A stretch of 63,828 nt of DNA, the filler included, from Rozella allomycis CSF55 (lineage: Eukaryota), in the NCBI GenBank assembly GCA_000442015.1. It is 9 parts of 9 records of this genome, joined end to end, with 100 filler letters (N's around TTAATTAATTAA, not from the genome) between each part and the next. Parts side by side here need not be neighbours in the genome. Positions count along the whole stretch, not along the records: positions 1 to 1,738 come from KE561289.1; positions 1,839 to 9,262 come from KE561296.1; positions 9,363 to 30,023 come from KE561297.1; positions 30,124 to 33,472 come from KE561303.1; positions 33,573 to 35,057 come from KE561310.1; positions 35,158 to 58,417 come from KE561313.1; 3 more parts are not named here. One strand, 5' to 3'. Of this stretch, positions 1 to 63,828 are shown in pieces. Both the position numbers and the translations under genes were made by a program. Below the pieces are notes generated by a model, which worked only from the letters and a program-made list of their open reading frames with translations, did not search any database and was not told the DNA's origin. Numbering within the stretch: position 1 is the first letter of the stretch; each line of letters begins with the position of its first letter.

Positions 1-10
1 ATTTGGACTG

Positions 11-220
11 ATGGCTGAAATAGCCTATGGAATAACAAATTTTCGTAGTACTGAATTCAATGCACTCTTCGCGATTAATGGAGTAGATGCATCAATTAAA
101 TTGTTTGAGGTATTGATGATTATGTCACTTGGTTTTGTGCCCAGTTTGTTCATTGTTTTGATTTTTCAGGATACGGCATCATCAAATCAACACAAAGTAG
201 GCGGGCAGTTCAATATATAA
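11..220 (+). CDS. 3' end of an unknown multi-pass membrane protein (partial, window edge)
   Basis: Hydrophobic ORF tail; the stop overlaps an AT-rich AATAA tract. Confidence 0.35.
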   Translation: MAEIAYGITNFRSTEFNALFAINGVDASIKLFEVLMIMSLGFVPSLFIVLIFQDTASSNQHKVGGQFNI

Positions 221-238
221 ATAATTTTATTTTAAGAA

Positions 239-1058
239 TTAATATTCAATATCGCTATCTGACACGTCTGTGTCAGGTAAATGTAATTCATCTTCCTTCA
301 AATCTGATTTGATCATTTGGTACTTTGAAAGTGCCCATTCAACATCTATGTGACAGAAATTATTTTCCTACTTTTTGCTTTACAGGATTTCCCGCCAAAT
401 TCACTCATGCCAATAATTTGGTGCCTTAGATCACCTTCTCTGTATAGCAGAATTGTGGGAACATTCCTGTCAGGATAATTTGGAATGCAGGATGTAGATT
501 CTATTTTAACAAATTTTGTTGCTTTGAANCGTGGGAACATTCCTGTCAGGATAGTTTGGAATGCAGGATGTAGATTCTATTTTTACAAATTTTGTTGCTT
601 TGAATTTTTTTGACAGCGTGTTGAGAATTTCTTCTAGAAGCCTTGATTCGTGTACACGAAATTAAAAATGAAAACGTCATTTACTAGTCTTTTTTTAGAA
701 GAACCACTACTGGTGCTCTATTACTTTCTTCTGTTACATGCCTAATGAAATCAGGTTTAGATATCTCAATAACCTCTCCATATTTTTCGGTCTCGGCAAG
801 TTTCTTCAATTCTTGAATTCGCTTCTTTCTGGTTTAATATTTTTTTATTTTATACCTATATTCTTCCATAACTACCTCGTCTAACTCGTCTTCTAACTCA
901 TCTAATTCATCTAGAGTCTTCTGCTCCATGATTTCCTTTTCCTTGGCATCAGCCGCTTCTTGCGCTATTCGAATAATTTCTTCCTCTTTAATTTCAATTT
1001 CTTTGGGTGGCAAGATTCCCTTTCGACGAAGAATATCATTCCATTCTGTGTCCTCCAT
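239..1058 (-). CDS. PDCL3: Phosducin-like protein 3 (Plp2/VIAF), CCT co-chaperone
   Basis: [20 protein letters not shown] and [25 protein letters not shown] motifs; three short introns, one ending in CG (657-684); assembly duplication around n529. Confidence 0.9.
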
Positions 1059-1147
1059 GTTATCCCAAAAACTAAAAAGTCCAAAATGGAAAATTCTGAT
1101 ACTGGATACAGAAACTAATGTTTATTTAAGTGATAGAATTATGTGAT

Positions 1148-1738
1148 TCAAGCGTTTTGATGAATAATTTTGCTTAAAAAAGTAGTGAATTCAGTATTCA
1201 ATATTGTTTCATCTTGTAGCACCGGTAATTGTGAAAACTGTTTTGCTTAACACTACGCTTATATTATCTTACGTAATTTTAGATTCTTTTTTGACTCTTG
1301 ACGTCCAACAAAACTTTGCGCCACTATGAAAACCCTTTCGATATCAATGCCGTAGCGTTTAATTATTAGGTTATACCATTGACCAAATACAATAAGTTTT
1401 ACCAATATTCTAAATCAGTTTCAAAATTTGTAGTCTTCCCATCAATTACTAACAAAATGCCGTCGGCTCTATTCTTGCACATGGTTAACCATAGAGAGTT
1501 TAGGGCTGGATCACAATTACAGTCCCATAATTCAACATTGATACGATCCATGCTATCTTCCTTCTCTATGTTTCTTTCAAATTCCATAATGCTGATGTGA
1601 CCGCCATATAGATGTTACCGAACGGTTTTGGTAGATGGTTGATATATAGGCTTTTCTTGAAAGGAATCACTTATTGATGCAAGGTAATTGGAAATAGTAG
1701 TTTTTCCTGAACCTTTGGGCCCTACCACAATTATCTTA
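1148..1738 (-). CDS. IFT22: Intraflagellar transport protein 22 (RabL5 GTPase-like), 5' end in gap
   Basis: KIIVVGPKGSGKTTISNYL P-loop, RIMEFE, VELWDC, DGILLV; three 26-27 nt introns, one ending in TG. Confidence 0.8.
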
Positions 1739-1941
1739 NNNNNNNNNNNNNNNNNNNNNNNNNNNNNNNNNNNNNNNNNNNNTTAATTAATTAANNNNNN
1801 NNNNNNNNNNNNNNNNNNNNNNNNNNNNNNNNNNNNNNTTACCAAAGTGTCGTACGAAAAACAAAAATCCAGCAGTTCTACGAGCGAGGAAACCATAAAA
1901 ATTTAGTGGCTTGGGCAACATTGAATTTTATTTGTTATTTT

Positions 1942-2578
1942 TTAGTCTTTGGTTAATGAATTTAAATACTGATCATCTTCTTTTCGAACTTGTAAGAGTA
2001 GTCTCTCTGCCTGACCAGCCTGATCATAATAAAATTTGAAAACAGGGCTTCTTTTAATGTACATTTTGTTACTAACGATGAACCTGATTGTTTTGATGCT
2101 TTCATCTAGAGAATTTTGAATGATGTCCTGTATGTGTTAGAATGCTAGGCATTACTCTTGGGATGTCTGAGTCATCGTGTACAAAGTAACCCACCCTACA
2201 GCTTTGCAGATTTCTAGATATGGATACCTAATGCGATAGATGCAATTTGTTTTACCTATTGTGATTGATGCAGCGATAATACTTGAGTGATTTCCCAGAC
2301 TGGTTTAGCGAGAACTTCCATTGATTTTTGAGTGAACGTAGTTTGAGGGCTATAAAAAATGAATTCAAGATGTTTTTTTATTTCAGCTTGAAATCGTTTT
2401 TGGCGTACACTTTCAATTTCATGTTTGTTTGATTCCAAGTTGAATTTTTTACTGGAATGAAAGGAAATAGAGTTTACACTGAATAGGATTTGGTAGTGTT
2501 GGAGTATAATCTTGGGGAGAAAAGGGAATGAAAAGAGGAAAATGGGAAAAGAATGGATTGCCTATTTAAGTAAGACAT
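1942..2578 (-). CDS. RBFA: Mitochondrial ribosome-binding factor A (RbfA-like)
   Basis: Spliced product: presequence-like MSYLNRQSILFPFSSFHSLFSPRLYS, then RQKRFQAEIKKHL, EITQVSISRNLQSCRVGY, IRFIVSNKMYIKRSPVFKFYYD (RbfA pattern). Introns 2452-2477, 2256-2282 + 2228-2255, 2128-2155. Confidence 0.7.
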
Positions 2579-2596
2579 GAGAAGACCCTGGCATAC

Positions 2597-5189
2597 ATGA
2601 CCTCAGAGAAGCAGTTTAAAAATATAGTTGAGAGTTTGGAGAATATGAATTATAAGCAAGCGTTGAATTTGTGTAATAAAAGCTTGAAAAAGGATAGCAA
2701 GAATAATAGGATGTTGATATTAAAGGCGTATAGTGCAGCTAAAGTTGGCAAGGATGATGAGGCTGTGAAGGTGTTGGAGAGTATTCCTTTGGAGGCTGTG
2801 GAGGATGCGTATGTGATGCACTATGTTACAGTTTCATGCCGAGCGTTATCTAAGCCAGATTTGTTGAGTAAATATACGCAATACCTTTATGAAAAAAACA
2901 GCAAGGATGAGGAGCGAGCAGCGCAACATTTTTCGTCGCTTGTGCGATTGATGGATTTTAAATCGCAGCAGCAAGTAAGTTAAATTTAGACTATGGAATA
3001 GCTTGCGTTGAAGATGAATAAAACATTCAAGGAGCCAAGGTATGTGTATTGGATGATAGTGAGTGCCTTTTTGCAGAGTGAGAGTAAAGAGTCGATTGGG
3101 GTACAGTTGGCAGAGAAGATGTTGATGAAGTTGTTTAATGAAGGCAAAGTGCAAAATGCAGAAGGTAATTAGCGATTGATGAGAAATAAAGAATTTGGGT
3201 TGTTGCTTCTTGTGTTGGAAAAGATTGGCAAGTATGAGGAAGCAATGAAGTTGATTGAGAGTGAAAATGGATCTAAGCTATTTGAAAGCCAGGGGTTAGA
3301 AATAGAAAATGAAATGAGAAAATTTGAGTATTTGATGCAAACAAAGAGATATGAAGAGTTGTTTAAGAGGATTGTAGAGAGGATGAATGAAATGAGGAGT
3401 GAAGAAGAGTAAGTGATGTGATTGTGATTAAAAGGGTTGAGCAATGGACTATTTATTCTTATTTACTAAATTGTGTTTCAAATGTGAAAGAGAAAGAAAA
3501 AGAAGCGAAAGAAGTTTTAGAGGATTTAATTACGAAATTTCCTAAAGCGAGAGCACCATTGTTGGCCAAAATTGAATTTTGTAGTCTTTATGAAAGAAGT
3601 GAGTTTGTGAAGAGTGTTTTTGAATATTTGAAGGTTTATGGAGCGAAGCCATTTTGTTTTTATGATTTGAAGCCAGCGATTGTGAATATGAGCGCAGAAG
3701 AGAAATCAGAATTTCTTGAAAGGTTGAATTTAGACTTGAAAAGGGAAGAAGAGAGAGAAGGGGTTAAGGGGGAAGAAGTGAAAGGGGAACTAGTGAAGCA
3801 TGAAGATGTAAGTGAGCCTACTGTAGCAGATGAACCTACTCCTACTGTAGCAGGTGAAAGTGAGCCTACTGTAGGAGGTGAAAGTGAAACTACTGTATCA
3901 GGTGAACCTACTCCTACTGTAGAACCTACTACGGCTACTGAAGCTTCTGATGTCACAACTGTTGATACCCCTAATGAAGCTCAAAATGAAATTCAAATAT
4001 TTTGTCAAAAGGCCATGCTGGCTATCGCTGCAGAAGTAGATCCAGAAATTCTATTAAATAAATTGCAAAAATTGAATGTGAATGAAAATGAAGATTTAGC
4101 CACAATCTATTTTTTTGCTAAATTTAGAAATGGAAATTTAAATGTAAAAAATTTTGAATTGTTGAATGAATCTACCAAGCCACTAAGATCTATGAAAAAA
4201 TTAAATTTTTATTCAAAAATGATCTTGATTAGATATTATGCATTGATTGGCGATTACAAGAAATCTTATTCTCTGTTTAAAGAATTGGAAATCAAAAACA
4301 TTCAGCTGGACGCCCTCAGCTATTTGATCAGCGACATTATTGTTCATTTAGATCCATTCGACTCTGCTGAATTCTGTAAAAATGCTTTGGAAATTTACAG
4401 ATCTAATGACGCTGAAACCCCTGAATATATTATGAATGCTTATCTACAAGGGTCATACACCAGGGTGTTTGATTTCACTGAATTCTATTTTCATGTTGAA
4501 ACTTCAATCCAAAGAGAAGTCCTCGCCAGACAAGAATTAAGATGCAAACTAGTCCATGAAAGATCTCTAGATGAATTAGAAAAACTCTTGGCCCAAGATT
4601 ATCCTCTACAACTCTCCTACCAGGGTAATGGAAAAATAGATCTAAAATAGATGAAAATTTAGCACTTCTCACAGACACACGTGATTTAATGGCCTTTCCA
4701 AATTATCTACCAAATCTAATCTCACCTCTAATTTCCACAAAAGAAGTTTCAATCGAGTGGCTTAAATACTACGCCATCATCTTTCAATTGTTGCATTTCT
4801 CCATTGTAAATGACTCTGATAAACTAAATGAATTCAATTCTCTTCTCATTCAATTAAACTTTAGCCACTCTCAAGTATTCCCTTTAAATTAAATTCACCT
4901 AGTTCTTCTCAACTGTATTCGCTTATCGGTTGGATGAAAACGCTCTCATCGCTGAATTTCCATCTGCTGAAGATTCAATCGACTCTATTGAAGTAACGTC
5001 TTCTTTTTCAATTAATAGATTGTCTCTACCATTCTTTTGGCTTTAAGAGAAACAATCAAATCAAAATTATCGCCTAGAAGAAAATCTTCCATTCTCTCTT
5101 TACTAGACAAATGCAAATCATTCTTGCCAAAAGATTCACATCGTCATAAATGGATCGATTTCTATCTCAAACAAATTCAGTCTCAATAA
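2597..5189 (+). CDS. NAA25: NatB N-acetyltransferase auxiliary subunit (Naa25/Mdm20)
   Basis: N-terminal TPR-like region, DFKSQQQ, YGAKPFCFYDLK, ELEIKNIQLDALSYL; six canonical 26-28 nt introns. Confidence 0.9.
3808..3935 (+). repeat. Coding minisatellite (AGTGAGCCTACTGTAG / GAACCTACTCCTACTGTAG units) inside NAA25
   Basis: Encodes SEPTVADEPTPTVAGESEPTVGGESETTVSGEPTPTVEPT. Confidence 0.8.
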
Positions 5190-5424
5190 ATTTATACTAT
5201 TGTATTTTAAATATTTTAAATATTCTTTTTTAGAAAAGATAGCAATGAATATTCAAATGTCTTAAATGTATTACTCCTTCAGCTGAATATGTTTCAGTCA
5301 AATATAGTTTGCAACGATGAAATCATTGAAAAAATACTTTTTATTCAACTGCTAAATAAAGAATCAGCCATCATTAAATTGTTAAATGCTTGTATAGCCC
5401 AATAGTTTAAGAATTTATGCTAAC

Positions 5425-5672
5425 CATTTCTATAGGCATAACTTTGATCTACTCTTTCATCTGCAAGCAATAATTCAACAAAATCCGCATGACCTTTGTA
5501 GGAATCTCACTTTATACCATAATTTTTATTGGCACTTGGATCTACTCTATCATCTGCTAGCAATATTTTAACCACAGCCGCATGACCATTACGTGATGCC
5601 CACTTTATAGCATAGTTGTCATTGGCACTTGGATCTACTCTAGAATCTGCTAGCAACAGCTTTACAATGTCG
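5425..5672 (-). pseudogene. Ankyrin-repeat gene relic (LLLADxRVDPSA family)
   Basis: DIVKLLLADSRVDPSANDNYAIKWASRNGHAAVVKILLADDRVDPSA, followed by in-frame stops. Confidence 0.75.
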
Positions 5673-8600
5673 TGTGCCACCTCCCGAAATCTACCTTCAA
5701 AGCATAGTCTTCGTTCACCGATGGATCAAACTGAGTGTCATTCTTAAAACTATAATTATGCCTATTTGTGATTCCATGTTGGCACGCAAACTGAAATGCA
5801 AAGTTCATCTCCTGTTAGGAAATTACATTTTGGTTGAGGAAGTGCATAAAGTAAACGAACCTTTCCCTGTTTCTCCTAATTCCTAAAGGAGAAAATATCC
5901 GAGCAGACATTCACAAGCCTCCATGTGCCTGTTTTTTCGAAATTTCGTAATCCATAACAGTATTTAGTTTTCATAGTTCGACAATTGTTTTCGTGTAAAT
6001 GTGGCAAAGACGCCTATTTTCAACTTTGATTCTAGGGTTAAATCCAAATTGAGTTCAAATAATGATCCGTATTCATTTTCACGAAAGCCTCTAGTAGAAT
6101 ATCTGTGCCTAAACTGACAATACATTCATTCCCCTTTTCATTGATTTTAACACCTTTCTTTATAAGGTATTGTGTTTCGATCACAATGTTACATTGGCAA
6201 TCAGGGACATAGAGAACTCCCCCAGCGATCTGCCTAAAACCTGACCCGTCACACGTTCTTTAAAGCCTGATGACACCCCTATGCGTGATCTTCAATTGGC
6301 AACCTCGATTTTTATTGCCACCAGACTTTCAAGAATCACTTTGTTTCCGCTCGTGTGATTAGTTCTGGCTCACGAAAATTTGCAAATTGTACCAAGTGAT
6401 CTATACGCACGACAATGGTAGCAAGAAAGACCAATTCTCTCGTGTTAGTAATTTCGCGATTACCTGATGACATTTTTGGGCTTCCGTCATTGGCACTCCT
6501 GTAGCCGCTCTTTTTTCCAAAACTGACCTCAGTACACTTAAGACCTTTACCTATCACCATTATCGGTGAGCTTAATTTGTTCCAATTTTTCAATTAACGA
6601 ACTGTAATATTCGGAATCAGTCCTGTCGTTATACTTTTTCATATCTTCCCAAAGTTGTTTGGCATTGCCGAGCGTGCCCTGCTACTATAATAAAACTGAT
6701 CGTCGCTTGACTATGCGCAGAAGATGTCCAAAGAATTTTCCGTTGGTCATTCTAACACGTTCGAGTCTGCTAGAAATTTTCTCCCAGTAGTTTTTGCTCA
6801 TAAGTCACCCAGACGTGATAGTTGTCCTAAGTTGTCCTTTTGCCAAGATTGTGTACTGTGCGTTGATGTTGCGTTTCGCCATGCCGGGACTCTGAATGCT
6901 TTAAGAAGAGATTTGATTGGGGCGCGGTCAACAGATATCTATTTTATTAAGGATATTTGTCTGATTGGTTAGCTGCATTCACGTTTGTTTTTCTTCGATC
7001 CCTGTTACGATTCGTGCTATTCATAGAAACTGTGCTTTTTCTTAACAAGCGACCTGTATAAAACGCTTGCGGAACTTCTTGGGTATTTGTACGACGCTGT
7101 GTGCCCAACCAAACAGATTATTTAAATCACGGCCAGTATATGCACGCAACTAGCGTAATGCATTGCCAACGGTGGATCGATATCGGCCATCTACCTACAT
7201 CGGCCTATACAATGTTGCATATCTATCATTGGTTAAAGCCTGACATGCGTTTGTAAAAAGGAACTACAAAATGTAGTAATTGATAACGGACATTATCAGC
7301 AATTAAGTTTTGTAATATTCAATCTCAAACAATCTATAACCTATATAACCTTAGATGTCCGAAAATACTTATCCTCATTGAAAATTTATCTATAGAGACC
7401 CTGAAATAACAAGTGTCAAGCATTCACATTCTCCATCGAAATGTCACATAGGTGGCAATCATCCCTGCGGGCATCGATCGAGGCTAGATGGGGAAAAAAT
7501 ACAATGAAACTAACTGTAGAGTACAAACGCAAACTACGATGGAAACTGCGCATAATATGCTTTTGGATGGCACTGTGAAGTTTACCAGTGAAGATAAATA
7601 GTTTTAGGCGACGGTAGCAAAAGGAGATAATTTGGCAAATGCATTTTAACAGGCCGTGGTAGTTTTGAAAGGACTAGAACATTGAACCATGCTTCTAAAC
7701 TTTATTGTCCGTGAGTGGAAGCCGTTTCTGGATCTGTTTTTGTAACAATGGCAAACATTGCAGAACAAGACGCATTTCATATCGTGAATACCAAATGAAT
7801 TTAAATTTAAAACCTTATTACCATTTAGCAAGTGCTATAAGAAATGAGAACAAAAGTCTAAATACTCAAAAACCACGCAAACATTCAAAGTTCCCCATTA
7901 CCGTAATAGTGCCTATAAATATGGAGAAATCGTGCAGCAAAGATGATCACAATCTTGCTTATATATGAAGAAACCTGTTAAAGGGATACAAATTTTGCTA
8001 ATATACATGGGTGTTGCTTTTTTACTAAAGCGACAAAACAAGTGCAAAAATAACAGTGTAAGATCACAATACTCCATAAAAACAATTGCTACATTAGTAA
8101 TGATTACATCTGCAGTTGGTTGATACAAAATGGATTATAATCCGGAAATTAGATTTACAAACACCTGGACTGCAATGCATTAAGCGAACGTATAACAGTA
8201 CTTGTAAATGATATTTATCGATTATGAATATACGCTAGCAAGCTTCCAAAATCTAAACGGGCGCCGTTTTTTGAAAATATGAATTCTCTCCGTATTTATA
8301 TATGTATATGTATTTGTAAATTTCATTTAGAAAGTTTAAACCACACAAATCCACACAATGCATATATGTTCCAATGGTCCTATATAGTCTTGTGTTTAGG
8401 TTGCTTACCTTTGGATGAAGATGGATTTTTAGGATTTGAGTGGGTTAAAATGCCAATCGGACAAACAAAATATCTTTGAATTGCGTTTAGCATTTTGCGA
8501 AAAATTACGACGGCAAATACCAAAGACCAAGAATTCAAGAGCCTTTAAAACCGAAATTCAGGTTTTCCGTTTGACGCAACACCCAAAATTTTGCATTTCT

Positions 8601-9963
8601 TGATAAGTTCAGAGCATTTTGGAGATTTTCATGACCTATGTTCATATGAATAGGCGACACGGATGTCCAGGAACCAACGCTATATATTAAAAATATCTCA
8701 AAACCTATGACGAATTGAGCATAAATATTCAGGCGACATTTGCTTTTCATTCACTTAGACCCTTCAGTTTACTTTACGCGTTCATAAAGACATGTCGGAG
8801 TTCAGTATTAAGCTAAACTCGGACTCAATATGCATCGGATTCTAATGTGGGCTGGACGATTAACCAATTCAAATTAACAGATACCGGAAGATAGAAAATC
8901 GCAGATTGACATTAAGGCATAACATTATTAAGCAAATTTTACAGCAAAGTTGGGTTTTTAAAATTGTGTTCTTTTTTTTTAATTATTGAATCACGAACTT
9001 CTTTGCTGTGACGACTCTAAATTGAGTTGAATGGCACATTGAGAACTTTTTGTTTGCTGTCAAACAAACACGCACATCGCAGTTATATGAATCGTGCTGC
9101 GTTGGAACATCTTCACTTGATCCAATGTCTTTTGTTGGGCATGCCAAGTTTTGTTTCATAATCGACATTCAAACTCAATAATAAACTTGAATTTATTTAG
9201 CGCCTTTCAGTTTAAACTGCTTGTGACTATCAAACCAATCAATTTTCATTTCTTTCGGATATNNNNNNNNNNNNNNNNNNNNNNNNNNNNNNNNNNNNNN
9301 NNNNNNTTAATTAATTAANNNNNNNNNNNNNNNNNNNNNNNNNNNNNNNNNNNNNNNNNNNNTCTGAAATGGCAGATCTACAACTGGTAAAGGATTTAAT
9401 AACCCTTAACATTTATATCTTTTCATGATTGAACCATTGACTTTTTAGAAATGTTCTACTGAATTCAAATGATAATAAAGTCAATTCAAATACCTTTCTT
9501 ACCGTTAGATTTAATGAATTTCATTTAGAAAAGTTTAATCTGAAAAATGGTAGTGGGGACAATGGATCACAATGTTATAACTAATAAACCTCTCTCAACA
9601 GAGATGTGGCATGTCTGTGGATAGGAATCAATTAATGCTCAGTTTCCCCTTTAAATCTCCTAAATGCATTTTAATAAAATCAATAGATCTATTCGAAAAA
9701 TTAAAATTGTTTTAAACATAATCAATATGTAAAGAAACATATTTAAATCTATCCCGTGAACATAACGTTCGAGGAAACATTACATTATTGCTATATAATA
9801 CTACGTTTTGCGCTGCATGTAAAGCCTTATCATGGTTTTCTAATGTTACATATGCTACCAACCCTTTCATGACCAGTTGCTCAATTTCGCCAGCAAAAGA
9901 ACTTCCCAATAAACAATTTTAATGATTCAAATAGTGTTCCGGCTTACCACCTACGGTAAGTTT

Positions 9964-10046
9964 TGTTAATACAAGGGTATTCGCTTACTGTCATAAAAGG
10001 CACCCATGTAATAAATTTTCTTTATTTCCTTTAAAAATCTTTAATA
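9964..10046 (+). repeat. Copia 5' LTR (83 bp, TG...TA)
   Basis: Matches 18223-18304 with 4 substitutions and 1 indel by eye. Confidence 0.92.
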
Positions 10047-10060
10047 CGTTATCAGCACGA
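10047..10060 (+). promoter_or_regulatory. Primer-binding site CGTTATCAGCACGA
   Basis: Directly after the LTR; reverse complement TCGTGCTGATAACG resembles the tRNA-Ile anticodon arm. Confidence 0.7.
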
Positions 10061-10070
10061 TCCACGAATC

Positions 10071-13000
10071 ATGACTACCACTGAACTTTCTTCTACTACG
10101 TCTGGTCATGCTGATCTGCCAGCACCACGCACTCACGTCACTACGCTAACCATCGGCTGTCCCCTGAAAGGCCAAGAAAACTTTGAAGAATGGGCCTGCC
10201 AAATGAAAGTACTCTTAAAGGCACATCAACTGTGGGACAACAAGCAGGATAGTCCCAAAACCGAAAATACTCACGCACATCATGCCATCGTTAACAACCT
10301 TGACAAAACCTTGATTCACTTAGTTCTGGACACCGTTGACGCTTCTGATGCATGGGAACGACTTAAAAGCCAATACAAGAGTGAAAGCGTTCCTAGGAAA
10401 CTCAAATTTATTCAAGAACTTATTGCGCACGACTTTGCTATCGGTACTCTCGAAGACGGTTTTAATCGTGTGGCAACGCTTGAAAGAAATCTTACAGCAT
10501 CCAATGGCTCTGATAGTATCAAAATTACCGACCTGACTTTTCTCATTGGGGTCTCCGCTATCGTCATTATGAAAATACGAAAACTTGTGCAAACGTTTCG
10601 AAGACCAACGCAAAACCAGCTGCCATGCTTGCCGTCAAATGGGTGGCCGATTCTGGATGTTCTGACCACATGGTGAACAATAAAGATCATCTTGATTTTT
10701 ACGCTCCACAGTTAGAAACAATTCATGTAGCCAACGGTACTAATATGACTTCCGAAGGAACCGGATCAATGTCCTATCAAGCCAACAATTTTCAAGGCAT
10801 AATCAAAAACATAATACACTGTCCTTCACTTTCTCATAATCTGCGCTCTATAAGCGAATTTGCTGATCACGGTCTATCCACCATCTTTACGAAATCTAAA
10901 TGTTTGTTTTAAAAGGTAATATTGACGAATTCATAGCGGAAAGTTATGACAGAATTGTTCTGGAAGGTAATCGTGAAGATGCGCTGTACACACNGCTATC
11001 GTCATTATGAAAATACGAAAACTTGTAAGACCAACGCAAAACCAGCTGCCATGCTTGCCGTCAAATGGGTGGCCGATTATGGATGTTCTAACCACATGGT
11101 GAATAATAAAGATCATCTTGATTTTTACGCTCCACAGTTGGAAACAATTCATGTAGCCAACGGTACTAATATGACTTCCGAAGGAACCGGATCAATGTCC
11201 TATCAAGCCCACAATTTTCAAGGCATTATCAAAAACATAATACACTGTCCTTCACTTTCTCATAATTTGCTCTCTATAAGCAAATTTGCTGATCACGGCC
11301 TATCCACCATCTTTACGAAATCTAAATGTTTTGTTTTAAAAGGTAATATTGAAGAATTCATAGCGGAAAATTATGACAGAATTGTTCTGGAAGGTAATCG
11401 TGAAGATGCGCTGTACACACTTCAAACGGAGAAAATGCCGAAAGCAAGACACTACTCAACTTTGGCATAATCGGTTGAATCATATTAATTTTCAAGAACT
11501 AAAGTCACTGGGCTCACGAGTATTTGGATTGCCTCCGTTTACCAATGAAAACTTGAATTCTAATTCTTGCATTGCAGCAAAACAAAAGCGAAAACCTTTT
11601 CCGCATTCATCAACGACAACAACGTGTATCGGAGAATTAATTCACCACGATGTATCTGGCAAGTTTCAAGTAGAGGGAATGAATGGTGAGTTTTACTATT
11701 ACGCATTTTTAGATGACTTTTCAAACTTTCTTATTANTAAAATGCCGAAAGCCCTTCAAGCAAGTAAAGACACTACTCTACTTTAGCATAATCGGTTGAA
11801 TCATATTAATTTTCAAGAACTAAAGCCATTGGGCTCACGAGTGATTGGATTACCTCCGTTTACCAATGAAAACTTGAATTGTAATTTTTGCATTGCAGCA
11901 AAACAAAAGCGACAACCTTTTCCGCATTCATCAACGACAACAACGTGTATCGGAGAATTAATTCACCACGATGTATCTGGCAAGTTTCAAGTAGAGGGAA
12001 TGAATGGTGAGTTTTACTATTACGCATTTTTAGATGACTTTTCAAACTTTCTTATTATTTACCTTTCAGCAACCAAAGATCGTGTTTTTCAAGCTTTTGA
12101 AGAGATCAATAATCGCATTTTTAATCTAACTGGGCGTAATATACAATGTGTTAGGTCTGACAATGGAGAATTAAATTCAAAAGAAATGATTTCCTTCTGT
12201 AAGCAGAAAGGTATCCGCAGGGAGCTAACAGTTCCGTACACACCTCAGCAAAATGGTAAGGTTGAGCGAATGAATCAATCACTTTCAAACTGGCTTCGGG
12301 CAACATTATTTGAATCACAACTACCCTTAGAACTTTGGCCGGAAGCATTAAAGTACATAACGTATACAAAAAACATGACCGCAAAATCTAAAGACATCTC
12401 GAAGACACCCTATGAAGTTTNAAATTCACCACAATGTATCTGGCAGTAGAGGGGATGAATGTTGAGTTTTACTATTACGCATTTTTAGATGACTTTTCAA
12501 ACTTTCTTATTATTTACCTTTTAGCAACTAAAGATCGTGTTTTTCATGCTTTTAAAGAGATCAATAATCGCATCTTTAATCTAACTGGGCGTAATATACA
12601 ATGTGTTAGGTCTGACAATGGAGAATTAAATTCAAAAGAAATGATTTCCTTCTGTAAGCAGAAAGGTATCCGCAGGGAGCTAACAGTTCCGTACACACCT
12701 CAGCGAAATGGTAAGGTTGAGCGAATGAATCAATTACTTTCAAACTGGCTTCGGGCAACATTATTTTAATCACAACTACCCTTAGAATTTTGGCCGGAAG
12801 CATTAAAGAACATTACGTAAACAAGAAACATGACCGCAAAAATCTAAAGACATCTCGAAGACACCCTATGAAGTTTGGTTTGGGCGAAAACCAAACATTT
12901 CACACTTAAGACGGTTTGGCGACATTGGGTTTGTTCATCAACATAAATCCCAACGTCAGGGAAAATTGGCTCCACGTGGAAAGGAAATGGTATTTATTGG

Positions 13001-15135
13001 GTACAGTGAGGAAGCAAAAGGTTATAGGTTAATAGATATGAATACCAGAAAAATATTCATTTCACGCGATGTTCAATTTATTGGTGCAAGCTTCTTTGAC
13101 ACAGAAACTGAGGACAAACCTGAACTTCAAATTGATGACACAGATACGTTTTTCGACTCTAATTTCAGTAATCACATCAATAATGACAGTGCTTCTGACC
13201 CACACAATATCGATAATAGTGACATTACGGATGAACCGATTCAGCAACAATCTTTCTCCCATTTATATGAAATCTCGGAACGCAATATATTACCAGAAGG
13301 ATCCAAGCGTAACCGATCTAGAAATGAAATCCATCAGGTCTTCATGCTATCTAAACAAACTATCTCTGAAGCTCCAGAACATTATCGTGATATTGAACAC
13401 CGTGCAGTTAAAGAACTCTGGTATCAAGCTGTCAAAGAAGAATTTGATGGACTTAACTCTCATGGAACTTAGGAGCCCGCAAACACAGTTCCAAATGACA
13501 GGGTACCAATTGGCGGCCGTTNTAAAATATTTATTTCACGCGATGTTCAATTTACTGGTGCAAGCTTCTTTGACACGAAAACTGAGGACAAACCCGAACT
13601 TCAAAGTGATGACACAGAAACGTTTTTCGACTCTGATTTCAGTAATCACAGCAATAATGACAGTGCTTCTGACCCACACAATATCGATAATAGTGACATT
13701 ACGGATGAACCGATTCAGCAACAATCTTTCTCCCATTTATATGAAATCTCGGAACGCAATATATTACCAGAAGGATCCAAGCGTAACCGATCTAGAAATG
13801 AAATCCATCAGGTCTTCATGCTATCTAAACAAACTATCTCTGAAGCTCCAGAACATTATCGTGATATGGAAAACCGTGCAGATAAGGAACTCTGGTATCA
13901 CGCAGTCAAAGAAGAGTTGGATGGACTTAACTCTCATGGAACTTGGGAGCCCGCAAACACAGTTCCAAATGACAGGGTACCAATTGGCTGCCGTTGGGTG
14001 TTTAAATTAAAAAGGAACGCTGACGGATCAATAAGTAGATATAAGGCTCGTCTTGTGGCCCAAGGATATTCCCAGATTCCAGGTGTTGATTTTGAAAACA
14101 CTAATGCACCAGTCGCTTACAAAGATTCTCTGAGATTATTTCTATCTTTATCTATGATTTACGGCTTTACTATTGATCTGATGGATATTGTGCAAGCATT
14201 TCTTATTCCAACCCTAACTGAAACAATTTTCATGAAAATTCCGGAAGGTCTGAACCAGATAAATTCGCCGTGCCTACGTCTAAAGAAGGCATTATATGGG
14301 CTGCGACAGGCGCCANATAAAGAACTCTGGTATCAAGCTGTCAAAGAAGAATTGGATGGACTTAACTCTCATGGAACTTGGGAGACCGCAAACACAGTTC
14401 CAAATGACAGGGTACCAATTGGCTGCCGTTGGGTGTTTAAATTAAAAAGGAACGCTGACGGATCAATAAGTAGATATAAGGCTCGTCTTGTGGCCCAAGG
14501 ATATTCCCAGATTCCAGGTGTTGATTTTGAAAACACTTATGCACCAGTCGCTTATAAAGATTCTCTGAGATTACTTCTTTCTTTATCTATGATTTACGGT
14601 TTTACTATTGATCAGATGGATATTGTGCAAGCATTTCTTATTCCAACCCTAACTGAAACGATTACCATGAAAATTCCGGAAGGTCTGAACCAGATAAATG
14701 CGCCGTGCCTACGTCTAAAGAAGGCATTATATGGGCTGCGACAGGCGCCAAAATGTTGGAACGAGGAAATTGACTCATTTTTAAAAGGTATAGGGCTCAC
14801 TGCTTCGTACATGGGCTGCGACATGCGCCAAAGCGTTGGAACGAGAAAATTGACTCATTTTTAAAAGGTATAGGGCTCACAGCTTCTACAATCGATCCCT
14901 GCATTTATGTGGGTAAAGTGAATGATGAACTATTTTTGTTGGGACTCTATGTGGATGACATCATAATTGCAGGAACTCCAGAAACCAAGAAGATTATTTT
15001 GAAGTAAAAGATTTGGGGACAATGAAGTATTGTCTTGGTTTTGAAGTTGAACAACACCCTGAACAACATTATTTAATTATGCATCAAAATTCGTTTATTG
15101 AAAACTTGCTACGAATTACCGGGATGGAAAATGAA
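10071..15135 (+). pseudogene. Copia gag-pol fragments (gag, protease, integrase, RT)
   Basis: ENFEEWACQMK gag; WVADSGCSDHM protease; LWHNRLNH..C..C; VRSDNGE..PQQNGKVERMN integrase; RYKARLVAQG and LYVDD RT; stops, frameshifts and overlapping duplicates at single n joins. Confidence 0.92.
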
Positions 15136-15261
15136 TCAATAAACTCCGTGGAGATTAATCCTCCGGTTACCTACCAATTACCAATTCCAATTCTTATGTC
15201 TTCTGATTCTAATTCACCAGTTAACGTCACCTATTAATATCAGAGCTACAGGAGCTTAAGN

Positions 15262-15640
15262 CAATACTTTCATGTAATTTTACCAACGGAAGGTCCAAAA
15301 AATTTTGAATATTCAACACCATTAGAGAGTCTAGGTAACACAGGGCCTGTTTATAAAATTGATGGTATTCTCAACTTGTCACGGAAGATCTTGCACAATA
15401 TATGTACGACTTGTGTTTCGGGACCCTAGTAATAGAAATAATTCGCGACAAACTCAAAATACAACAAAAGAAAAATATTTTATTTAGTCAAATGGAAAGT
15501 ATGCGAGAATCGTGAGGCAAAATGGGAACCTTTGGAAAACATAACGGATTGCATGGAGAGTGTGTATGATTTTCATATTAGGAACAAGAATAAGCCATGT
15601 CCAAAATCACGCGATTTCTTGAGAAACCTAGCTATATAAT
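15262..15640 (+). mobile_element. Ty3/Gypsy chromovirus fragment (integrase C-terminus and chromodomain)
   Basis: YFYLVKWKVCENREAKWEPLENITDCMESVYDFH chromodomain, preceded by an FHV motif. Confidence 0.7.
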
Positions 15641-15729
15641 GTAAACCTTATCGAATCATCTGCATCCATCTGATAGAGTCTATCTCCAAAGCCTATGTTG
15701 ACCATATAAGAAGAGCNTTTCGAGTGAAT

Positions 15730-15778
15730 TGTGTGTGTATGTGTGTGTGTGTCTGTCTGTCTGTGTGTGTGTGTATGT
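15730..15778. repeat. (GT)n/(GTCT)n microsatellite
   Basis: Directly visible. Confidence 0.9.
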
Positions 15779-16294
15779 AACCATTTTTGCTTCAGTTTTC
15801 TCCCAAAGTTGGTCTATGAACTCAGAACACCCAATATACCAAGCAATATTTTTTTTCANTAACCTGTTACAATCGCATCAGTGTTAGAATTATCTTTATT
15901 CAAATTGTTAGAATTATCTTTATCGGGCGGGGAGTTTGCGACCAGGACTTCAGAAACGATTATTGGCATGTTGGGTTAACACCATTTTCACCTCNTGGGA
16001 TGGAAAATGCAAACCCAGTATCAACTCCACATAATTCAAGCATAAAGCTGACTAAAGAAACCCCTGATAATATTGCAGAAATCGAGTTCATGAATGGCGT
16101 ACCTTATCGAAGTATACTTGGAAAACTTTTGCATCTGTCCACTGGCACGCGTCCTGATATCTCNCTGAAATACGGAAACGCAATTTATAAATAAATCTAT
16201 TTTAACTTCTTAAAAAAATGTTTAATAGAACAAAGCACAAATAGTTTGTTTTTGTGCGGCGCCCTATTCACTCCCTTGTGTCGTACCTAGCCCA

Positions 16295-16530
16295 TGGGGG
16301 GACACCTGTAGTAAGGTCGGATATCAAACTCCAGATAAGGCTTATACGACACCTTTAACATTCATCAACATGAATATTACAACCATTCTTGATGGATCTC
16401 AAAGATGTTACCTTAGCACCGACTACGCACCTGTAGTAAGGTCGGAGATCAATGTCAACATAAGAATCTTTGGATACCTCTAATAGCAACTAATACAAAT
16501 ATAACAACCATTTTGCGTGGGATCTGAGAT
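16295..16530 (+). repeat. Possible LTR remnant with a diverged ~125-bp tandem duplication
   Basis: GGGGGGAC tract, then TGTAGTAAGGTCGGA at 16307, repeated at 16432. Confidence 0.45.
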
Positions 16531-17425
16531 ATAAGTGACAATTGTAATTATAAAAGAGAGGAGTCATAATTCTCAAAGGATCTCTTAATCCTGACGGATC
16601 TCTATTCTGATACCACTTATAGAAAGGATACTATTTATAGAAAGGACCAACATATAAAACTCTAAGGAGATATCAATAAATAGAACGGAGGATAATCCAT
16701 TCTCAATCAACATCTGTTTTACTCTTTTATCTTACGACTTACTTTCCAATTTATGAGGATTCAGATACTATAGGCGCATGGAGCGACACCTTGTATCCGG
16801 TATTGTTTATTAGAATAAATGAAAATCGATATTTGGACCTTGTCGTGTGAAGGACGGTTTCGTTCTTTTTAATGGACGTTTGGGACAATAATCCGTCAAG
16901 AACAAACAGGTAAAAGGCCTGTGAGGTATGAACTGCCGGGCGAAGTAGAACGTTTTTGGATTTATCTCTTTGAACGTTTTCTATATTTAGTACCACTTGC
17001 TATTTAACAGGTTAATTGTAAAACATGAAGTTAATTAAAATCCTGTTATTACAACACATAGCAACATTAATCATGACTAGGTTATTGCCCACACCCATCA
17101 CCATGCAGGCAGCAGGGCACAGCATCTATATTCGACCTTTTCACAAACAGCATTTATCATTAAAATATGTATCAAGTGATTTAGGAAAGAGTCAATTAAT
17201 TTACTTCATGACAAATATCCGTGTCATACTTTACCTATTAAAGGGTCCTGGAAGTTTTGTCTCATATCTGAGTCACAATTAATACCCTGAGATTCCATTC
17301 GAAGTCCCTAACATAAATCTGACATTCATTGTTGAAAACCTCGAACTATGTTGAAACTCACCCTAGGGGGTCCTTGTAATGAGTCAACCATTGCATAAGG
17401 AAGTAACCTTGAAGATCATCAGATN

Positions 17426-18215
17426 CCAAACCCAGTATCAACTCCACAAAATTCAAGCATAAAGCTGACTAAAGAAACCCCTGATAATATTGCAGAAATC
17501 GAGTTCATGAATGGCCTACCTTATCGAAGTATACTTGGAAAACTTTTGCATCTGTCCACTGGAACGCGTCCTGATATCTCTGCAGCAGTCAGCACTTTAG
17601 CAAGGTTTCAAGACAATCCATCACATCAGCATTGGAACGCTATTAAACATCTTCTCAAATATCTTAGAGGAACAAGCAAATTTGGTCTCAAGCTTGGCGG
17701 GAAAAGTAAAGGTGCAAACAATGAAAATATATCAAACAATAATTTATTAGATGTTCGTATTTACGCAGACGCCGATTGGGGTGGCTGTCAAGACACTGGA
17801 AAATCCACTACTGGTTTTTGCTTAATGGTAAACGAAGGCTGCGTAGCCTGGCAAAGTAAACTTCAATCTTGCACTGCGTTGTCCAGCACAGAGGCCGAAT
17901 GGTATGCTCTAACATCTGCCACACAACAAGCGATTTGGTTTTGGGAATTGTTAATTGATATGGGGCAGAATCTGAACTAGCCGACAACAATCTACCAAAG
18001 TACCATGAAGCTGATTGATCTGAAAAGAATCGAGCAAGAAGCAAACATTTCTTAATCAGACAAAATTTTATAAAGGAAAAGAGAGACGATAAAATTGTAG
18101 AAATTCTTTACTGTACAACCTCTGATCAAGTAGCTGACATCTTTACCAAGAACCTACCAAAGGCACCCTTCCTTAAACACTTTCAATCCTTAGAGCTATC
18201 AGCTGCTTCCCTTGA
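17426..18215 (+). pseudogene. Copia RT C-terminus and RNase H
   Basis: [45 protein letters not shown]. Confidence 0.92.
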
Positions 18216-18304
18216 GGGGGTGTGTTTATACAAGGGTATTCGCTTACTGTCATAAAAGGCACCCATTTAATAAATTTTCTTCACTTCCTTTAAAATCTTT
18301 AATA
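18214..18304 (+). repeat. Polypurine tract (GAGGGGGTG) and Copia 3' LTR (18223-18304)
   Basis: Direct repeat of the 5' LTR, followed by TSD AGTTT. Confidence 0.92.
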
Positions 18305-19039
18305 AGTTTACTTACCGGCTATATACGGTAAGTTACCGTATAGTGACCAAATGCTTACCGGTAAGTGGTATTGACTAAGCCACAATTTTTATCACCGACA
18401 AATAGAAAAACTTGCATTTATTTCTATTAATCAATGCAATTTGGACAGCGTGGACTCACGAGACTACATTGGAAATAATGATTCATTGAGCGAAGAACAT
18501 TAGCGCCCAATAAATAAATAAATTACCAAATTTACTTACCTACTCACTTACCGGTATACTTACCGGTACTAACGGTAACTTACCGTATAGTAAATTTTAC
18601 TTACCGGTAATCTCGGAACCCNGCGAAGAAGAATAAAGAGGAACACCCACTTAATTAATAAAATTTACTTACTTACTCACTTACCGGTATACTTACCGGT
18701 ACTTACGGTAACTTACCGTATAGTAAATTTTACTTACCGGTAATCTCGGAACCCTAGATTCAAAGGAATGTAAGCCATTAAAGTCAAATGCCACAGACCA
18801 CAGTATTAGGGTCATTAAAGTAAAACCTTTTCAAGGTCCTATTCAACCCATTATTTTTAATTTTTTCAGCTAATTCAGGATTATTATTGTTTTTGGCGTC
18901 AAATATGGCAACTTTAAAAACATATTCAAAATCTTGAATTCTGGTATCAGTATCGGATTATCTTCTTTTAAAAACAAATTTTTTTTAAATATATCAACAT
19001 TTTTTATTGATTAATTAAATTTTTAGNTCCAAGTGACTT

Positions 19040-19163
19040 ATTCAATGAAGCTATTCGAGATGCTTTTCGAAACGGTCATGTAGAAGTTGTTAAACTTTTG
19101 CTTGCAGATCCTAGAGTGGACCCAGAAGCGTTGAATAATTAAGCTATCGGCGAGGCTTCTTAA
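19040..19163 (+). pseudogene. Ankyrin-repeat relic
   Basis: EAIRDAFRNGHVEVVKLLLADPRVDPEALNN*AIGEAS*. Confidence 0.7.
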
Positions 19164-19914
19164 GAATGTTACTTATTTTATGAAACCATTTAAATTACTT
19201 TGATAATAAAAAAGCTTGTTTTAGAACAGAATGAAACTCAATAGTTGTATCATCCCGATGTTCTCAATATAGTTTTGTTATCCCCGATAACTGATAAATA
19301 TAATCCGCCAAGTGGCAGATCTGTTTCTGTTGTCCAGTGTCCTGGTAGGTTATAGGTAATAGGTATGCCGTAGAAAAACTAATTAAAGGTCTCCGATGAA
19401 ACCTTTGGCCTTCCTCTCTGCGATGACCGTTTTAGGCAAGATTATTAGTCCGAGTCGACTTCGTACGGCATGAAATTGTCACAAAGAGGACATTCTGCAA
19501 AGTCTTGGTGTTAAACAGGTCGTCTTTTTTCATGTGGTCATTTTGTGAAGCTCTAGGAATTAAAATATCAATAAAAACCATTTTATGTTTTGCAACATTT
19601 TATTTAAGAACCTTATAAATTTAGATTAGTATAAGACTATTCAATGAAACATTTCAGCACCGCTTTACGGTCTTTCTATTTTCATTACTGGTTACATTTT
19701 TTCTAGAGGCATGATCAATAATTGGCACCTTATCTCTCACTAAAAATAATTTGCAAATTTTTATAATTAAACGCCACCTGAATGAAACCGTTAATTTTGT
19801 TTTCAAGTATGATCAGCAACATCATACACACTATTTCAGACTATACAGACACCTTCAAACAATATTTGGCACCTGAAACAGTAAAAACGTTTTAGATCTA
19901 ACACGTAGTTTCAC

Positions 19915-20394
19915 ATGCCATTTTCAAACTCCACTACCCTGGGTCAAAATTCAAATTTAGAAAGCAAAATATTAACAGATCTTAATATGGATTCAGAAAA
20001 GGCGCAGTATTTCGTTCAGGTCAAACCGCACTTGGACGATCACGGGCCATACTGCGTAGATGACGAGATCCCATTGGAACCCGGTAGTATAGAAAATGAA
20101 ACTTACAGAAACACAGAAAGTGAACACAGTCAAATGCAATCGCACACCATGGATTCAACTCTATCATTGACTACTAGTGAATCGTCGCTGAATTCAGATA
20201 TTTCCCAAGATTCATCATGTAAATATAAGCAAAAAAGAAGGAAGAGAAAAAAATTTCGCGTTCCAATAGTCCTAATATCACTTCTGTCAGCGGGCTCTGC
20301 AGTTGCATTTGCAGCGGGTATTATGGCGTTTAGATATTCAAGGAGGACAAGCAAGATTTATAATTTTCAGGATTATCTGACGAACCTTGCGTAG
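19915..20394 (+). CDS. Hypothetical tail-anchored membrane protein
   Basis: Ser-rich region, basic patch, C-terminal TM helix. Confidence 0.55.
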   Translation: MPFSNSTTLGQNSNLESKILTDLNMDSEKAQYFVQVKPHLDDHGPYCVDDEIPLEPGSIENETYRNTESEHSQMQSHTMDSTLSLTTSESSLNSDISQDSSCKYKQKRRKRKKFRVPIVLISLLSAGSAVAFAAGIMAFRYSRRTSKIYNFQDYLTNLA

Positions 20395-20483
20395 TTCAGT
20401 TTGGTGTTATATTATCACGATTTCTTGTCAGGATTGTTTTGATTGATCAATTTTGTAATAAAATACTAGAATAAATCAATTTA

Positions 20484-21882
20484 TTACTTTTTCACGCAAT
20501 CAATGTGTGTCAAGTCTTGTGACAAATCGTCCAACTCTCTCCTCAACTGGTAAATCTCATTGACCAAATCTCGATTATGCATCTTTAAAAGATCCACCGT
20601 ACTTTCGTAAATTGCGAATTTTCGTTCATAAACTGTTTTGTATGCTGGATTTGACGAGTCTGTATTTAATTCGTTTAGTTCTTCTGAAATTCCAGTTTTA
20701 ATATCATGCGAGACATCAATATTCTTGACACGATTTGATATTAAAGTTATTGGCGCATCATCGTCAAGCGATGAGCAAGTTCTCTGTTTGTAATCGCCAC
20801 ACTTATACCATTTCAATCTATTATCTGTAAGATTTAAAATATAATGCATAAACTCTTGAAAAACCGGGTTGGTTGATTGCGATATGTAGTCCAAAATTCT
20901 TCCAATACACGGCTTCCTTTGTTCGTTAAGGAGCAACAACAATGCGCCCAACATTCTGTCGAATGATTCTTCGGAACTAGGTAGTTCAAGATAGTCGAGC
21001 ATAAAGAGGCCCAAATTATAGTATCGCTTAGAGAAGACTATTTTGAGATCGTCGACGACAATTTGTGCACTCTCNGGGTAGTTCAAGATAGTCAAGCATA
21101 AAGAGACCCAAATTATAGTATCGCTTAGAAAAGACTATTTTGAGATCTTCGACGACAATTTTTGCACTCTCCTTGCTTTTCAGGATCCAAGGAATTAAAG
21201 GAATCAAATGTATCTCTTGTTCTCTATCCAGTAACGTTTCAATGTTCATTCTATTAAAGGGACTTTGAAAAAAGTCGTATGGATTGTTTTCTTGTAGATA
21301 ATTCACAATTCTTGTGTTAAACAAAAAATCAAGTTTATGCCAACGATTCGCAAAAAACACAGTCAAAAACAATGTAGAGTAGTCAATCTTGTTATGGGAT
21401 TCAAAAAACTTTCCCATTGCGGGCTCTTCCTCCTCAAACGTTATCATATCAATTGCAATAGCAGTTTGAATTTTGGCATCATCAAACACATGACCATTCA
21501 TTATAAAAAATTCTATCGAAGACCAATAGTTATTCAAAGTTTGAAAATACATATTCTTGATGCCATCAAAAAAGCGGCTAAATAAAGAGTTTCTTTCATC
21601 AGGACGAAGTTCTTCATAAATTTTTTTCAACTTGGGTTCTTTACTAGAATCTAAGAGTTCTCCTAGTAGTTGGTCAATTTTCTGCTCATTGGATATCGAA
21701 ACTTCGTAGACATCAGCGGGATCGATTCTTTCATTTACTAAAACGGGATCTCCCTCTGCCGAAGATCCTGAAACTAAATTAGACTGTGCCGATAGAACCT
21801 CGGGAACAACACCGCCCACTTGTTCATTGTTTTGTAAAGACCCCAAAACCAAAAACACGAGGATTAAGAAATACTGGTGCAT
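20484..21882 (-). CDS. Orphan secreted protein (one gene, split by a duplicated join at n21075)
   Basis: Signal peptide MHQYFLILVFLVLGS; the two ORFs share ESA.IVV.DLKIVFSKRYYNLGLFMLDYLELP. Confidence 0.7.
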
Positions 21883-21948
21883 CGAATTTAGATGTGGCTA
21901 AGACTTTCCCGGCTGATAACAAATCAAAGGACAATGACTTGGATATTT

Positions 21949-22389
21949 TTATTGCTTTCGAAATTGTCTAAACTTTCTTTTCAATAGCTTTACAAAAGGA
22001 TTGCAATAGGTTGGAGTTGACTTTTGTTCTGATTCTACATTAACGTTTTTGTTATTTGGTGAATCTGGATTTTCAGGCACACAAGCATTATAGTTTCCAA
22101 GTTCATAGTTATCATCGATATTGGGACGACGCTTGTTGACAAATATGGACACATCGCCACTTGATGTTGCATCGGTTCCGTCGCTATCATAAAAACCAAT
22201 ACTTGGTGATCGTGTCACAATTTGAAATTCACATTGATTTAAATGCAAGGGCTTTTCTGTATCTTCATGATCAAAGGAAGGATATTCTTCCACGGCTGAA
22301 AAGAACGTGCATAATTTAGATTCTGACGAAGACTCAATCATAATAGAAAGATCTGTCGCTGTTCTATTATTTAATTCGGAACTCGACAC
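21949..22389 (-). CDS. Hypothetical protein (start uncertain, next to an n-join)
   Basis: 146-aa open frame, no ATG seen. Confidence 0.4.
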   Translation of the reverse strand: MSSSELNNRTATDLSIMIESSSESKLCTFFSAVEEYPSFDHEDTEKPLHLNQCEFQIVTRSPSIGFYDSDGTDATSSGDVSIFVNKRRPNIDDNYELGNYNACVPENPDSPNNKNVNVESEQKSTPTYCNPFVKLLKRKFRQFRKQ

Positions 22390-22527
22390 ATTAAAAANTT
22401 TAAATCGGAACTCGACACATTAAAAATTGAATTTGTAACCAAGATATAGAATAGAAGTAGCATTTGGATAGTGGCTTTGCTGCCTGCTGACGGTATAAAC
22501 TTGTCAAAAATACATTAAATGAGAAAT

Positions 22528-23319
22528 TTATTTATTGAGGTGACGAATTTTGCTCTTAACCGACTTAGAAACCTTAGCCATCTTTTTCAAGGCCGATTTC
22601 AAAATAGATTTTTTATCTTTCTTCTGATCAACAATTGAATCAATATCAATTTTTGATTTTGTGATTAATGGGCTAGTAATGAAAAAGTTCGGTTTTTGAT
22701 GTTCTATCGCTATTTCGTCGGTTTGTATGCACATTTCCTTCTTATGACTATTTTCCTCGGTCTGGACATCCGCGCATGTTCTTGATGGCTGATCCGTTTG
22801 AATGCCTTTGTTGACTTTTGTCTTTAGTTTCTTTATATTCACCTCTTTGTACTCGGGAATTCGGTAATTCATTGGGACATCAGGAATGTAGTCCCTGATT
22901 TTATCATCGCGTGGAATTTTAATATCCTGCGGAACATTCTTTTCTACCAATTCCAGACATCTATTTATTCCGGACAAAATGTCTTCAGCTTGATTCATGA
23001 ACAAATTGTCTTGAACTTTGATCAAGCTAGATAAAGAGATAGTGCCAGAAAGTTCATTTAGCATCTCTTGGACCCTAGGGAACTGAACATGGTAACAACT
23101 TTCCTCTGCTTCTAAATACGCTTGTGACAAAGGATCGAAAGACTGTTGAACTTTCAAGGGAGCGTCTACTTTTTCTCTTTTTGCTTCTGAAGCTATCTTA
23201 TAGTTGACATAGTCTGGATTCGGAATTATACATGCCAGCGTGAAGTTTACCAACTGGAAGAAAAAAAATACCCACATTGCGGTGGCGTAGTTTTTCATAA
23301 ACCTCATACCCATGTCCAT
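22528..23319 (-). CDS. Orphan secreted protein with basic C-terminus
   Basis: Hydrophobic N-terminus WVFFFFQLVNFTLA; intronless. Confidence 0.65.
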   Translation of the reverse strand: MDMGMRFMKNYATAMWVFFFFQLVNFTLACIIPNPDYVNYKIASEAKREKVDAPLKVQQSFDPLSQAYLEAEESCYHVQFPRVQEMLNELSGTISLSSLIKVQDNLFMNQAEDILSGINRCLELVEKNVPQDIKIPRDDKIRDYIPDVPMNYRIPEYKEVNIKKLKTKVNKGIQTDQPSRTCADVQTEENSHKKEMCIQTDEIAIEHQKPNFFITSPLITKSKIDIDSIVDQKKDKKSILKSALKKMAKVSKSVKSKIRHLNK

Positions 23320-23424
23320 GGAACAAACGTTAAGTAAATTAGGGGAATTAGAAGNAACGTAAATTAGCCAGTCGGAATAGGGGGATTAGGGTTATTAAGA
23401 TAAGATAACTTTTGAAATTAGCAT

Positions 23425-25020
23425 TTATTCAAATGAAGATAATGCAGAGTAGTAATCACTATTAGAATCGGAATAATATTTTGTGCTGGTTTTGGATTTG
23501 TTAACTTTCATATTCAATATTTCATGAAATTTATCAGGAACTACAGAACTTTCTTTATATTGGTCCTCTTCAGAGCGCAAAGTTTTGGACTTTTCAGCTT
23601 CGAGGCACGGAATACAAATGTCTTTAACATTAATGAAAGGTCTTTTCATTTTTTTCCCCGTCCAATAATTTTGAAGAAATGCATCGAGCCTTTTAATTGA
23701 ATGACTATTAAAATGTGATTCAAATATATTCTCTTGACTTAAATCGTTTACGATTTCGTGTAGTAGAGAAAAGGTATGAGATACCTCCAAAACAAAGGCA
23801 AGATCTTGAATTTGATTTAGTTGGATGATATTTTCTTCATGTCTCTTTTGAATTAATTTCTCAGCTTTCATTAAGTTAAATCTAAGCAATTCCACAAAAA
23901 TGACAGTGTATTTTTCCAAGTATACTTCAAAAGCCCAGGGACGTTGAGCCATAACTATAAGATGAACAATATACATTTGAGGGCGCGTGTGAGTATAATC
24001 CAAAATTCTTGTGAATGAGTCTTTATCATAAATAGAGTGACTTGCCATTTTCACCAAAACCGGCCAATATTTTTCTTCATCAATTAAATCAGCTACCAAA
24101 GACAATTTATGCCTTCTATATTTTACCAAACTATAGGCCAAATTTAAATTTCCGCTTCGAAAAATAGCTTTATACCAAAATTTCGGATCTGAGTAAACAA
24201 GATTAACAAAGATGGGCACTGATATGTTTATACTTGAAGACTCCAAGAAGAACTTTATACGTGGCTGTGTGGAAACTAGAACTTTCAAGGTTTGGAACAT
24301 TTTCCTATGGATCAATTTATCACGCATTATCAAGGCTACTTTTACCTTGTCATCATCGACATCAATGTCTTGTTTTTCGGCAGACGCTGGAGTTACTTTT
24401 TGAAAGGAAGCATTGATGTTATTTGATGCCCTATTATTTTTGGGGCGAATCCCGTAAATTGATGACAAGTCCCTGTTGAGGTCCTTTCCTAGAAATAAAT
24501 TGGCTAGTTTTAGAAGATTCAGTGAAATAACGTTTTCAACAATACTTGTAAAATTATCTTTTACACGGAGCCTGATAAAGAAAAGTTTACTAGGTCGTAG
24601 CCCTATCACATGGTAAGCCTCGTCAAAAAGAAGAAAAGCTTTAAACTCTATCATCTTATTGTATAAGATATCCAGAAGAACTTCATCAGTACTATTAAGA
24701 AATTTTTTAACGGGAAAATCGGCAATGGCATTACGAAGTTGGGTCTCGTTCACGATGTTAACATCTACCCAGCAAGCGATTAATAAATTTTGTTTTGGAC
24801 TTAGCTTTCTTGGAAAAGTGAGATCTTTTGGCAGATGACCTTTGTTCGCCATCTTGGCACATAGAGAAGGAGTCTTGACCAGGAGATTGTTGGCTTTATC
24901 AAACAAACCTCTTTTCAGGGAGTTCTCAAAATCCCGTTCTTGTTGGCAAAACACTAGCGAAAATAACAGCAGCTGGAAAAAGAATTGCATGACACGTGGC
25001 TGGCACCCTGACCCATGCAA
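23425..25020 (-). CDS. Orphan secreted protein
   Basis: MQFFFQLLLFSLVFC signal peptide; ~520 aa, intronless. Confidence 0.7.
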   Translation of the reverse strand: MHGSGCQPRVMQFFFQLLLFSLVFCQQERDFENSLKRGLFDKANNLLVKTPSLCAKMANKGHLPKDLTFPRKLSPKQNLLIACWVDVNIVNETQLRNAIADFPVKKFLNSTDEVLLDILYNKMIEFKAFLLFDEAYHVIGLRPSKLFFIRLRVKDNFTSIVENVISLNLLKLANLFLGKDLNRDLSSIYGIRPKNNRASNNINASFQKVTPASAEKQDIDVDDDKVKVALIMRDKLIHRKMFQTLKVLVSTQPRIKFFLESSSINISVPIFVNLVYSDPKFWYKAIFRSGNLNLAYSLVKYRRHKLSLVADLIDEEKYWPVLVKMASHSIYDKDSFTRILDYTHTRPQMYIVHLIVMAQRPWAFEVYLEKYTVIFVELLRFNLMKAEKLIQKRHEENIIQLNQIQDLAFVLEVSHTFSLLHEIVNDLSQENIFESHFNSHSIKRLDAFLQNYWTGKKMKRPFINVKDICIPCLEAEKSKTLRSEEDQYKESSVVPDKFHEILNMKVNKSKTSTKYYSDSNSDYYSALSSFE

Positions 25021-25204
25021 TTGTTTAGCTGTATCGGCACAATCTCTGTGCCAAAGATACGAGCAAAGTATAAAGCTAAGAATAAAAGAGTATAAAATAA
25101 TTAAAATTTATTTGAAATATGCTGCTGATCTAGTAAAACAATGTGTCTGAATCGCTCTCATTTATTGCCGATAGTCGTCTTTTACCATCCTAATAGTCCA
25201 CTAA

Positions 25205-26437
25205 TCAAACACTTACCATATTAGATTTCGATTTTGACATTATTCTTGCCATAGTCTTTATGGAAGGCACAAATCCATCAGGAAAGTAGCTCTCAAAAGT
25301 CTTCAAGTAAATATCTTCCTTTACAACTCCCGGATTTAATTGTTTCAAAGCTTGCACGGATATTTGGGCATTATTGAAAGCTTTTAAGAACAAGTATGTA
25401 TTATCTTCCGCTTCTCTGTACTCTTCCGCCGACATTCCAAGTTCGGAGGGGTTGAATTCATCGTCTTCATTGGACAGGATGTCTTCGAATGCAAAGTTTT
25501 CGAAATCAAATGTTCCGTCATCTTTATCCAACTCCTTTTCACTTTTGCCATCTAGTTGAGATTTTTGCCAATTATTACCTGACACCTTTTTGTATACATT
25601 TTGAATAACCTTCTCAGGAACCATATGCTTAAACACGTCAAACATCGCGTCCAATTCATCTGCCAAATCATTCGCAACATTTTTCGCATCCAGTGCGCGT
25701 TTCTGGAAATAGCTTGTTTGCAATCGAGCGTGTTTCAGATCCTCTTTCAAGATCTGGTTTTCCTTTGCCAGCTTTTCAATAAGTTTTCTAGATTCCTCCA
25801 ACTCCTTTTCTTTATTATTTGGAGCTCTTTGAGTGACTTGAATGTCATCTTTGGCCTTGTTTAGTGGAACAGGTGCCTTGTATCTGGCCTTCATATTGGG
25901 CTCGCTTGATCGGCGCTGCAAAGTAGGCACAGGTATTGGCCTCGGATCGATGTTAGTCTTGGTGGGCGATACCGTGGAAAGTCTTGATCTTGCGGTACCG
26001 TTAGAAAGTCGCGAGTTGGCAATGTTAGCAGCGTTCCTTAGATTAGGCTCGCTCGATCTTCTCGGCAAACTTTGGTTCACAGCTCTCTTTGCAACAACCG
26101 AAGATGTCAAAGGTTTAGCACCGTCATTCTTGACATTAGCAAAACGAACAGAGTTGGTAGGCGATCCTTTACCCTGTGAACGTAGAATAAAGCCGAGACA
26201 CTGTTTCAAATTTGGCGCGTAGCTTGGCACAGAGTTACAGATACTTGGGTCCTTGAGACACAGTTCTCTGATCACCTGTGAGTTTTCGCATTTTGCACGT
26301 AGGAAACTGCAGCTTAAAACACTTTCAGCCTCTTGCCATTCCCTTTGAGCAATAAAAGACCCTAATTGCTGAAAGACGTCTTGTGTTGCTAGTACAGCAG
26401 AAAAGCAAATTGCTAGTAAAAGAAAAAAAGAGTTCAT
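25205..26437 (-). CDS. Orphan secreted protein with coiled coil and repeated RRSSEPN motif
   Basis: Signal peptide MNSFFLLLAICFSAVLA, Cys-containing N-domain, two RRSSEPN copies. Confidence 0.7.
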   Translation of the reverse strand: MNSFFLLLAICFSAVLATQDVFQQLGSFIAQREWQEAESVLSCSFLRAKCENSQVIRELCLKDPSICNSVPSYAPNLKQCLGFILRSQGKGSPTNSVRFANVKNDGAKPLTSSVVAKRAVNQSLPRRSSEPNLRNAANIANSRLSNGTARSRLSTVSPTKTNIDPRPIPVPTLQRRSSEPNMKARYKAPVPLNKAKDDIQVTQRAPNNKEKELEESRKLIEKLAKENQILKEDLKHARLQTSYFQKRALDAKNVANDLADELDAMFDVFKHMVPEKVIQNVYKKVSGNNWQKSQLDGKSEKELDKDDGTFDFENFAFEDILSNEDDEFNPSELGMSAEEYREAEDNTYLFLKAFNNAQISVQALKQLNPGVVKEDIYLKTFESYFPDGFVPSIKTMARIMSKSKSNMVSV

Positions 26438-26553
26438 GGNTTGCTAGTAAAAGAAAAAAATAGTTCATGGTGGCTCAGCCTGAAAATGGATCTACCAGGG
26501 TCAATGACACAAACGTCAATCTAATGATAAAGATAGTTTATTAATAATATGAA

Positions 26554-29547
26554 TTAACCGTCAGATTCTTCATCATCCGTATGCAATAATTTTCCTTTTC
26601 CGCCATCAATGAGCCACTTCAATTCTCTTTCTCTTCTTCTAGCCGCTTGAGCTTTCAATTGATTTCTAGTTAGTTTCTTCTTTTTATTCTTGACGTTTTT
26701 AACGACGCTATCATTGTTGCTATCTTTTTCAGATGAATTATTTTGCGAGTCTTCAAAAAGAGATTCTTCCGTTTCACGTTTGCCTGAAATGACAAGTTTG
26801 GAGTTGGCGACATTCCAGATTTCTGGACATAAAGCTTTGATGAATTCGCTGTTGTGGGAGATCATGACTACAGCGCCGCCCCAATCGCGGATTGCAGTTG
26901 CGAGGCCACCGAGAGCGTCTCTGTCTAAAAAGTTTGTGGGTTCATCCAGGACAAGCAAATGCGGATTGTTCCACATACAGGCAGCAATCACAACTTTAAC
27001 TTTTTGACCGCCAGATAGACCGCTGATTGAATTGTGAAGAGCGATTGACGGATCCAAACCGACATCTTGAAAATGCTTGCAAATTGCTTCATGCGTTAAT
27101 TCTCTGTATCCCAAACCTTCTCGTGAAGCTTCATAATCATCAAACGCTTGAACCAACTTTGAAAATCCATTTTCTATTAATTCTTCCCTGGGAATCCACG
27201 TGTTCCAGCGATGCTCTAAATTCTTCCATTTGATTTCGTATTGAAACGATTTCTTCAATTTTTGTCTACCAAAGATGCATTCAACGAAGCGTGATTGACC
27301 GTTAATTGAAATTGGCTTTTCCAACAACTTTTCTTCTTCAGGGGTTAATTTTCTTGATGCTTTTAAAAGAATTTCTCTGTCTTCTCCACCTTGATAACGC
27401 CAACGTAAATAAGCAGCTGGCGTGTCATCTTTGTGTTGCTCCAAATGATGAAATGCATACTGCGCCACATACCCAATGCGCAAATTTGGATGTTTTTCAA
27501 TCAAACCAGAGTCAGGGATTAATTCTCCAGTCATTAATTTAATTAAAGTTGATTTTCCAGCACCATTTTGACCAATAATGCCAACTCTTGATGAAAGTGA
27601 TAATTGACAAGAAACATTAACTAGAGCGGCTGTTTCTCTGCTTGGATATTTAAACGTTACATTATTCATCTTAAGAATCGCTTTCGTTTGGCTTTTCACT
27701 CCAGCAAGAAACGCTGGTTTAGGAAACACAAATTTCTCATCTGATGAAAGAGTGTAATAAGCTTTGGCTTCTGGTTTAATCTTAACAAATGCACTTAGAT
27801 TGCCAGGGTAGTTGACTAATTTTTTAGTTTCATAATGAATGATATCTGAACAAACATTATCAAGAAATGCAGAATCATGAGAAACAATCAAACAAGTAAT
27901 TTTACATTTCAAAAGATATTCTTCCAACCACTTGACATTAGTTTCATCCAAATGATTCGTTGGTTCATCCAATAATAAAATGTCAGCCTCCAAGAGAATC
28001 GCTTTTGCCAACTCCAATTTCATCTTCATCCCTCCACTCAAACTCTTCACTGGGAAATTAAACATTTCTTTTCCAAATCCAACTTTTATTAAAGCATTTT
28101 CAACTTTTTCTCTTTTAATGTTTTTAATTCTTTCATTTTCTAACACAAAATCAAACAGCGCTAAATCTCCATTCTCCCCTTGCAACGCATGCTCAACTAG
28201 AACAGTCTTCAACTCTACTGGAAACCCTTCCACTTTCCCTTCTGAAATCGCTCTCATCAACGTTGTCTTTCCAACTCCATTTCTACCACAGAGCCCATAT
28301 CGCCTTCCCTTCTTCAACTTCAAACGAGTTCTATTCAACAATAACATCCCTCCATAGCCCAAACTAAACTCACAGTTGCACAAATCATCTTCTGTATCAT
28401 CTACACCTTCCTCTGTATACAAATCCTTGTCTCGCTTCTTGAAAAACTCAATCACCCAAAGTCGCTTTTCCAAACACTCAAACGATAAAACTTTCTCCCA
28501 CTTTTTATTATTAAATTGTCTTTGCTTTATCAACTTCACCAACATCGGTACAACAAACTCAGCCTCTGGTATTTCCCACCTTACCAATCCTTCAATCTCT
28601 TCATCATCCATCTTAATTGCTCCAACTCTCTTCTTCTCCAATATATCCTTTGCCATCTGCGACAAATTTCTAATCTCAGGAAACGAAGCCGTCTCTATCA
28701 TTCTATCCAACCAAGGCAACAACATCGGTGCAAACACCTCCACATCATTCGCACTTCTCACCATCTCCATCAAATTCCTTATAATAATAACAGTCCTTCT
28801 CGTAGTCACAGACGACCGTATCGACAATGCTCGAACCAGCAATGGAACCAAAATCGCCAAAGCAGCCCTCGTCACATCAGCCACAAACGTCGTCGCCTCC
28901 AATTTCTGAATCACATTCTCCAACTCACTAGGCACGGCCATCGTATGGATCAAATCATCCATCAACGGCTGTATATCCGGATTCCCAACAACCCCGCCAA
29001 TCACCCGCATACTCTCCTTCGCAGCGTCAGACACCTCCGTCTTGATCTCATGCATACACAGCGATATCGGCTCGATAATGTCTGCCAAACAATTAGCAAT
29101 CAACTCGGGCTCATTCTTCGAAATCTCAGCCAACAACTTTACAGCAGCAACCTTCGCCTGCCACTTGCCATTCTCCATAATATCATACAACACAGGCAAC
29201 AAGTAACACTCCATCACAGTCGGAGGCAGCAAATCAACAAGCTCGCTAATCGCATTGCGCGCAGCTGCTCGCACAGGCTCGCCCTTGTCGCCATGCAGCT
29301 CCAAAATTACATCCACATACGCAAGCACCTGGGGCACTACAACTACCCCAACTTTTTTCAGCAATACTTCGAATCCTATCATCGCACTCTCTCTGTTAAA
29401 GCCGGACTTGTGTTTCGCATTCTTGGCAAGGTTCTCGAGAATAGATGTATCGTAGCTCTTTTGATATTCTATAGCTACTTTTTCAGCTGTTTCATAACAT
29501 TCTTCACTCGTATCGCAAATGTAGAGCTTTTGAAGAAGTTCCTCCAT
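26554..29547 (-). CDS. NEW1: eEF3-family ABCF ATPase, New1/Elf1 type
   Basis: HEAT repeats, two ABC cassettes, chromodomain insert GRQKLKKSFQYEIKW, C-terminal KKKKLTRNQLKA..RRR..W..TDDEE typical of New1/Elf1. Confidence 0.85.
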   Translation of the reverse strand: MEELLQKLYICDTSEECYETAEKVAIEYQKSYDTSILENLAKNAKHKSGFNRESAMIGFEVLLKKVGVVVVPQVLAYVDVILELHGDKGEPVRAAARNAISELVDLLPPTVMECYLLPVLYDIMENGKWQAKVAAVKLLAEISKNEPELIANCLADIIEPISLCMHEIKTEVSDAAKESMRVIGGVVGNPDIQPLMDDLIHTMAVPSELENVIQKLEATTFVADVTRAALAILVPLLVRALSIRSSVTTRRTVIIIRNLMEMVRSANDVEVFAPMLLPWLDRMIETASFPEIRNLSQMAKDILEKKRVGAIKMDDEEIEGLVRWEIPEAEFVVPMLVKLIKQRQFNNKKWEKVLSFECLEKRLWVIEFFKKRDKDLYTEEGVDDTEDDLCNCEFSLGYGGMLLLNRTRLKLKKGRRYGLCGRNGVGKTTLMRAISEGKVEGFPVELKTVLVEHALQGENGDLALFDFVLENERIKNIKREKVENALIKVGFGKEMFNFPVKSLSGGMKMKLELAKAILLEADILLLDEPTNHLDETNVKWLEEYLLKCKITCLIVSHDSAFLDNVCSDIIHYETKKLVNYPGNLSAFVKIKPEAKAYYTLSSDEKFVFPKPAFLAGVKSQTKAILKMNNVTFKYPSRETAALVNVSCQLSLSSRVGIIGQNGAGKSTLIKLMTGELIPDSGLIEKHPNLRIGYVAQYAFHHLEQHKDDTPAAYLRWRYQGGEDREILLKASRKLTPEEEKLLEKPISINGQSRFVECIFGRQKLKKSFQYEIKWKNLEHRWNTWIPREELIENGFSKLVQAFDDYEASREGLGYRELTHEAICKHFQDVGLDPSIALHNSISGLSGGQKVKVVIAACMWNNPHLLVLDEPTNFLDRDALGGLATAIRDWGGAVVMISHNSEFIKALCPEIWNVANSKLVISGKRETEESLFEDSQNNSSEKDSNNDSVVKNVKNKKKKLTRNQLKAQAARRRERELKWLIDGGKGKLLHTDDEESDG

Positions 29548-29878
29548 GAAAAAAGTAGTGGCTGAGTTACGTTCATATGGTTTAACGGAGGCACAAATAG
29601 ACTATACTCACTGATTGTTTTGGAAAATAAATATTTCAATGTGCAATTATTCTCTCTGTTATAATGGTCGTATGTGTGCAGATTATGACTCCTGATGTAC
29701 CTGCATCAAATAGCAATAATAGCAAAAAGTAAAAAAAGGTGCACAATACTCTATTTATTAATAATATTCATCTAAAGTTGTTAAAAGACAACTTTGAGTG
29801 TTGAAAGTGCATTTGTTAGGTATTCAACGAGGTATGTACCTTACCTAGGTTCATACTAGCCACCAAAAATTAATCAGC

Positions 29879-30023
29879 ATGGAACACTTCCCATATGAAA
29901 TTTGGCACTTAATTTTGCCGCATCTTAACTTAAAGGACCTGAAAAAAGTTTCAAGAACTTCCAAATGGCTTCGTTCATTATGTTTAGACTCTATCCTTCA
30001 TCAAGCACCTGAAATATGTTGTT
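29879..30023 (+). CDS. F-box domain N-terminal fragment (runs into gap)
   Basis: FPYEIWHLILPHLNLKDLKKVSRTSKWLRSL. Confidence 0.75.
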
Positions 30024-30123
30024 NNNNNNNNNNNNNNNNNNNNNNNNNNNNNNNNNNNNNNNNNNNNTTAATTAATTAANNNNNNNNNNNNNNNNNNNNN
30101 NNNNNNNNNNNNNNNNNNNNNNN

Positions 30124-31288
30124 TCATAAAGAATGTTGACATTTATTTAGCGCCAACAAGCAATTACCTGAGACCAAGCCACCGCCTTAATGCTTCGACC
30201 ATCACGCCCGTCTTTTAAAGTTTTAAGCTCCAAGCCCGAGTATTTAAAAGCCTGTAACACACACCTCTATCCATCAAAACCTCTTCCAAATCCTAAGCGG
30301 AACAACATTATCAAGGAAATAATCTCGACTGAAGAATCATATATTCACCAACTGGATACAATTATTCAAGTAGATTTACAGCAAACGTGTTATAGGGATT
30401 CAAAAAGAATTTTGAAATATTGAATAACGTCACCCCGGAAATGGTAGACTCACTGTTTAGCAATATTGAACAAATATATTCGTTTCATGTTAGTCTGCTG
30501 GTAAAAATGAAAGAATCGGGAAACGATCTTTTAAATGTATTTCTGCCCATGGAAGATGACGAATGGATAGAATTGTACACCATTTATTGCAATAATTATA
30601 CCAATGCAATCAAAACTCTGGAAAAGTATTGCCAGGATCCGCATTTCAAGGCATTCTTTCTCGGATGCAGATTGTTAATGTCACAGGAAATATCACTGGA
30701 AGGATATTTGTTGGTGCCAATTCAGAGGATATGTAGGTATCCACTCTTGTTGGCAGAAGTTTTGAAAACTTTTGATGAAAATGATCCTCTGTATACAAAG
30801 GCTTGGATGGCCAAGGAACGTGTGAAAAGACTGGCAGAGTTGGTGAATGAAGCGAAGAGGAGGGAAGAGAATGAAAAAAGATTTCTTCAATATAAGGATT
30901 TATTTGATATCGAAATAGTAATTTAATTATTTTTAATCGATAGGATTTCACAGGAAACAACCAGCTAATTCAACTGTCAAGCGCTAAAAAGATTTCACAC
31001 AGAAAAACACAAACCAGACTTTTGTTTTTGTTTAATAACATTCTGGTTTACACAAAACCACTCTCAAGAAAAAAATATTCTGTTAGAGGAATAATTCCAT
31101 TGGACCAGCTGGCTGCTTTTGATGTTGCTGATGGAACTAATTTGTATGGAATTGAGCTTCATAATGCATGGAGATTAGAAAGAAACGATACTCTTTATCC
31201 TAAAACGTATCACGTAATCATGTCAAGTCAAAAAGAAAAATCTGATTTCCTTTCGAGGCTAAAAGAGGCCCAAGAGTTACTTTCGTAA
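30124..31288 (+). CDS. Dbl-family RhoGEF (DH-PH)
   Basis: EIISTEESYIHQL, LFSNIEQIY, LLVPIQRICRYPLLL, FLFNNILVY; two 26-nt introns. Confidence 0.88.
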
Positions 31289-31354
31289 ATTTAGATTCAA
31301 AATAAAATGTTTTGTTTATTTAATTAAATATTCTTACTGGAATCTTACAGTTTT

Positions 31355-31765
31355 CTATTGCTGAAACGGATTTGGAATTTCCTTCATTCCTTCGACGGGA
31401 CTAATCACAATTATTTGTGTTCCACGACACACAACCAATCCCAAATTTCTTTTTTTCTCTGTTATAACGTTTAAATCAGATGGATCTTAGTTGACAAACA
31501 GCAAAAATGGTATTACCTCGCATAAGTTCAACTGTGTCATCCAAAACTAAATTCATCAAATTATCATGACCTTTTAAAACACCTTGAACTATTTTTAATA
31601 TACAATAAATTAATAACCTTCTCTTCCTCCATGAAATTTCACTCGTATCATTTTATTTTCATATTTTTGGTATTCCAATATGCTTTCACGCTTTTGTGGT
31701 TCTTGTTTCCTTCCAGTACCTTGATTTCTACCAGTCCCGCGACCTCTGGAATTCCCGCTACTCAT
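31355..31765 (-). CDS. LSM7: U6 snRNA-associated Sm-like protein LSm7
   Basis: IRVKFHGGRE|VQGVLKGHDNLMNLVLDD...LGLVVCRG...NPF; two introns; absent from the ORF track. Confidence 0.92.
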
Positions 31766-31799
31766 TTCTTTTGATTTTGAAATTTACAAAATCGGTTTA

Positions 31800-32741
31800 A
31801 TGATCTCAATTATCACAAGGTGTACATTGTCAACCCTTTATGCACTGTATTTTGTCATTTATGGAATTCAATTCTCTAGAATCCTCTATAATGGGCACCG
31901 CGCAATCTCATTCCAAAGTATGTTCTTCGTCGCAAATTGCTTATGGTGCGTATCTCGTGTTCTTAATATATCATTTCTAATTCACTGTGAACAATTATTC
32001 GCGGCGCCTGTATATTTCCATTTTTTGCTTCATTTGGCTAGCGCTACAATGACAATTTCAAAGAAGAGGAGCTCCTGGCTGGGCCTAGTTTTAGTCACCC
32101 TGGCGGTTATTACCGCGACGCCATTGTTCATTATCAATTTGTACTTTCTTGTTATAATATATGATATTCTTGGGATTATAGTGCATTTGATTGTTCTACT
32201 TGTTGGATTGAAGGAGAAGCCCACTTTTAAACCCTATCCAACTCAAGCAAAAGAAAACATTTATATTCAAAGGTTTCTAATACTAATAAGTACATCAAGA
32301 GCTATATTTATTGTTGTTTCTTTAAGCATTTTATGGAAATCCTCATTTACAGTTGAAACTATCAAGGACATTTTTGATTTCTTAATTTCATTGGGGCTTA
32401 TATTTTTTGAGCTTGTGCCAATGGGGATATATCTTTATTTGCTCAGAAAGATACCAAAGAAAAGTAAAAGAACGCGATTTGCTTCATTTACTTGGCAATC
32501 CGAACCGATTGAAAATTTTGAGGCCGAATTATCATGTCATTCCGATCTTCCATCACAAAGTCTTCCATTTAATACAATATCTGAAAGTTCACCCAATGCT
32601 CTTCCGCATCCTTTTACTTTCCCATCAAAATTTATTGAACCAGGGTCATCAATGCCGGATTATTCATTGTCAAATAAAGAATCGTCAAAAAGGCTGCAAA
32701 CGTTTTTCAGAGAAAAGTTGAAGAATTCCCAAATGGTTTAA
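31800..32741 (+). CDS. Multi-pass membrane protein, GPR137/TOM1-like
   Basis: About 6-7 TM segments; SFQSMFF..CLW, FELVP motifs. Confidence 0.5.
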   Translation: MISIITRCTLSTLYALYFVIYGIQFSRILYNGHRAISFQSMFFVANCLWCVSRVLNISFLIHCEQLFAAPVYFHFLLHLASATMTISKKRSSWLGLVLVTLAVITATPLFIINLYFLVIIYDILGIIVHLIVLLVGLKEKPTFKPYPTQAKENIYIQRFLILISTSRAIFIVVSLSILWKSSFTVETIKDIFDFLISLGLIFFELVPMGIYLYLLRKIPKKSKRTRFASFTWQSEPIENFEAELSCHSDLPSQSLPFNTISESSPNALPHPFTFPSKFIEPGSSMPDYSLSNKESSKRLQTFFREKLKNSQMV

Positions 32742-32807
32742 TGTAAATTATAAATACAGAGTAAATAAATTTCAAAATGATATGAACTCTTCGATTCTCA
32801 ATTTATT

Positions 32808-33472
32808 TTATTCATAGTAAGAGACTTGATGATCTTTTTTCTTCATTAAAAATGGCGTTTTGTTATAGTCCGCAGCCAATTTATACGTTTGCTTTGGTAA
32901 AGATGAAGCGAGGCCATAATTTAAACGAACTTTCAATCCATAAACTCCAAAATGAGTTAAAATTTGAGAATTCGAAGTTTCACGCAAATAACTCTCATTC
33001 AAAAACGAGGGTTTTCCTTTAATATGATTCAATTTCATGGCGAGGTCTGCCTTTTGTGGACCGCCTAATTTGATTTGTAAACCAAGTAGCTTTTTTGAAG
33101 AGTTTGATTCTGGGTGAATATTGTGTTCGACAACATTTGGTTCCACAGTGCGCGCCACGCTGTCAGTGTTTACAATGTTCTTGGCCACAATTTCTAATTC
33201 ATCTTTTATCCCATGGCTGTATTTACACAATGGGGCTATAAAAATGCGTATTTATTTTTACCTTCACGCACAAGTCTTCTGGAAAGCCTTCTTCCCATTT
33301 CAAGGTACATTGCAATGATTCTCCTTTGATATCGAACTGTATTCCATATTTCATTTTTTGAATCTGCAATAATTTTTGGAAGTCTTCTCATAAAATCAAC
33401 ATGGCAGTATGAATGATCTCTAATGAAAAAGTTTCTCAAAAGCGCCACAAGCATTTCTGAGCTGGCAAGTGG
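32808..33472 (-). CDS. Mitochondrial ribosomal protein uS3m (Rps3/Var1-like), nuclear-encoded, 5' end in gap
   Basis: LLGLQIKLGG...SQILTHFGVYGLKVRLNY matches the S3 C-terminal domain; a 26-nt intron joins the two ORFs. Confidence 0.6.
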
Positions 33473-33572
33473 NNNNNNNNNNNNNNNNNNNNNNNNNNNN
33501 NNNNNNNNNNNNNNNNTTAATTAATTAANNNNNNNNNNNNNNNNNNNNNNNNNNNNNNNNNNNNNNNNNNNN

Positions 33573-33857
33573 GATCAACACACAAGTGGAACAGACCTGG
33601 AACAGAATGTACATGGCATCGGCAAAATCAATGAAAGGTTTGCACTTAAAATTAAATATAGATGCAGGTTGCGTAAAGACGATGACAAAACATACTTGAT
33701 TGATTAATTGAAATAGTGAGGCAAACATTTGAACGATTTCAAGTATATTTTTCTTCTCCTTGGCTATCTTTACAGTAACCATCAAATTCTGGAATCCAAG
33801 AATCAAAGAAGCACCCAGTAATTCATTGACAAGATGAATGATTGAAAGATCGGTCAT
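33573..33857 (-). CDS. Unknown multi-pass membrane protein (GPCR-like), truncated by gap
   Basis: Three hydrophobic helices with a Cys before the third. Confidence 0.45.
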
Positions 33858-33897
33858 ATGTTAAATTTCCCGTGCCCAATGACAAAAATAAGTAATG

Positions 33898-34996
33898 CTA
33901 TTTATTAAATTTCCATAATTTTATACTCTTGTCACCATCAGTCGAACCCGATGCTATCAATAAATTGGATGAACATGCATCCACCGCTAAAACAGGCCCT
34001 TATTATATTGAAATGTAAAAAAAATAATACCTGAGTGGCATTCAATTACAAATGAAATACTTTTTGATTGTAAATCCCATATGTAAAATTTGTTTTCATC
34101 AGACCCGCTAAGGACAAATTGTGAATTATCGTCAGCAGAGAAAAATGTTGAATAGCAACAGAATTTTTGATTTTTATGACCTTGATATGTTTTAATTGGC
34201 TTTGCGGCTTGAACATTCCATAATCTAATCTTGCTATCTAGAGATGAAGACAGGAGATATTTTCCGTTTGGCGAAAATTTCACATGAGATCTATTTTAGC
34301 ATAAAGAGGTGGTTACAATGGTGGGTTATCATTATCAATGAAGGTTTTGAGACAATTCCCGTTAGAGGAGTCCCAAATTCTAATAAGTCCATCATAACTG
34401 CATGAAGCAAGAAGGGTGCCATCCGGTGAATAATCTAGTCCTGAGACAGGATCTGCATGTGCGGGAAGTGTATTTAGACATTTATCTGATTATTGAGCTA
34501 AAATACAATAAATACTTCCTAGTGTATCCCAAATTTTAATAGTCTCGTCAAATGAGCCAGATGCTAACAAAGTTGATGCTGGATTAAATGCAACGTTGAA
34601 CACGTAATTATTGTGCCCGGAAAATTCTCTGATGCAAGATGACTATATTAAGAAATTTAACTATTTAATTACTGTTCTTTTATCCCAGACCATAACTCTA
34701 GCATCATCTGAAGCAGAGGCTATAAAATTCCCATCCCTTGACCAGCACAAATCTGATATTCCCTGTAAGTGACCTTTTAACGTCGCTGAACAATTTAAAG
34801 TTTCAGTGTCGGTTAATTTAATTTCTTTATCAGTGGCTATATCACAATGAGAAAGAAGGCTACCAGATGAAGCAATGAGATTTCCTTGAGGACAAAACTT
34901 AATGCAGGAAATGGAGCCTTCGTGAATATTCAAAGTATTTAGTATTGTTAAAGATTGTGTATTGTTTGTTCGGCTATGATAGAATGTTGAATTCAT
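33898..34996 (-). CDS. WDR5: WD40 protein WDR5/Swd3 (COMPASS)
   Basis: [47 protein letters not shown]; five short introns. Confidence 0.88.
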
Positions 34997-35532
34997 AGGA
35001 ACTGTGCCACCATCGTTGAATACGAAGAGTATTTAGCTCTGAGACAATTTTATGGAANNNNNNNNNNNNNNNNNNNNNNNNNNNNNNNNNNNNNNNNNNN
35101 NTTAATTAATTAANNNNNNNNNNNNNNNNNNNNNNNNNNNNNNNNNNNNNNNNNNNNAATACCTCCCCGTCCAGTTAACGAGCACTGCGAGACTTGTCAT
35201 TTGAATAATCAAGTACAAAAACCAGTCCTATCCTTTTCTGCATTTATAAAGATGGAATGGATGCTGAACTGAATCATTTTATTTCAAGTAAAGTTGGTCA
35301 CTTCTCTCATTTGGAAACGGATTTCTGTCAATCCATTCGCATTGATCTCATGACTAGGCACTTCTAATTTTACGAGTAGAGCATACATATGATGTGCCAA
35401 TAAGATGAAATTAAAAAGGTAGGTATCATAAATAGATGGGCTTGGATATGTAATTAGACTTCATAAAAAGCCTATTAGCAAATTTAAACAAGCGGATCTA
35501 CATAAAGAAATTGATTAATTTATTGACTGCGA

Positions 35533-36051
35533 TCAAAATGAATATTTCGACTTTGTCTTGTAATATTTTGCAACACCTGCCATTGAAGCGAGTAACCCTA
35601 CTACTCCCAGTGTTCCGCCTATGACCATAAAGGCATCGATGCTATCATCATCTTCTTCTTCTTCTTCTGTAAATGTAGCTTGTTCTTTTCCATTTGCATC
35701 TGGAACATGGATATGTTGTCTTTCGGTATAAGTTTCTGCTGGGATAGTTGATTTCTTTTGAACGTTTTCTTGTGTAGCGGGGACATGAGCTTGTTGTACT
35801 GATTCGTCTGCAGTAACATCACCTTTTGCAGGATCTAGTTCATCAATTTTCTTTATAAGCTTCTTTATAATCTTTTTAGAGGCTTCTGCCAACTCCTCCA
35901 TCTCTTTGGCATCGGGTAGCTCAAACATTTTGTAATCAGAAGGTGTTATATCTTGAAAGTCTTTGTCGATATATGTGCCAGGAATGACAAATTCATTGTT
36001 GGCAATAACGTGACCAGATATTAAGAGGGCTACGACATATTTAAAGTTCAT
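35533..36051 (-). CDS. Orphan type I membrane/surface protein
   Basis: Signal peptide MNFKYVVALLISG, acidic stalk, C-terminal TM and basic tail. Confidence 0.6.
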   Translation of the reverse strand: MNFKYVVALLISGHVIANNEFVIPGTYIDKDFQDITPSDYKMFELPDAKEMEELAEASKKIIKKLIKKIDELDPAKGDVTADESVQQAHVPATQENVQKKSTIPAETYTERQHIHVPDANGKEQATFTEEEEEDDDSIDAFMVIGGTLGVVGLLASMAGVAKYYKTKSKYSF

Positions 36052-36106
36052 CGTTGGGATAGTGGTGGCGTAGTGCAGCATAGAAAAATAGAAATAAATC
36101 AATTTA

Positions 36107-38839
36107 TTAAGTTATACGACGAATAGTAGCAGTTTTCTTTTTGACTGAGCCAGATATTTGAATTTGAGAATCATCTTCCAATTCACGTAGAGCTTCATGG
36201 AGTGCTGCTTCGGTAATAGGCTAGTTAAATAAGAGGGAAATGATTACAATAGTAGATTGAGCTTGAAGATCAGATAGAAGCTGATCAAATTTAATTTGTT
36301 TTGAAGATAGATTTGATATGATAGCAGAGCGTAATTTTTCCAAGAGATCTCTAGAAGCTGAACTTCTTCCAGTGGTGATTAAATCCATGTCTATTCTTCC
36401 GGTTGAGGGATCAATAGCATAGTGAAGAAGAGCGTTTTTAACAAGACGAAGGGCTTCTTGGACATCTTCAACATCAACAGACAAGGACAACCTAGTTAGG
36501 AATGTGAGAATGAGATACCTTGCTTTTGCATGAGCTTCAGATAAACGAATGAGAGATTCTAATTGTCTTGTTGTGGCACTAACAGTTTTTCCAGACCCAT
36601 TAACTTTTCTCATAGAGACGTAAGATTCCACCAATAAATCAGAAGCGTCATCAGAAATTATTGGTTTGATGTTTTCTCTTGCATAGGAAATAAAAGTTGT
36701 TAATTTGTTTATTGGCTATTAATGATAAAAGGAAATATATTACGATTGTTCCTTTGGTGATATTGTTGTAATCTTTAGTGTATAAAGAGATTAAATGATG
36801 TGCCAATCTTCTGTCAGTTTCAGCAGAGGGATTATCTAGCAAGAGATAGATTAGATCAAAGCGAGAGAGAAGAGTTGGTGGGAGATTTAGATTTTCTACG
36901 ATTGATTTATTTGTGTTGTATTTAGAATCAACAGGGTTAGCAGAAGCTAGAACAGAAGTTCTTGCGTTGAGAGTAGCAATGATGCCTCTCTTAGCAATGG
37001 AAACAGTTTGTTGTTCCATCGCTTCATGTAAAATAGCTCTTGTTGAATCAGACATTTTATCAAATTCATCAATACAACAAATACCACCATCGCTCAAGAC
37101 TAGAGCACCACTTTCTAAAACAACTTGATTTGTTTCTGGATCTCTTGTAATGTAGGCAGTCAATCCAACAGCTGAAGATCCTTTGCCTGAAGTGTACATT
37201 CCTCTTGGTGCCAACTTGTGAACATATTGTAATAACTGTGATTTTGAAACACCAGGGTCACCAGCTAATAGAATATGAATATCACCCCTGAATCTTGAAT
37301 TTCCATTTCTTTGAAATAATTTTGAAGTTCCACCAAACAATTGAAGCAACAAACCTTTCTTTATATCTTCCAAACCCCAGATAGATGGAGCCAAAGATTC
37401 ACTTAATGTTTCATACAGATTTGGAATTTGTTTAATTTCATTTACTATTTCTTCAACTCTTTCTTTTTCTTGAATCATTTCTTCTTCGTGGATTGTTAAA
37501 TAATCACTAGTGGTCATTTCTTCTTGAATCAATTTCATTCTATTATTCAATCTCTTCTTTATATGCAACACATCCAAATATGTTCTAAAAATAGATTTCA
37601 TCGTCCTCATTCTCGGATTCACCCTCACCGGCGCTGATCTATACATCCCCGTTATCTCTATACGATCGCCAGGCCTCACAACATCCACCAAACTATCATA
37701 CACCATCAATGTAACTGTATGCGGTGTCTGCCCTTCTGGTATTTCATCTATTCTAAACTTCACACTATATCATTACCAGGGGTTTCTTGCAATCTAATAA
37801 TTTGTTTATCTGCAAAAATACATCTGTTATGAACAAGAATCATACTGTCTGGACTGTTACATCCATCATTGGGGCACTTAGATGGCTCACTTATAATACC
37901 CTTGTTAATCTCAACATTCATTCCAAATCCACACACACAACATTGAAAATATCCTATTATTATCTCTACTAATTTTTACCTTGACGCATATCTGGAATAA
38001 TCCCACTGCATCGGATAACAAGCCCTTTAACAGACACTAAATTATCAATATCATTGGGATCCAATTGTCTCATATTAGCAACCTTCTCCAAATTAAACGG
38101 TCTAACTTGAATAACACCTCCATTTTCTCCACTATCGTACATTCTGTCATACAATTCATTAGTCACCGTGTCCATAATCGCAATAATCTCTTGCGGAAAT
38201 GCAATCAATTGTTCATAAAGCTCACTTGTCTCTTCCCACTCTCTCAAATCATTCGTATCAAGCGACAAATGATATATCTCAGTTTCATGTATCTGTCGCA
38301 ACATCTGCACATACACACCTTCCCCTCCTGGAACCGCCTTGTATCCCACAAAAAATGACTTGAATGTATTATACACTTTATTATATTGTATATCAGTTCC
38401 CCATATAACTCTAACACCTTCAGGATGCTCTTCCTCCACCTGCATCGTTTCTCGCATTTCAGCATCTAATTGCTGTCTACGTGGCACTCTATTAGACATC
38501 ACACTCTCAAAACTATATATCCATCTTACTTGTTGTTTTCCTCACTTTGCATTTGAGGTAAAGAACTCACAAATCCGTCAGCCAAGTCTGGGCGTCGTGC
38601 TGAACTCGCTGGCTCCCTAGCTGACGACGATAATCCAGGATAAACTAGTGGAGACGAATTTCCATCCATCTTATCACTCACCATATTTGCTATTTTCTTT
38701 TAAGGGTGCACAGTTACCATCTGTATTCGCTCCTTCATTTTGGTTTTTACTGCTTGCAATGCTTGCTTCAGAAAATGGCATATTATCTATGTCATTTTTA
38801 TATCACAGTTTTACTTGTAGAAGGATCCGTATTAACCAT
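36107..38839 (-). CDS. MCM4: DNA replication licensing factor MCM4
   Basis: [42 protein letters not shown]; about seven 26-29 nt introns; start inferred. Confidence 0.95.
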
Positions 38840-38977
38840 TTCTCAAACCAGGGTCACTCTCTTCATTATAAAATGAAGCTGGCTTTTTCCATTGCATTAC
38901 ATACATAACTTAACACAAATGTATTACAAAAAGATATTATGCAACAGCACATACATTACTTATTTTATTTACATGAC

Positions 38978-39373
38978 CTATTTTTCTAATGCCTTTTGTA
39001 ACTGTATAGCATCTAGATTGCTGGTTGCAAGCTAATTCAATGAAATAGAATATAATTTACCATATCTAGCAATATGTCTATTTTAAATTTCAACATTTGA
39101 TTTTCTTCCAAAAGCTGTCGGTTAATTTCTTTAAGCTGTGATGCTTTCTTGGTAGCTGTATCGCCCTCTACAGACACTATTTTCAGCATCATTAAATTCA
39201 ATACCAAGATTCCAGCAGTTGTTTTCATAGGAGAGTTGATTGCCATCCAAATTCAAAGTAATCGGAACTCCAATATCTCCAAATTGTATATCCCGAATGT
39301 CCTTAATAGGCGATTTAACGAAACTGTCTGAAAATCTCCTTGTTCTTTCCTTTACTGTTTCCCATGTCGACAT
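38978..39373 (-). CDS. CBY1: Chibby (basal body/ciliogenesis)
   Basis: ITLNLDGNQLSYENNCW and LLEENQMLKFKIDILLDML; two introns. Confidence 0.8.
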
Positions 39374-39472
39374 TTATTCTTTGTTGTTGAAGGTGAAAAC
39401 ATAAACATTGAGATACAATGCAAAATTGATAAAATGAGCTCAAAATTGTTTATTACAAAGGCTTAAAGATGC

Positions 39473-39796
39473 TTAAAATCTTGAATTCCATATCCTATTT
39501 TCTGAATTAGAGTACTTCGATGGAGCAAACGTTCGTCTTTTTGCCGTTTCTTCCAGGCATTCTACTTCCTCAAATAAAATACCAAGCAACCTTTCTTTAA
39601 TGTATTGGGTAGCGTCAACAACATCTTTAATAGAATTATTGTTCTTTTTCTTGTTTTTGGATTTTGTTTGGACACTTACATTTTCTGGCAAACTTAGAGC
39701 AATCGCTAATTCAAGTTCATCTGATTCTTCATAAAGCGGTTTAGATTTTGAACAATTTAAATAATACTTGTCCTGAAATGCAAGGTCATCTTCCAT
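39473..39796 (-). CDS. Hypothetical protein with UIM-like ELELAIALSL motif (5' exons unresolved)
   Basis: ORF track and motif only. Confidence 0.4.
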   Translation of the reverse strand: MEDDLAFQDKYYLNCSKSKPLYEESDELELAIALSLPENVSVQTKSKNKKKNNNSIKDVVDATQYIKERLLGILFEEVECLEETAKRRTFAPSKYSNSENRIWNSRF

Positions 39797-40038
39797 TCTT
39801 AGGTATTCTGCCCCGAAAATAATTTTGAAAAATCACAGTCGCAGCAAATGTTGTTGTGATAATTAAAGTTGAGGTATTGTTGATAATGTGACTGGTAACC
39901 TTGTAATGGCATAGTCATCTGTCATCGTAATTAGTTTATGGGACAAATAAGGTACAAGTCGAAAGCAAATGACGAAAATCATTTTTATTTACATATACAT
40001 ACACACATTAGTATCTTGCTTGTTTCAATGTTTAATCA

Positions 40039-41379
40039 CTAAACATTATCTAATCGGGGAATCTTAGATTTGTATTGCTCCACCAAGTAACGCCATCGCG
40101 GCTTTCTGCATTGTGCATATCTTGAGCCTCCCTTCCTGATGTTTTGTATCCTGATAGATTTTGAACATTGCTTAAGGCCCCCATAAACGTTTGTTAACCA
40201 ATTATCAGAAAACCAGTCCTTTATCTCCACGGGGTAAAGCCATCCAAAGATTTCATAATGTTTTCTAGAAACCATAGCCTGTGTCAATAGTTTACAATTC
40301 CAGACAATATCGCATGGCCCCACAACCCCAAAATCCTCATTCAAAGAAAGAGAACGAGTGAATTTATCACTCCATCCTTCGTCAAGAAATTTAACGTCGT
40401 CATTCAATTGATAAAAATAATCACAACCCTCAGACATGGCCTTTATAAATAAGGAATTCCAAATATATGTCAACCATGCATTGGAATAGGGTAATTCCAA
40501 ATATCTTACCAAAATTCGCTGCCCGGGAAAATATTTTTCAATGTATTTGAGTACTTCAACGCGGTTCTTGTATTTTTTGAAAAAATTATCATTTCTATCA
40601 AAACCAATATACAACACATAACGGAAGTTTTCAAGATCATTGCTACTTATAGTAGAATTTAAGGTTGGAATCAAATATTTTATTAAAGGTAACGATCTGA
40701 TTGATCCTATACCCTTGCCAAGAACTGGAACACCCAACCCAATAGTAGTCTTGAATGATAAAGGGAGTTTAAAGTGATCGTAATTATCAAAATAGTATTT
40801 ATCAAACATTATGTTGCAATACATTTTATGGTATTTTGCCGATTTGGGGTCTAATTGTCGAAAGTACGTTCCGTTTTGAAGAATCTCTTTACTTTCAGTG
40901 AGATTTAGATACGAGAGATGTTTATGTTTTAATATCGAATCAAGATATTTGTATGACAATTTTGATGAAAAAACAGTACCGGCCTTGATTACTACTATGT
41001 TGCTGGTTTCTGTCAATTGATTGGATACTTTGATGAACTGACAATTCTTCCAGAGTAATATTTCTTGATATTCATCAGAGTCAGGTTTGAAAGAAGAAGT
41101 TCCAATAAATATTTTTGGCGGTATCGTTACTCCTCTCGAATAGAAATGAATTGACTAATTTCAAAATATCCATGTCATTACTCCAACTGTCTCTCTAAAC
41201 GATGTAATGTCGCAATCTTCGTGGCATTCTATGAGTATGCTTAATGGTGTTTGCTGGTTCTGCTGTTGATCGCTGGCAGATGAATGTGGAACTTTTAGAT
41301 TCGATAAGGCATATATTGTTAGAAATGTACAAATAAGGGTAACTGATCTTTTCCATGATAATGATTTGATTTTTTTCAT
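40039..41379 (-). CDS. Type II membrane GT-A fold glycosyltransferase
   Basis: N-terminal TM; a 27-nt intron joins the two ORFs in frame; LYIGFD, WNSL, DYFYQLNDDV, DWFSDNW. Confidence 0.75.
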
Positions 41380-41486
41380 ACTTGTTTACTGAAACAAAAT
41401 GTAAACACTAAACATTAAAGTTCAACTCAAAAGAAAAAGACTGGATTCTAAAAAAAATTGATTAAAGAATGAAAATGTTGAAATGT

Positions 41487-42211
41487 TTATTGGACATATT
41501 TGCTCATAAACTTTCTATGAAAATCGCTTCTTATTAGATCGTTTATAAATCTCTTTTTTGGTTTCTGGTCGCTTCCTCGGGCTTGATTTTTAAATATGAC
41601 ATCATCATACCACCTTTAGTCTTAAATTAGTTTTACCATTACTTTTTCTTCAATTTTCCCGTATCTTGATTCAAAAGTGGATTCCCAATCATCGCTCTAT
41701 TTGACTTTTCTCTTTCTTCTCTTTCTAATTCCTCCAATGCCAGCTTTCCTTGCTCTTTCTTCCTTTCTTCTTTGATTTTTTCTAATTCTTTTAACAATTC
41801 TGCGGTATCATCTTCCTCTTCAGCAGAAAAGTCACTATCGTCATCACTGGATTCGTCATCGTCTTTATCCAAATCGAGAATTTCAGGACTTATTTTCAGT
41901 TTTTTATTCGCGGATGTGACTTCAGTTTCTACAGATGAACTTTTGGTGTCTGGTTTTTCGTTTAATAGAAGTGCTTTTAAATCTCTGGCTTGTATTTCAG
42001 CTTTGGTATTTTGGCCTGGTTGTCTTTAATATAAAAATAAATATTTTGGTACCTTAACTTTAATTTTGTGTGAGCAGCCATATCTCTTGCACCAAATTGC
42101 CTTGTAGGAGGTAAACCTTTTTGATCTCTGATGCTATTTCCTCCAAGAGCGTTTGTCCAACTAAATTTAAAGCGAAGGAATATGATACGTTGGTTTATGA
42201 GCAGTTGTCAT
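41487..42211 (-). CDS. CWC15: Spliceosome-associated protein Cwc15
   Basis: [44 protein letters not shown]. Confidence 0.93.
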
Positions 42212-42290
42212 TTAGAGCAGTGTTTAAGCCACGAATTATTCCAATGATAAAATTTAAAAGGAAAAAAGGAAATTAATAGACGAATTATAT

Positions 42291-44916
42291 TTATTGATTA
42301 TAATAATTGTTGAAATCTAAACGAAAAGCCAAAAATTTTAATTCTGGAGAGCCATGGCAAGACAAATCATTCATGAACTGTTTCAGATTTTTCTAATTAA
42401 CAATGAAAGGAACTTCATTTACTTTGAAATTTTGAAGATTTTGTGCAAGATTTTGAAATAGTTTATTGTAGATGAGGGATTCTTGATTTTTAGCCTCTAA
42501 ATCTGCTCGTTCATCTTGTAGTGTTAAACCCCAAAGACCTTGAGAAGAGCGTTCAAATTGCAAGAGTTTTACTTGTTGTCTTCTGGAATGCATTTGATGC
42601 GCTAAATTTAAGAAAGAATGTTGAAGATTTATTTGTTCAAAGATGATAGAAAACAAGAGTGTTAAAGATTGATAATGAGACACCTAGAAGAAACAAGTAA
42701 GAAAGAATTACGTTTAAGAGGCATCCCTTTTCTATTGTAGATAAAAACATGTCGTGAGAAGTGATGAGTTTATCAATGTCGATTTCACGTTGAGAAATTT
42801 TGTCGAGAAAATCAATCCACGACAATTCAATGACTTCAAATTGAATGAAATATTGTAATTGATTTAAAAAATGATTCATTTCAGCCAAGAGAGTGTGAAT
42901 TTTGAGATTTTCAAAATCAATGTCATCTTTCAAGGCTGAATAGATGTGTTTATTAGACATGTGATCTTTATAAATGTTTATTAGATTGTGCTCTAATCTT
43001 TTAATTCTCCAGAGGAATTGAAACAAGCGAAGATATTTCTCCATTGCATTTAAATCTATTATTGTGTTTAAAGGGAAATTTATGTGAAAATCTAAAGAAA
43101 AAACATCCCATCCAGTATCCTGGTTAGAAATTGGCAACAGCCGAACATCCAATCTTTTAAGAATTTCTTCATGATCAAATTGAGCGTTTGAACTTCTGAT
43201 TGCTGTTTCTAAAATGCCTGTTAAATTATGACGAAATAGATTTTCAGCTGATTGATCAAGTCTATTAGAAAGAAGATCCAACATTGTTTGAACAAAATCA
43301 CCTTGCCCCAGCAACAAATATTTCTTCAATGCTTTGAAATTGTCAACTAGACGATATTTCTTCAACAAAATATTCTTCAATTCTTCACTCCTTTCATAAT
43401 GAAGTATTTCTATTTCTTCAGCCATTTCAGAATAAAATTCATCTTTATTATCTTTATTTTAATAGAAATTACAATCACAATTCAAAATATTTTTTTCTGA
43501 AATTTCATGATTCATTGCCCTCATAAAGTTTATTGATTTCCCAAGGCTAAATATTTTCTCTGCTGCATTTGTTGGTATAAAACATGGAAGATATTCTTTT
43601 CTAAAATAATATTTATTTCTCCAAATGTTATCGCTATTATCTTTGCATGCAACAAAAAACTCATCAAATGGATCTTCAACCACCCCTTCATTAATCCACA
43701 AATTTATCATTTTAAAAAATGGCTTGGTGGCTTCATTTATCAATCTTTCCATCAACGTTTTCACTGACACATCCCCATGAGTAGTAAAGTTATACAAAAC
43801 TGTCAACAAATCGCTCCCTTTCAAAACTTTTAATATTTTTAAAAATTTATTACGAGAACAAAGACGGCAAAGTGAAGACAAAAGTTTCAATTTGTAAATT
43901 TCCATTTGACTAGCAGAAATTATTCTCTTCAATGAAAATAAAGAATCGCTATTGAAATGACTCTCCAAAGTCGCAACAAACTTCAAATACGATTGAAGTT
44001 CTTCATTCAATGCAAATGCAAAACTCTTAAACATTAAAACGATTCCAGTTTACTTGATTCATCAATCCAACTGTGTTTCCTTTCTTACTTTGTTCAATGT
44101 ACTCGTTTATAATTTTATAATTCCATCCACTTTGAGCTAATTCCATCAACAATCGTCTTTCAGTATTTCTTAATGGTTTCTTCATTTTGTATTCATTTTG
44201 AACATTATCAAATCCTATAAACATCCCATCAATGCCCTGCATCAAAAATAACCCTTCTCTAACCAATTCACTTTCTTTATTAACTCTTTTCATCTTTATC
44301 TCTTTAAATTTCTCCCAGGCTTTTTCTTGTGATTCTATTTTCTTTTCAGGTATCGGTAATGATACCATTTCTGATTCCTTTAAAATGAATCCAACATTAT
44401 TATTTTACTTTAAAACTAGTTAATTCGAAGCTCTCTAGAAATGATGGACCTTCCTTTGCTCAAATTTTAATACCTAGCTTACTCCAACTTGAACAGGCTC
44501 AACACCACCTCTTTGAATCTGTAAAAATAAATACAGTATTTCCCATTTCTTATCATACTTGACTTTGTCGGCTAACTGTGCAATTCTAATCGCTCCATCC
44601 ATATGTTCTTGTTGTACCACTATTATATGTCATCTGTAAAGATTACTTTTTTTCTGAATAGCTTGGATCACAGAATTTTCATCTTTGACTACAGAAATTG
44701 CGAGTTTTGACGACAAAAGTTGCTGCAAATAAAAGACTAGCGGCTTCAGTCCTTCACTATCTTCTTTTACTTTCAGAAATTGAATCACAAGCTTTTCTAA
44801 CATCATATTCAACACATTTCTGCTGGGTGTTCTATCTTCATAGTTTGCCTTTGTTCCTAACATTCGCATACAATGTGGCTGGGAATCTTCAACCTCTCAA
44901 TCAAACTTACCACCAT
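42291..44916 (-). CDS. TUBGCP3: Gamma-tubulin complex component 3 (Spc98/GCP3)
   Basis: KKYLLLGQGDF, LFRHNLTGILETAIRSSNAQF, GWDVFSL, RLDFN; multiple short introns; start approximate. Confidence 0.9.
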
Positions 44917-45103
44917 TTTTATCTTTATTGTTTATATAGTAATGAATTTCATGTCTGTATCTTTTCGAACTAAAGATTTGCAAGTACACTCAAGTGTTAA
45001 TAAAAAGTTGGCATTATTCTTTTAGCGCTAACATTTTCATTATCCATAATTCATTTCCATAATTAAAGTATTTGATTGTTTCTTTATTTATATTTGTATA
45101 TCA

Positions 45104-46533
<1,430 letters not shown>

Positions 46534-46614
46534 ATAAAACAATACATCGCGTATTAAAAACTTTACTAGTTTTCTTGAAATTCTTTTAATATTTAACACA
46601 TTTTTCAATTCTTT

Positions 46615-47033
46615 TCAAGTCGAAAGATTCTCCATTGATTCAACGATATTCTTCTGAAGCGCAGTGGTCTTTGAAACAAAAACAAAGAACATTACTGTAC
46701 TTGAAAGTTCACTAATTGTAATATCCTTCTTTCCTATAGCGAACAATAGTAGATTTGGCAGTTTGACTTGGGTAGACACCAGAATCCATTCGTCCGATTC
46801 GATGATAATTAGATTTGTGCTATCATCTTGAGTAAACCAACAAGATAGTTGAGCAGAAATCATATCAATTGATACCAACTGACATTTTTCTGCCTTGATA
46901 ACAACAGAAGCGTTTTTGGTGCAAATAAGACTTTAAAGACAGAAAGAGAATAGGTTTACAAAATTTGGGGAATCTTTTCTGAGATAGCAGAGTTTAGGAT
47001 AGAATTTATCTTCTTTGAATTAAGCAGCTGCAT
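46615..47033 (-). CDS. Roadblock-fold protein, LAMTOR2-like
   Basis: Spliced MQLLNSKKINSILNSA...LIIIESDEWILVSTQVKLPNLLLFAIGK...ALQKNIVE follows the LAMTOR2 layout. Confidence 0.5.
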
Positions 47034-47076
47034 CCAACGGAGACGAATTTTACAATTTTGATTGCAAATTTACAAG

Positions 47077-47414
47077 ATGGTAAAACGAACAATCCCACCC
47101 ATTAATTTGGAGCATGCGCCAATGTGTAAAGATTTATATGATGATTATGTCAAATGCTTTCTTGAAAGTGGTATATTTGGTCGATTCTTGTCAGAGTGTA
47201 AGCATAAAAGGAATTTGGTGGAAAGATGTAGGGGTGAGCAAGTAATGATGGAATGTCATGTTAATTAATGTAGTTTGAAATAGCAAGAGAAAAGAATTTG
47301 AAGCTTGGATTAGCAAGGAAAGAGAAGATGGCTCGTTATCGAAAAGTGGAGAATGAATATTTACAAAAAGAAAATGAAAAGGACAAGTTATATAGGTATA
47401 AGAATAACCTTTAA
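47077..47414 (+). CDS. Twin CX9C COX assembly protein (Cmc2-like)
   Basis: C-x9-C...C-x9-C; one intron. Confidence 0.7.
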
Positions 47415-47521
47415 TAAAGTTCAACGTTGACTGTTGATGACAATACAGCAGTTTTTTCATAAAAAAAGAATTAATGACTGGAAATAACATTCATTCTTGA
47501 ATAATGAAATATAAAGTTTTA

Positions 47522-49957
47522 TTAGAAAGACCAATTTGCATCAACAGAAGTAGCCCATTTGAATTTATCCCTTAACCCTTTGTTGAACAATTTTTCGATT
47601 GGCACGCTATGCAATTTAGACCAAGCAAATGAAATTCTAGGATCAATGTAGTTAGTTTTAGATGTAGAGAGGGCAGTAGTTTTATTTTCATCCTAGAGTT
47701 AAAGTTATCATAAAGATTGTTACTCTATCAGTAAGAGCCAATTTCATATTTTCAATTCTGTTTTTTAACGTAAGAATCTTCTTCTCCAACCTTTCAGGAG
47801 AAAGTTTAGTTTTTTTTCGTGGCTCTTCTAGATCTTTCTTTTTTCTTTTTGGACTTGATTCTTCATCTGAGTTTGAATCTTTTTCCACATCTACTTTTTT
47901 ACTTTCTTGGGATTCAGATTTTGTTTGTTCCAATTTTATTTTCTTTTGTTCTATTTTCTTTAATTCCAATTCTTCTTTTTCAATCTTTTTTCTAGCAATG
48001 ACGTCATCATCTAGATCACTTTCCATTTCCGTAATTTCGGGTCTGTTTTTGAATGTTTTTTCTTCAACGAGATCTAATAATTCCAATCTTAAAAGATATT
48101 TTTCATATTTCAACATTAAGATCTGTAAACAATCAGATGAAATTTTACTTTTTCTTTCAATTTTGTCATTGATGTATCATGAGATTTTGGAATAGATCGT
48201 TGATGGTTACATAAAATGGCTACTTGTCTATTCGCTCTGTTATAAGCTAAAATTTTCTCTGCCACCGTCCCATCGCTTGGCGTGTTTTTTAATTCTTCTT
48301 GGAAAGTGAATGACGCATTGAAAGTACGAAAAACTTTAGCAGTTAACCCTGGCATTAAAGATGTTAAATATTTATTCAGAGAGGCAGTCTTTATCAAATT
48401 TAATCATAATAATTACCGTCAAAAGATTAAACAAAGGTTCGTCCTTCTTTTTTCCTTTCTTAAATTCTTTTAAATTTTTGTGAATTATTTTATCAACTTC
48501 GACTTGATTGTAATAACGAATTGAATCTTTCCCAAGGAAATCAAAAATGACTGTGTTATTTTCAGCTAATTCGATATGTTCGCATCGCAATGAACAACAA
48601 CCAACAGTATCCGCTTCATCTTCACCTTTTTCATTCCCAGCTCTAAGCGCAAGTTTATCAATCAACCATAACGCTGTCGCTCTTTGTCTAGTCAACAAAT
48701 CAGAATCACGCAATTCTTCAGTATTTTTCCTCCTTATGTCCAAAACATAATCCTTCAATTCTCTTGCTTTTTCAAATTTCTTAAAATCAGATTGTCCCTT
48801 CAGTGATGAGCCCGCGGCCAAGAAAACATACTTGGGCGTCATATTCACTGTATCTTCCCATGTGGCAAGCCATGTCACTTGGTTATTATGAATTATATCT
48901 CTCCAAGAGTGTCCAGCAGGAGGGTCAGGTATCTTGCATGTCTTTCCTATATTTATGGTGACATCTTCGGGTCGTATTCTTTTCTTTATACAGCCAGCCT
49001 TTGGATGTTTTCCTCGACCTCTGAAAAGTCCAGGAGGTTCAATCCGGAAATTTCCAACCTTCTCAATTCTACCGTCAATACTTGCTGTCATATACTTTTC
49101 TTCCATTTTTAATTTTTCTTGCTTTATTTTCTATCAATATAAATTATGTAATATACCTCCTTTTCTTCCTTTGTCATATTCTTTTTTTCATCTCGCAGCT
49201 TTTGAAAATATTCATACATTAATGTAAAGTCACATTTTTCAAGCTTTAATATCCTTTTTTTCTATCACTAAATAAATGCAGATTTACATTCTCTGATGTC
49301 AGCACAGATCTAAATCCATCAAAAAAGTTCTTATTGAAAATCGGATTCTTCACATAGTCTGTTTCCAGCATGTGAGCATAAAATCCTGCTATTTCCTCTT
49401 CTTCAGCATTTAGTTTGACCATCTCACCTAAAATCATATTCATAAATTGTCGTTACCATCATACTTTAATGGAACCCCATGTGGTTCATACTCTGGAGGA
49501 AACAAGACACCTGAATGTTCAAGCGTTGTCCATTTAATGGAATCGTCAAAATCTCCTTCCCACCACTTATATTCATTGTTTTCTCCGCCGTTATCATTTT
49601 CACTTTGTTCTCCTTTGTCCTCTTTTGTCTTTGCATTTGTAGATTCATTTTTATTGTTCATCTTATTCTTCGTCAATGAACTCAAGGGAATATCATCATC
49701 ACTTTCTACCGAGTTTTTAGTTTTCGCTTTGGGTTTCTTTGTTTCCTTAATATTCGCTTTCTTTCTTGGAGTGCTCTACAAAAACAAAATTTCTTAATGC
49801 TTTACCCTTCGTCGCCTAATCGTAAAATCTTCATCGCTGTCGACTCCTTTAGATTTGCGTCTTTTAATAATTTTAGACTATTGAAAACAAATTTGAAGAT
49901 TACTAAAGGAATGTCTTCTTCACTGGAATCAACAGACGGCGTGTCTTTTGTTGACAT
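47522..49957 (-). CDS. TOP1: DNA topoisomerase I (type IB)
   Basis: [35 protein letters not shown] active-site Tyr. Confidence 0.97.
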
Positions 49958-50038
49958 TGAAAAGAGGTGGCGAAGTCAAAGAAAACCTATTCCTGTTTTA
50001 TATAAAAATAGCGACGCCAATTACAAAATAAATTTGGT

Positions 50039-51787
50039 TTATTCAATTATTTCATACGACCATATTCTTGCTCTACAGTCACCCGATCCAGTTGCGAAAA
50101 GCGAGCCATGAGGACTTTGCGTCACTGAAATCACTAGATGAAAATAGAAAACACATTGTACCAGAATTTTTATGACCTTGAAGAATAGCATGCATTTCAG
50201 CCGTCTGAGGATCCCAAAATTGAACCCTGAATAAAGTCAAAGGATAATAGTTACGATCTGTCTTTGGATCCAGATATGGCCCACATTCCATCATTTGAGT
50301 ACGCAACAGAAAGAACATAATCTTTGTGTCCTTCAAATGTGTGCTTGCAAGCGTCTTTGATTTCAGAGTTTAAATCCCAAATTTTTAAGGTTTTATCAAG
50401 AGATCCAGACAAAATCATCTGACCGTTAGGGGAAAACGCAACTGAATAGACAGAATCTTTATGTCCTTCAAGTTTATCAATCGGCTTTCCACTTTCTGCG
50501 TCCCATAATCGAATCGTTTTGTCGAGAGAGCCGGCGGCTATTAACGTTCCATCGGGACTATACGCTACTGATGTTATTCCGCCCTCTTTTTGACTTCCAT
50601 CGTCACTAGAAAGAATATGAACAGCCTATAAATATATCTAAAAATTATTACTTCCCCAGATTCAACGTCCCAAATCCTGGCAGTCCTATCGCCACTTCCA
50701 GATATGACGAAACGTCCATCTTTCGAAAACTCCAGGGAATAAATATCTTGCTCATGACCGTGAAATATTTTCTTTAGTGTCTTTTCTTCCAAGTCCCATA
50801 TCTATTAACAATTTTTTTTTCGAAAATTTACCCTAACTGCCTTATCTTCAGCCCCGGTAGCAAGAAATTTGCCATCTTTACTGAAAGCCACAGATCTGAT
50901 GTATAAATCTCCTTCTCCAGCATTTTCATCTTCTAATACACTCTCAAAATTTATAATATCCCTTACGCTATCTTATCACCAGTTTCAACATCAAATATTT
51001 GAGTTGTTTTATTACAACCGGTAGCTAAAAATTTGGCATCATCACTAAACTTCACACAGCACACTACACTCAAATGATCAATCGAATGATGTAATTCAAT
51101 GTTAATTTTTCGTGGCATATTTGGATTGTATCTATTGGAAAATAATATTAAGCGTTACATGACATTCCAGTCATTTCCCTCTTTTTTATGAGTAGTAGGA
51201 ACTTGGCTCGGGTCGATATTATGAAAAAATGATTTCTTTGGATCAGGCAAAGCCTTCACAACTTGGGGTTGTGACTTTGGCACCATAGGTTTCACAGGAA
51301 ATGTTGGTGGTACAGAATTTGATTGAATATCTTATTAAAAATAAATACAATAATTTACTTGACGCTGGTAAAGAAGGCAGAGAAACTGACGATGAACTTT
51401 CTTCCAACCTAGGGCGTTTTAGGGTTACTGCTGGATCTCCCCCTCTCGCTTCTAGTTCTTTTTTTAATTTAAATATTTCGTCCTCATATCTTAAAAAATC
51501 AGACTCTACATTTTACTGTTGTTTCATTTTTAGATGAGCTCTCTCCAGCTCATAGACGTTTTTTTGGATCTGGATAATTTCATTTATTTGAGATTGAACT
51601 AAAAATAAGACAGACTATTTTTACATACCTAGAACTACTAAAAATATCAGCAAGTACCTTTATGTTCAAAAGATTCTCGTTGCACCGAAAGGTCTTGTGT
51701 AGATGTCTCATATTCCTGTTTTAGTGAATCCAATAGCTCATAAAAACGACTGGCTGAAGTTGTAGCCGCTGGCCGATGCCCATACAT
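50039..51787 (-). CDS. TUP1: General transcriptional corepressor Tup1
   Basis: Tup_[38 protein letters not shown]40 repeats; includes twin introns 51599-51657. Confidence 0.92.
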
Positions 51788-52068
51788 GTTCTTACCCTTG
51801 TCAAAACATTCTCACGCGTTGATAAATTTTTTTTCAGTGATCTAATTAGTCTCAAATTAAAATTTGGGAAATATATTTATCTCCAGAATCTCTAAAGACA
51901 AATTCCTTTTACAACATCTTGTAGTGCTAAATATTTCTACTATTGACATCGACCTTAAATTTAGAGTGAATTTTTTATATTTTAATTAATCCAATTCGTT
52001 TAATTTATAATTTTATTGTCTATTTTGCCCCGGTTTTGTACGGGCTAAAGTATCTTGAAAATTCGCAA

Positions 52069-52569
52069 ATGACAAGACCAACTGAGAAAAGGCATGTTTC
52101 GAATGGCCAAAGAAGCGATGACAGAAACTCAAATTTTCAAAATAAAAGAAGAATATTTGTGGATAATAAAAAAAGTTTGAGTGAGAGGTAAAGAATTAAT
52201 CATCTTTAATATAGGTAAATACCTTAGTAGTTACTTGAAAGGTTCCAGTCAGTTTCAGAGGAGCGTCGCAAAAATATGATAAGTAGAAAACGCGATAGGT
52301 TTTCAGTACCTGAAAAAATGCCAATGAAAAGGGACTTGAGGCCAAGAGGCTCGAATTCAAATTTTCACGGCAGAGGAAATTTTAGAGGTTCATCAAGTGC
52401 ATCAAGAAGCAAAAATCTATCCAGAATCTCGAGAAATAATAAAATGCCTCTTGACAAAGAAAAGCTCGATGCGGATTTAGACAAATACATGATGAAAAAT
52501 GAGAACTTCGCAAAGGCAAAGCTAGACGAAGAGTTGGATAATTACATGGCTATGGACGAGAAAGAATAA
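52069..52569 (+). CDS. CHTOP/FoP-duplication RNA-binding protein
   Basis: SLSERF motif after splicing, RG-rich middle, duplicated LDADLDKYM/LDEELDNYM. Confidence 0.75.
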
Positions 52570-52633
52570 ATAAATGCCAATTTTTACCAATCTTCTTTGT
52601 TTATTTTGTTACTTCGCCACATTGACATAAGTT

Positions 52634-53375
52634 ATGCATTTATTTGGTAGGGCGAAGCCAAAAAGCACTCCTAAAGATGCTATAGCAACTCTAAGAGATG
52701 CACTGGAAATGTTAGATAAACGAGAAAAACACCTTGAGGTGAGGTATAATAATGAAACAAAAATGGCCCAGCAAAATGCTAAGAATAAAACAGGTAAAAA
52801 CATTTTCCCTCAAATTACACAGGTAAATTAAAACCTCTTAAGTTAGTTAGTGGCTCTAATGGCGCTAAAACGCAGAAAACAAATCTCAAATGAAATGGCC
52901 AAGGTTTCGGCGTCCAAAATGTCTTTAGAAGCACAAATGATGACGTTGGAAAATGCGAATCTGAATCTGGAAACCCTTAAGGCAATGAAGACAGGTTCTG
53001 AAGCACTGAAAAACATCCATGGTGCCATGTAATATATTCTCAAAGCTGTTATTTAGGGATATAAACAAGGTAGATGCAACCATGGATGAAATTCGGGACC
53101 AAATGGATATTGCCAATGAAATTTCTGAGGCAATCGCACAACCTCTTGGAAATGTTCTTGATGAAGACGAGCTATTAGAAGAGCTAGAAGAATTGGAGGC
53201 CGAAGCCTTGCATCAAGAAATGACTGAAAAGCCCACAACTGTCCCTAATCTACCTAAACCTGGTAATAGTCGATTATTTCATATTACAACAGTTAAAGTC
53301 GGACAATCCTCATCTGAGGAGAAGTTGGAAGATGAAGATGCAGAATTAGAGTTACTACGTGCATCCATGACTTAA
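52634..53375 (+). CDS. SNF7: ESCRT-III subunit Snf7/Vps32
   Basis: AIATLRDALEMLDKREKHL, ALKRRK, DKVDATMDEI, DEDELLEELEEL. Confidence 0.93.
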
Positions 53376-53568
53376 TTAAACAAAAACAATAAATAAACAT
53401 AATACCAGCTCTCCAGCTCTAAAATATAGTAATTTTTGCTATGATTTGTCTAATGTAACAAAGATGGTAGGTACTCATAATTTTTCATATATATATATTT
53501 AATATGCATTATCAGATTAAACATTTTATGATTCTCATTTCAGACAAAAGGTAAACAAACCACGGTCA

Positions 53569-54888
53569 ATGAGGACAGTCAGTCTGGTAATGGTTGCATT
53601 GCTTATGTTCCCAAATACGGTATACACATCTTCATGGCTTTCATGTCCCTTATCTTTTAATCCAAACAGCAAGAGAGGTGGAGAGTTGATAGGACCATGC
53701 GAAGTTCCTGTAGAACCAGTCGCCGTAACCCAAGTCCGGGCGGGTGATAGACTTAAAGTTGGTTGGCCTTCAAATAATAACGGCGGGGGATATGTTCGCT
53801 TATCTTTGGTGCCGGAATCTCAGTTCGATGATGCATCCGCTTTCGAAAAAAATGTGCTCAAATTAGGTTGTTTTGGACATGACCAACGTTCGGGTAAATT
53901 TAAATCCGGTGTATGTGTTCATCCTTGCAATGGTAGGCCGGGCTGTCAATTTCAGTCTTCTGTAAATGACAATGAACGTTATGATACAACAATTTCAATT
54001 CCTTTCAATATTCCCAATGGTTTATACATTTTGCAATGGGTTGCATTGATAGGAAATAATGTTAGGCCATACTACAGTTGTGCTAAACTTTCAGTAACAG
54101 GCGGGAATGTCAGTATTAATTGTAACGTGCCAAAGTCCATCAACATTCCAACTTGTATAAAGGCTTCCGGACCAACATCGAGTCAGATTTTGCCGGAAGG
54201 ATCAAAATATGGAAACTTCTGCTATGGTTCTCAAGGATCATCTAATATTGATTATAACATTAGCCAGAAACCTGCAAATGCAAATTGTGATCCCAGGGTT
54301 TCTTGTTCTTTATCTGTTTCCGAAAGTATTTGTAAACAAGAAATAACGCAAAATTTTGATTCCAACAACCCCTTTATTAAAAGTTGTCCCATTGATTCGA
54401 CTGCAACAAAGACTACGACAATGTCATCAACTGTTACGTCTACCCTTACTTTATCCAGTAGCACATTTACTACACGTCCATCGACGACTACATTGATTAC
54501 AACAGTAACAAAAAGTACTACCAAGATTTCATCGACTACTTCTGCAACTAAAACTACTATTCCGACAACTACTGCAACAACAGTAATTAAAACTACTACA
54601 AAGATTACGTCAACTACTGAAACTACAACAAACGTTCCATCAACCTCTCCAACCAAGACTACCAATTTACCGACATCTACTCCTCCATCTCCGACCTGCC
54701 CAATAAATGGACAAAAGTGCAACATATCTCCAGATAAATTCTTCTGCGTAGGAAAGGCTATTGGAAGATGTGTTTCTAATCAATATGTAGTGTTCAACTG
54801 CGCGCCTGGGACAAAATGTAGAATTGTAAGTGGAACGGCGATATGTGATTTTGATGACAAAAAACCTGACGCGCCTTGTTTATTTTAA
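53569..54888 (+). CDS. Secreted EnP1-like / LPMO-like Cys-rich protein with Thr-rich linker and CBM19-like C-terminal domain
   Basis: Signal peptide; AGDRLKVGW..YVRLSLVPE..FEKNV..YILQW..YYSCAKLSVTGG; CVSNQYVVFNCAPGTKC. Confidence 0.65.
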   Translation: MRTVSLVMVALLMFPNTVYTSSWLSCPLSFNPNSKRGGELIGPCEVPVEPVAVTQVRAGDRLKVGWPSNNNGGGYVRLSLVPESQFDDASAFEKNVLKLGCFGHDQRSGKFKSGVCVHPCNGRPGCQFQSSVNDNERYDTTISIPFNIPNGLYILQWVALIGNNVRPYYSCAKLSVTGGNVSINCNVPKSINIPTCIKASGPTSSQILPEGSKYGNFCYGSQGSSNIDYNISQKPANANCDPRVSCSLSVSESICKQEITQNFDSNNPFIKSCPIDSTATKTTTMSSTVTSTLTLSSSTFTTRPSTTTLITTVTKSTTKISSTTSATKTTIPTTTATTVIKTTTKITSTTETTTNVPSTSPTKTTNLPTSTPPSPTCPINGQKCNISPDKFFCVGKAIGRCVSNQYVVFNCAPGTKCRIVSGTAICDFDDKKPDAPCLF

Positions 54889-54924
54889 TAAAATATAAAT
54901 ATTATAAGAAATGTTCGGTGTTTA

Positions 54925-56897
54925 TTAAGTTTGAGTTAAGTTGTCTATCAGATGATTGTGTTCTACGGAAGGAGGCTTGTTATCATGACATGTTTCAATT
55001 GACTTATACCAGGCATCTTCCATTATGTCGTTAACGTTTATTCTCTTTTTACAATCCGGTTCAAGAATCTTAAACATAAGTTCTTTGGCGCCACTAGGTA
55101 ACCGGGCTAATGGTTCAAACTGAATACCTCTGTGCTCAACGAAATAACAATAATTAGGGTCTTCAATAGTAGCTTTGGCCCAAGGTATACCCCTAAAAGT
55201 TGTTGCGTAATAAATGATCCCACACGCCCAAATGTCAACTAACCGAGCGTCATACTCAGTTTGGGTGAATTCTTCTGGTGCAATGTACGGAGTTGAGCCA
55301 CAGACCCCTTTAGATAAATGAGGCTTCTTCTCCCAGCATATTCTAAACACTTCGGAGACTCCAAAGTCAGTTATCTTTAGCCTTCCATGCATGTCAATCA
55401 ATAAATTTTCAGGTTTCAAATCTCTATGAGCAACACCAACTGAATGAAGGTAACTAACTCCTTGAATAAGTTGCTTGAAACAGCAATCAATTTCTACAAC
55501 CGTCATCTGCCCACCACGAATAATCGAATACAAATCTCCACCTTTTGACAAACAAAGGAAGGTTATTTACCTGAATAGTATTCCATCACCTCATACCAAT
55601 GGCTTCCATCACGAATAATATCCAAAGTTTCAACAACATTCATATGATGCAACATGGACCCTATGCAATATTCGGAAGTCATTTTCTTTATGTAGTCTCG
55701 ATACGCTTCATCCTTTTTCTTCTTTCGAAATTCTTTTATTGCAAATACTTTCTCTCCAGCTCCACGCCTAGCTAATCTCACAGTACCACCAGCGCCTTTT
55801 CCTATAACCTTAGTGCTAAATATGTGATAGTCATCGAATGTATGAGGTTCCATTGGAAGTAGTTTAGGGTTGGAATTGGAAGCGGAATCATCATCATGTG
55901 CTTGTTGAGTTTGCTTTCTTTTAATCTTTGGTGAATTCAAAAGTTCTTTGATTGGATCTAAAATTCCTTTTTTATGCACTGAAACATCATGATGAGATCT
56001 AAACAAGTCAGTTTGACTGCCGCTTTTCGATAAAGAGGGTTCTGGAGTTATTCCACGGGAATTATCGTCATCGTTTGAAGGGCTCAACTTGAGTGTATTC
56101 TTATCTTTATCATGATCGTTATGCGAATGAAAATCACTCTGGGAGGATGAGTTTAATAAATGACTAATATGAGTCTTGGAAAACAATTTCTTCATGTCAC
56201 TTTGCTCATGAACAGAATCAGATGACGATCGTTCAGTTTTTCGTAAAATATTCGGTGATGCATCCCTGGAGGAATGACTTGTTATTCCATTAGATCTTGA
56301 AGAAGCGGCGCGCTTTAGTTTCGGTGAAGTAGCACGGCTAGAATCCGCCGGTGTATGAGCCCCAGATAAACTAAATAACTTAAACTTAAACCGATTTTTC
56401 TTTGTGCCTTCTTGTGTAGTTGACTCTTCACTCTCAATTGATTGTTCGCATTCCATTGTATGGTCTTTTTGCCGGTGGACGCTGGACTCATGACTTTCAG
56501 ATGAAATGCAACCAATCTACTTACCTTTCGAATGAATTGAATCAGGTATAATTGAATGAGATGAATCAGCATTCAATAACTCTTTAATATCTTCATTTTC
56601 ATCGACAGCGCTATTAGTGCTTTTTATAAACGACGGCAACTTTTTCATACTGCTATTGCTTCTTTTTCTGTCCAAATATTTTTCCAAATTATTTTTGGAG
56701 TTATTCCAATGAATTATATTTCCAAGCAAATCATAGGCCACGTCCGAACCAATGAGGAATGGCGTTTCGCATTTACAAACCTCAGCGCACGATGAACAAA
56801 GCCAAAAAGCATCAGAGAATTGGCCTCTGGCGGAAAATTCAGCACTAGTTAATGCGGCAGTACATATCAATGGCATATTAAATTCCAACAAGCCCAT
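54925..56897 (-). CDS. Ser/Thr kinase, Sat4/Hal4/Npr1-type; 5' extent uncertain
   Basis: [44 protein letters not shown]. Confidence 0.85.
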
Positions 56898-56981
56898 CTC
56901 GACGCCAACGAAAATGACGCCGATTGGCGAATGGAAAATTCGGTTTTAGAAAAAACAAAGCAATACGATATAAAATATTTA

Positions 56982-57855
56982 TTATTGCACAAAACTATTA
57001 TCTGAGTATTTTTCTATTCTATGCAGAATTTCTATACAATCAAACATATACTGATACCTTCGATACTTTTCGAGGATACTTGAAAATCTTCACAGAACTT
57101 ATATCAGAATTGTATCAGTTGGCTTACCAATATTGGTTTTATATTTATGCCTTGAGAATGTAAACTTGCTAAAATGCAACTTACTGCTATCTCCCTTCCC
57201 GAGTATTTGGTGTAAAACCTGTCAAGGAAGCTTTGTGACAAAAATAAATGAAATTACGAATCATTAGCTATTCTCATGCAATATTCAATTAAAGAATGAG
57301 CAAAGCGCTCAAAGTCATATGCTGAATTAAGCAAGTAACCGGTATTTACTATTATTAAACTTTTTTTTGACGGGCAATAATGTATCACGTAAGTATCGCA
57401 TGATATAAAAATGAGGCATATCTACGTCAAGATCAAAATTGAGAATGCGCAAAACTAACAGTTCGCTTTCGAAAATAGAATCCCTGATCTTCCAGTATTC
57501 CTATATTATAGAAGTAGTAAATTTACATCGCCAATAGATATGGGTTGGTTCCCATCATGAAAAATAACTCTATCTTATTTCGATGTCAGCATCCCTACCT
57601 ATATGCTGAATTTATAATGTTTCGAAGGTTATGTAGTTCTTCTGTAGTTTTGGTACCCAGATAAAAGCACGTAACCGCTAAAAGATACTCCTCAACGTGG
57701 AAGTCGTTAGCCTTTTCCATGTACTCTCTTACTCTATGGAAATAATATTGAGAAGTACATATCGTTATTGTCGAGCTAATTATAAAGAAATTTTTCATTT
57801 ACACTCTTAACGATTTCCCAAGGTAACGTATCAGGAGGACTGATGAGAGTCTCAT
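56982..57855 (-). CDS. Transcriptional cyclin, cyclin Q/FAM58-like
   Basis: YYFHR, CFYLGTKTTE, EYWKIRDSIFESELLVLRILNFDL; several 26-30 nt introns. Confidence 0.7.
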
Positions 57856-58009
57856 GTCTAAGCCTTCTGCCGGTAATGCAAAAAAATCACTATTCAGGCA
57901 AAAGTATCTGGATTAGGATTATATTCACAAATCACAATTATAATGCATTCGATAAATTTGATTTCAAGTGCCGAAATACTCTCAACATCAATGACATGGG
58001 TCACAACGT

Positions 58010-58417
58010 ATGAAAAGGAAATTACATGACTCCAACCTTACTGTCTTTGACATAAAGGAGTTAAATTGTAATTACAAGGTTCATTATCAACAGCCCTTGC
58101 TACTTGGTTTTTTCAGCTATGATAAAGAAAGAGAACTCCGTATTGGGTGTCAGTCTTCATTAAATGTGTACCACGAAGCTATTTTGCCTGTTGATTTAAA
58201 CTCAAATCAAGAAAATTTTATACAAAAAAGGGAGCAACCAGAGCAACTTGATGCAGTATTTGAGACTTTGCTTTATAACAAAAAAGTTCTGATGCATTAT
58301 TTGCAAAAACGACCTACGATAATTTCTTGGAGAGGAATTATGACAAAACTGATGAACGCAGAAGATTCAAAGAATGATTTTTCTCTTAAAATAGTGTCCG
58401 TTAATGTAAGTCTTTAT
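58010..58417 (+). CDS. RAI1: Rai1/Dxo decapping exonuclease (5' part, truncated by gap)
   Basis: YQQPLLLGFFSYD, ISWRGIMTKLM. Confidence 0.75.
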
Positions 58418-59707
58418 NNNNNNNNNNNNNNNNNNNNNNNNNNNNNNNNNNNNNNNNNNNNTTAATTAATTAANNNNNNNNNNNNNNNNNNNNNNNNNNN
58501 NNNNNNNNNNNNNNNNNAAATAATTAAACAATGCAATCAGACTTTAAAAATACATGTACGCATGAAACACCAATTTATAATTCAACGACAAATATGATAT
58601 GACTTATATTTCTATCAACTCAATTAAATGCCTTTAATAACAAAGTAAACTCATTGTAAATTAATTACCTTCTATTTTGAAACAACCATCATGTTTTCTT
58701 TAACAGGAGCCCTACGTGAAACCCTAATAGGCATAAAAGCTTCGAATATTTCTTTCATAAATATGTATATAATATTCATATTATATATTTACTATAAAAA
58801 TTATTGTAATCTAGTTATTGTCTTTTTGGTGTTCTTCTTATGTCTTTGAAATTTCGTATTTCTTTTTGATTTAAAAAGAAACTACTTTTTGTTATTCTAT
58901 ATTCGCTAAAGCTTTCGGATAAAAATGTTACAAAGCATTTTACTATGAAAATTATTCCACGCTATTATAGTATGTTCTTCCAAAAGCTACGTTCACCAAG
59001 GGCAGCATTTTTCGGATAACAGCTGCAAAAGTCGAACAAACTTTAGAGCGCATTATTATATGATTTATATGATCTCATTAATTTAGATTTTGTCTAATCC
59101 ATAGAACGCAGGAGGACCTCTTCTTTCATGGTTGTTTCAAAATAGACGATAATTTATAAGAAATAATTTAAATTTGTTAAAAGAGGCATATTAATAGCTT
59201 CCTATCAACAGATATTGCTATTTAGAGAGGTTTAGTACAAGGTGATCTCATATATTTCTTTTCATCGTTGCATGATTGAACGAACCATTGTTAAAATTTG
59301 TTCACAAATAGATTAATTGTTTTAATATTAGATCTCCATATTTGATATTTTCTGCTCCATTTCCAATTCAAAAAGATTTATAAATTGTTATCAACCACGA
59401 AAAGGCTTTTGGCGGGTCCTAAATCTAAAGTTTTGCTGTTTTCAAATAATTCTAAAAGTATTTTTATTCTGGCCAAACATTACACAAAAATTAAGGTTTT
59501 ATAATTTATTATCAAATAAATATTTACTCGGCATGTTTCCCATGTCTCAGTAGATAAATTATACTGACTAAAACAAAGAGACAATATAAGAAGTTGTTTT
59601 CAGTGANNNNNNNNNNNNNNNNNNNNNNNNNNNNNNNNNNNNNNNNNNNNTTAATTAATTAANNNNNNNNNNNNNNNNNNNNNNNNNNNNNNNNNNNNNN
59701 NNNNNNC

Positions 59708-60187
59708 AATTTTCTTCGTTAAAATAGGTGATTTATTTGATAAGAGGGGGACTGTTTGAACACTTTCTTTCGAGACTTCCACATTTTCGTCAGGAATCGT
59801 GGTGATTTTCTTTAAGGGGGACCCCGATGTTGGCAAAGGGGGTAAATGAGCAGGAATTTTAGAAGAGGAAGGAAAATATGGAGATTCTGGCTTTTCTTTC
59901 TTTAATTCATCAAGAGATTTCTTTTCAAAGGAGTTTGAACTATTCTTTGAAAGTAAAGTTTCGCTAACCCTTCCAATAATTTTGGATCTCTGATTTTCAT
60001 TTTGATTTCCCAAAGCATCTGAACTTTTTGGGAACGAGTCTTGTTTTTTTAATAAATGTGTTGCCGATTCTGCTCTTATCCTATCTCCAGCTGTAATAAA
60101 ATTGGCTGGTGCTGCACTGCTTCTAGAATGTACCTTAACATATCTGAAATCTTTGCTCTCATTTGACTTTGCAGGTAATCCTGACAT
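59708..60187 (-). CDS. Hypothetical low-complexity N-terminal fragment
   Basis: Open frame running into gap. Confidence 0.5.
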
Positions 60188-60255
60188 GCTACCTAACTGC
60201 TAAACATAAACAAAACAATTTTTAGACCTGCCAAGCCGCAAGCTTAAACCTACAA

Positions 60256-61644
60256 ATGGAAGATTCACGATCATATGATTTAGACGTTATATTAAATAGT
60301 AGCGGGCCTTTTACTGGAGAGGGATTTGAATCTTCATCCTATGTAAGTATTTATAACGTTTTGAAAGAAGGATGATTCTTTCCTCAAGATAGCAAAAATA
60401 TTAGTAATCGGCGCTGGTGGTCTTGGTTGTGAACTTTTGAAAGACTTAGCATTGTCTGGTTTTACCGACATACACGTTATCGATATGGACACTATTGACG
60501 TTTCAAACTTAAACCGTCAGTTTCTTTTTACGTAAAATATGATTATATTTAATAAAGAGAAAAAGATGTAGGAAACCCCAAGTCTGTGGTTGCCGCCCAA
60601 GCGATTAATCGAGCAATACCAAGTGCTAGCATAACTCCACACTATTGCAAAATACAAGAAAAAGATGAATCATTCTATTCTCAATTTAATGTTATTGTTT
60701 GCGGATTAGATTCAGTTTCAGCACGCAGATGGATTAATGCATTATTGTGCCAGATGGTGAAATATGACGATGAGGGCAATGTTATACCGGATTCTATCAT
60801 TCCCTTGATTGATGGCGGAACAGAAGGATTTAAGGGACAAGCCAGGGTTATTTTGCCTAAGTTATCTTCGTGCTTTGAGTGTTCATTAGAAATGTTTCCA
60901 CCCCAAACAACTTTTCCGATGTGCACTATCGCGAACACTCCAAGACTACCAGAACATTGCATTGAATACGCCAGTGTCGTTGAATGGCCAAAGAATTTTC
61001 CAAGTAACATAACAATGTATTTGTGCAATAGATGTAAAAATGGATAAGGATAATGCGGAGCATATGAAGTGGCTTTATGAAACAGCGCTAACACGAGCCA
61101 ATCAGTTTAATATAAAAGGAGTTACCTACAGACTAACTTTGGGAGTAATTAAAAACATTATTCCAGCTATTGCCTCTACTAATGCCATCATCGCTGCTGC
61201 TTGTAGCTTAGAAGTGTTTAAACTTGTAACAAGAACATCAAACTTTCTTAATAACTACATGATGTATAATGGAATCGACGGGGTCTACACATATTCTTTT
61301 GAATATGAAAGAAAAGCGGATTGTGTAGCATGTGGGAATGACGCAAGTACTCTCTCTGTGGACCCTGCAATCAGCTTTGGTGATTTCATTGATCATTTCA
61401 TTCAAAATCATCCATCGTAAGTGCAACTTGTATTCTATATAGAAAATTTAAAACGCCTAGTTTCAGAACAGCTGAAAAGACTTTGTACATGCAAACTCCA
61501 CCATCACTAGAAGAAGCCACAAGACCAAATCTTTCGAAAAGTCTAAGAGAGCTTCTTCAAGAAAACACGACAATGATTGTTACTGACCCAAACCTACCAA
61601 TTATCTTATCCTTGACTATAAATTTTAAAAGGGAAAGACAATAA
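60256..61644 (+). CDS. UBA3: NEDD8-activating enzyme E1 catalytic subunit
   Basis: [49 protein letters not shown]; four introns. Confidence 0.95.
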
Positions 61645-61848
61645 AATAGTTTATTTAAATTAATCTATTTCCATTGATGTGATTGCTTGCTTGTAGATAC
61701 TCATGCTTCGTGCGACAAATGCTTCTAAGTGATAGACAGCCTTGCTACNNNNNNNNNNNNNNNNNNNNNNNNNNNNNNNNNNNNNNNNNNNNTTAATTAA
61801 TTAANNNNNNNNNNNNNNNNNNNNNNNNNNNNNNNNNNNNNNNNNNNN

Positions 61849-62205
61849 CGTAACATTGAGCACCTGGGGCTGGAATTCTTACCTAGAAAATACAAAGGGC
61901 CTACCCTCTATGGTAGGTTCTATACAATTACATTTCATGCAAAACCTTCAACAATTATTCCGATGACAAAGGTATTCTGGCATGACAAATCACTTGTGTC
62001 GTTTAATGTTGTTAAGAAGGGGGCTACGTTGAAAAGCCAATGTCTAGCTGAAATATATCCAAGGAAGGAAGATCCACCAGAGGAAATTATGGAGCAAATT
62101 CCTGAGGAGGATTTAGAAATGCAGATCGAAAACATTCATGATTATGCGAAAACTCCATTTCAAATGCTGAATGATTTGAGAACATTGAAATTGTCAAATA
62201 AATAA
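61849..62205 (+). CDS. Hypothetical protein, 3' fragment after gap
   Basis: Open frame. Confidence 0.35.
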   Translation, partial: RNIEHLGLEFLPRKYKGPTLYGRFYTITFHAKPSTIIPMTKVFWHDKSLVSFNVVKKGATLKSQCLAEIYPRKEDPPEEIMEQIPEEDLEMQIENIHDYAKTPFQMLNDLRTLKLSNK

Positions 62206-62280
62206 GACCTAATATGACTCGTTTTATTAAGATATTAAACGAATTGAATTTAATGAGATGCATGTAGCTCTCATTACTCA

Positions 62281-62865
62281 CTACCTAGATTTTGGTAGAA
62301 ATTTAAAGTAACATTCACGGGTTAGATTTTCCATATACTGCAAAAATGAAGCCGCCAAAAAGTCATCTGAAAATTGATTTTTACCATACCAGACTGTCCA
62401 TGAAGGGATAACCGCATGTGGACTTATAGTAGTGTTATCATTTATGTATGCCCCATCTTTTATAACTACAAATTCTCCAATCACACAATTCTTTCCGATA
62501 TAAACATTGGAGCCGATACTTGAAGCCTTAACTTGTGAATTTTCTCCAATGTATACATGATCGCCAATGCGAATAGGGTAAAATGCCTCAATACCGTTGA
62601 CAAGTCTTGCAGGCGGTATGATTTTGACTCCCTTGCTGATGTAACAATATTTCCCAATGCTTATAGCGAACTGAGATCCTTGCTTCTTAAGATCACCTCT
62701 TAGAATTGAACCAGAATTTACTATTGTTTTTCCAGCGATAGTAATGCTTTGACTACCATATATCGTACTTTTTCTACTAATTTTATTGCCACTGTCTGTT
62801 TGAATTATCTCATTAGGATCGTAGTACTCTAAAGGCCTCTCCATGTTTTGGAATTTTCCTTGCAT
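62281..62865 (-). CDS. DCTN5: Dynactin subunit 5 (p25)
   Basis: TDSGNKISRKSTIYGSQSI, LRGDL, hexapeptide left-handed beta-helix repeats. Confidence 0.92.
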   Translation of the reverse strand: MQGKFQNMERPLEYYDPNEIIQTDSGNKISRKSTIYGSQSITIAGKTIVNSGSILRGDLKKQGSQFAISIGKYCYISKGVKIIPPARLVNGIEAFYPIRIGDHVYIGENSQVKASSIGSNVYIGKNCVIGEFVVIKDGAYINDNTTISPHAVIPSWTVWYGKNQFSDDFLAASFLQYMENLTRECYFKFLPKSR

Positions 62866-63119
62866 ATGAGAATTTTAAGGCAAACTAAAGATTTGATCTG
62901 AGTGAAACACGTTAGTCGTTATTCCTATGCAAGAGATAATAGCAACTAATCATTGTCATTTGTCGGAGACGTGGAAGTCGGAACTCGGAATATTGATTCT
63001 TTTAAGATGATCTAGTGAGTAGTGACTAGTCATTTTAATTTAGCTAATTCGATTTCGTAATTTAGTAGAAGAAGACATTGCTGTAAAAATAGGCCCGGAC
63101 ACTAAACCATTAATTTCTT

Positions 63120-63168
63120 TAAAAAACGACAATTGATAATAAAAAACGACAATTGATAATAAAAAACA
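63120..63168. repeat. 21-bp tandem repeat TAAAAAACGACAATTGATAA(T), about 2.4 copies
   Basis: Directly visible. Confidence 0.8.
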
Positions 63169-63204
63169 CTTTGATTATGGAAAATGATGATAACCAAACT
63201 TTGT

Positions 63205-63362
63205 TTATTTGTTGTCTCTTGGACATGTACATCTCTGTTCTAATGTCCGATACCATCTACTGTATTACCTTTCGGAACATCTTTCAAAGCTGCTTCAATA
63301 TGTTGGCCACAACCAGCCCATGTCTTCTTGTGGCATTTAGGACATTCTACTTGTCTGCACAT
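63205..63362 (-). CDS. Small Cys-rich (probable zinc-binding) protein, 42 aa
   Basis: MCRQVECPKCHKKTWAGCGQHIEAALKDVPKEQRCTCPRDNK after removing intron 63240-63268. Confidence 0.8.
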
Positions 63363-63555
63363 TGGAAACCAAGATTTCGGAAAATTGAAATTTGTAAAGT
63401 TACATCAAGACAAATGACAATCGCTTTACATTATCAATATTAATTTCTTTAATAATCTACATAATTCATTAAAATGAATATTGATTTAATTTGTAAATGG
63501 TGACTTGTCTCTGCAAGATATTTTTGTACCCCTGTCAAACAGTTTAAATTTAAAA

Positions 63556-63828
63556 ATGAGTGAATCTGTACACTACCATCTAGAAAAGATGGTTCCTGAA
63601 TTAGAAGAATACGTCAAAACCAAAATATTTTCTCAAGTAACACTACTTTAAGCACGATATAGGACGAAGTGAAAAATATAGTGAAAAAGAGAACGCAAAT
63701 GGAATACCGCATCAGCAAAAACATGGCTGAAAAGGCAGATTTTCTAAAATATATAGAATACGAACTGAATCTTGAAACTTTGCGAAAAGCCAGAAAGGAG
63801 CGTTTGGGTACGATGATTTTGTTTAGAT
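63556..63828 (+). CDS. UTP6: U3 snoRNA-associated protein Utp6 (5' part)
   Basis: HLEKMVPELEE..IFSQ|DEVKNIVKKRTQMEYRI..DFLKYIEYELNLE. Confidence 0.88.

Follow-up and report, generated by a model that had tools for sequence, protein, structure and literature searches.

Putative GT–TG and GT–CG introns of modal length in conserved genes of Rozella allomycis

No signal of nuclear introns is as constant as the 3' AG, which is hard-coded in gene finders. In the 63,828-nt stretch of joined Rozella allomycis CSF55 sequence analysed here (the window), conserved genes are interrupted by in-frame stops, which raises the question of whether some introns of this organism end in a dinucleotide other than AG. 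A sequence-only reading had claimed that the stops in TTLL1, PDCL3 and IFT22 can be removed only by an intron ending in TG or CG, with a kinase as a possible fourth case. The analysis suggests that two, probably three, conserved genes make sense only with a TG- or CG-ended intron of 26–28 nt (Table 1).

Table 1. Genes and intron readings discussed in the text; positions count along the window
Feature	Position	Strand	Description
PDCL3 (phosducin-like 3 / PhLP2) gene	239..1058	-	221-aa model, homologue alignment
PDCL3 intron 2	657..684	-	28 nt, GTAAAT start, TTCG end (GT..CG), AG-free
IFT22 (RABL5) gene	1148..1738	-	5' end lost in N linker
IFT22 intron 2 (probable)	1377..1402	-	26 nt, GTAAAA start, AATG end (GT..TG)
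IFT22 rival intron	1335..1402	-	68 nt, in-frame GT..AG, would delete 14 residues
TTLL1 gene (tubulin polyglutamylase)	45104..46533	+	401-aa model, 8 introns, homologue alignment
TTLL1 intron 1	45198..45225	+	28 nt, GC..AG; needed to link first exon with conserved DWHFYW stretch
TTLL1 intron 3	45341..45367	+	27 nt, GTACAC start, CTG end (GT..TG), no AG inside
Kinase upstream intron	56494..56524	-	two overlapping 27-nt readings
Kinase reading 1	56494..56520	-	GTAGAT..AAAG, canonical GT-AG; donor 4 nt downstream of that of reading 2
Kinase reading 2	56498..56524	-	GTAAGT..TCTG, non-AG; AAAG 4 nt on

The ordinary introns of the window are very short. In an AG-only parse of well-scoring genes, 60 of 63 confident introns measure 24–32 nt, with a mode of 26–28 nt (45 of the 63 are 26, 27 or 28 nt long) and a typical GTAA start; just three exceed 32 nt, and two of these are tandem pairs. 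The donor carries A at +3 in 59/60 confident introns (GTA start), and at +4 it has A in 50/60 and C in 2/60. G is frequent as the first exon base (AG followed by G, 17/60). Choosing the first AG at least 25 nt from the donor gives the right 3' end for 59/60 short introns, and AGs located 19–24 nt from the donor are passed over. As judged from the sequence, intron length in R. allomycis is constrained to about 25–32 nt and the distance constraint on the 3' site is real. The rule "first G at least 25 nt from the donor" scores 57/60, which is uninformative because the intron lengths make success near-automatic.

In raw length spectra of GTAA..NN candidates, AG alone forms a peak. Candidates enumerated by their ability to bridge open reading frames are mostly 3-nt shifts of true AG introns. 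Several non-AG introns from a permissive parse were rejected. Those in a copia-like element (14248, 14807, 15004 and others) lie in degenerate or joined repeat copies, and the one at 21874 would fuse two genes and delete a signal peptide. The candidate at 21135 sits some 30 nt away from N 21075, where the assembly was joined, and is therefore probably a join artefact; a search for duplicated sequence at this join was negative.

The TTLL1 exon at 45740–46171 is 100% identical to an NCBI protein named TTLL1 of R. allomycis CSF55, and the exon directly 3' of intron 3 matches Pfam TTL positions 11–39 (E 1.8e-4). Intron 3 contains an in-frame TGA, and its excision produces a gap-free alignment with 39/40 homologues, which have no residue in the nine extra columns. 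The only AGs downstream of its donor lie at 58 and 71 nt and are both out of frame. Homology thus firmly supports, and in that sense confirms, its reading as a 27-nt GT..TG intron. The bases show no differences in a contig from a public DNA run (X2, depth 383), and among the 40 of 196 contig differences listed, eight from a diverged contig (X5) fall around the intron and none inside it. A metagenome scan with TTLL1 detected distant loci only (L001, 58% identity; L002, 39%). The public TTLL1 model (322 aa) places its start downstream of intron 3 and misses about 75 N-terminal residues. GC..AG, as in intron 1, is a known minor class of intron ends; the presence of two unusual introns (GC-AG and GT-TG) in this gene could hint at decay.

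PDCL3 exon 1, used as a query, retrieved 125 PF02114 phosducin-family proteins. Excising intron 2 takes out a TAG and a TAA stop together with a +1 frame change, and without it the protein is gap-free against 45/45 homologues across the thioredoxin-like domain. The AG alternatives fail: cutting at 43 nt creates a TAG codon at the junction, and cutting at 51 or 54 nt breaks the frame. On this homology the assignment as a 28-nt GT..CG intron is likewise firm and taken as confirmed. Within exon 3 of the same gene the assembly has a join (N at 529), where a 73-nt piece is duplicated. No public R. allomycis model of PDCL3 was found among models of at least 119 aa.

Fewer homologues were found for IFT22. 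In the PDB, exon 2 has a match to chain 8ruy_T (E 5.4e-4), named "Intraflagellar transport protein 22"; the P-loop lies in exon 1. A full HMMER search returned two homologues, the public model of Rozella and an incomplete leech protein with its end at the same W; a word-index search for homologues returned none, and a PDB search with exon 3 gave no match at E up to 10. The public model, a 75-aa "hypothetical" protein, jumps across intron 2. A parse with introns limited to 32 nt picks the 26-nt GT..TG intron, which retains 14 residues from the W to the VFIVAQS strand. For this gene alone, the true intron could instead be the canonical 68-nt GT-AG, giving a protein 14 residues shorter: it is in frame, ends in AAAG and is the choice of an AG-favouring parse. 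Against it, 68 nt would exceed every other single intron found in the window, and the 42 nt that it additionally removes have exon-like composition (−0.062 per base). On the Roc profile, residues 7–55 of exon 2 correspond to positions 46–93 of 119, from which 26 further residues would arrive at the VFIVAQS strand. Given this spacing and general knowledge of small GTPases, the 68-nt intron would leave 13 residues, not 27, to link strands four and five of a Ras-like fold. The longer intron is therefore considered unlikely; the non-AG intron is the better reading, and its identification as GT..TG is probable. The earlier claim that such stops are removable only by a TG- or CG-ended intron thus stands for TTLL1 and PDCL3, and "only" does not hold for IFT22.

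The kinase need not be a fourth case. Either reading of its upstream intron keeps the frame, and the two products differ by two residues outside the conserved regions. A non-AG intron is not needed in the gene model, because the canonical 27-nt GT-AG also fits. The bases of this intron show no differences in the X2 and X7 DNA contigs. The DNA contigs contained no joints that skip an intron.

The three remaining introns have much in common. They end in TG (IFT22, TTLL1) or CG (PDCL3) with the final G kept, and none of them contains an AG. Their lengths are modal (26, 27 and 28 nt), their interiors T/A-rich and their GTA donors consensus-like. Per base, their composition scores are 0.12, 0.12 and 0.06; introns give 0.061 ± 0.075 and exon controls −0.072 ± 0.095, which places the interiors in the intron range and above 89–97% of the exon controls. 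The next AG beyond the intron end is 31 nt away in TTLL1, 42 nt in IFT22 and 15 nt in PDCL3. In all three genes the exons on either side remain open and conserved, canonical introns recur downstream, and position −2 of one intron is the sole defect per gene. Set against the features of U2-type introns, a 5' GT with consensus extension and genome-typical length and composition are present, and the 3' AG is absent. Human tandem TG acceptors have a canonical AG a few bases away; among the introns discussed here this is found only for the equivocal kinase intron. Only with acceptors other than AG, placed at the modal intron length, do TTLL1 and PDCL3 appear colinear with their homologues.

In the one 64-kb window sampled, three non-AG introns stand against 68 canonical ones, or about 4%; the latter comprise 63 from the AG-only parse of well-scoring genes and five read by hand in TTLL1, PDCL3 and IFT22, and they count junctions solvable with AG rather than observed junctions, since the parse permitted AG alone. 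In fungal annotations the "other" splice-site class makes up 0.257% (PMC7072748, Table 1). Against this background the binomial probability is 8.5e-4 for at least 3/71 and 0.015 for at least 2/71, and the excess is significant. Of the three to four cases first proposed, two hold as stated and one is probable. Outside the original genome paper, the literature on Rozella introns, splice sites, spliceosome, and transcriptome or gene models yielded no report of non-AG acceptors, and that on GT-TG and other non-AG ends yielded none for any ultra-short-intron lineage. The acknowledgements of PMC13393502 indicate that there are RNA-seq data for R. allomycis.

These introns are probably ordinary U2-type introns in which the A of the terminal AG has been lost and the place of excision is unchanged. 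Normally the 3' cut falls at the first AG some 25 nt or more beyond the donor. A short tether between the branch point and the 3' end would limit docking in the catalytic centre to a very narrow RNA segment, so that the final G could be enough, with a pyrimidine at −2 tolerated if no AG is in reach. In structural work the last intron G pairs with the first intron G. The sequence-only reading went further and described the acceptor as effectively NG, set by distance. All three introns do end in G and the length ruler holds in the short introns (59/60), yet "effectively NG" is too strong, because 68/71 introns end in AG and the frequent AG followed by G suggests that AG is specifically read when present. 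Since AG remains strongly preferred, the choice of any NG by distance is only partly supported, and the non-AG ends would be a degenerate state tolerated in a few per cent of introns rather than an "NG" rule for all. A bolder version can be put forward only tentatively: the Rozella spliceosome would use a ruler of about 25–30 nt from the donor or branch point plus the final G alone, and could dispense with the A of AG and with its recognition factors.

To our knowledge, AG is required for the second step in the spliceosomes studied so far, which counts against any non-AG reading. Splicing in R. allomycis might be AG-only and the genes of this strain broken or shortened, with TTLL1 starting from an internal Met, PDCL3 ending at the TAG and IFT22 mis-spliced. 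The public TTLL1 and IFT22 models are built in just this manner, all other introns of the tally have AG, and TTLL1 has its second unusual intron. This account must nevertheless explain why the exons it skips have stayed intact and show strong conservation, with the 75 N-terminal residues of TTLL1 and the whole PDCL3 thioredoxin-like domain aligning gap-free. Random decay would strike exons first, while here the lesion is confined to −2 and the final G is retained. Three such hits in roughly 30 genes and 64 kb are unlikely, and PDCL3/PLP2 is essential in yeast. Broken genes are thus quite improbable as the general explanation.

Errors of base calling or assembly at −2 appear less probable still, to the point of being very doubtful. 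Assembly joins with duplicated sequence do exist, one of them 130 nt from the PDCL3 intron, and the DNA contig check was confined to TTLL1 and the kinase. At the two sites covered, the genomic bases behind the original proposal were borne out by independent contigs: X7 or X5 contigs have the identical bases, as do the X2 contigs at about 380–400x word depth. Three independent errors, each precisely at the acceptor A, would also be improbable. The least credible account is minor (U12-type) splicing or translational recoding, whether by read-through, frameshift or bypass. At 27 nt, the TTLL1 insert preserves the reading frame and carries a single TGA; against this, TGA is a stop in R. allomycis, because it terminates 3/27 gene models, and read-through would insert nine residues missing from 39/40 homologues. 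PDCL3 and IFT22 would need frame changes over several stops, and all usable frames are stopped. The U12 consensus consists of an [AG]TATCCTT donor and a TCCTTAAC branch box 10–15 nt from the 3' end. The donors GTAAAT, GTAAAA and GTACAC differ from this motif, and nothing like TCCTTAAC is placed at the expected distance; the TTAAC in TTLL1 is just 2 nt from the intron end, and a U12 donor fit is missing there as well.

The reading as U2-type introns with a degenerate 3' end can be compared with known systems. The three introns resemble the 24–32-nt GT-AG introns of the same genome in GTA(A) donor, length of 26–28 nt, T/A-rich interior, phase and position in conserved genes; they differ in ending in TG or CG, with the first AG 43–68 nt from the donor. 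Ultra-short introns of very narrow lengths are also found in Paramecium, Stentor, chlorarachniophyte nucleomorphs and microsporidia. There too the narrow lengths imply a length-measuring constraint, but AG is kept as far as is known. U12-type (AT-AC) introns likewise tolerate non-AG ends, whereas, measured against the generally known motifs, the Rozella introns have neither the donor nor the branch boxes and their branch-to-3'-end spacing does not fit. Human TG acceptors mostly adjoin a canonical AG. TG 3' splice sites were described in the human U2-dependent introns of GNAS and TSPYL2 (Szafranski et al. 2007, as cited in PMC4176328), the TSPYL2 site being alternative and tissue-specific (PMC4176328). 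As far as that account goes, they share the GT..TG ends and otherwise major-type signals with the Rozella introns; in Rozella, in contrast, the site would be the sole productive one, in 26–28-nt introns, and such introns make up about 4% of those in the window. Relaxed donor dinucleotides are described for Oikopleura dioica and for Eurytemora affinis (GA-AG) in PMC7072748. On that description, the departure from GT-AG at the per-cent level and the compact genome are alike, but there the donor varies and in Rozella the acceptor. PMC6349667 mentions two Rozella introns of about 30 nt in S23 without the microsporidian donor and branch motifs.

If the non-AG introns are real, a relative of fungi and microsporidia with ultra-short introns would use TG and CG acceptors constitutively at the per-cent level, and AG recognition would be relaxable where geometry fixes the site. 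This would also explain the truncated look of conserved Rozella genes in public annotation (TTLL1, IFT22). The earlier expectation that AG-only predictors mis-model these genes agrees with the two public models found. If the ruler and final-G reading also holds, a few per cent of introns, some hundreds genome-wide, would have YG ends, and public Rozella gene models would be wrong in matching proportion. R. allomycis would then offer a natural system for studying site choice in the second catalytic step of splicing.

Ordinary introns were collected with a gene parser that scored codon log-odds and allowed GT or GC donors and AG acceptors only, so its tally represents the junctions solvable with AG. 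In the confident set (genes whose coding score reached 25 or more, the copia-like element left out) it yielded 63 introns. Sixty are 24-32 nt long, including 18 of 26 nt, 15 of 27 nt and 12 of 28 nt, and the remaining three measure 50, 54 and 59 nt. The two longest are twin introns, whose frame stays open only if both units are removed; apart from these two and the doubtful 50-nt intron, no removal in the set is above 32 nt. The donor is GTA in 59 of the 60 short introns and GTAA in 50; the consensus at the 3' end is A(T/A)AG, and T and A account for 44% and 33% of the interior bases. The rule of taking the first AG at least 25 nt from the donor finds the correct acceptor in 59/60 short introns of the window. 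AGs at 19-24 nt are skipped in 11 introns, so intron length has a hard lower limit. Only one donor in the confident set departs from GTA, namely GTGATT at 43472-43478 (-) in a 27-nt intron; 6 nt further on, GTAATT would give a 21-nt in-frame intron with the same AG, a possible alternative donor pair. Passages of two published accounts agree with very short introns in Rozella allomycis: one describes two introns of ~30 nt in S23 of this species (PMC6349667) and in the other, which compares fungi, intron medians are as low as 29 bp (PMC8042348).

Genes and introns discussed in the text (positions along the whole stretch)
Feature	Position	Strand	Description
Twin intron	52188-52241	+	54 nt = 27+27 nt, two complete GTA..AG units, no exon between
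Twin intron	51599-51657	-	59 nt = 29+30 nt, two complete GTA..AG units, no exon between
TTLL1 gene	45104-46533	+	8 introns
TTLL1 intron 1			GC-AG
TTLL1 intron 3	45341-45367	+	27 nt, GTACAC..CTG, in-frame TGA, no AG
PDCL3 gene	239-1058	-	221-aa model after removing 657-684
PDCL3 non-AG intron	657-684	-	28 nt, GTAAAT..TTCG
IFT22 gene	1148-1738	-	exon 2 matches PDB 8ruy_T, IFT22, E 5.4e-4
IFT22 intron, non-AG reading	1377-1402	-	26 nt, GTAAAA..AATG
IFT22 intron, AG reading	1335-1402	-	68 nt, GT..AAAG, loses 14 residues
Kinase gene	54925-56897	-	
Kinase intron, sequence-only reading	56498-56524	-	27 nt, GTAAGT..TCTG, in frame
Kinase intron, canonical reading	56494-56520	-	27 nt, GTAGAT..AAAG, in frame

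The sequence-only reading had proposed that PDCL3, IFT22, TTLL1 and possibly the kinase need 26-28 nt introns that start with GTA and end in TG or CG. Homologue alignments uphold this for TTLL1 and PDCL3, where the observation is real and the use of the non-AG acceptors in splicing is predicted from sequence. The NCBI protein 'tubulin tyrosine ligase-like family, member 1 [Rozella allomycis CSF55]' matches the 144-residue TTLL1 exon at 45740-46171 with 100% identity. Removal of intron 3 joins ...GYRISDNQ directly to a stretch of 16 protein letters, and the next exon aligns with positions 11-39 of the Pfam TTL profile. The model was aligned with the first 40 homologues, out of 120 listed, whose length is 395-445 aa. 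The 9 columns added by intron retention are empty in 39/40; the exception, P0013, is misaligned over that block and resembles a fused model. The next AGs, at 58 and 71 nt from the donor, are both out of frame. A contig from the public DNA run X2 (44245-45679, depth 383) spans the intron with 0 differences to the window, and a diverged contig from a second run, X5 (about 45137-45766), has 8 differences, 0 of them inside the intron (among the 40 of 196 differences listed).

In PDCL3, TAG and TAA follow ...VVVLLKKD and the conserved continuation lies in the +1 frame. Against the first 45 homologues of 225-250 aa among the search proteins P0121-P0240, model residues 71-175, a block including a stretch of 12 protein letters, are gap-free in 45/45. 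If the 28-nt removal is shifted to either of its other two registers, the intron ends in TC or TT. Splicing to the first AG (43 nt) would form a junctional TAG, and neither the AG at 51 nt nor that at 54 nt is in frame. A protein search found no Rozella PDCL3 model of at least 119 aa. An assembly join lies inside exon 3 (N at 529; 455-603), with a 73-nt piece on both sides (2 mismatches), as if unmerged alleles or overlapping contig ends had been retained; the duplicate was left out of the model. None of the 17 other single-N joins has the 20-mer that follows its N repeated within the 400 nt upstream.

The non-AG acceptor of IFT22 is probable. Exon 2 also matches an incomplete leech protein, whose sequence stops at the same W, and after ...DLEYW two in-frame removals, of 26 or 68 nt, are available. 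The 26-nt reading is favoured because the extra 42 nt of the longer one are exon-like (composition score -0.062 per base vs 0.061 for introns), because a single intron of 68 nt would be longer than any other in the window set, and because only the 26-nt model would place the VFIVAQS strand 26 residues beyond the part of exon 2 that matches the Roc profile. For the kinase, a non-AG intron is not needed. Its two overlapping readings differ by two residues in an unconserved stretch, and since GTAG donors (2/60) and TG acceptors are both rare, the sequence alone does not choose between them.

The tally is 3 non-AG introns vs 68 canonical ones (63 parsed and 5 read by hand in the three genes). Against the 0.257% given for the fungal 'other' splice class in Table 1 of PMC7072748, the binomial probability is 8.5e-4 for at least 3/71 and 0.015 for at least 2/71. 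Homology places each removal to within 1-2 nt, and the frequency of G is 12% inside introns and 20% in exons. A GTA start, a modal length and a final G in all three removals would not be expected by chance. More permissive parses of the window gave no further convincing non-AG case.

The window has a G+C content of ~35% and is built of scaffold with 44N-TTAATTAATTAA-44N linkers and single-N joins. The standard code applies, because the 27 gene models end in TAA (18), TAG (6) or TGA (3). Pieces of a copia/Ty1-like retroelement occupy about 10000-18000 (+) in the order gag-protease-integrase-RT-RNase H, as several partly repeated segments with single Ns between them and frame breaks. Four to five adjacent genes lie on one strand at 20484-26437 (-); none has an obvious family, at least three begin with a signal-peptide-like stretch, and the run is possibly a secreted-protein cluster. 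A second, minor X2 contig at 46207-46324 and 47439-47500 (depth about 115 vs about 350) carries differences matching those of X5, and a variant contig at 38801-39545 (site 38858-39474) is common to X5 and a third run, X7. These suggest that the DNA runs contain two haplotypes or strains that diverge by about 1-2%.

The expectation that AG-only prediction would mis-model such genes is borne out by the public Rozella proteins for TTLL1 and IFT22, both wrong here. In the TTLL1 model (P0001, 322 aa) translation begins downstream of intron 3, with the Met of MVKNIKRY, so that about 75 conserved N-terminal residues are missing; near its 3' end the model has a 35-nt intron where a 26-nt intron fits the homologues better. 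The IFT22 model (P0241, 75 aa, 'hypothetical') joins ...GILL straight to FSQL..., combining distant exons. In the relevant passages of PMC13393502, IFT22 is present in rozellids and Rozella models are curated with RNA-seq.

TG acceptors are known in human genes (PMC4176328). Literature searches on non-AG acceptors found none described for Rozella or other ultra-short-intron genomes. Each of the three introns lies between conserved, intact exons. Dropping the A from the common ...AATAG and ...ACTAG ends gives sequences like the two TG ends, and the CG end is like ...TTTAG with C in place of A. The sequence-only interpretation is thus supported in part. The proposal that acceptors are chosen by distance survives in the observed length ruler; its pure 'NG' form does not. 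AG is still preferred, and the first exon base is G in 17/60 introns, a frequency with which such a rule could not cope. G-G pairing takes place at the catalytic centre of the spliceosome. With a very short tether between branch point and 3' end, the final G may be sufficient and the A at -2 would become dispensable.

Follow-up and report, generated by a model that had tools for sequence, protein, structure and literature searches.

Four intervening sequences of 54-59 nt in Rozella allomycis CSF55 each consist of two abutting micro-introns of modal size with a zero-nucleotide exon between them. They lie in a 63,828-nt stretch of DNA (nine parts of the genome joined end to end with filler; hereafter, the window), in the RBFA-like, TUP1, CHTOP-like, and SNF7 genes, and measure 55, 59, 54, and 57 nt, respectively. 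An earlier note on this DNA had singled out four exceptions of this length, each split at its midpoint by YAG|GTA, and all four were located where it had placed them. The YAG|GTA motif marks the unit boundary in 4/4 composites, 27-29 nt from the 5′ end, and all eight units are 27-30 nt long, each with its own GTA donor and NAG acceptor. The donors are GTAA (five units), GTAT (two), and GTAC (one), and the acceptors are TAG (six), CAG (one), and AAG (one). Splice-site PWM scores of all eight units fell inside the range of 64 single introns (5th-100th percentile), with those of the TUP1 and RBFA-like units being weak (5th-27th percentile). Every unit (8/8) therefore has the properties of an ordinary Rozella micro-intron, i.e., a GTA donor, an NAG acceptor, a length of 24-35 nt, and a score within range. 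Taking out either unit leaves the other unchanged and interrupts no splice signal. A branch-site motif was sought but none was definable, so that completeness of the units is judged from donor, acceptor, and length only. In all four genes, the reading frame is open only when both units are removed; with one unit or none removed, a stop codon follows 2-24 codons past exon 1.

The junctions are best defined in SNF7 and TUP1. The SNF7 (ESCRT-III) gene (52634..53375, plus strand) contains the composite at 52794-52850 (29+28 nt; 5′ unit 52794..52822, 3′ unit 52823..52850) and one 28-nt intron (53029-53056). With the 57 nt removed, the predicted protein aligned without gaps to 30/30 fungal homologs. 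An alternative acceptor 4 nt upstream of the 3′ end would give a 24-nt second unit; this alternative keeps the frame without introducing a stop and would insert 11 residues, an insertion seen in 0/30 of the homologs. In the TUP1 gene (50039..51787, minus strand), the composite at 51599-51657 (29+30 nt) is the first intron and is accompanied by eight single introns of 26-30 nt. Its 5′ unit (51629..51657, 29 nt) has a GTAC donor and a TAG acceptor and scored at the 5th percentile; its 3′ unit (51599..51628, 30 nt) has a GTAT donor and a TAG acceptor and scored at the 8th. Residues 14-42 of exon 1 correspond to positions 1-32 of the Tup_N profile and residues 1-26 of exon 2 to positions 35-60, so that only residue 43 and a split codon fit in at the junction. 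Homology thus shows that exactly the composite would be removed from the predicted transcripts of both genes. Since no residue is lost or added at either junction (30/30 gapless alignments for SNF7, a continuous Tup_N match for TUP1), no ancestral micro-exon has been deleted at SNF7 or TUP1.

The CHTOP-like gene (52069..52569, plus strand) carries its composite at 52188-52241, made of two 27-nt units (52188..52214 and 52215..52241), the first of which has the highest PWM score of all introns. The FoP_duplication domain lies in exon 2; exon 1 had no homology match, and the junction is without residue-level homology support. Our model is nonetheless identical to the protein (148 aa) that both public annotation sets give (EPZ31076.1 and RKP21067.1), which backs exact removal of the composite. 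In the RBFA-like gene (1942..2578, minus strand; four exons), the composite at 2228-2282 (27+28 nt) separates exons 2 and 3, and single introns occur at 2452-2477 (26 nt) and 2128-2155 (28 nt). The 5′ unit (2256..2282, 27 nt; GTAT donor, TAG acceptor) and the 3′ unit (2228..2255, 28 nt; GTAA donor, TAG acceptor) scored at the 16th and 27th percentiles, respectively. Exon 4 matched RbfA (NCBIfam NF001799, E = 4e-5; Pfam PF02033, E = 0.024) over model positions 72-106, so the earlier part of the family must be encoded upstream. Exons 2 and 3 had no homology match, a phmmer search of exon 4 against 1.84 billion representatives gave 0 matches, and searches against solved structures returned nothing relevant. 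The case for exact removal here is weaker and comes from continuity of the frame. The proposal that the protein is restored only by double removal thus held for the reading frame in all four genes and for homology in SNF7 and TUP1; for the CHTOP-like gene it is carried by the public models and for the RBFA-like gene by frame continuity only.

Single introns of the window form a narrow population. Altogether 65 were catalogued (64 plus one later addition), with lengths of 24-35 nt, a mean of 27.9, and a standard deviation of 2.0; the earlier note had given 25-32 nt for almost all of those it modeled. The count of four composites in 64 kb was also right and amounts to 4/69 intron positions, or 5.8% (95% CI 1.6-14%), in a small sample drawn from one window. 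Under the shortest in-frame reading, no position (0/69) had an intron of 36-53 nt or longer than 59 nt, a result to be read with the possible bias toward short readings of a gene modeler that penalized long introns. Longer in-frame, non-composite readings of 41, 47, and 60 nt, compatible with homology, occur at three positions (in MCM, RhoGEF-PH, and kinase genes); for MCM, the acceptor is a rare GAG in the 26-nt reading and TAG in the 41-nt reading. The shortest of the 43 internal exons measured is 45 nt, and the zero-length exon class therefore stands apart. Wherever the length of a single intron is divisible by three (17/17), retention produced an in-frame stop. These data suggest that recognition is tuned to the narrow 24-35-nt length band of Rozella introns, and, together with the anatomy described above, they bear out the view that the longer introns are two normal-looking units with no exon between. 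Introns that seemed to measure 100-148 nt proved to be fusions of adjacent genes, and a candidate composite in TTL (45502-45558) is really a 27-nt intron. A metagenome scan with EF3 found 30 loci, the best 62% identical, and none was near enough for intron comparison. In one metatranscriptome searched at 80% likeness, conserved MCM and other fragments were present, mostly less than 90% alike, with no joint at any intron.

How the composites are removed is a separate matter. The reading toward which we lean, and which the arrangement of splice sites makes somewhat probable, is that they would be excised by two consecutive U2-type splicing reactions across the zero-nucleotide exon. Under intron definition, each donor would be matched to the branch site and acceptor closest to it, and one unit would therefore be spliced first. 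Should this be the 5′ unit, exon 1 would meet the GTA of the 3′ unit and a normal 27-30-nt intron would remain; should it be the 3′ unit, the inner YAG would meet exon 2, and again a normal intron would remain. A second reaction would take out the leftover unit; the mRNA would not depend on the order, and two small lariats would be released in both cases. We also put forward, more tentatively and as a proposal that may well not hold, that the Rozella spliceosome could act as a length ruler with an upper limit of ~35 nt. All longer introns would then be chains of abutting modal-size units under obligatory zero-nucleotide recursive splicing, making up ~6% of positions and several hundred cases genome-wide, with gain preferentially at the AG|GT edges of existing introns.

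Fungal spliceosomes generally remove introns of 50-60 nt in one step, and those of other fungi splice 55-nt introns in this manner. Each composite could likewise be removed at once, with the outer donor, branch site, and acceptor used a single time, a single 54-59-nt lariat formed, and the inner YAG|GTA left as an unneeded relic. We regard this as plausible but less likely. Nearest-partner pairing under intron definition favors the inner sites, which are intact and of normal strength in 4/4 composites, and the lack of any firmly supported 36-53-nt intron among the 69 positions would be surprising if introns of 55-59 nt were spliced with ease. RNA folding revealed no stable fold joining the outer sites (z = -0.93 to +0.37). 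The complex intron of L. starkeyi, removed in one reaction or two according to the available passages of one study (PMC7138796), supplies a precedent for the single reaction. A relic could possibly have arisen by intron gain at an AG|GT boundary beside an existing intron or by an old, diverged tandem duplication. A recent tandem duplication is excluded, as the alignment scores of paired units lay inside the distribution obtained from 1711 randomly paired introns (p = 0.08 for RBFA; 0.42-0.55 for the others). The flanks fit gain at a proto-splice-like boundary, for the upstream exon ends in AG or the downstream exon starts with GT in 4/4 composites vs. 16/64 single introns (Fisher one-sided p = 0.006, in a post hoc test). 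Among the origins considered, these flanks agree best with a second unit having been gained at an AG|GT boundary where an exon meets the edge of an existing intron. Three of the composites occur in genes that lie next to one another (P = 0.015 for this trio), a clustering that is not significant after allowing for the choice of trio.

We think it very improbable that the layout is a regulated or alternative device, generating unproductive half-spliced transcripts or variants such as an SNF7 isoform with 11 additional residues. The in-frame, stop-free 24-nt alternative of SNF7 would permit such an isoform, but its insertion is absent from every one of the homologs. Early stops in every half-spliced form are what targets of nonsense-mediated decay would show; as they likewise follow retention of all 17 multiple-of-three single introns, they do not set the composites apart.

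Taken by itself, the two-unit pattern is common: it occurs five times in the window vs. about 2.1-2.25 times per random window, and a chance match lies antisense to SNF7 exon 3. By simulation, a YAG|GTA falls centrally, between two units of 24-35 nt, with a probability of 0.58%, and the same pattern was found in 4/1243 (0.32%) real GTA..AG stretches of 50-64 nt, so that 0.3-0.6% would be expected vs. its presence in 4/4 composites. Run without a long-intron penalty, the gene modeler gave three false composites. The WDR5-like candidate (33999-34060) is a 32-nt intron, as the WDR5 propeller profile reaches residue 85/86 of the preceding exon; the CWC15 candidate (41582-41642) is a 29-nt intron, and the 31 residues encoded after it match Cwf_Cwc_15 positions 204-234; and the LSM7 candidate (31459-31516) is instead a 31-nt intron. 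A modeler permitting composites found no fifth case in the window. That some or all four composites are themselves gene-model errors or loose-motif matches, e.g., through a downstream ATG start in the CHTOP-like gene or a mis-joined RBFA-like gene, draws on the frequency of the bare pattern, on these false calls, and on the unmatched RBFA-like exons 2 and 3 and CHTOP-like exon 1, but is very improbable given the homology-fixed SNF7 and TUP1 junctions, a CHTOP-like exon 1 with a positive coding score in the used frame only (+4.7 vs. -6.1 and -25.1), a summed CHTOP-like unit score reached in 0/300 random windows, the agreement of both public annotations on that protein, and an RBFA-like frame that leads into RbfA by double removal only.

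A literature search for abutting micro-introns found no description; they form a new variant of recursive splicing and also of the complex introns known from fungi. In the portions available of two accounts, AG|GU zero-nucleotide recursive sites act segment-wise in long introns (PMC13149111; 10.1101/006163), and one of these describes ratchet-point recursive splicing in Drosophila Ubx and at about 200 other sites (10.1101/006163). As at the ratchet points described there, an acceptor AG inside the Rozella intervening sequence is followed directly by a donor GT with no exon nucleotide between (4/4), and removal would proceed segment by segment, one site being used first as an acceptor and afterwards as a donor. 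The site would contribute no nucleotide to the mature mRNA, going by homology for SNF7 and TUP1, the public protein for the CHTOP-like gene, and frame continuity only for the RBFA-like gene. Ratchet points, as those portions present them, subdivide very long, kilobase-scale introns, whereas the Rozella elements are 54, 55, 57, and 59 nt and have full modal-size micro-introns as segments. Like stwintrons and other complex introns in the available passages of work by Flipphi, Fekete and co-workers (PMC7138796), the composites are nuclear intervening sequences of a fungus in which more than one U2 intron unit is combined. The earlier note was correct in contrasting them with stwintrons, which in those passages are nested, an internal intron interrupting the external donor, branch site, or acceptor, whereas the Rozella units abut and either could go first. 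Fungal complex intervening sequences of several U2 units are, however, already described there as being excised in a series of standard reactions that starts with the smallest intron (PMC7138796). The excerpts at hand on Paramecium and Nyctotherus report uniformly tiny introns of ~25 nt (PMC5014332; PMC2633312); Rozella resembles them in its very narrow lengths within 20-35 nt and in the stops carried by its multiple-of-three introns, but double-length, two-unit introns are not mentioned in those excerpts. A term search of recent (2026) work on short introns likewise retrieved no text on such introns. Literature on Rozella introns, as far as its retrieved passages go, consists of passing mentions only, among them one of short introns (PMC6349667), and another passage gives 29 bp as the lowest fungal median intron length (PMC8042348).

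If removal in two steps is true, recursive splicing is not confined to very long animal introns and works at the smallest scale known, in a parasitic fungus that stands at the base of the branch from which microsporidia descend. It would also be direct evidence that a spliceosome can have a maximum intron length in addition to a minimum one, a long-standing question for tiny-intron genomes, and would bear on intron gain, since the flanks point tentatively to the edges of existing introns as sites of gain. Putting the claim to the test would cost little. Composite introns may, in addition, break gene callers. RBFA-like exon 2 is contained in no database protein (no protein of at least 94 residues scored), and among public proteins of at least 185 residues none matched SNF7 exon 3 at full identity, the best showing 87% identity over 29% of the query.

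Four intervening sequences of 54-59 nt in the window are divided by an internal YAG|GTA into two abutting units, with a zero-nucleotide exon between them. These composites lie in the RBFA-like gene (2228-2282, minus strand; 27 + 28 nt), TUP1 (51599-51657, minus strand; 29 + 30 nt), the CHTOP-like gene (52188-52241, plus strand; 27 + 27 nt), and SNF7 (52794-52850, plus strand; 29 + 28 nt). The positions of all four in the earlier note were correct, with YAG|GTA at the unit boundary in each, and its claim that both halves must be removed was borne out. The frame was open only after double removal in 4/4 composites, and when one unit or none was removed, a stop was encountered 2-24 codons beyond exon 1 in every case. 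By length, score, donor, and acceptor, all eight units could pass for ordinary introns. The composite was the first intron of its gene in three of the four cases, and composites accounted for 4 of 69 intron positions (5.8%; 95% CI 1.6-14%). Given this proportion and the reported intron density of Rozella, 2.53 per kb of coding sequence (PMC8476143), hundreds of composites would be expected genome-wide if the window is typical.

Ordinary Rozella introns occupied a narrow length range. A frame-continuity screen picked out 50 introns with confidence, all beginning with GTA and most often 26-27 nt long. Genes were also modeled with a combination of codon log-odds and a splice-site weight matrix, both with long introns penalized and without. 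Lengths in the curated catalogue of 64 single introns ran from 24 to 35 nt and averaged 27.9 (sd 2.0). Of these introns, 54 had a GTAA donor; the acceptors were TAG (31), AAG (21), CAG (9), and GAG (3). A 65th single intron, in TUP1 (50134-50161), was spotted by eye and is backed by the WD40 match of the last exon. Internal exons, of which 43 were measured, had a median of 177 nt and were never below 45 nt. Phase was known for 61 single introns; the 17 of these with a length divisible by three all carried an in-frame stop. The same pattern has been reported for tiny introns of the Paramecium type, and it is consistent with mRNA decay acting as a check on retained introns. In the available text of published reports, Rozella introns are called "short (~30 nt)" in passing (PMC6349667), and the lowest median intron length for any fungus is given as 29 bp (PMC8042348).

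The exactness of double removal was assessed gene by gene. For SNF7, homologs were retrieved with exon 3 and spliced models were aligned to 30 of them by script; removal of the 57 nt gave a gapless alignment with 30/30. An in-frame, stop-free alternative, which was the choice of the penalized modeler, reads the 5′ unit as coding and removes a 24-nt intron (52823-52846, plus strand); it was rejected, as the 11 additional residues were present in 0/30 homologs. In TUP1, the exon-wise Pfam matches abut on Tup_N, with residues 14-42 of exon 1 covering positions 1-32 and residues 1-26 of exon 2 covering positions 35-60. The translation of CHTOP-like exon 2 was 100% identical to a 148-aa protein of R. 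allomycis CSF55 (O9G_004650, EPZ31076.1; ROZALSC1DRAFT_27490, RKP21067.1), and the spliced model agreed at every letter with the protein given in both public annotation sets. A homolog of CHTOP-like exon 1 was not found; the coding score of this exon was positive in the used frame only. In the RBFA-like gene, exon 4 matched positions 72-106 of the NCBIfam RbfA model at E = 4e-5; the Pfam match had E = 0.024. Exons 2 and 3 had no matches in profile, protein-database, or structure searches, so the junction is backed by frame continuity, together with the family's earlier part, which has to be coded for upstream. Full identity to SNF7 exon 3 was reached by no database protein of at least 185 residues (87% identity, covering 29% of the query, in the best case). 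With RBFA-like exon 2, no protein of at least 94 residues scored. Public gene models may be missing or truncated at these two composites (SNF7, 52634-53375, plus strand; RBFA-like, 1942-2578, minus strand).

The bare two-unit pattern occurred five times in the window (the four composites and one instance antisense to SNF7 exon 3) vs. 2.1-2.25 times per random window; on its own, it is not rare. Only the CHTOP-like and SNF7 patterns scored above those frequent in random sequence. Composites called by the unpenalized modeler in the WDR5-like, CWC15, and LSM7 genes were false, one "unit" in each being coding sequence according to Pfam. The meaningful chance test is a conditional one, namely how often a 54-59-nt sequence that must be removed contains a YAG|GTA placed so that the two resulting units each measure 24-35 nt. 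The expectation was 0.58% by simulation and 4 of 1243 among real stretches, as compared to the observed 4/4. None of the 64 single introns was adjoined by a coding stretch with the same unit properties.

That every long intron is composite can be said only with a caveat. Three further positions permit a longer, in-frame reading that lacks an inner AG|GT: one in an MCM gene (38489-38529, minus strand; 26 nt with a rare GAG acceptor or 41 nt with a TAG acceptor), one in a RhoGEF-PH gene (30918-30964, plus strand; 26 or 47 nt), and one in a kinase gene (56465-56524, minus strand; 27 or 60 nt). Homology cannot choose between the lengths, since all three positions fall in unconserved regions of the proteins. 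A longer reading in the TTL gene was rejected, the short one being confirmed.

Judging from their sequences, the composites are, on balance, probably removed by two consecutive standard splicing reactions. Donor and acceptor signals are complete in every unit, which argues for removal in two steps, as does the expectation that under intron definition the nearest donor and acceptor partners would pair. Two-step removal is also favored by length, 55-59 nt lying more than 13 sd from the mean of the narrow ordinary-intron band, and by the fact that no stable fold shortening the distance between the outer sites was found in the four composites. Release of the whole composite in a single reaction is a plausible but less likely alternative. 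Spliceosomes of other fungi take out 55-nt introns in one step. In addition, a complex intron of L. starkeyi is described as being removed in either one reaction or two (PMC7138796). A scan of metagenomes found no close relative. The two-step reading has the same logic as recursive splice sites of the zero-nucleotide kind, which reviews describe for long introns only (PMC13149111). No account of abutting micro-introns was found in the literature searched, including recent work on very short introns, although an unnoticed remark elsewhere is possible.

As to the origin of the pairs, the upstream exon ended in AG or the downstream exon started with GT in 4/4 composites vs. 16/64 single introns (p = 0.006, post hoc). 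These flanks fit a history in which a unit was gained where an exon edge and the edge of an existing intron together make AG|GT; they are only a hint that this may have happened. Deletion of an ancestral micro-exon is unlikely at SNF7 and TUP1, because their junctions lose no residue. Recent duplication was excluded, as the units within a pair were no more similar than random pairs of introns.

The window has a G+C content of ~35%, uses the standard genetic code, and carries a fungal-looking gene set (EF3 with a chromo domain, MCM, a NatB subunit, a Ty1/copia reverse transcriptase, TUP1, and SNF7). Inter-part filler, in the form of 12 bases between two runs of 44 N, occurs at 1739-1838, 9263-9362, 30024-30123, 33473-33572, 35058-35157, 58418-58517, 59607-59706, and 61749-61848; there are also 18 single N, mostly at 10.9-26.4 kb. 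Remnants of a Ty1/copia-type retroelement with many frame breaks extend over about 10900-15300 (plus strand; RVT_2 E = 2e-79) and include a repeated 38-nt stretch, at 13977 and 14412. Six intronless ORFs of 131-476 codons, none with a Pfam match, lie in a row at 20484-26437 (minus strand) and may be lineage-specific genes. An intronless ORF of 433 codons (53590-54888, plus strand) has a weak, sub-threshold match to AA9, a family of lytic polysaccharide monooxygenases (E = 5.6e-5; 23.6 bits vs. a cut-off of 27.8). Two gene pairs are arranged head-to-head, TUP1 and the CHTOP-like gene (51787 / 52069) with 281 nt between them and the RBFA-like gene and NatB (2578 / 2597) with 18 nt, and the shared upstream region is very short in both.

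Follow-up and report, generated by a model that had tools for sequence, protein, structure and literature searches.

Two abutting intron-sized units make up a 55-nt interruption in an RbfA-like gene of Rozella allomycis

How is a 55-nt interruption removed from a transcript when it consists, from end to end, of two intron-like units that abut without an exon base between them? An RbfA-like gene of Rozella allomycis CSF55, located on the minus strand at positions 1942-2578, raises this question, which touches on two broader problems that are still open—the origin of new spliceosomal introns and what sets intron length in minimal-intron genomes. The gene lies within the piece 1839..9262 of the window, i.e., the whole stretch of DNA analysed here (63,828 nt). 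In this window, eight linkers of the form N44-TTAATTAATTAA-N44 (1739-1838, 9263-9362, 30024-30123 and five more) join separate contigs, such that adjacency across a linker is meaningless. Positions 12800-15100 of the window encode a reverse transcriptase of the Ty1/copia type (RVT_2, E 2e-79) whose segments are internally repeated, with one 62-nt string present twice (13977-14038 and 14412-14473) and many single Ns; this region likely represents nested or tandem retrotransposon copies, or else an assembly problem.

The model proposed for the RbfA-like gene is composed of the following features, given in the order of transcription:

Exon 1: 2478..2578, minus strand; predicted start codon ATG at 2578..2576, encoding a 34-residue, presequence-like N-terminus without acidic residues.
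Intron 1: 2452..2477, minus strand; 26 nt, GTAAAC...TTCCAG, predicted from the sequence; its excision puts the ATG at 2578 in the RbfA frame.
Exon 2: 2283..2451, minus strand; 3' end ...MEVLAKPVWEITQ, read as GAA ATC ACT CAA (EITQ); the RbfA profile alignment continues gap-free into exon 3.
Unit A: 2256..2282, minus strand; 27 nt, GTATTATC...CACAATAG (GTATTA...AATAG), phase 0, length a multiple of three, with the acceptor TAG in frame.
Unit B: 2228..2255, minus strand; 28 nt, GTAAAACA...CGCATTAG (GTAAAA...ATTAG), causing a frameshift if retained.
Exon 3: 2156..2227, minus strand; VSISRNLQSCRVGYFVHDDSDIPR, opening with GTA TCC ATA TCT (VSIS) and carrying the best-conserved RbfA motif, V.vSrDL..A.V.
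Intron C: 2128..2155, minus strand; 28 nt, GTAATG...CTAACACATACAG (ending in ACAG), over which the profile alignment stays colinear.
Exon 4 with its TAA stop (1944..1942): 1942..2127, minus strand; match to Pfam RBFA (E 0.024) at profile positions 62-96 of 105.

With four intron-sized GT..AG units removed, the full model extends over 175 aa from ATG to TAA and contains no internal stops. No in-frame ATG was found upstream of exon 2 that could be reached without an intervening intron; two ATG-plus-intron solutions exist in this region, and only the combination of ATG 2578 with the 26-nt intron has a good donor (6.8 bits). Residues 1-34 of the model include three R/K, no D/E and 11 S/T—an acid-free, S/T-rich composition that would fit a mitochondrial presequence, and the gene product is probably mitochondrial. 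Only 18 nt separate this predicted ATG (2578, minus strand) from that of a divergent gene for a NatB auxiliary subunit (2597, plus strand; 2576-2599), and the promoter or 5' UTR of each gene would then need to sit inside the other gene.

The interruption occupies 2282..2228 on the minus strand, exactly where the earlier note had placed it, and is split at TAG/GTA (the slash marking the boundary) into 27 + 28 nt, both of the form GTA...TAG. At the seam, ...CACAATAG/GTAAAACA... at 2256/2255, the inner 3' splice site directly abuts a 5' splice site. When both units are excised, the frame reads EITQ followed by VSISRNLQSCRVGYFVHDDSDIPR, with a gap-free RbfA alignment at the joint—in agreement with the claim of the note that the 27+28-nt excision restores the frame. 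Keeping unit A adds VLSLHQSQ and ends translation at the acceptor TAG, which is in frame, and keeping unit B gives VKQIASIALGIHI before a stop, i.e., a frameshift with premature termination after 13 codons, so the different fates that the note had assigned to the two retained halves were both recovered; keeping both units has the same outcome as keeping A. In a long and noisy list of frame-compatible GT..AG solutions, donor A appears with the 55-nt one only, which has an inner AG/GT at 27/28. From frame and homology, we infer the removal of exactly 55 nt, a conclusion that each of the two supports. Since both demand the loss of all 55 nt, they leave the number of steps unspecified.

The homology side of this argument depends on weak similarity to RbfA. 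With exons queried singly, exon 4 matched Pfam RBFA (PF02033) at 15.4 bits vs. a curated cut-off of 34.7, and no match to this family was obtained with exon 2 or exon 3 alone. A protein query with E. coli RbfA and a scan of genome contigs each retrieved enterobacterial sequences alone, whose diversity was too low for profile building; this set was replaced by our own profile of 30 domains, taken from a bacterial phylum in which 61/61 genomes matched PF02033, and the exon joins were scored against it. The product with both units out reached 13.8 bits and that with A kept 7.9, whereas none of 200 shuffles exceeded 4.7. The alignment spans profile positions 28-93 (AKPVWEITQVSISRNLQSCRV vs. glgvvtvtavevsrDldhakv) and is gap-free at both joints and colinear over intron C, while in the A-kept product it begins only past the insert. 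The same order was returned by hhalign (58%, E 9.6e-5, with both units out; 25% with A kept) and by the narrow enterobacterial profile (12.5 vs. 11.0 bits). The N-terminal helix gave no significant alignment to the RbfA profile, and exons 2 and 4, when compared with PDB sequences, produced chance-level matches only. The name RbfA-like, as used in the earlier note, is thus plausible but not secure: the colinear profile match speaks in its favor, and the Pfam score of exon 4 stays below the curated cut-off.

Relatives of this gene were sought with exon 4. This query retrieved no protein of 108-2000 aa from a large protein collection, a range from which a model of <108 aa would escape, and the 592 pattern matches among metagenome contigs included no relatives. 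The RbfA-like gene seems, on weak evidence, to lack an entry among public proteins, unlike the MCM4 of the window, which has a named Rozella one. A metatranscriptome with the same species label had a word share of 0.00 with positions 1900-2600; two short, partly fitting contig pieces fell within 1839-9262, none of them on the RbfA-like gene.

The dimensions of the two units become meaningful against the intron population of the window. All high-confidence introns from an open-frame screen measured 24-32 nt (46/46), with a mode at 26 nt (n=14 at 26 nt, n=8 at 27 nt and n=8 at 28 nt), in a set chosen with a 24-33-nt filter. Above 33 nt, screens by open frames alone were too noisy. In these 46 introns, A occupies position +3 in 97% of the cases (GTA) and position +4 in 80%, and the tail preceding AG is T/A-rich. 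As a filter-free control, we used a simple parser of genes in which the length prior was flat; although crude, such that a rare long intron could escape, it placed 31/41 and 46/57 introns at 18-32 nt in two runs. The longer parser calls that were inspected had a complete mini-intron at their start or end and all corresponded to skipped small exons with flanking mini-introns, to merges over intergenic DNA, or to cases with a mini-intron alternative available. The parser called neither the RbfA-like gene nor any stack of abutting introns, the stacks being missed because two units cost two penalties. No supported single intron >33 nt was found in the 63.8-kb window by these screens and the parser, which could miss a rare one. 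Units A and B, at 27 and 28 nt, fall inside the 24-32-nt class; the gaps in the public MCM4 model measure approximately 23-29 nt, and introns of approximately 30 nt are reported for the S23 gene of R. allomycis (PMC6349667). The MCM4 frame of the window matches the public Rozella allomycis CSF55 protein (98% identity; 98-100% per exon), and the elongation factor 3 (EF3) gene stays open for 1015 codons under the standard code; judging from this frame and the per-exon match of MCM4, the standard code applies. The EF3 gene (26554-29601, minus strand) is intron-free and has a chromodomain within its second ABC domain (Pfam Chromo, E 5.5e-11).

We also examined the strength of the four splice sites and the odds of such an arrangement arising by chance. 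On position weight matrices (PWM), donor B (inner) scored 7.7 bits and donor A (outer) 4.6, with a training median of 7.8 and a 10th percentile of 5.0; acceptor A (inner) scored 2.9 bits and acceptor B (outer) 0.6, with a training 10th percentile of 4.2. Donor A and both acceptors thus lie under the training 10th percentiles and donor B near the median, the acceptor of intron C being likewise low (2.7). Unit A has T at +4, and starts with GTA as unit B does. In simulations of 200,000 trials each, an AG/GT that cuts a 55-mer into 22-33-nt units arose in 1.8% of interior shuffles and in 2.2% of random sequences with intron composition, and a TAG/GTA split in 0.2-0.3%. By pattern, the target is the sole three-unit chain in the window, a third unit being formed by the first 26 nt of exon 3 (2202-2227, minus strand; GTATCC...GCAAAG). 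Removing this segment creates CTG TAG, and it codes for the conserved VSISRNLQS, so we rejected it as an intron and kept it as exon; its start might nevertheless serve as a cryptic donor immediately downstream of unit B.

Comparison of the two halves revealed a likeness concentrated at their 3' ends. Units A and B agree at 14/17 of their final positions (TGCATC-ATC-CA-TAG), a value reached by 1/1034 background intron pairs, and neither half exceeded 10 with any of 46 other introns; the strong likeness is restricted to this stretch, which was picked post hoc. For the complete units, the end-anchored identity of 15/27 was matched by 4.7% of background pairs and the global score by 11.8%, with p 0.011 when the interior of B was shuffled. 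After the shared GTA, the 5' spacer is identical at 1/8 positions vs. 12/15 for the 3' block without AG (Fisher p 0.006, for segments likewise defined after inspection), and similarity over the first 12 nt does not rise above background. The shared block holds TC(A/T)AT at -13..-9, a putative branch-site position judging from the CTAAC found at the same place in intron C. Among the stacks of the window, only the RbfA-like one combines diverged 5' spacers with a 3' block conserved in its two halves, as would be expected were both acceptor regions functional.

Both strands of the window were scanned for GTA..AG/GTA..AG with 22-34-nt units, followed by frame reading and Pfam colinearity. The scan gave 12 raw matches; after frame and homology checks, four stacks were retained and three were false. 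In addition to the RbfA-like stack, the retained ones are:

Tup1-like stack: 51657..51599, minus strand; 29+30 nt, GTACTT...TCTAG/GTATGT...TTTAG, confirmed by homology.
Snf7-like probable stack: 52794..52850, plus strand; 29+28 nt, the alternative being a 24-nt intron at 52823-52846 plus ten residues, GKNIFPQITQ.
FoP-like probable stack: 52188..52241, plus strand; 27+27 nt, both multiples of three with in-frame stops.

In the Tup1-like gene, Pfam Tup_N positions 1-32 lie just upstream and positions 35-61 just downstream of the gap; this colinearity means that exactly 59 nt must be removed. The downstream exon of the Snf7-family gene corresponds to Snf7 profile positions 43-98 (Pfam), its upstream exon having no match, and the FoP-like stack separates open stretches of 72 and 108 codons in one frame, the downstream one matching FoP_duplication (E 3e-15). 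In all three, the similarity of the two halves does not exceed background and the inner AG/GTA is kept—a feature partly built in, since the scan pattern itself demands AG/GTA. Among the rejected matches, those at 33999-34060 (minus strand, WD40 gene) and 55542-55596 (minus strand, kinase gene) have a first 'unit' that is coding by homology, to a WD40 repeat in the former case and to a kinase in the latter, and the match at 53287 is antisense to a gene. The pattern alone is insufficient, and stacked-intron calls need a frame or homology check.

Taken together, the sequence features make it somewhat more probable than otherwise that the 55 nt are two abutting U2-type mini-introns, probably derived by tandem duplication, with each unit spliced singly across an exon of zero length. 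One ancestral mini-intron, or its 3' part, would have been tandemly duplicated, after which the 5' spacers would have diverged and the block of branch site and acceptor would have stayed alike in both copies. Each unit would present a donor, a branch region and a first AG at genome-wide spacing, and would be defined and excised separately as a lariat of approximately 27 nt in free order. Were A to leave first, the transcript would read CAA/GTAAAA with the donor of B intact; were B to leave first, the AATAG of A would adjoin exon 3. Either order would work because the signals of one unit are independent of the removal of the other, and a transcript that retains either unit would encounter a premature stop. 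All other supported introns measure 24-32 nt, so the machinery would be used to that donor-branch-AG spacing, and donor A meets an AG at 27 nt; in this genome context, which includes the other stacks, 'two introns' is the natural reading. The term 'twin introns' of the earlier note stands in that the two abutting GTA..TAG units are complete and must both go, and fails in the strict sense of a stwintron, as the units lie side by side.

A possible, though less probable, alternative is that the interruption is a single 55-nt intron removed in one step, with the outer GTATTA as donor, the outer ATTAG as acceptor, a branch site in the B half, and the inner TAG/GTA left as a functionless relic of internal duplication. 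In other eukaryotes, introns of 55 nt are ordinary and readily removed by the spliceosome in one step. Frame and RbfA alignment need just the total loss of 55 nt, and the partial likeness of the halves would suit a fairly recent duplication with inner sites yet to decay. Low PWM scores at all splice sites except donor B (4.6, 2.9 and 0.6 bits) count against the two-intron reading. However, the outer donor and acceptor that a one-step reaction would have to use are the weaker of each pair (4.6 vs. 7.7 and 0.6 vs. 2.9 bits), which favors separate excision even with all sites but donor B being weak, and our screens found no supported single intron >33 nt in the window. Moreover, the 5' spacers have diverged to background, whereas the 3' block and both inner ends (GTA and TAG) have been kept; conservation of the 3' block of A without its 5' spacer would be expected if acceptor A is used, and unexpected for the front half of a 55-nt intron. 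The recurrence of stacks that keep the inner AG/GTA despite unlike halves, in three other genes, likewise favors unit-wise excision over a one-step reaction, as an argument that is only partly independent, the search having demanded this pattern.

Two further explanations would dispense with a pair of introns altogether. We consider it improbable that the locus is a non-working one—a decaying pseudogene or an assembly artefact in which the 55 nt stay unspliced. The missing counterpart of exon 4 in a large protein collection that does hold another Rozella protein of the window, the weak RbfA membership, a start codon reached via an extra intron, and a fragmented assembly with single Ns would all be compatible with decay or error; against it, four GT..AG removals leave a complete 175-aa frame that runs uninterrupted from ATG to TAA, colinearity of the RbfA alignment holds over two joints, and the halves differ at too many positions for a collapsed or duplicated read. 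Still less credible, and in our view very improbable, is the notion that only B is an intron and that A is coding, with its TAG read as an amino acid in a ciliate-type code and nine residues added to the product. The length of A (27 nt, a multiple of three) and the fact that the final TAG is its sole in-frame stop agree with this notion. Yet the organism is a relative of fungi, in which the 1015-aa EF3 and MCM4 (98-100% per exon) are open in the standard code, and the RbfA-like gene itself ends in TAA; including A lowers the RbfA score from 13.8 to 7.9 bits and the hhalign value from 58% to 25%, with an alignment that begins after the insert.

If the units are indeed spliced singly, as in the two-intron reading that we prefer, an upper limit on length would shape introns besides a lower one, and new introns could arise by the duplication of entire existing ones. 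We tentatively extend this idea to a doubtful, more general proposal: the spliceosome of this organism may accept only introns of approximately 24-32 nt, growth would then proceed only by head-to-tail copies of whole introns, each keeping donor, branch site and acceptor, and the resulting stacks would have to be excised one unit at a time, over zero-length exons. Were such a size-limited spliceosome to exist, intron birth by duplication and recursive splicing would be the same process, visible at many loci. From a practical perspective, gene-finding programs built to place a single intron in each gap will mis-model stacked loci.

Several known systems share parts of this layout. Recursive splicing at zero-nucleotide exons was first described for the ratchet points of Drosophila (bioRxiv 10.1101/006163), and abutting introns with a zero-nucleotide exon and two-step splicing are reported for BOT1 of C. 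neoformans (375 = 210+165 nt; bioRxiv 10.1101/224170) and for SPNCRNA.445 of S. pombe (bioRxiv 10.1101/226894). The Rozella stack resembles these cases in that an AG/GT inside the intervening sequence allows two consecutive reactions with no exon base left. In the cases described in these reports, the introns divided in this way are long (336-375 nt for the two yeasts, kilobases for flies), whereas the Rozella total is 55 nt, each unit has the standard minimal intron size, the layout recurs within 64 kb, and two-step removal is a prediction here; two stacked minimal introns represent the smallest possible zero-length-exon case. Among endogenous mechanisms of intron gain, the tandem genomic duplication of an AG/GT-bounded segment (Rogers-type) is listed in PMC7138796. 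In common with this model, the Rozella units are arranged head-to-tail, with a seam that is exactly AG/GT and a common 17-nt 3' block (14/17); they differ from it in that an existing intron or its 3' part would have been copied, with no exon sequence, and the unlike 5' thirds of the units speak against a clean, recent whole-unit duplication.

Stwintrons, reported in filamentous fungi and Lipomyces (PMC7138796, PMC9024468 and PMC8469720), are defined in PMC7138796 by an inner intron lying within a donor, branch or acceptor element that belongs to an outer one, which forces the order of removal. The Rozella case is similar in having a complex intervening sequence in a gene of the fungal lineage and—as a proposal—consecutive standard splicing reactions. 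Unlike a stwintron, its units are complete and side by side before any reaction, with no signal split and either order allowed. Introns of approximately 25 nt in Paramecium and Nyctotherus (PMC5014332) and of 15 nt in Stentor and Blepharisma (PMC13685798) illustrate ultra-short-intron genomes that share with Rozella a narrow length class near the physical minimum and retention events exposed by premature stops. In the literature on Rozella or on tiny-intron ciliates covered by our search, which left most subscription journals outside and drew on partial texts, no description of abutting mini-introns was found. Zero-length-exon recursive splicing, tandem duplication as a source of introns and minimal-intron genomes are thus all known already; what sets this Rozella window apart is their combination—stacks of minimal introns, with a total of only 55 nt in the RbfA-like gene, that recur in one window.

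Follow-up and report, generated by a model that had tools for sequence, protein, structure and literature searches.

Does the 59-nt gap between the first two exons of a Tup1-type gene in Rozella allomycis CSF55 (GenBank assembly GCA_000442015.1) hold one intron or two? In the initial annotation, the gap was read as twin introns of 29 and 30 nt that meet at an AG/GT boundary. We examined this reading against the window, that is, the whole 63,828-nt stretch of DNA analyzed here, and against homologous and published systems. The existence of a 59-nt, two-unit structure in the gene is confirmed. Two abutting introns are the best-supported reading of that structure, with putative use of the inner splice sites.

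Host gene and required length of the excision

The identity of the host gene (Table 1) follows from its domain content. Exons 1-3 each match part of Pfam Tup_N (exon 2 scores 29.7 bits, the cut-off being 28.7), and exon 8 carries a WD40 match (E 1.4e-37). The predicted product is a Tup1/Groucho-type corepressor, with an N-terminal Tup_N region followed by a WD40 propeller, and the name TUP1 given in the initial annotation fits this content.

On the minus strand, the gap runs from 51657 to 51599, with GTACTT at its 5' terminus and TTTTAG at its 3' terminus. After base 29, it reads TTCTAG/GTATGT (junction at 51629/51628), splitting the 59 nt into 29 + 30. Both the coordinates and the letters of the annotated split, with AG/GT in the middle, were reproduced on this strand, as was the post-splicing peptide: excision of all 59 nt joins ...CAT AAA G to TT CAA TCT..., which yields ...SFEHKVQSQINE....

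Table 1. Positions of the Tup1-type gene, its composite gap and the other sites discussed
Feature	Positions	Strand	Description
Tup1-type gene	50039-51787	minus	Gene model; 10 exons; CDS 1470 nt = 489 codons + stop
Exon 1	51658-51787	minus	130 nt; 3' end ...CAT AAA G, phase 1; Tup_N positions 1-32 on residues 14-42
Unit 1	51629-51657	minus	Complete 29-nt mini-intron; donor GTACTT, acceptor TTCTAG
Inner AG/GT junction	51627-51630	minus	Zero-length exon, or ratchet point; read from sequence
Unit 2	51599-51628	minus	Complete 30-nt mini-intron; donor GTATGT, acceptor TTTTAG
Exon 2	51517-51598	minus	82 nt; begins TT CAA; Tup_N positions 35-60 on residues 1-26
Second composite	52794-52850	plus	29 + 28 nt; Snf7-like gene 52634-53375; homology-supported
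Third composite	52188-52241	plus	27 + 27 nt; gene 52069-52569; both donors GTAAA; probable
Fourth composite	2228-2282	minus	27 + 28 nt; RbfA-like gene; frame continuity only; probable
Long predicted gap	56465-56524		60 nt; in no artefact class

The protein profile sets the length of the excision. K43 and the split-codon V occupy Tup_N positions 33-34, with zero residues lost or gained across the gap. (At the following border, exon 2 stops at profile position 60 and exon 3 begins at 62.) Because the Tup_N profile is continuous across the gap, exactly 59 nt must be removed. Removal of unit 1 alone gives GGT ATG TAA, and removal of unit 2 alone gives GGT ACT TGC TGA, each ending in a stop. Judging by Tup_N continuity and by the insertion-free alignment to the orthologue described below, nothing of the AG/GT junction should be left in the mRNA.

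The same mature product would arise if the gap were one ordinary 59-nt intron, spliced in a single step from GTACTT to TTTTAG, and the homology evidence fits both readings. The inner AG/GT would then go unused, being either a chance match or a leftover from the duplication or insertion of a mini-intron.

The intron position in an orthologue

Orthologue intron positions, which the initial annotation had named as a means of checking the twin introns, were compared with a metagenome locus. A metagenome scan returned 80 loci at identities of at most 55%, and one of them (L078; metagenome contig, region 800-3600) alone also matches the Tup_N exons. It is a true Tup1 orthologue (tblastn E 4e-69). 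Its introns are roughly 80-200 nt and rich in T runs. Between ...ATG AAA A and TT AAC, it has a single intron of 199 nt (952-1150), at the identical codon and phase to the Tup1 composite site (CAT AAA G / TT CAA), and the alignment across the 59-nt site shows no insertion. The next intron (CAA CA / A TAT GAG, phase 2) is common to both genes to the base, four further L078 introns lie at or near Rozella positions as judged from tblastn breaks, and L078 has extra introns inside the counterpart of the long Rozella exon 8.

This match shows that the intron position is old and is compatible with one step or two. The ancestral state at the composite position was most likely a single intron, and a single intron at this very position in L078 is a point in favor of one-step removal.

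Intron lengths and splice signals in the window

Crude gene models were built across the window from codon log-odds, splice-site weights and a small per-base intron penalty. These models lean to short introns by construction and carry no RNA support; their artefacts were judged by eye, and the models used still fused neighboring genes and omitted the last Tup1 intron. Those scoring >20 contained 69 predicted introns, of which 47 were 24-32 nt, 2 were shorter, and 20 were >33 nt. The lone 24-nt prediction among the 47 turned out to be part of a composite in a Snf7-like gene (see below). Modeled host genes included those for topoisomerase I, an MCM, a ThiF-type E1, a gamma-tubulin complex protein, a NatB subunit, a RhoGEF and a kinase. 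In the Tup1-type gene itself, the remaining eight introns measure 27, 28, 27, 26, 30, 26, 28 and 28 nt. On these models, the window belongs to a tiny-intron regime, with a narrow length distribution near the lower splicing limit. At 29 nt, unit 1 is within the local 25-32-nt range.

The local donor consensus is GTAA: A occupies +3 in 45 of the 47 introns and +4 in 41, while five of these tiny introns have T at +4 and none has C there. Among local donors, the outer GTACTT ranks at the 4th percentile and the inner GTATGT at the 9th. The description of GTATGT as a strong consensus in the initial annotation thus does not hold here; it carries over what is customary for yeast and does not describe the Rozella genome. 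Both composite donors are weak by local standards, a point that counts against two-step removal and for a single step. The local acceptor is roughly A-T-A-G. No branch-site consensus was visible across 48 introns, in which YTRAY was found in 16.

Once one wrong intron had been dropped and the last Tup1 intron added, 42 of the 47 tiny introns had one and only one AG whose end lay 25-32 nt from the donor, the first bases of the next exon being counted too. Five introns had two such AGs, and the first was used in four of them. This pattern looks like avoidance of competing AGs, and intron length seems to carry much of the recognition information. In the composite, AGs end 20, 23, 29, 43 and 59 nt downstream of the outer donor, and 14 and 30 nt downstream of the inner donor. 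The sole AG within 25-32 nt of the outer donor is the inner acceptor (29 nt), and the sole AG at that distance from the inner donor is the outer acceptor (30 nt). Each unit therefore obeys the local single-AG rule. One-step removal would have to skip the AG at 29 nt, a distance at which other introns in the window are cut. Preference for the first AG is itself barely tested in the window, where two AGs occur in only 5 of 47 introns, and this weighs against two-step removal.

Other features of the 59 nt and its surroundings were searched as well. The gap folds no better than its shuffles (z -0.79, with 48 of the 200 folding equally well), leaving an intron-shortening hairpin unsupported, and no Rfam family was found in the whole window. 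Against 44000-58300, metatranscriptome contigs labeled as the same species matched in 13 short pieces of ~30 nt (90-99% likeness); none lay on 49724-54970, and none provided a joint.

Chance and recurrence of composite gaps

We next asked how often a central AGGT would cut a stretch of this length into two parts of 24-32 nt each. This occurred in 385 of 20000 mononucleotide shuffles (1.9%), in 844 of 20000 dinucleotide shuffles (4.2%), and in 95 of the 4991 GT..AG stretches of 50-64 nt present in the window (1.9%). When an A after the GT was also demanded, the counts fell to 86/20000 (0.4%), 233/20000 (1.2%) and 31/4991 (0.6%), respectively. A central AGGT is thus expected by chance in about 2-4% of such stretches, as one-step removal would allow, and the Tup1 composite taken alone is only suggestive against a chance level of ~0.4-4%. 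A chance origin becomes unlikely because composites recur within the same window, and a rate of 2-4% per site cannot yield the recurrence observed.

To look for recurrence, 7966 frame-bridging candidates were tested for decomposition into units of 24-32 nt. The screen returned 22 rows, from which four sites were accepted, Tup1 included (Table 1). The clearest of the others is in the Snf7-like gene, 1.1 kb from the Tup1 composite. Its exon 1 aligns through residues 15-52 with positions 4-42 of the solved Shrub chain 5j45_A, and residue 1 of exon 2, when that exon is read from 52853, matches position 45. T53, the split-codon V and A55 of the joined protein fill 5j45_A positions 43-45 without a gap, and Snf7 profile positions 43-98 fall on exon 2. 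Against yeast Snf7 (8wb6_A), the composite model shows a 2-residue gap. We also considered read-through of unit 1 combined with a 24-nt intron, and rejected it, as 9-11 false residues would be inserted. The crude model had made this reading, with unit 1 translated as about ten false residues; gene finders that disallow abutting introns will mis-model such genes.

The third and fourth composites are graded as probable. At 52188-52241, removal of either unit alone leaves a stop. The downstream (second) exon of this gene, which is transcribed divergently from the Tup1 gene, carries FoP_duplication (E 3.3e-15); no family match was found for the upstream exon, and the composite rests on the open frame. 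In the weakly RbfA-like gene, a weak RBFA match (E 0.016) lies on a downstream exon. A third intron-like unit adjoins this composite, extending to 2202. An 81-nt triple at 2202-2282 in phase 0 was rejected, as it runs into a stop.

All eight units of the four accepted composites are 27-30 nt, all eight donors begin GTA, and three of the four composites lie within 1.3 kb, in three adjacent genes. The remaining rows of the screen were set aside. At four sites (five rows), one of the supposed units is coding: 33999-34060, 37954-38006, 49401-49456 (variant 49398-49456) and 829-885. Another five rows only lengthen or shift the composites at the probable sites (one at 52159-52241 and four within 2196-2282). 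The other six sites (eight rows; 19337, 45202, 54614/54617, 27087, 25552 and 6496/6499) have no case of GTA at both donors.

Other long predicted gaps

The Tup1 gap is one of the 20 predictions >33 nt. Of the 19 others, nine are in a copia-like retroelement that is internally repetitive and contains Ns (RVT_2 E 9e-79). Three, at 40, 51 and 50 nt, result from fusion of a small upstream gene to the MCM gene, where the small gene ends at a stop after a 29-nt intron. For two more (41 and 35 nt), tiny introns of 26 and 29 nt would also keep the frame. One of 61 nt extends past a stop codon, and three of 131, 146 and 142 nt join unrelated protein segments and were taken, by eye, as fused models. The last, of 60 nt, is listed in Table 1.

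Some of these regions merit a description of their own. The copia-type element (10071-15237, plus strand; RVT_2 E 9e-79) contains internally repeated protein segments and scattered single Ns, and may be a collapsed or mis-joined assembly repeat. At 26413-26558 (minus strand), a long ORF that finishes with an ABC-type motif stops at an N and a ~27-nt near-duplicate, after which an unrelated frame follows; this break is probably an assembly join rather than an intron. A small coiled-coil gene lies at 38980-39373 (minus strand); it has two introns, of 28 and 29 nt, and its end is so close upstream of MCM that simple models fuse the two genes.

A second listing collected block pairs that can be joined only by a GTA-starting gap of 34-120 nt. 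None of its eight rows decomposes into units, and every row was explained as an artefact (retroelement, antisense of a continuous ORF, a span swallowing a modeled exon, or an intergenic stretch). Among the checkable gaps >33 nt in the window models, we found no plain long intron that stands up to these checks. Each was either an artefact or a set of 27-30-nt units with AG/GTA between them (two homology-supported, two probable), a result at odds with one-step removal.

Removal in two steps or one

The best reading of the 59 nt, from sequence comparison, is that of two complete spliceosomal mini-introns arranged head to tail at one old intron position. We consider it somewhat probable that these are independent introns around a zero-length exon, removed by two separate reactions. 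In such a scheme, recognition of an intron would depend chiefly on a GTA donor followed, ~25-32 nt later, by a single AG. The outer donor would be paired with the inner AG 29 nt away and the inner donor with the outer AG 30 nt away, and the two reactions around the zero-length exon would clear the gap. Either order is possible, as the primary transcript already contains the four sites in complete form and no signal is interrupted. Two spliceosomes hardly fit on 59 nt simultaneously, so the reactions would be sequential. Removal of the upstream unit first is slightly favored, since unit 1 is transcribed first and the inner donor would then stand behind AAG, not TAG. Local donors have A at -3 in 26 of 47 cases and T in 5 of 47; with A the commoner base, the regenerated inner donor (AAG before GTATGT) would be somewhat better. 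We infer both the use of the inner sites and the order of the steps.

Several observations speak for two-step removal. Excision must be exact to the 59 nt, and either unit left alone gives a stop. The eight other Tup1 introns are 26-30 nt, in keeping with the narrow local length range, and each unit of the gap follows the single-AG rule. Composites recur, with one homology-supported case besides Tup1 and two probable ones, and the Cryptococcus neoformans BOT1 intron described below offers a fungal precedent. On the other side, the two probable composites rest on frame and not on homology, and spliceosomes are normally limited in how short an intron they can remove but not in how long, which makes removal of the 59 nt in one step chemically plausible. 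If the second unit was inserted recently, its intact inner sites would need no selection.

One-step removal also draws on the microsporidian Encephalitozoon cuniculi, in which, according to PMC6349667, splicing works better on a 76-nt intron than on the miniature introns; a tiny-intron lineage can evidently handle a longer intron. Set against this, the two halves of the Tup1 gap have no residual similarity, and an inner site that was merely left over should by now have been lost along with it. Taking these points with the skipped AG at 29 nt, the recurrence of composites and the fate of other long gaps, we judge a single ordinary intron of 59 nt to be the less likely reading, though the main rival.

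A 20-nt intron ending at the first TTTTTAG, a 9-nt micro-exon and a 30-nt intron would together also preserve the reading frame, which is open and would add VVL; the AGs ending 20 and 23 nt from the outer donor permit such an arrangement. The Tup_N positions, though, are contiguous and leave no space for three residues, L078 aligns without an insertion there, and a 20-nt intron is below the accepted local 25-32 nt, all of which renders a micro-exon very improbable. That the 59 nt is not a spliced feature at all, the gene being a broken copy or misassembled, is scarcely credible: the window does include numerous Ns or masked bases as well as one or more messy repeat regions, but no N is in or near the Tup1 gene, its 10 open exons match Tup_N and WD40 and are accompanied by eight regular introns, and the two halves of the gap are unlike, hence not a duplicated-read artefact.

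Returning to two-step removal, a broader model can be stated more tentatively, and we would place it a little on the doubtful side. The spliceosome of this organism may be restricted to AGs lying ~25-32 nt beyond a GTA donor, in which case longer introns would be chains of mini-introns removed singly, with length quantized at ~28 nt. If the model is true, old introns (cf. the 199 nt of L078) would survive miniaturization either as one unit or as a stack.

Origin of the second unit

A recent tandem duplication would leave two similar halves. We aligned the halves of the four composites and compared them with 1081 random local intron pairs, for which the share scoring at least as high was 0.54, 0.54, 0.54 and 0.14. 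The global alignment score of the Tup1 halves, 3, equals the median of the random pairs. As the halves are no more alike than random intron pairs, there is no sign of recent tandem duplication. The inner AG/GTA appears to have survived while the remaining sequence of the units shows no common origin.

The second unit could have arisen through new inner splice sites within a shrinking intron, through an old duplication that has since diverged, or through insertion of a mini-intron at the AG/GT of an exon-intron border. For the Lipomyces stwintrons, PMC7138796 likewise proposes new splice sites within an existing intron as one origin. The position common to the composite and to the 199-nt L078 intron ties such stacks to intron shrinkage, not only to intron gain.

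Comparison with known systems

Stwintrons of filamentous fungi and Lipomyces are described as two U2-type units removed by consecutive reactions (PMC7138796). Like them, the Tup1 gap is a complex intervening sequence of two units. In the stwintrons described in that source, the internal intron interrupts the donor, branch site or acceptor of the external intron, which forces the order of removal, whereas the Tup1 units stand side by side. We rejected a stwintron identity, as each Tup1 unit comes with a GT and an AG of its own, and the signals of one unit are not interrupted by the other. For the same reason of arrangement, tandem and not nested, the gap is no twintron in the published sense. 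The initial term twin introns therefore stands in its substance, with two abutting introns as the best-supported reading, and is loose as a name.

Intron gain by tandem duplication of an AGGT-containing segment (Rogers-type) would produce two adjacent introns with a shared AG/GT. Such a duplication would give the boundary seen in the Tup1 gap, but it predicts similar copies. A recent tandem-duplicated intron of this type was rejected: the Tup1 halves are dissimilar, with 54% of random pairs scoring as high or higher.

Tiny introns of narrow length are known from ciliates (Paramecium, Stentor, Nyctotherus), nucleomorphs and microsporidia (for microsporidia, PMC6349667). The Rozella introns resemble them in being about 25-32 nt with little signal beyond their ends. 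Stacks of mini-introns placed head to tail were not described in the titles, abstracts and passages surveyed from the ciliate, nucleomorph and microsporidian literature, and one ciliate paper made no mention of recursive splicing or of adjacent, zero-length or twin introns. Among the best 25 of 652 matches to a query on introns that abut one another, no relevant paper was found, and no literature linking Rozella with short, tiny or mini-introns was found in a search that did not extend to the Rozella genome paper.

If the inner sites are used, recursive splicing would be routine for anything beyond a minimal intron and not a rare device for giant introns, and an upper as well as a lower length limit on intron recognition would be implied. 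The gap would then offer a simple natural system, 59 nt with four sites, for a spliceosome re-engaging a junction it has just made.

Recursive splicing at zero-nucleotide exons is documented at ratchet points in long Drosophila and vertebrate introns (bioRxiv 10.1101/224170; PMC8605326). In Cryptococcus neoformans, the 375-nt BOT1 intron is reported to be removed as 210 + 165 nt around a zero-nucleotide exon (bioRxiv 10.1101/224170). As in these cases, an acceptor and a donor are juxtaposed (AG/GT) inside the Tup1 gap, at TTCTAG/GTATGT, and stepwise removal is the mechanism proposed for it. The known recursive cases split long introns of hundreds of nt to many kb into pieces of non-standard size. 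The Tup1 pieces, by contrast, are full minimal introns of modal length, open to removal in either order, and it is this setting, standard-size minimal introns adding up to 59 nt in total, that sets the gap apart from the systems compared here.

What the first reader, a model, noticed from the sequence alone, without database searches (positions are those of the whole stretch)
52188..52241. Twin introns in the CHTOP-like gene
GAG AG|gtaaagaattaatcatctttaatatag|gtaaataccttagtagttacttgaaag|G TTC (27+27 nt) creates SLSERF. Retaining either half gives an immediate TAA. The halves are not similar to each other, so this is not a recent tandem duplication.
Basis: seen in the sequence. Interest (0 to 1): 0.7.

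Follow-up and report, generated by a model that had tools for sequence, protein, structure and literature searches.

The report
Two abutting mini-introns in Rozella
A small RNA-export-type gene of the fungal parasite Rozella allomycis is interrupted by 54 bases that read as two complete 27-base introns placed end to end, a rare layout that hints at splicing in two rounds, though no RNA data were available to prove it.

Summary
The window is Rozella allomycis. A CHTOP/FOP-like gene (ATG 52069, stop 52567-52569) is interrupted by 54 nt (52188-52241). Their exact removal recreates the family's N-terminal motif, and keeping either half, or both, gives a stop after 40 residues.

The gap has an internal AG|GT at 52214|52215, making two 27-nt pieces. 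Both pieces score like ordinary introns of this window, which are 21-32 nt long (mean 27.2). A single intron with a random intron-like interior would contain so good an internal splice-site pair in about 3 of 10,000 trials. The halves are no more alike than unrelated introns, so this is not a recent duplication.

The two neighbouring genes show the same layout: Tup1 with 29+30 nt and Snf7 with 29+28 nt. An unidentified metagenome relative has one 330-nt intron at the same codon and phase, so the site is probably old.

No RNA data could be laid on the locus. Removal in two reactions is therefore inferred, because one-step removal gives the same mRNA.

This scan has already reported abutting mini-introns elsewhere in this genome. 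I found no paper describing them. Best reading: two serially spliced mini-introns, with confidence about 0.6.

The parts
52069..52187 (+). Exon 1 of the CHTOP/FOP-like gene: ATG, 39 codons and the first 2 bases (AG) of an Arg codon
   Evidence: Translation. It is identical to residues 1-39 of the public protein P0003.
52188..52214 (+). Mini-intron unit 1, 27 nt, donor GTAAAG, acceptor TATAG
   Evidence: Sequence. Signal score 14.8, at or above 84% of the leave-one-out scores of 32 single introns, and in the top 0.18% of 3885 GT..AG candidates.
52215..52241 (+). Mini-intron unit 2, 27 nt, donor GTAAAT, acceptor GAAAG. It abuts unit 1 with no exon base between them.
   Evidence: Sequence. Signal score 12.7, at the 53rd percentile of single introns and in the top 0.82% of candidates.
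52242..52569 (+). Exon 2: the last base of the Arg codon, 108 codons and a TAA stop. It carries the FoP_duplication domain.
   Evidence: Translation. Pfam PF13865, E 3.3e-15, 56.9 bits against a cut-off of 24.6.
51599..51657 (-). Second example, in the neighbouring Tup1-like gene: a 59-nt gap made of 29 + 30 nt with an internal AG|GTA
   Evidence: Sequence. The Pfam Tup_N profile runs on across the gap: exon 1 residues 14-42 match profile 1-32, and exon 2 residues 1-26 match profile 35-60. Chance of so good an internal split: 150 of 200,000.
52794..52850 (+). Probable third example, in the neighbouring Snf7 gene: a 57-nt gap made of 29 + 28 nt with an internal AG|GTAA
   Evidence: Two homologs at 60% identity align better with this model than with a 24-nt intron plus a 10-residue insert (scores 282 against 264, and 280 against 261). 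Weak point: unit 1 scores only 3.3, below all 32 training introns.

Best explanation
The 54 nt at 52188-52241 are two complete, independent spliceosomal mini-introns of 27 nt each, lying end to end with a zero-length exon between them. They sit in the Arg codon of the conserved N-terminal motif of a CHTOP/FOP-like gene. Shown: the 54 nt must be absent from the mRNA, each half has the length and end signals of this genome's normal introns, and the internal acceptor-donor pair is not a chance feature. Inferred: the spliceosome treats each half like any other 27-nt intron. If unit 1 is transcribed and removed first, exon 1 (ending in AG) is joined directly to the GTAAAT donor of unit 2. Unit 2 is then removed in a second reaction. 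This is the logic of recursive splicing at a ratchet point, at miniature scale. The opposite order works equally well. Every partly spliced form carries an immediate TAA. Also inferred: the site is an old intron position that came to hold two units. That could have happened by insertion or duplication of an intron at an existing splice junction long ago, or by new internal splice sites arising in a formerly longer intron.
For: 1. Exact removal is needed. P0003 equals exon 1 + Arg + exon 2. The motif L.[ED]RF lies across the junction and is found in 8 of 30 representative homologs (alignment of P0003 with 19 of those 30). Of 14 frame-preserving GT..AG choices, 52188-52241 is the shortest. It is also the only one that gives both the motif and the stretch that follows it in homologs.
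2. Intron size class. The 34 single introns from my gene parse are 21-32 nt long, mean 27.2, sd 2.3 (search range 20-34). A parse allowing 18-130 nt still peaks at 26-29 nt, with 30 of 92 predicted gaps there. Eleven junctions anchored by one Pfam profile running across them are 26-32 nt.
3. Both halves score as good introns, 14.8 and 12.7, against a training mean of 11.6 and sd of 3.2.
4. Chance. An internal split as good as observed arises in 57 of 200,000 random interiors.
5. Recurrence. The neighbouring Tup1 and Snf7 genes have gaps of 59 and 57 nt, each with an internal AG|GTA near the middle. I found no homology-supported gap of 33-53 nt.
6. Old site. Metagenome locus L006 has a 330-nt intron in the same Arg codon and phase.
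Against: No RNA evidence of any kind was available. One run was listed, holding next to none of the stretch's words, and laying it gave no record at the locus. One-step removal gives the same mRNA, so protein homology cannot separate the two readings. The public model treats the gap as one intron. My signal model is weak (GTAA, AT-rich, A at -4, AG). About 0.2-0.8% of all GT..AG candidates in the window score as high as the halves. My unit-limited parse broke the gene rather than choosing the stack. The flank-based scan for stacks gave 0 and 3 hits on reversed control sequences. One of its 4 hits in the window was false: at 34060-33999 the first 'unit' is WD40 coding sequence. The halves of the Tup1 and Snf7 gaps score lower, between 3.3 and 11.4. 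I could not show that this spliceosome is unable to remove 54 nt at once.
Confidence: 0.6

Rival explanations
1. It is one 54-nt intron removed in a single reaction, using the donor at 52188 and the branch site and acceptor near 52241. The internal AG|GTAAAT is an unused relic of how the intron arose, for example an old duplication or the fusion of two introns.
For: The mature mRNA and protein are identical to the two-step case. The public gene model uses a single 54-nt intron. As one unit, the 54 nt score 14.7 on the outer signals. Spliceosomes in general handle 54 nt easily (established knowledge). This model still accounts for the non-random internal site if that site is historical.
Against: Unit 1 carries a full set of signals at the 84th percentile of ordinary introns and is transcribed first, so there is no evident reason for its acceptor to be ignored. 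All 3 of 3 homology-supported double-length gaps in the window keep an internal AG|GTA, although the halves have diverged to background similarity, which suggests the sites are maintained. No supported intron between 33 and 53 nt was seen.
Confidence: 0.3
2. The region is not spliced. Translation starts at the in-frame ATG at 52276, and the upstream reading frame is not part of the protein.
For: An in-frame ATG exists at 52276-52278. The FoP_duplication domain lies wholly in exon 2. There is no RNA evidence for splicing.
Against: Removing exactly 54 nt recreates an N-terminal family motif that spans the junction. The motif is seen in 8 of 30 homologs and in metagenome loci L005 and L006. L006 has an intron in the same codon. 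Both ends of the gap carry consensus signals.
Confidence: 0.04
3. Other boundaries are used. Candidates are the 72-nt GT..AG at 52181-52252, which my first parse chose, and the 111-nt option at 52188-52298.
For: Both keep the frame open. The 111-nt option also recreates the six-residue motif.
Against: The 72-nt option destroys the motif and scores 1.1, below all training introns. The 111-nt option deletes the residues after the motif that align with homologs. Both lengths lie far outside the size class.
Confidence: 0.03

Closest known systems
Recursive splicing at zero-nucleotide-exon ratchet points (Drosophila Ubx and 196 further sites; bioRxiv 10.1101/006163, abstract seen in the listing)
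   Same: An acceptor is directly followed by a donor (AG|GT) inside an intervening sequence. After the first reaction the upstream exon is joined to a working donor, and the rest is removed in a second reaction. No exon base is left behind.
   Different: Per that abstract, ratchet points subdivide large introns. Here the whole structure is 54 nt and each step removes a complete intron of the genome's normal size. Here the downstream unit can also be removed first. Stepwise removal is shown by experiment in flies and only inferred here.
Stwintrons, the spliceosomal twin introns of fungi (PMC7138796, passages read; PMC9024468, PMC8469720 and PMC5639578, abstracts in the listing)
   Same: These are complex intervening sequences in fungi, built of more than one U2-type intron unit and removed by consecutive reactions. 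The Lipomyces paper proposes that such structures can arise by new splice sites appearing inside an existing intron, which is one possible origin here.
   Different: In a stwintron the internal intron interrupts a donor, branch or acceptor element of the external intron, so the external one only exists after the first reaction. Here neither unit interrupts a signal of the other. Both are complete in the primary transcript and lie side by side, not nested.
Intron gain by tandem duplication of an AGGT-containing segment
   Same: It would produce two introns, or an intron pair, joined at AG|GT.
   Different: It predicts similar copies. The two halves here are no more alike than random intron pairs, so any duplication would have to be old.
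Vertebrate CHTOP autoregulation by retention of intron 2 and nonsense-mediated decay (PMC5175361, abstract and passages read)
   Same: It concerns the same protein family. Retention of an early intron exposes a premature stop at the 5' end of the intron, as it does here (AG|G TAA).
   Different: I could not test whether human intron 2 is the intron at this motif. No regulation is shown in Rozella.

Membership tests
Rozella-type spliceosomal mini-intron (tested for each half) | GT at the 5' end and AG at the 3' end | tested here: met
   GT at 52188 and 52215, AG ending at 52214 and 52241.
Rozella-type spliceosomal mini-intron (tested for each half) | Length inside the genome's narrow size class | tested here: met
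   Each half is 27 nt. The 34 single introns in the window are 21-32 nt, mean 27.2.
Rozella-type spliceosomal mini-intron (tested for each half) | Local end signals (GTAA donor, T-rich tail, A at -4) | tested here: met
   Scores of 14.8 and 12.7 against a training mean of 11.6 and sd of 3.2.
Rozella-type spliceosomal mini-intron (tested for each half) | Excised from RNA as a unit of its own | not testable with these tools
   No RNA holder was listed, and laying run X1 gave nothing at the locus.
Recursive splicing at a zero-nucleotide exon | Acceptor directly followed by a donor inside the intervening sequence | tested here: met
   TATAG|GTAAAT at 52214|52215. It is non-random: 57 of 200,000 random interiors do as well.
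Recursive splicing at a zero-nucleotide exon | A working donor remains after the first step | tested here: met
   By sequence, exon 1 ends in AG, the same two bases as the end of unit 1, so the donor context of unit 2 is unchanged after unit 1 is removed.
Recursive splicing at a zero-nucleotide exon | Serves stepwise removal of a very long intron | tested here: not met
   The whole gap is 54 nt.
Recursive splicing at a zero-nucleotide exon | Intermediates or step-specific lariats observed | not testable with these tools
   No RNA data.
Stwintron (nested spliceosomal twin intron) | The internal intron interrupts the donor, branch or acceptor element of the external intron | tested here: not met
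   The boundary lies between a complete acceptor and a complete donor, and each unit scores as a whole intron in the unspliced sequence. Definition taken from the abstracts and the passages.
CHTOP / FOP (Friend of PRMT1) protein family | C-terminal FoP_duplication domain | tested here: met
   PF13865, E 3.3e-15, 56.9 bits against a cut-off of 24.6. Also found on P0003.
CHTOP / FOP (Friend of PRMT1) protein family | N-terminal L.[ED]RF motif | tested here: met
   Present in P0003 across the splice junction, and in 8 of 30 representative homologs.
CHTOP / FOP (Friend of PRMT1) protein family | Central Arg/Gly-rich region | tested here: inconclusive
   Homologs have long RG/RGG stretches. P0003 has only a short GRG-type stretch in that part of the alignment.

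The most novel reading that the evidence does not exclude
Rozella's spliceosome works with a hard length ceiling of roughly 32 nt. Any longer intervening sequence must then be built from self-contained mini-introns laid end to end and removed one after another through zero-length exons. On this reading intron lengths are quantised at about 27, 55, 83 nt and so on, and introns can multiply in place at old intron sites. In this gene the twin occupies an ancient site where retention gives an immediate stop. Vertebrate CHTOP uses such a layout for autoregulation, so two obligatory reactions could also act as a gate for decay-coupled control.
Probability: 0.25. Interest if true: 0.85.

Novelty: new variant of a known kind. 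Interest (0 to 1): 0.6.

Why it matters
If the halves are spliced separately, Rozella would offer the smallest known natural case of splicing through a zero-length exon. It would be evidence that a spliceosome can be tuned to one intron length so tightly that longer gaps exist only as chains of units.

It would also show a way for introns to multiply at existing splice junctions, which bears on the open question of how new introns arise.

There is a practical consequence too. Gene finders that expect either one long intron or none can mis-model such genes. For Snf7, a 24-nt intron with a 10-residue insert is an equally open-frame but less homologous model.

If the 54 nt are instead removed in one step, the finding shrinks to a historical footprint with no present function.

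Tried and rejected
- **RNA evidence.** The look-up of sequencing runs listed no RNA holder. It listed only run X1, with the same species label and a 0.00 share of the words. Laying X1 on 38500-58400 placed 15 short records of about 30 nt, none at the locus and with no splice joints.
- **Whole genome.** None is held for this window, so no genome-wide length statistics were possible.
- **First intron scan.** A crude open-frame scan gave no usable length peak, and the ORF-pair listing was too noisy.
- **Gene parse with long introns allowed.** It chained genes through intergenic DNA. For this gene it picked a 72-nt GT..AG, which I rejected because of motif loss and a score of 1.1.
- **Unit-limited parse.** It did not select any stack and broke the genes instead.
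- **Stack scan.** It found 4 loci with GTA donors and units of 22-33 nt. Reversed-sequence controls gave 0 and 3 hits. One locus, 34060-33999, was rejected as coding WD40 sequence.
- **Pfam on Snf7 exon 1 alone.** No Snf7 hit. The PDB search aligned it to yeast Snf7 only up to residue 45, so the Snf7 stack rests on two homologs.
- **Metagenome relatives.** 9 loci were found, none a close Rozella relative. Only 2 of the 9 show the N-terminal motif.
- **Other RNA features.** No Rfam match near its threshold in 51000-54000. There is no unusual RNA fold around the gap, z -0.02.
- **Literature.** The searches were 'Rozella allomycis'+'intron', 'Rozella'+'short introns', 'Rozella'+'intron length', 'abutting introns', 'tandem introns' and 'Rozella allomycis'+'RNA-seq'. 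None gave a paper describing end-to-end spliceosomal mini-introns.
- **Supplements of PMC8042348.** The held files contain no row with 'intron'. I therefore could not assign its reported 29-bp minimum of the fungal intron medians to Rozella.

Full report
**What is there.** The window comes from Rozella allomycis. The translation of exon 2 finds a 148-residue public protein, P0003, at 100% identity. It is named as a hypothetical protein of R. allomycis CSF55, and as 'Chromatin target of P...' by UniRef.

The gene starts at ATG 52069. Exon 1 (52069-52187) gives 39 residues and two further bases. Exon 2 runs from 52242 to the TAA at 52567-52569 and carries the Pfam FoP_duplication domain (E 3.3e-15).

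Between the exons lie 54 nt, 52188-52241. P0003 is exactly exon 1, one Arg and exon 2.

**Must the 54 nt be removed?** A full HMMER search with P0003 found 30 other representatives at E up to 0.001. Eight of the 30 hold the motif L.[ED]RF near their N-terminus. In an alignment of P0003 with 19 of them, the Rozella motif lines up with it. In Rozella the motif spans the gap, which sits in phase 2 of the Arg codon.

I enumerated every GT..AG pair that joins the two frames without a stop and found 14.
- The 54-nt choice is the shortest. It is the only one that gives both the motif and the following residues seen in homologs.
- The 72-nt choice (52181-52252), which my first parse preferred, destroys the motif and has poor signals, scoring 1.1.
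- A 111-nt choice recreates the six-residue motif but deletes the aligned stretch after it.
- Removing only unit 1, only unit 2 or nothing gives a stop after 40 residues.

**The intron size class.** No whole genome is held, so I used the window. I wrote a codon-usage dynamic-programming parse.
- With introns of 18-130 nt allowed, it peaks at 26-29 nt (30 of 92 predicted gaps). The rest is flat noise, largely from chaining across intergenic DNA.
- With introns limited to 20-34 nt, and after filtering on flank scores, 34 single introns remain. They are 21-32 nt long, mean 27.2, sd 2.3, and 32 of the 34 start with GTA.
- Pfam hits on 106 open frames and on single exons anchor 11 junctions where one profile runs on across the intron. 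Those 11 introns are 26-32 nt.
- DP joins of 38, 47 and 50 nt (60520-60557, 30918-30964, 61417-61466) resolved into 26-nt introns when checked against profile coordinates.

I found no homology-supported gap of 33-53 nt. My parse cannot exclude such gaps in genes without Pfam anchors.

**Are the halves whole introns?** I built a position weight model from the 32 GTA-start single introns, using the first 9 and last 14 positions. It shows GTAA, a T-rich tail and A at -4.
- Leave-one-out scores of the training introns have mean 11.6 and sd 3.2.
- Unit 1 scores 14.8, at or above 84% of them. Unit 2 scores 12.7, at or above 53%.
- Among 3885 other GT..AG candidates of 22-33 nt in the window, 0.18% reach the score of unit 1 and 0.82% reach that of unit 2.

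The model carries little information, so this shows compatibility, not proof.

**Is the internal AG|GT chance?**
- With the interior shuffled, an AG|GTA split giving two 22-33-nt parts appears in 1.1% of 20,000 mononucleotide shuffles. It appears in 5.1% of 4,000 dinucleotide shuffles, which keep the junction's own dinucleotides and so are conservative.
- With interiors drawn from a first-order model of real intron interiors, any AG|GT split appears in 0.9% of 200,000 trials. One whose weaker half scores as well as observed appears in 57 of 200,000.

**Recurrence next door.**
- Tup1-like gene (minus strand). A 59-nt gap at 51657-51599 splits into 29 + 30 nt at AG|GTA. The Tup_N profile is continuous across it: exon 1 matches profile positions 1-32, exon 2 matches 35-60 and exon 3 matches 62-77, with the split codons filling the missing positions.
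- Snf7 gene. A 57-nt gap at 52794-52850 splits into 29 + 28 nt. An alternative model with a 24-nt intron and ten extra residues is also open. Two homologs at 60% identity align better with the stacked model, 282 against 264 and 280 against 261. Unit 1 of this gap scores only 3.3, so I call this example probable.
- For these two gaps, the chance of an internal split as good as observed is 150 and 922 of 200,000.
- A scan for stacks with GTA donors found 4 loci. The fourth, 34060-33999, is false, because its first 'unit' encodes WD40 residues. The same scan on reversed sequences gave 0 and 3 hits, so homology vetting is needed.

**Origin.** The two halves are no more alike than random pairs of single introns. 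Their score is 3.0, and 65% of 496 random pairs score at least as high. The same is true of the Tup1 and Snf7 pairs.

A scan of metagenome contigs with the family alignment gave 9 loci, and 2 of the 9 show the N-terminal motif. L005 has it uninterrupted. L006 (GC 0.36, organism unknown) has a 330-nt GT..AG intron (2187-2516) in phase 2 of the same Arg codon.

The position is thus probably older than Rozella's intron miniaturisation. Either a second unit was added at an existing junction, or a longer intron acquired internal sites. The Lipomyces stwintron paper proposes the second route for its own cases (PMC7138796, passages read).

**Mechanism.** Unit 1 is transcribed first and is indistinguishable from a normal intron. 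The simplest expectation is that it is spliced as one. After that, exon 1, which ends in AG like unit 1, sits on the donor of unit 2, and unit 2 is then removed. The reverse order and one-step removal give the same mRNA.

What is shown is the anatomy, its non-randomness and the need for exact removal. What is inferred is serial excision. I put serial excision at about 0.6 and one-step removal at about 0.3.

**RNA evidence.** None was available. The single listed run holds next to none of the stretch's words, and laying it gave nothing at the locus. No Rfam family and no unusual fold offer another reading.

**Comparison with what is known.** The layout works like recursive splicing at zero-nucleotide exons (bioRxiv 10.1101/006163, abstract seen in the listing), but at 54 nt rather than in very long introns. 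It is not a stwintron, because no splice signal is interrupted (definitions from the abstracts and the passages).

PMC8476143 (passages read) gives Rozella 2.5 introns per kb and does not contain the word 'tandem'. PMC8042348 (passages read) reports fungal intron medians from 29 to 197 bp, but I could not see its table. Six searches found no description of end-to-end spliceosomal mini-introns.

Vertebrate CHTOP autoregulates by retaining intron 2, which has a stop at its 5' end (PMC5175361, abstract and passages read). Whether that is the same intron site is untested.

**Earlier notes of this scan.** One search showed that the scan had already reported abutting mini-introns at other places in this genome: 28+28 nt, 53 nt, and arrays of six and seven units. 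This report adds a further locus with dissimilar halves at an apparently ancient site, and two more examples in the adjacent genes.

Noticed in passing
window 51599-51657 (- strand): The Tup1-like gene has a 59-nt gap made of 29 + 30 nt units with an internal AG|GTA. The Pfam Tup_N profile is continuous across it.
   Followed up: yes
window 52794-52850 (+ strand): The Snf7 gene has a 57-nt gap made of 29 + 28 nt units. A rival model with a 24-nt intron and ten extra residues fits homologs less well. Rozella's own Snf7 protein did not appear among the hits of the protein search, so the public model may be missing or different.
   Followed up: partly
window 33999-34060 (- strand): This looks like a 30 + 32 nt stack, but the first 'unit' is coding sequence of a WD40-repeat gene. 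Only the 32-nt intron at 33999-34030 is real. It is a useful warning case for pattern scans.
   Followed up: yes
window about 10035-15636 (+ strand): A copia-type LTR retrotransposon with broken frames and many single N positions. It has gag, Pol_BBD, integrase, SH3_retrovirus and RVT_2. A chromodomain hit (E 5e-9) follows at 15442-15636, which is unusual for a copia-order element.
   Followed up: no
window 53521-54885 (+ strand): An intron-less 455-residue frame with a weak AA9 (LPMO-like) Pfam hit below the cut-off (E 5.6e-5, 23.6 against 27.8 bits). It also has a long Ser/Thr-rich linker and a Cys-rich tail, so it may be a secreted protein of the parasite.
   Followed up: no
window 26557-29601 (- strand): An intron-less 1015-residue elongation factor 3 gene (HEAT_EF3, two ABC domains, chromodomain insert), in contrast to its intron-rich neighbours.
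   Followed up: no
L006 2187-2516: A metagenome contig of an unidentified eukaryote (GC 0.36) carries a CHTOP-like gene with a 330-nt intron in the same Arg codon and phase as the Rozella twin. A stop follows directly if the intron is retained.
   Followed up: partly
window 1739-1838, 9263-9362, 30024-30123, 33473-33572, 35058-35157, 58418-58517, 59607-59706, 61749-61848: Eight places each hold two 44-N blocks separated by 12 bases, and single Ns are scattered between 10994 and 26440. These are masked or unresolved stretches, and I did not look into them.
   Followed up: no
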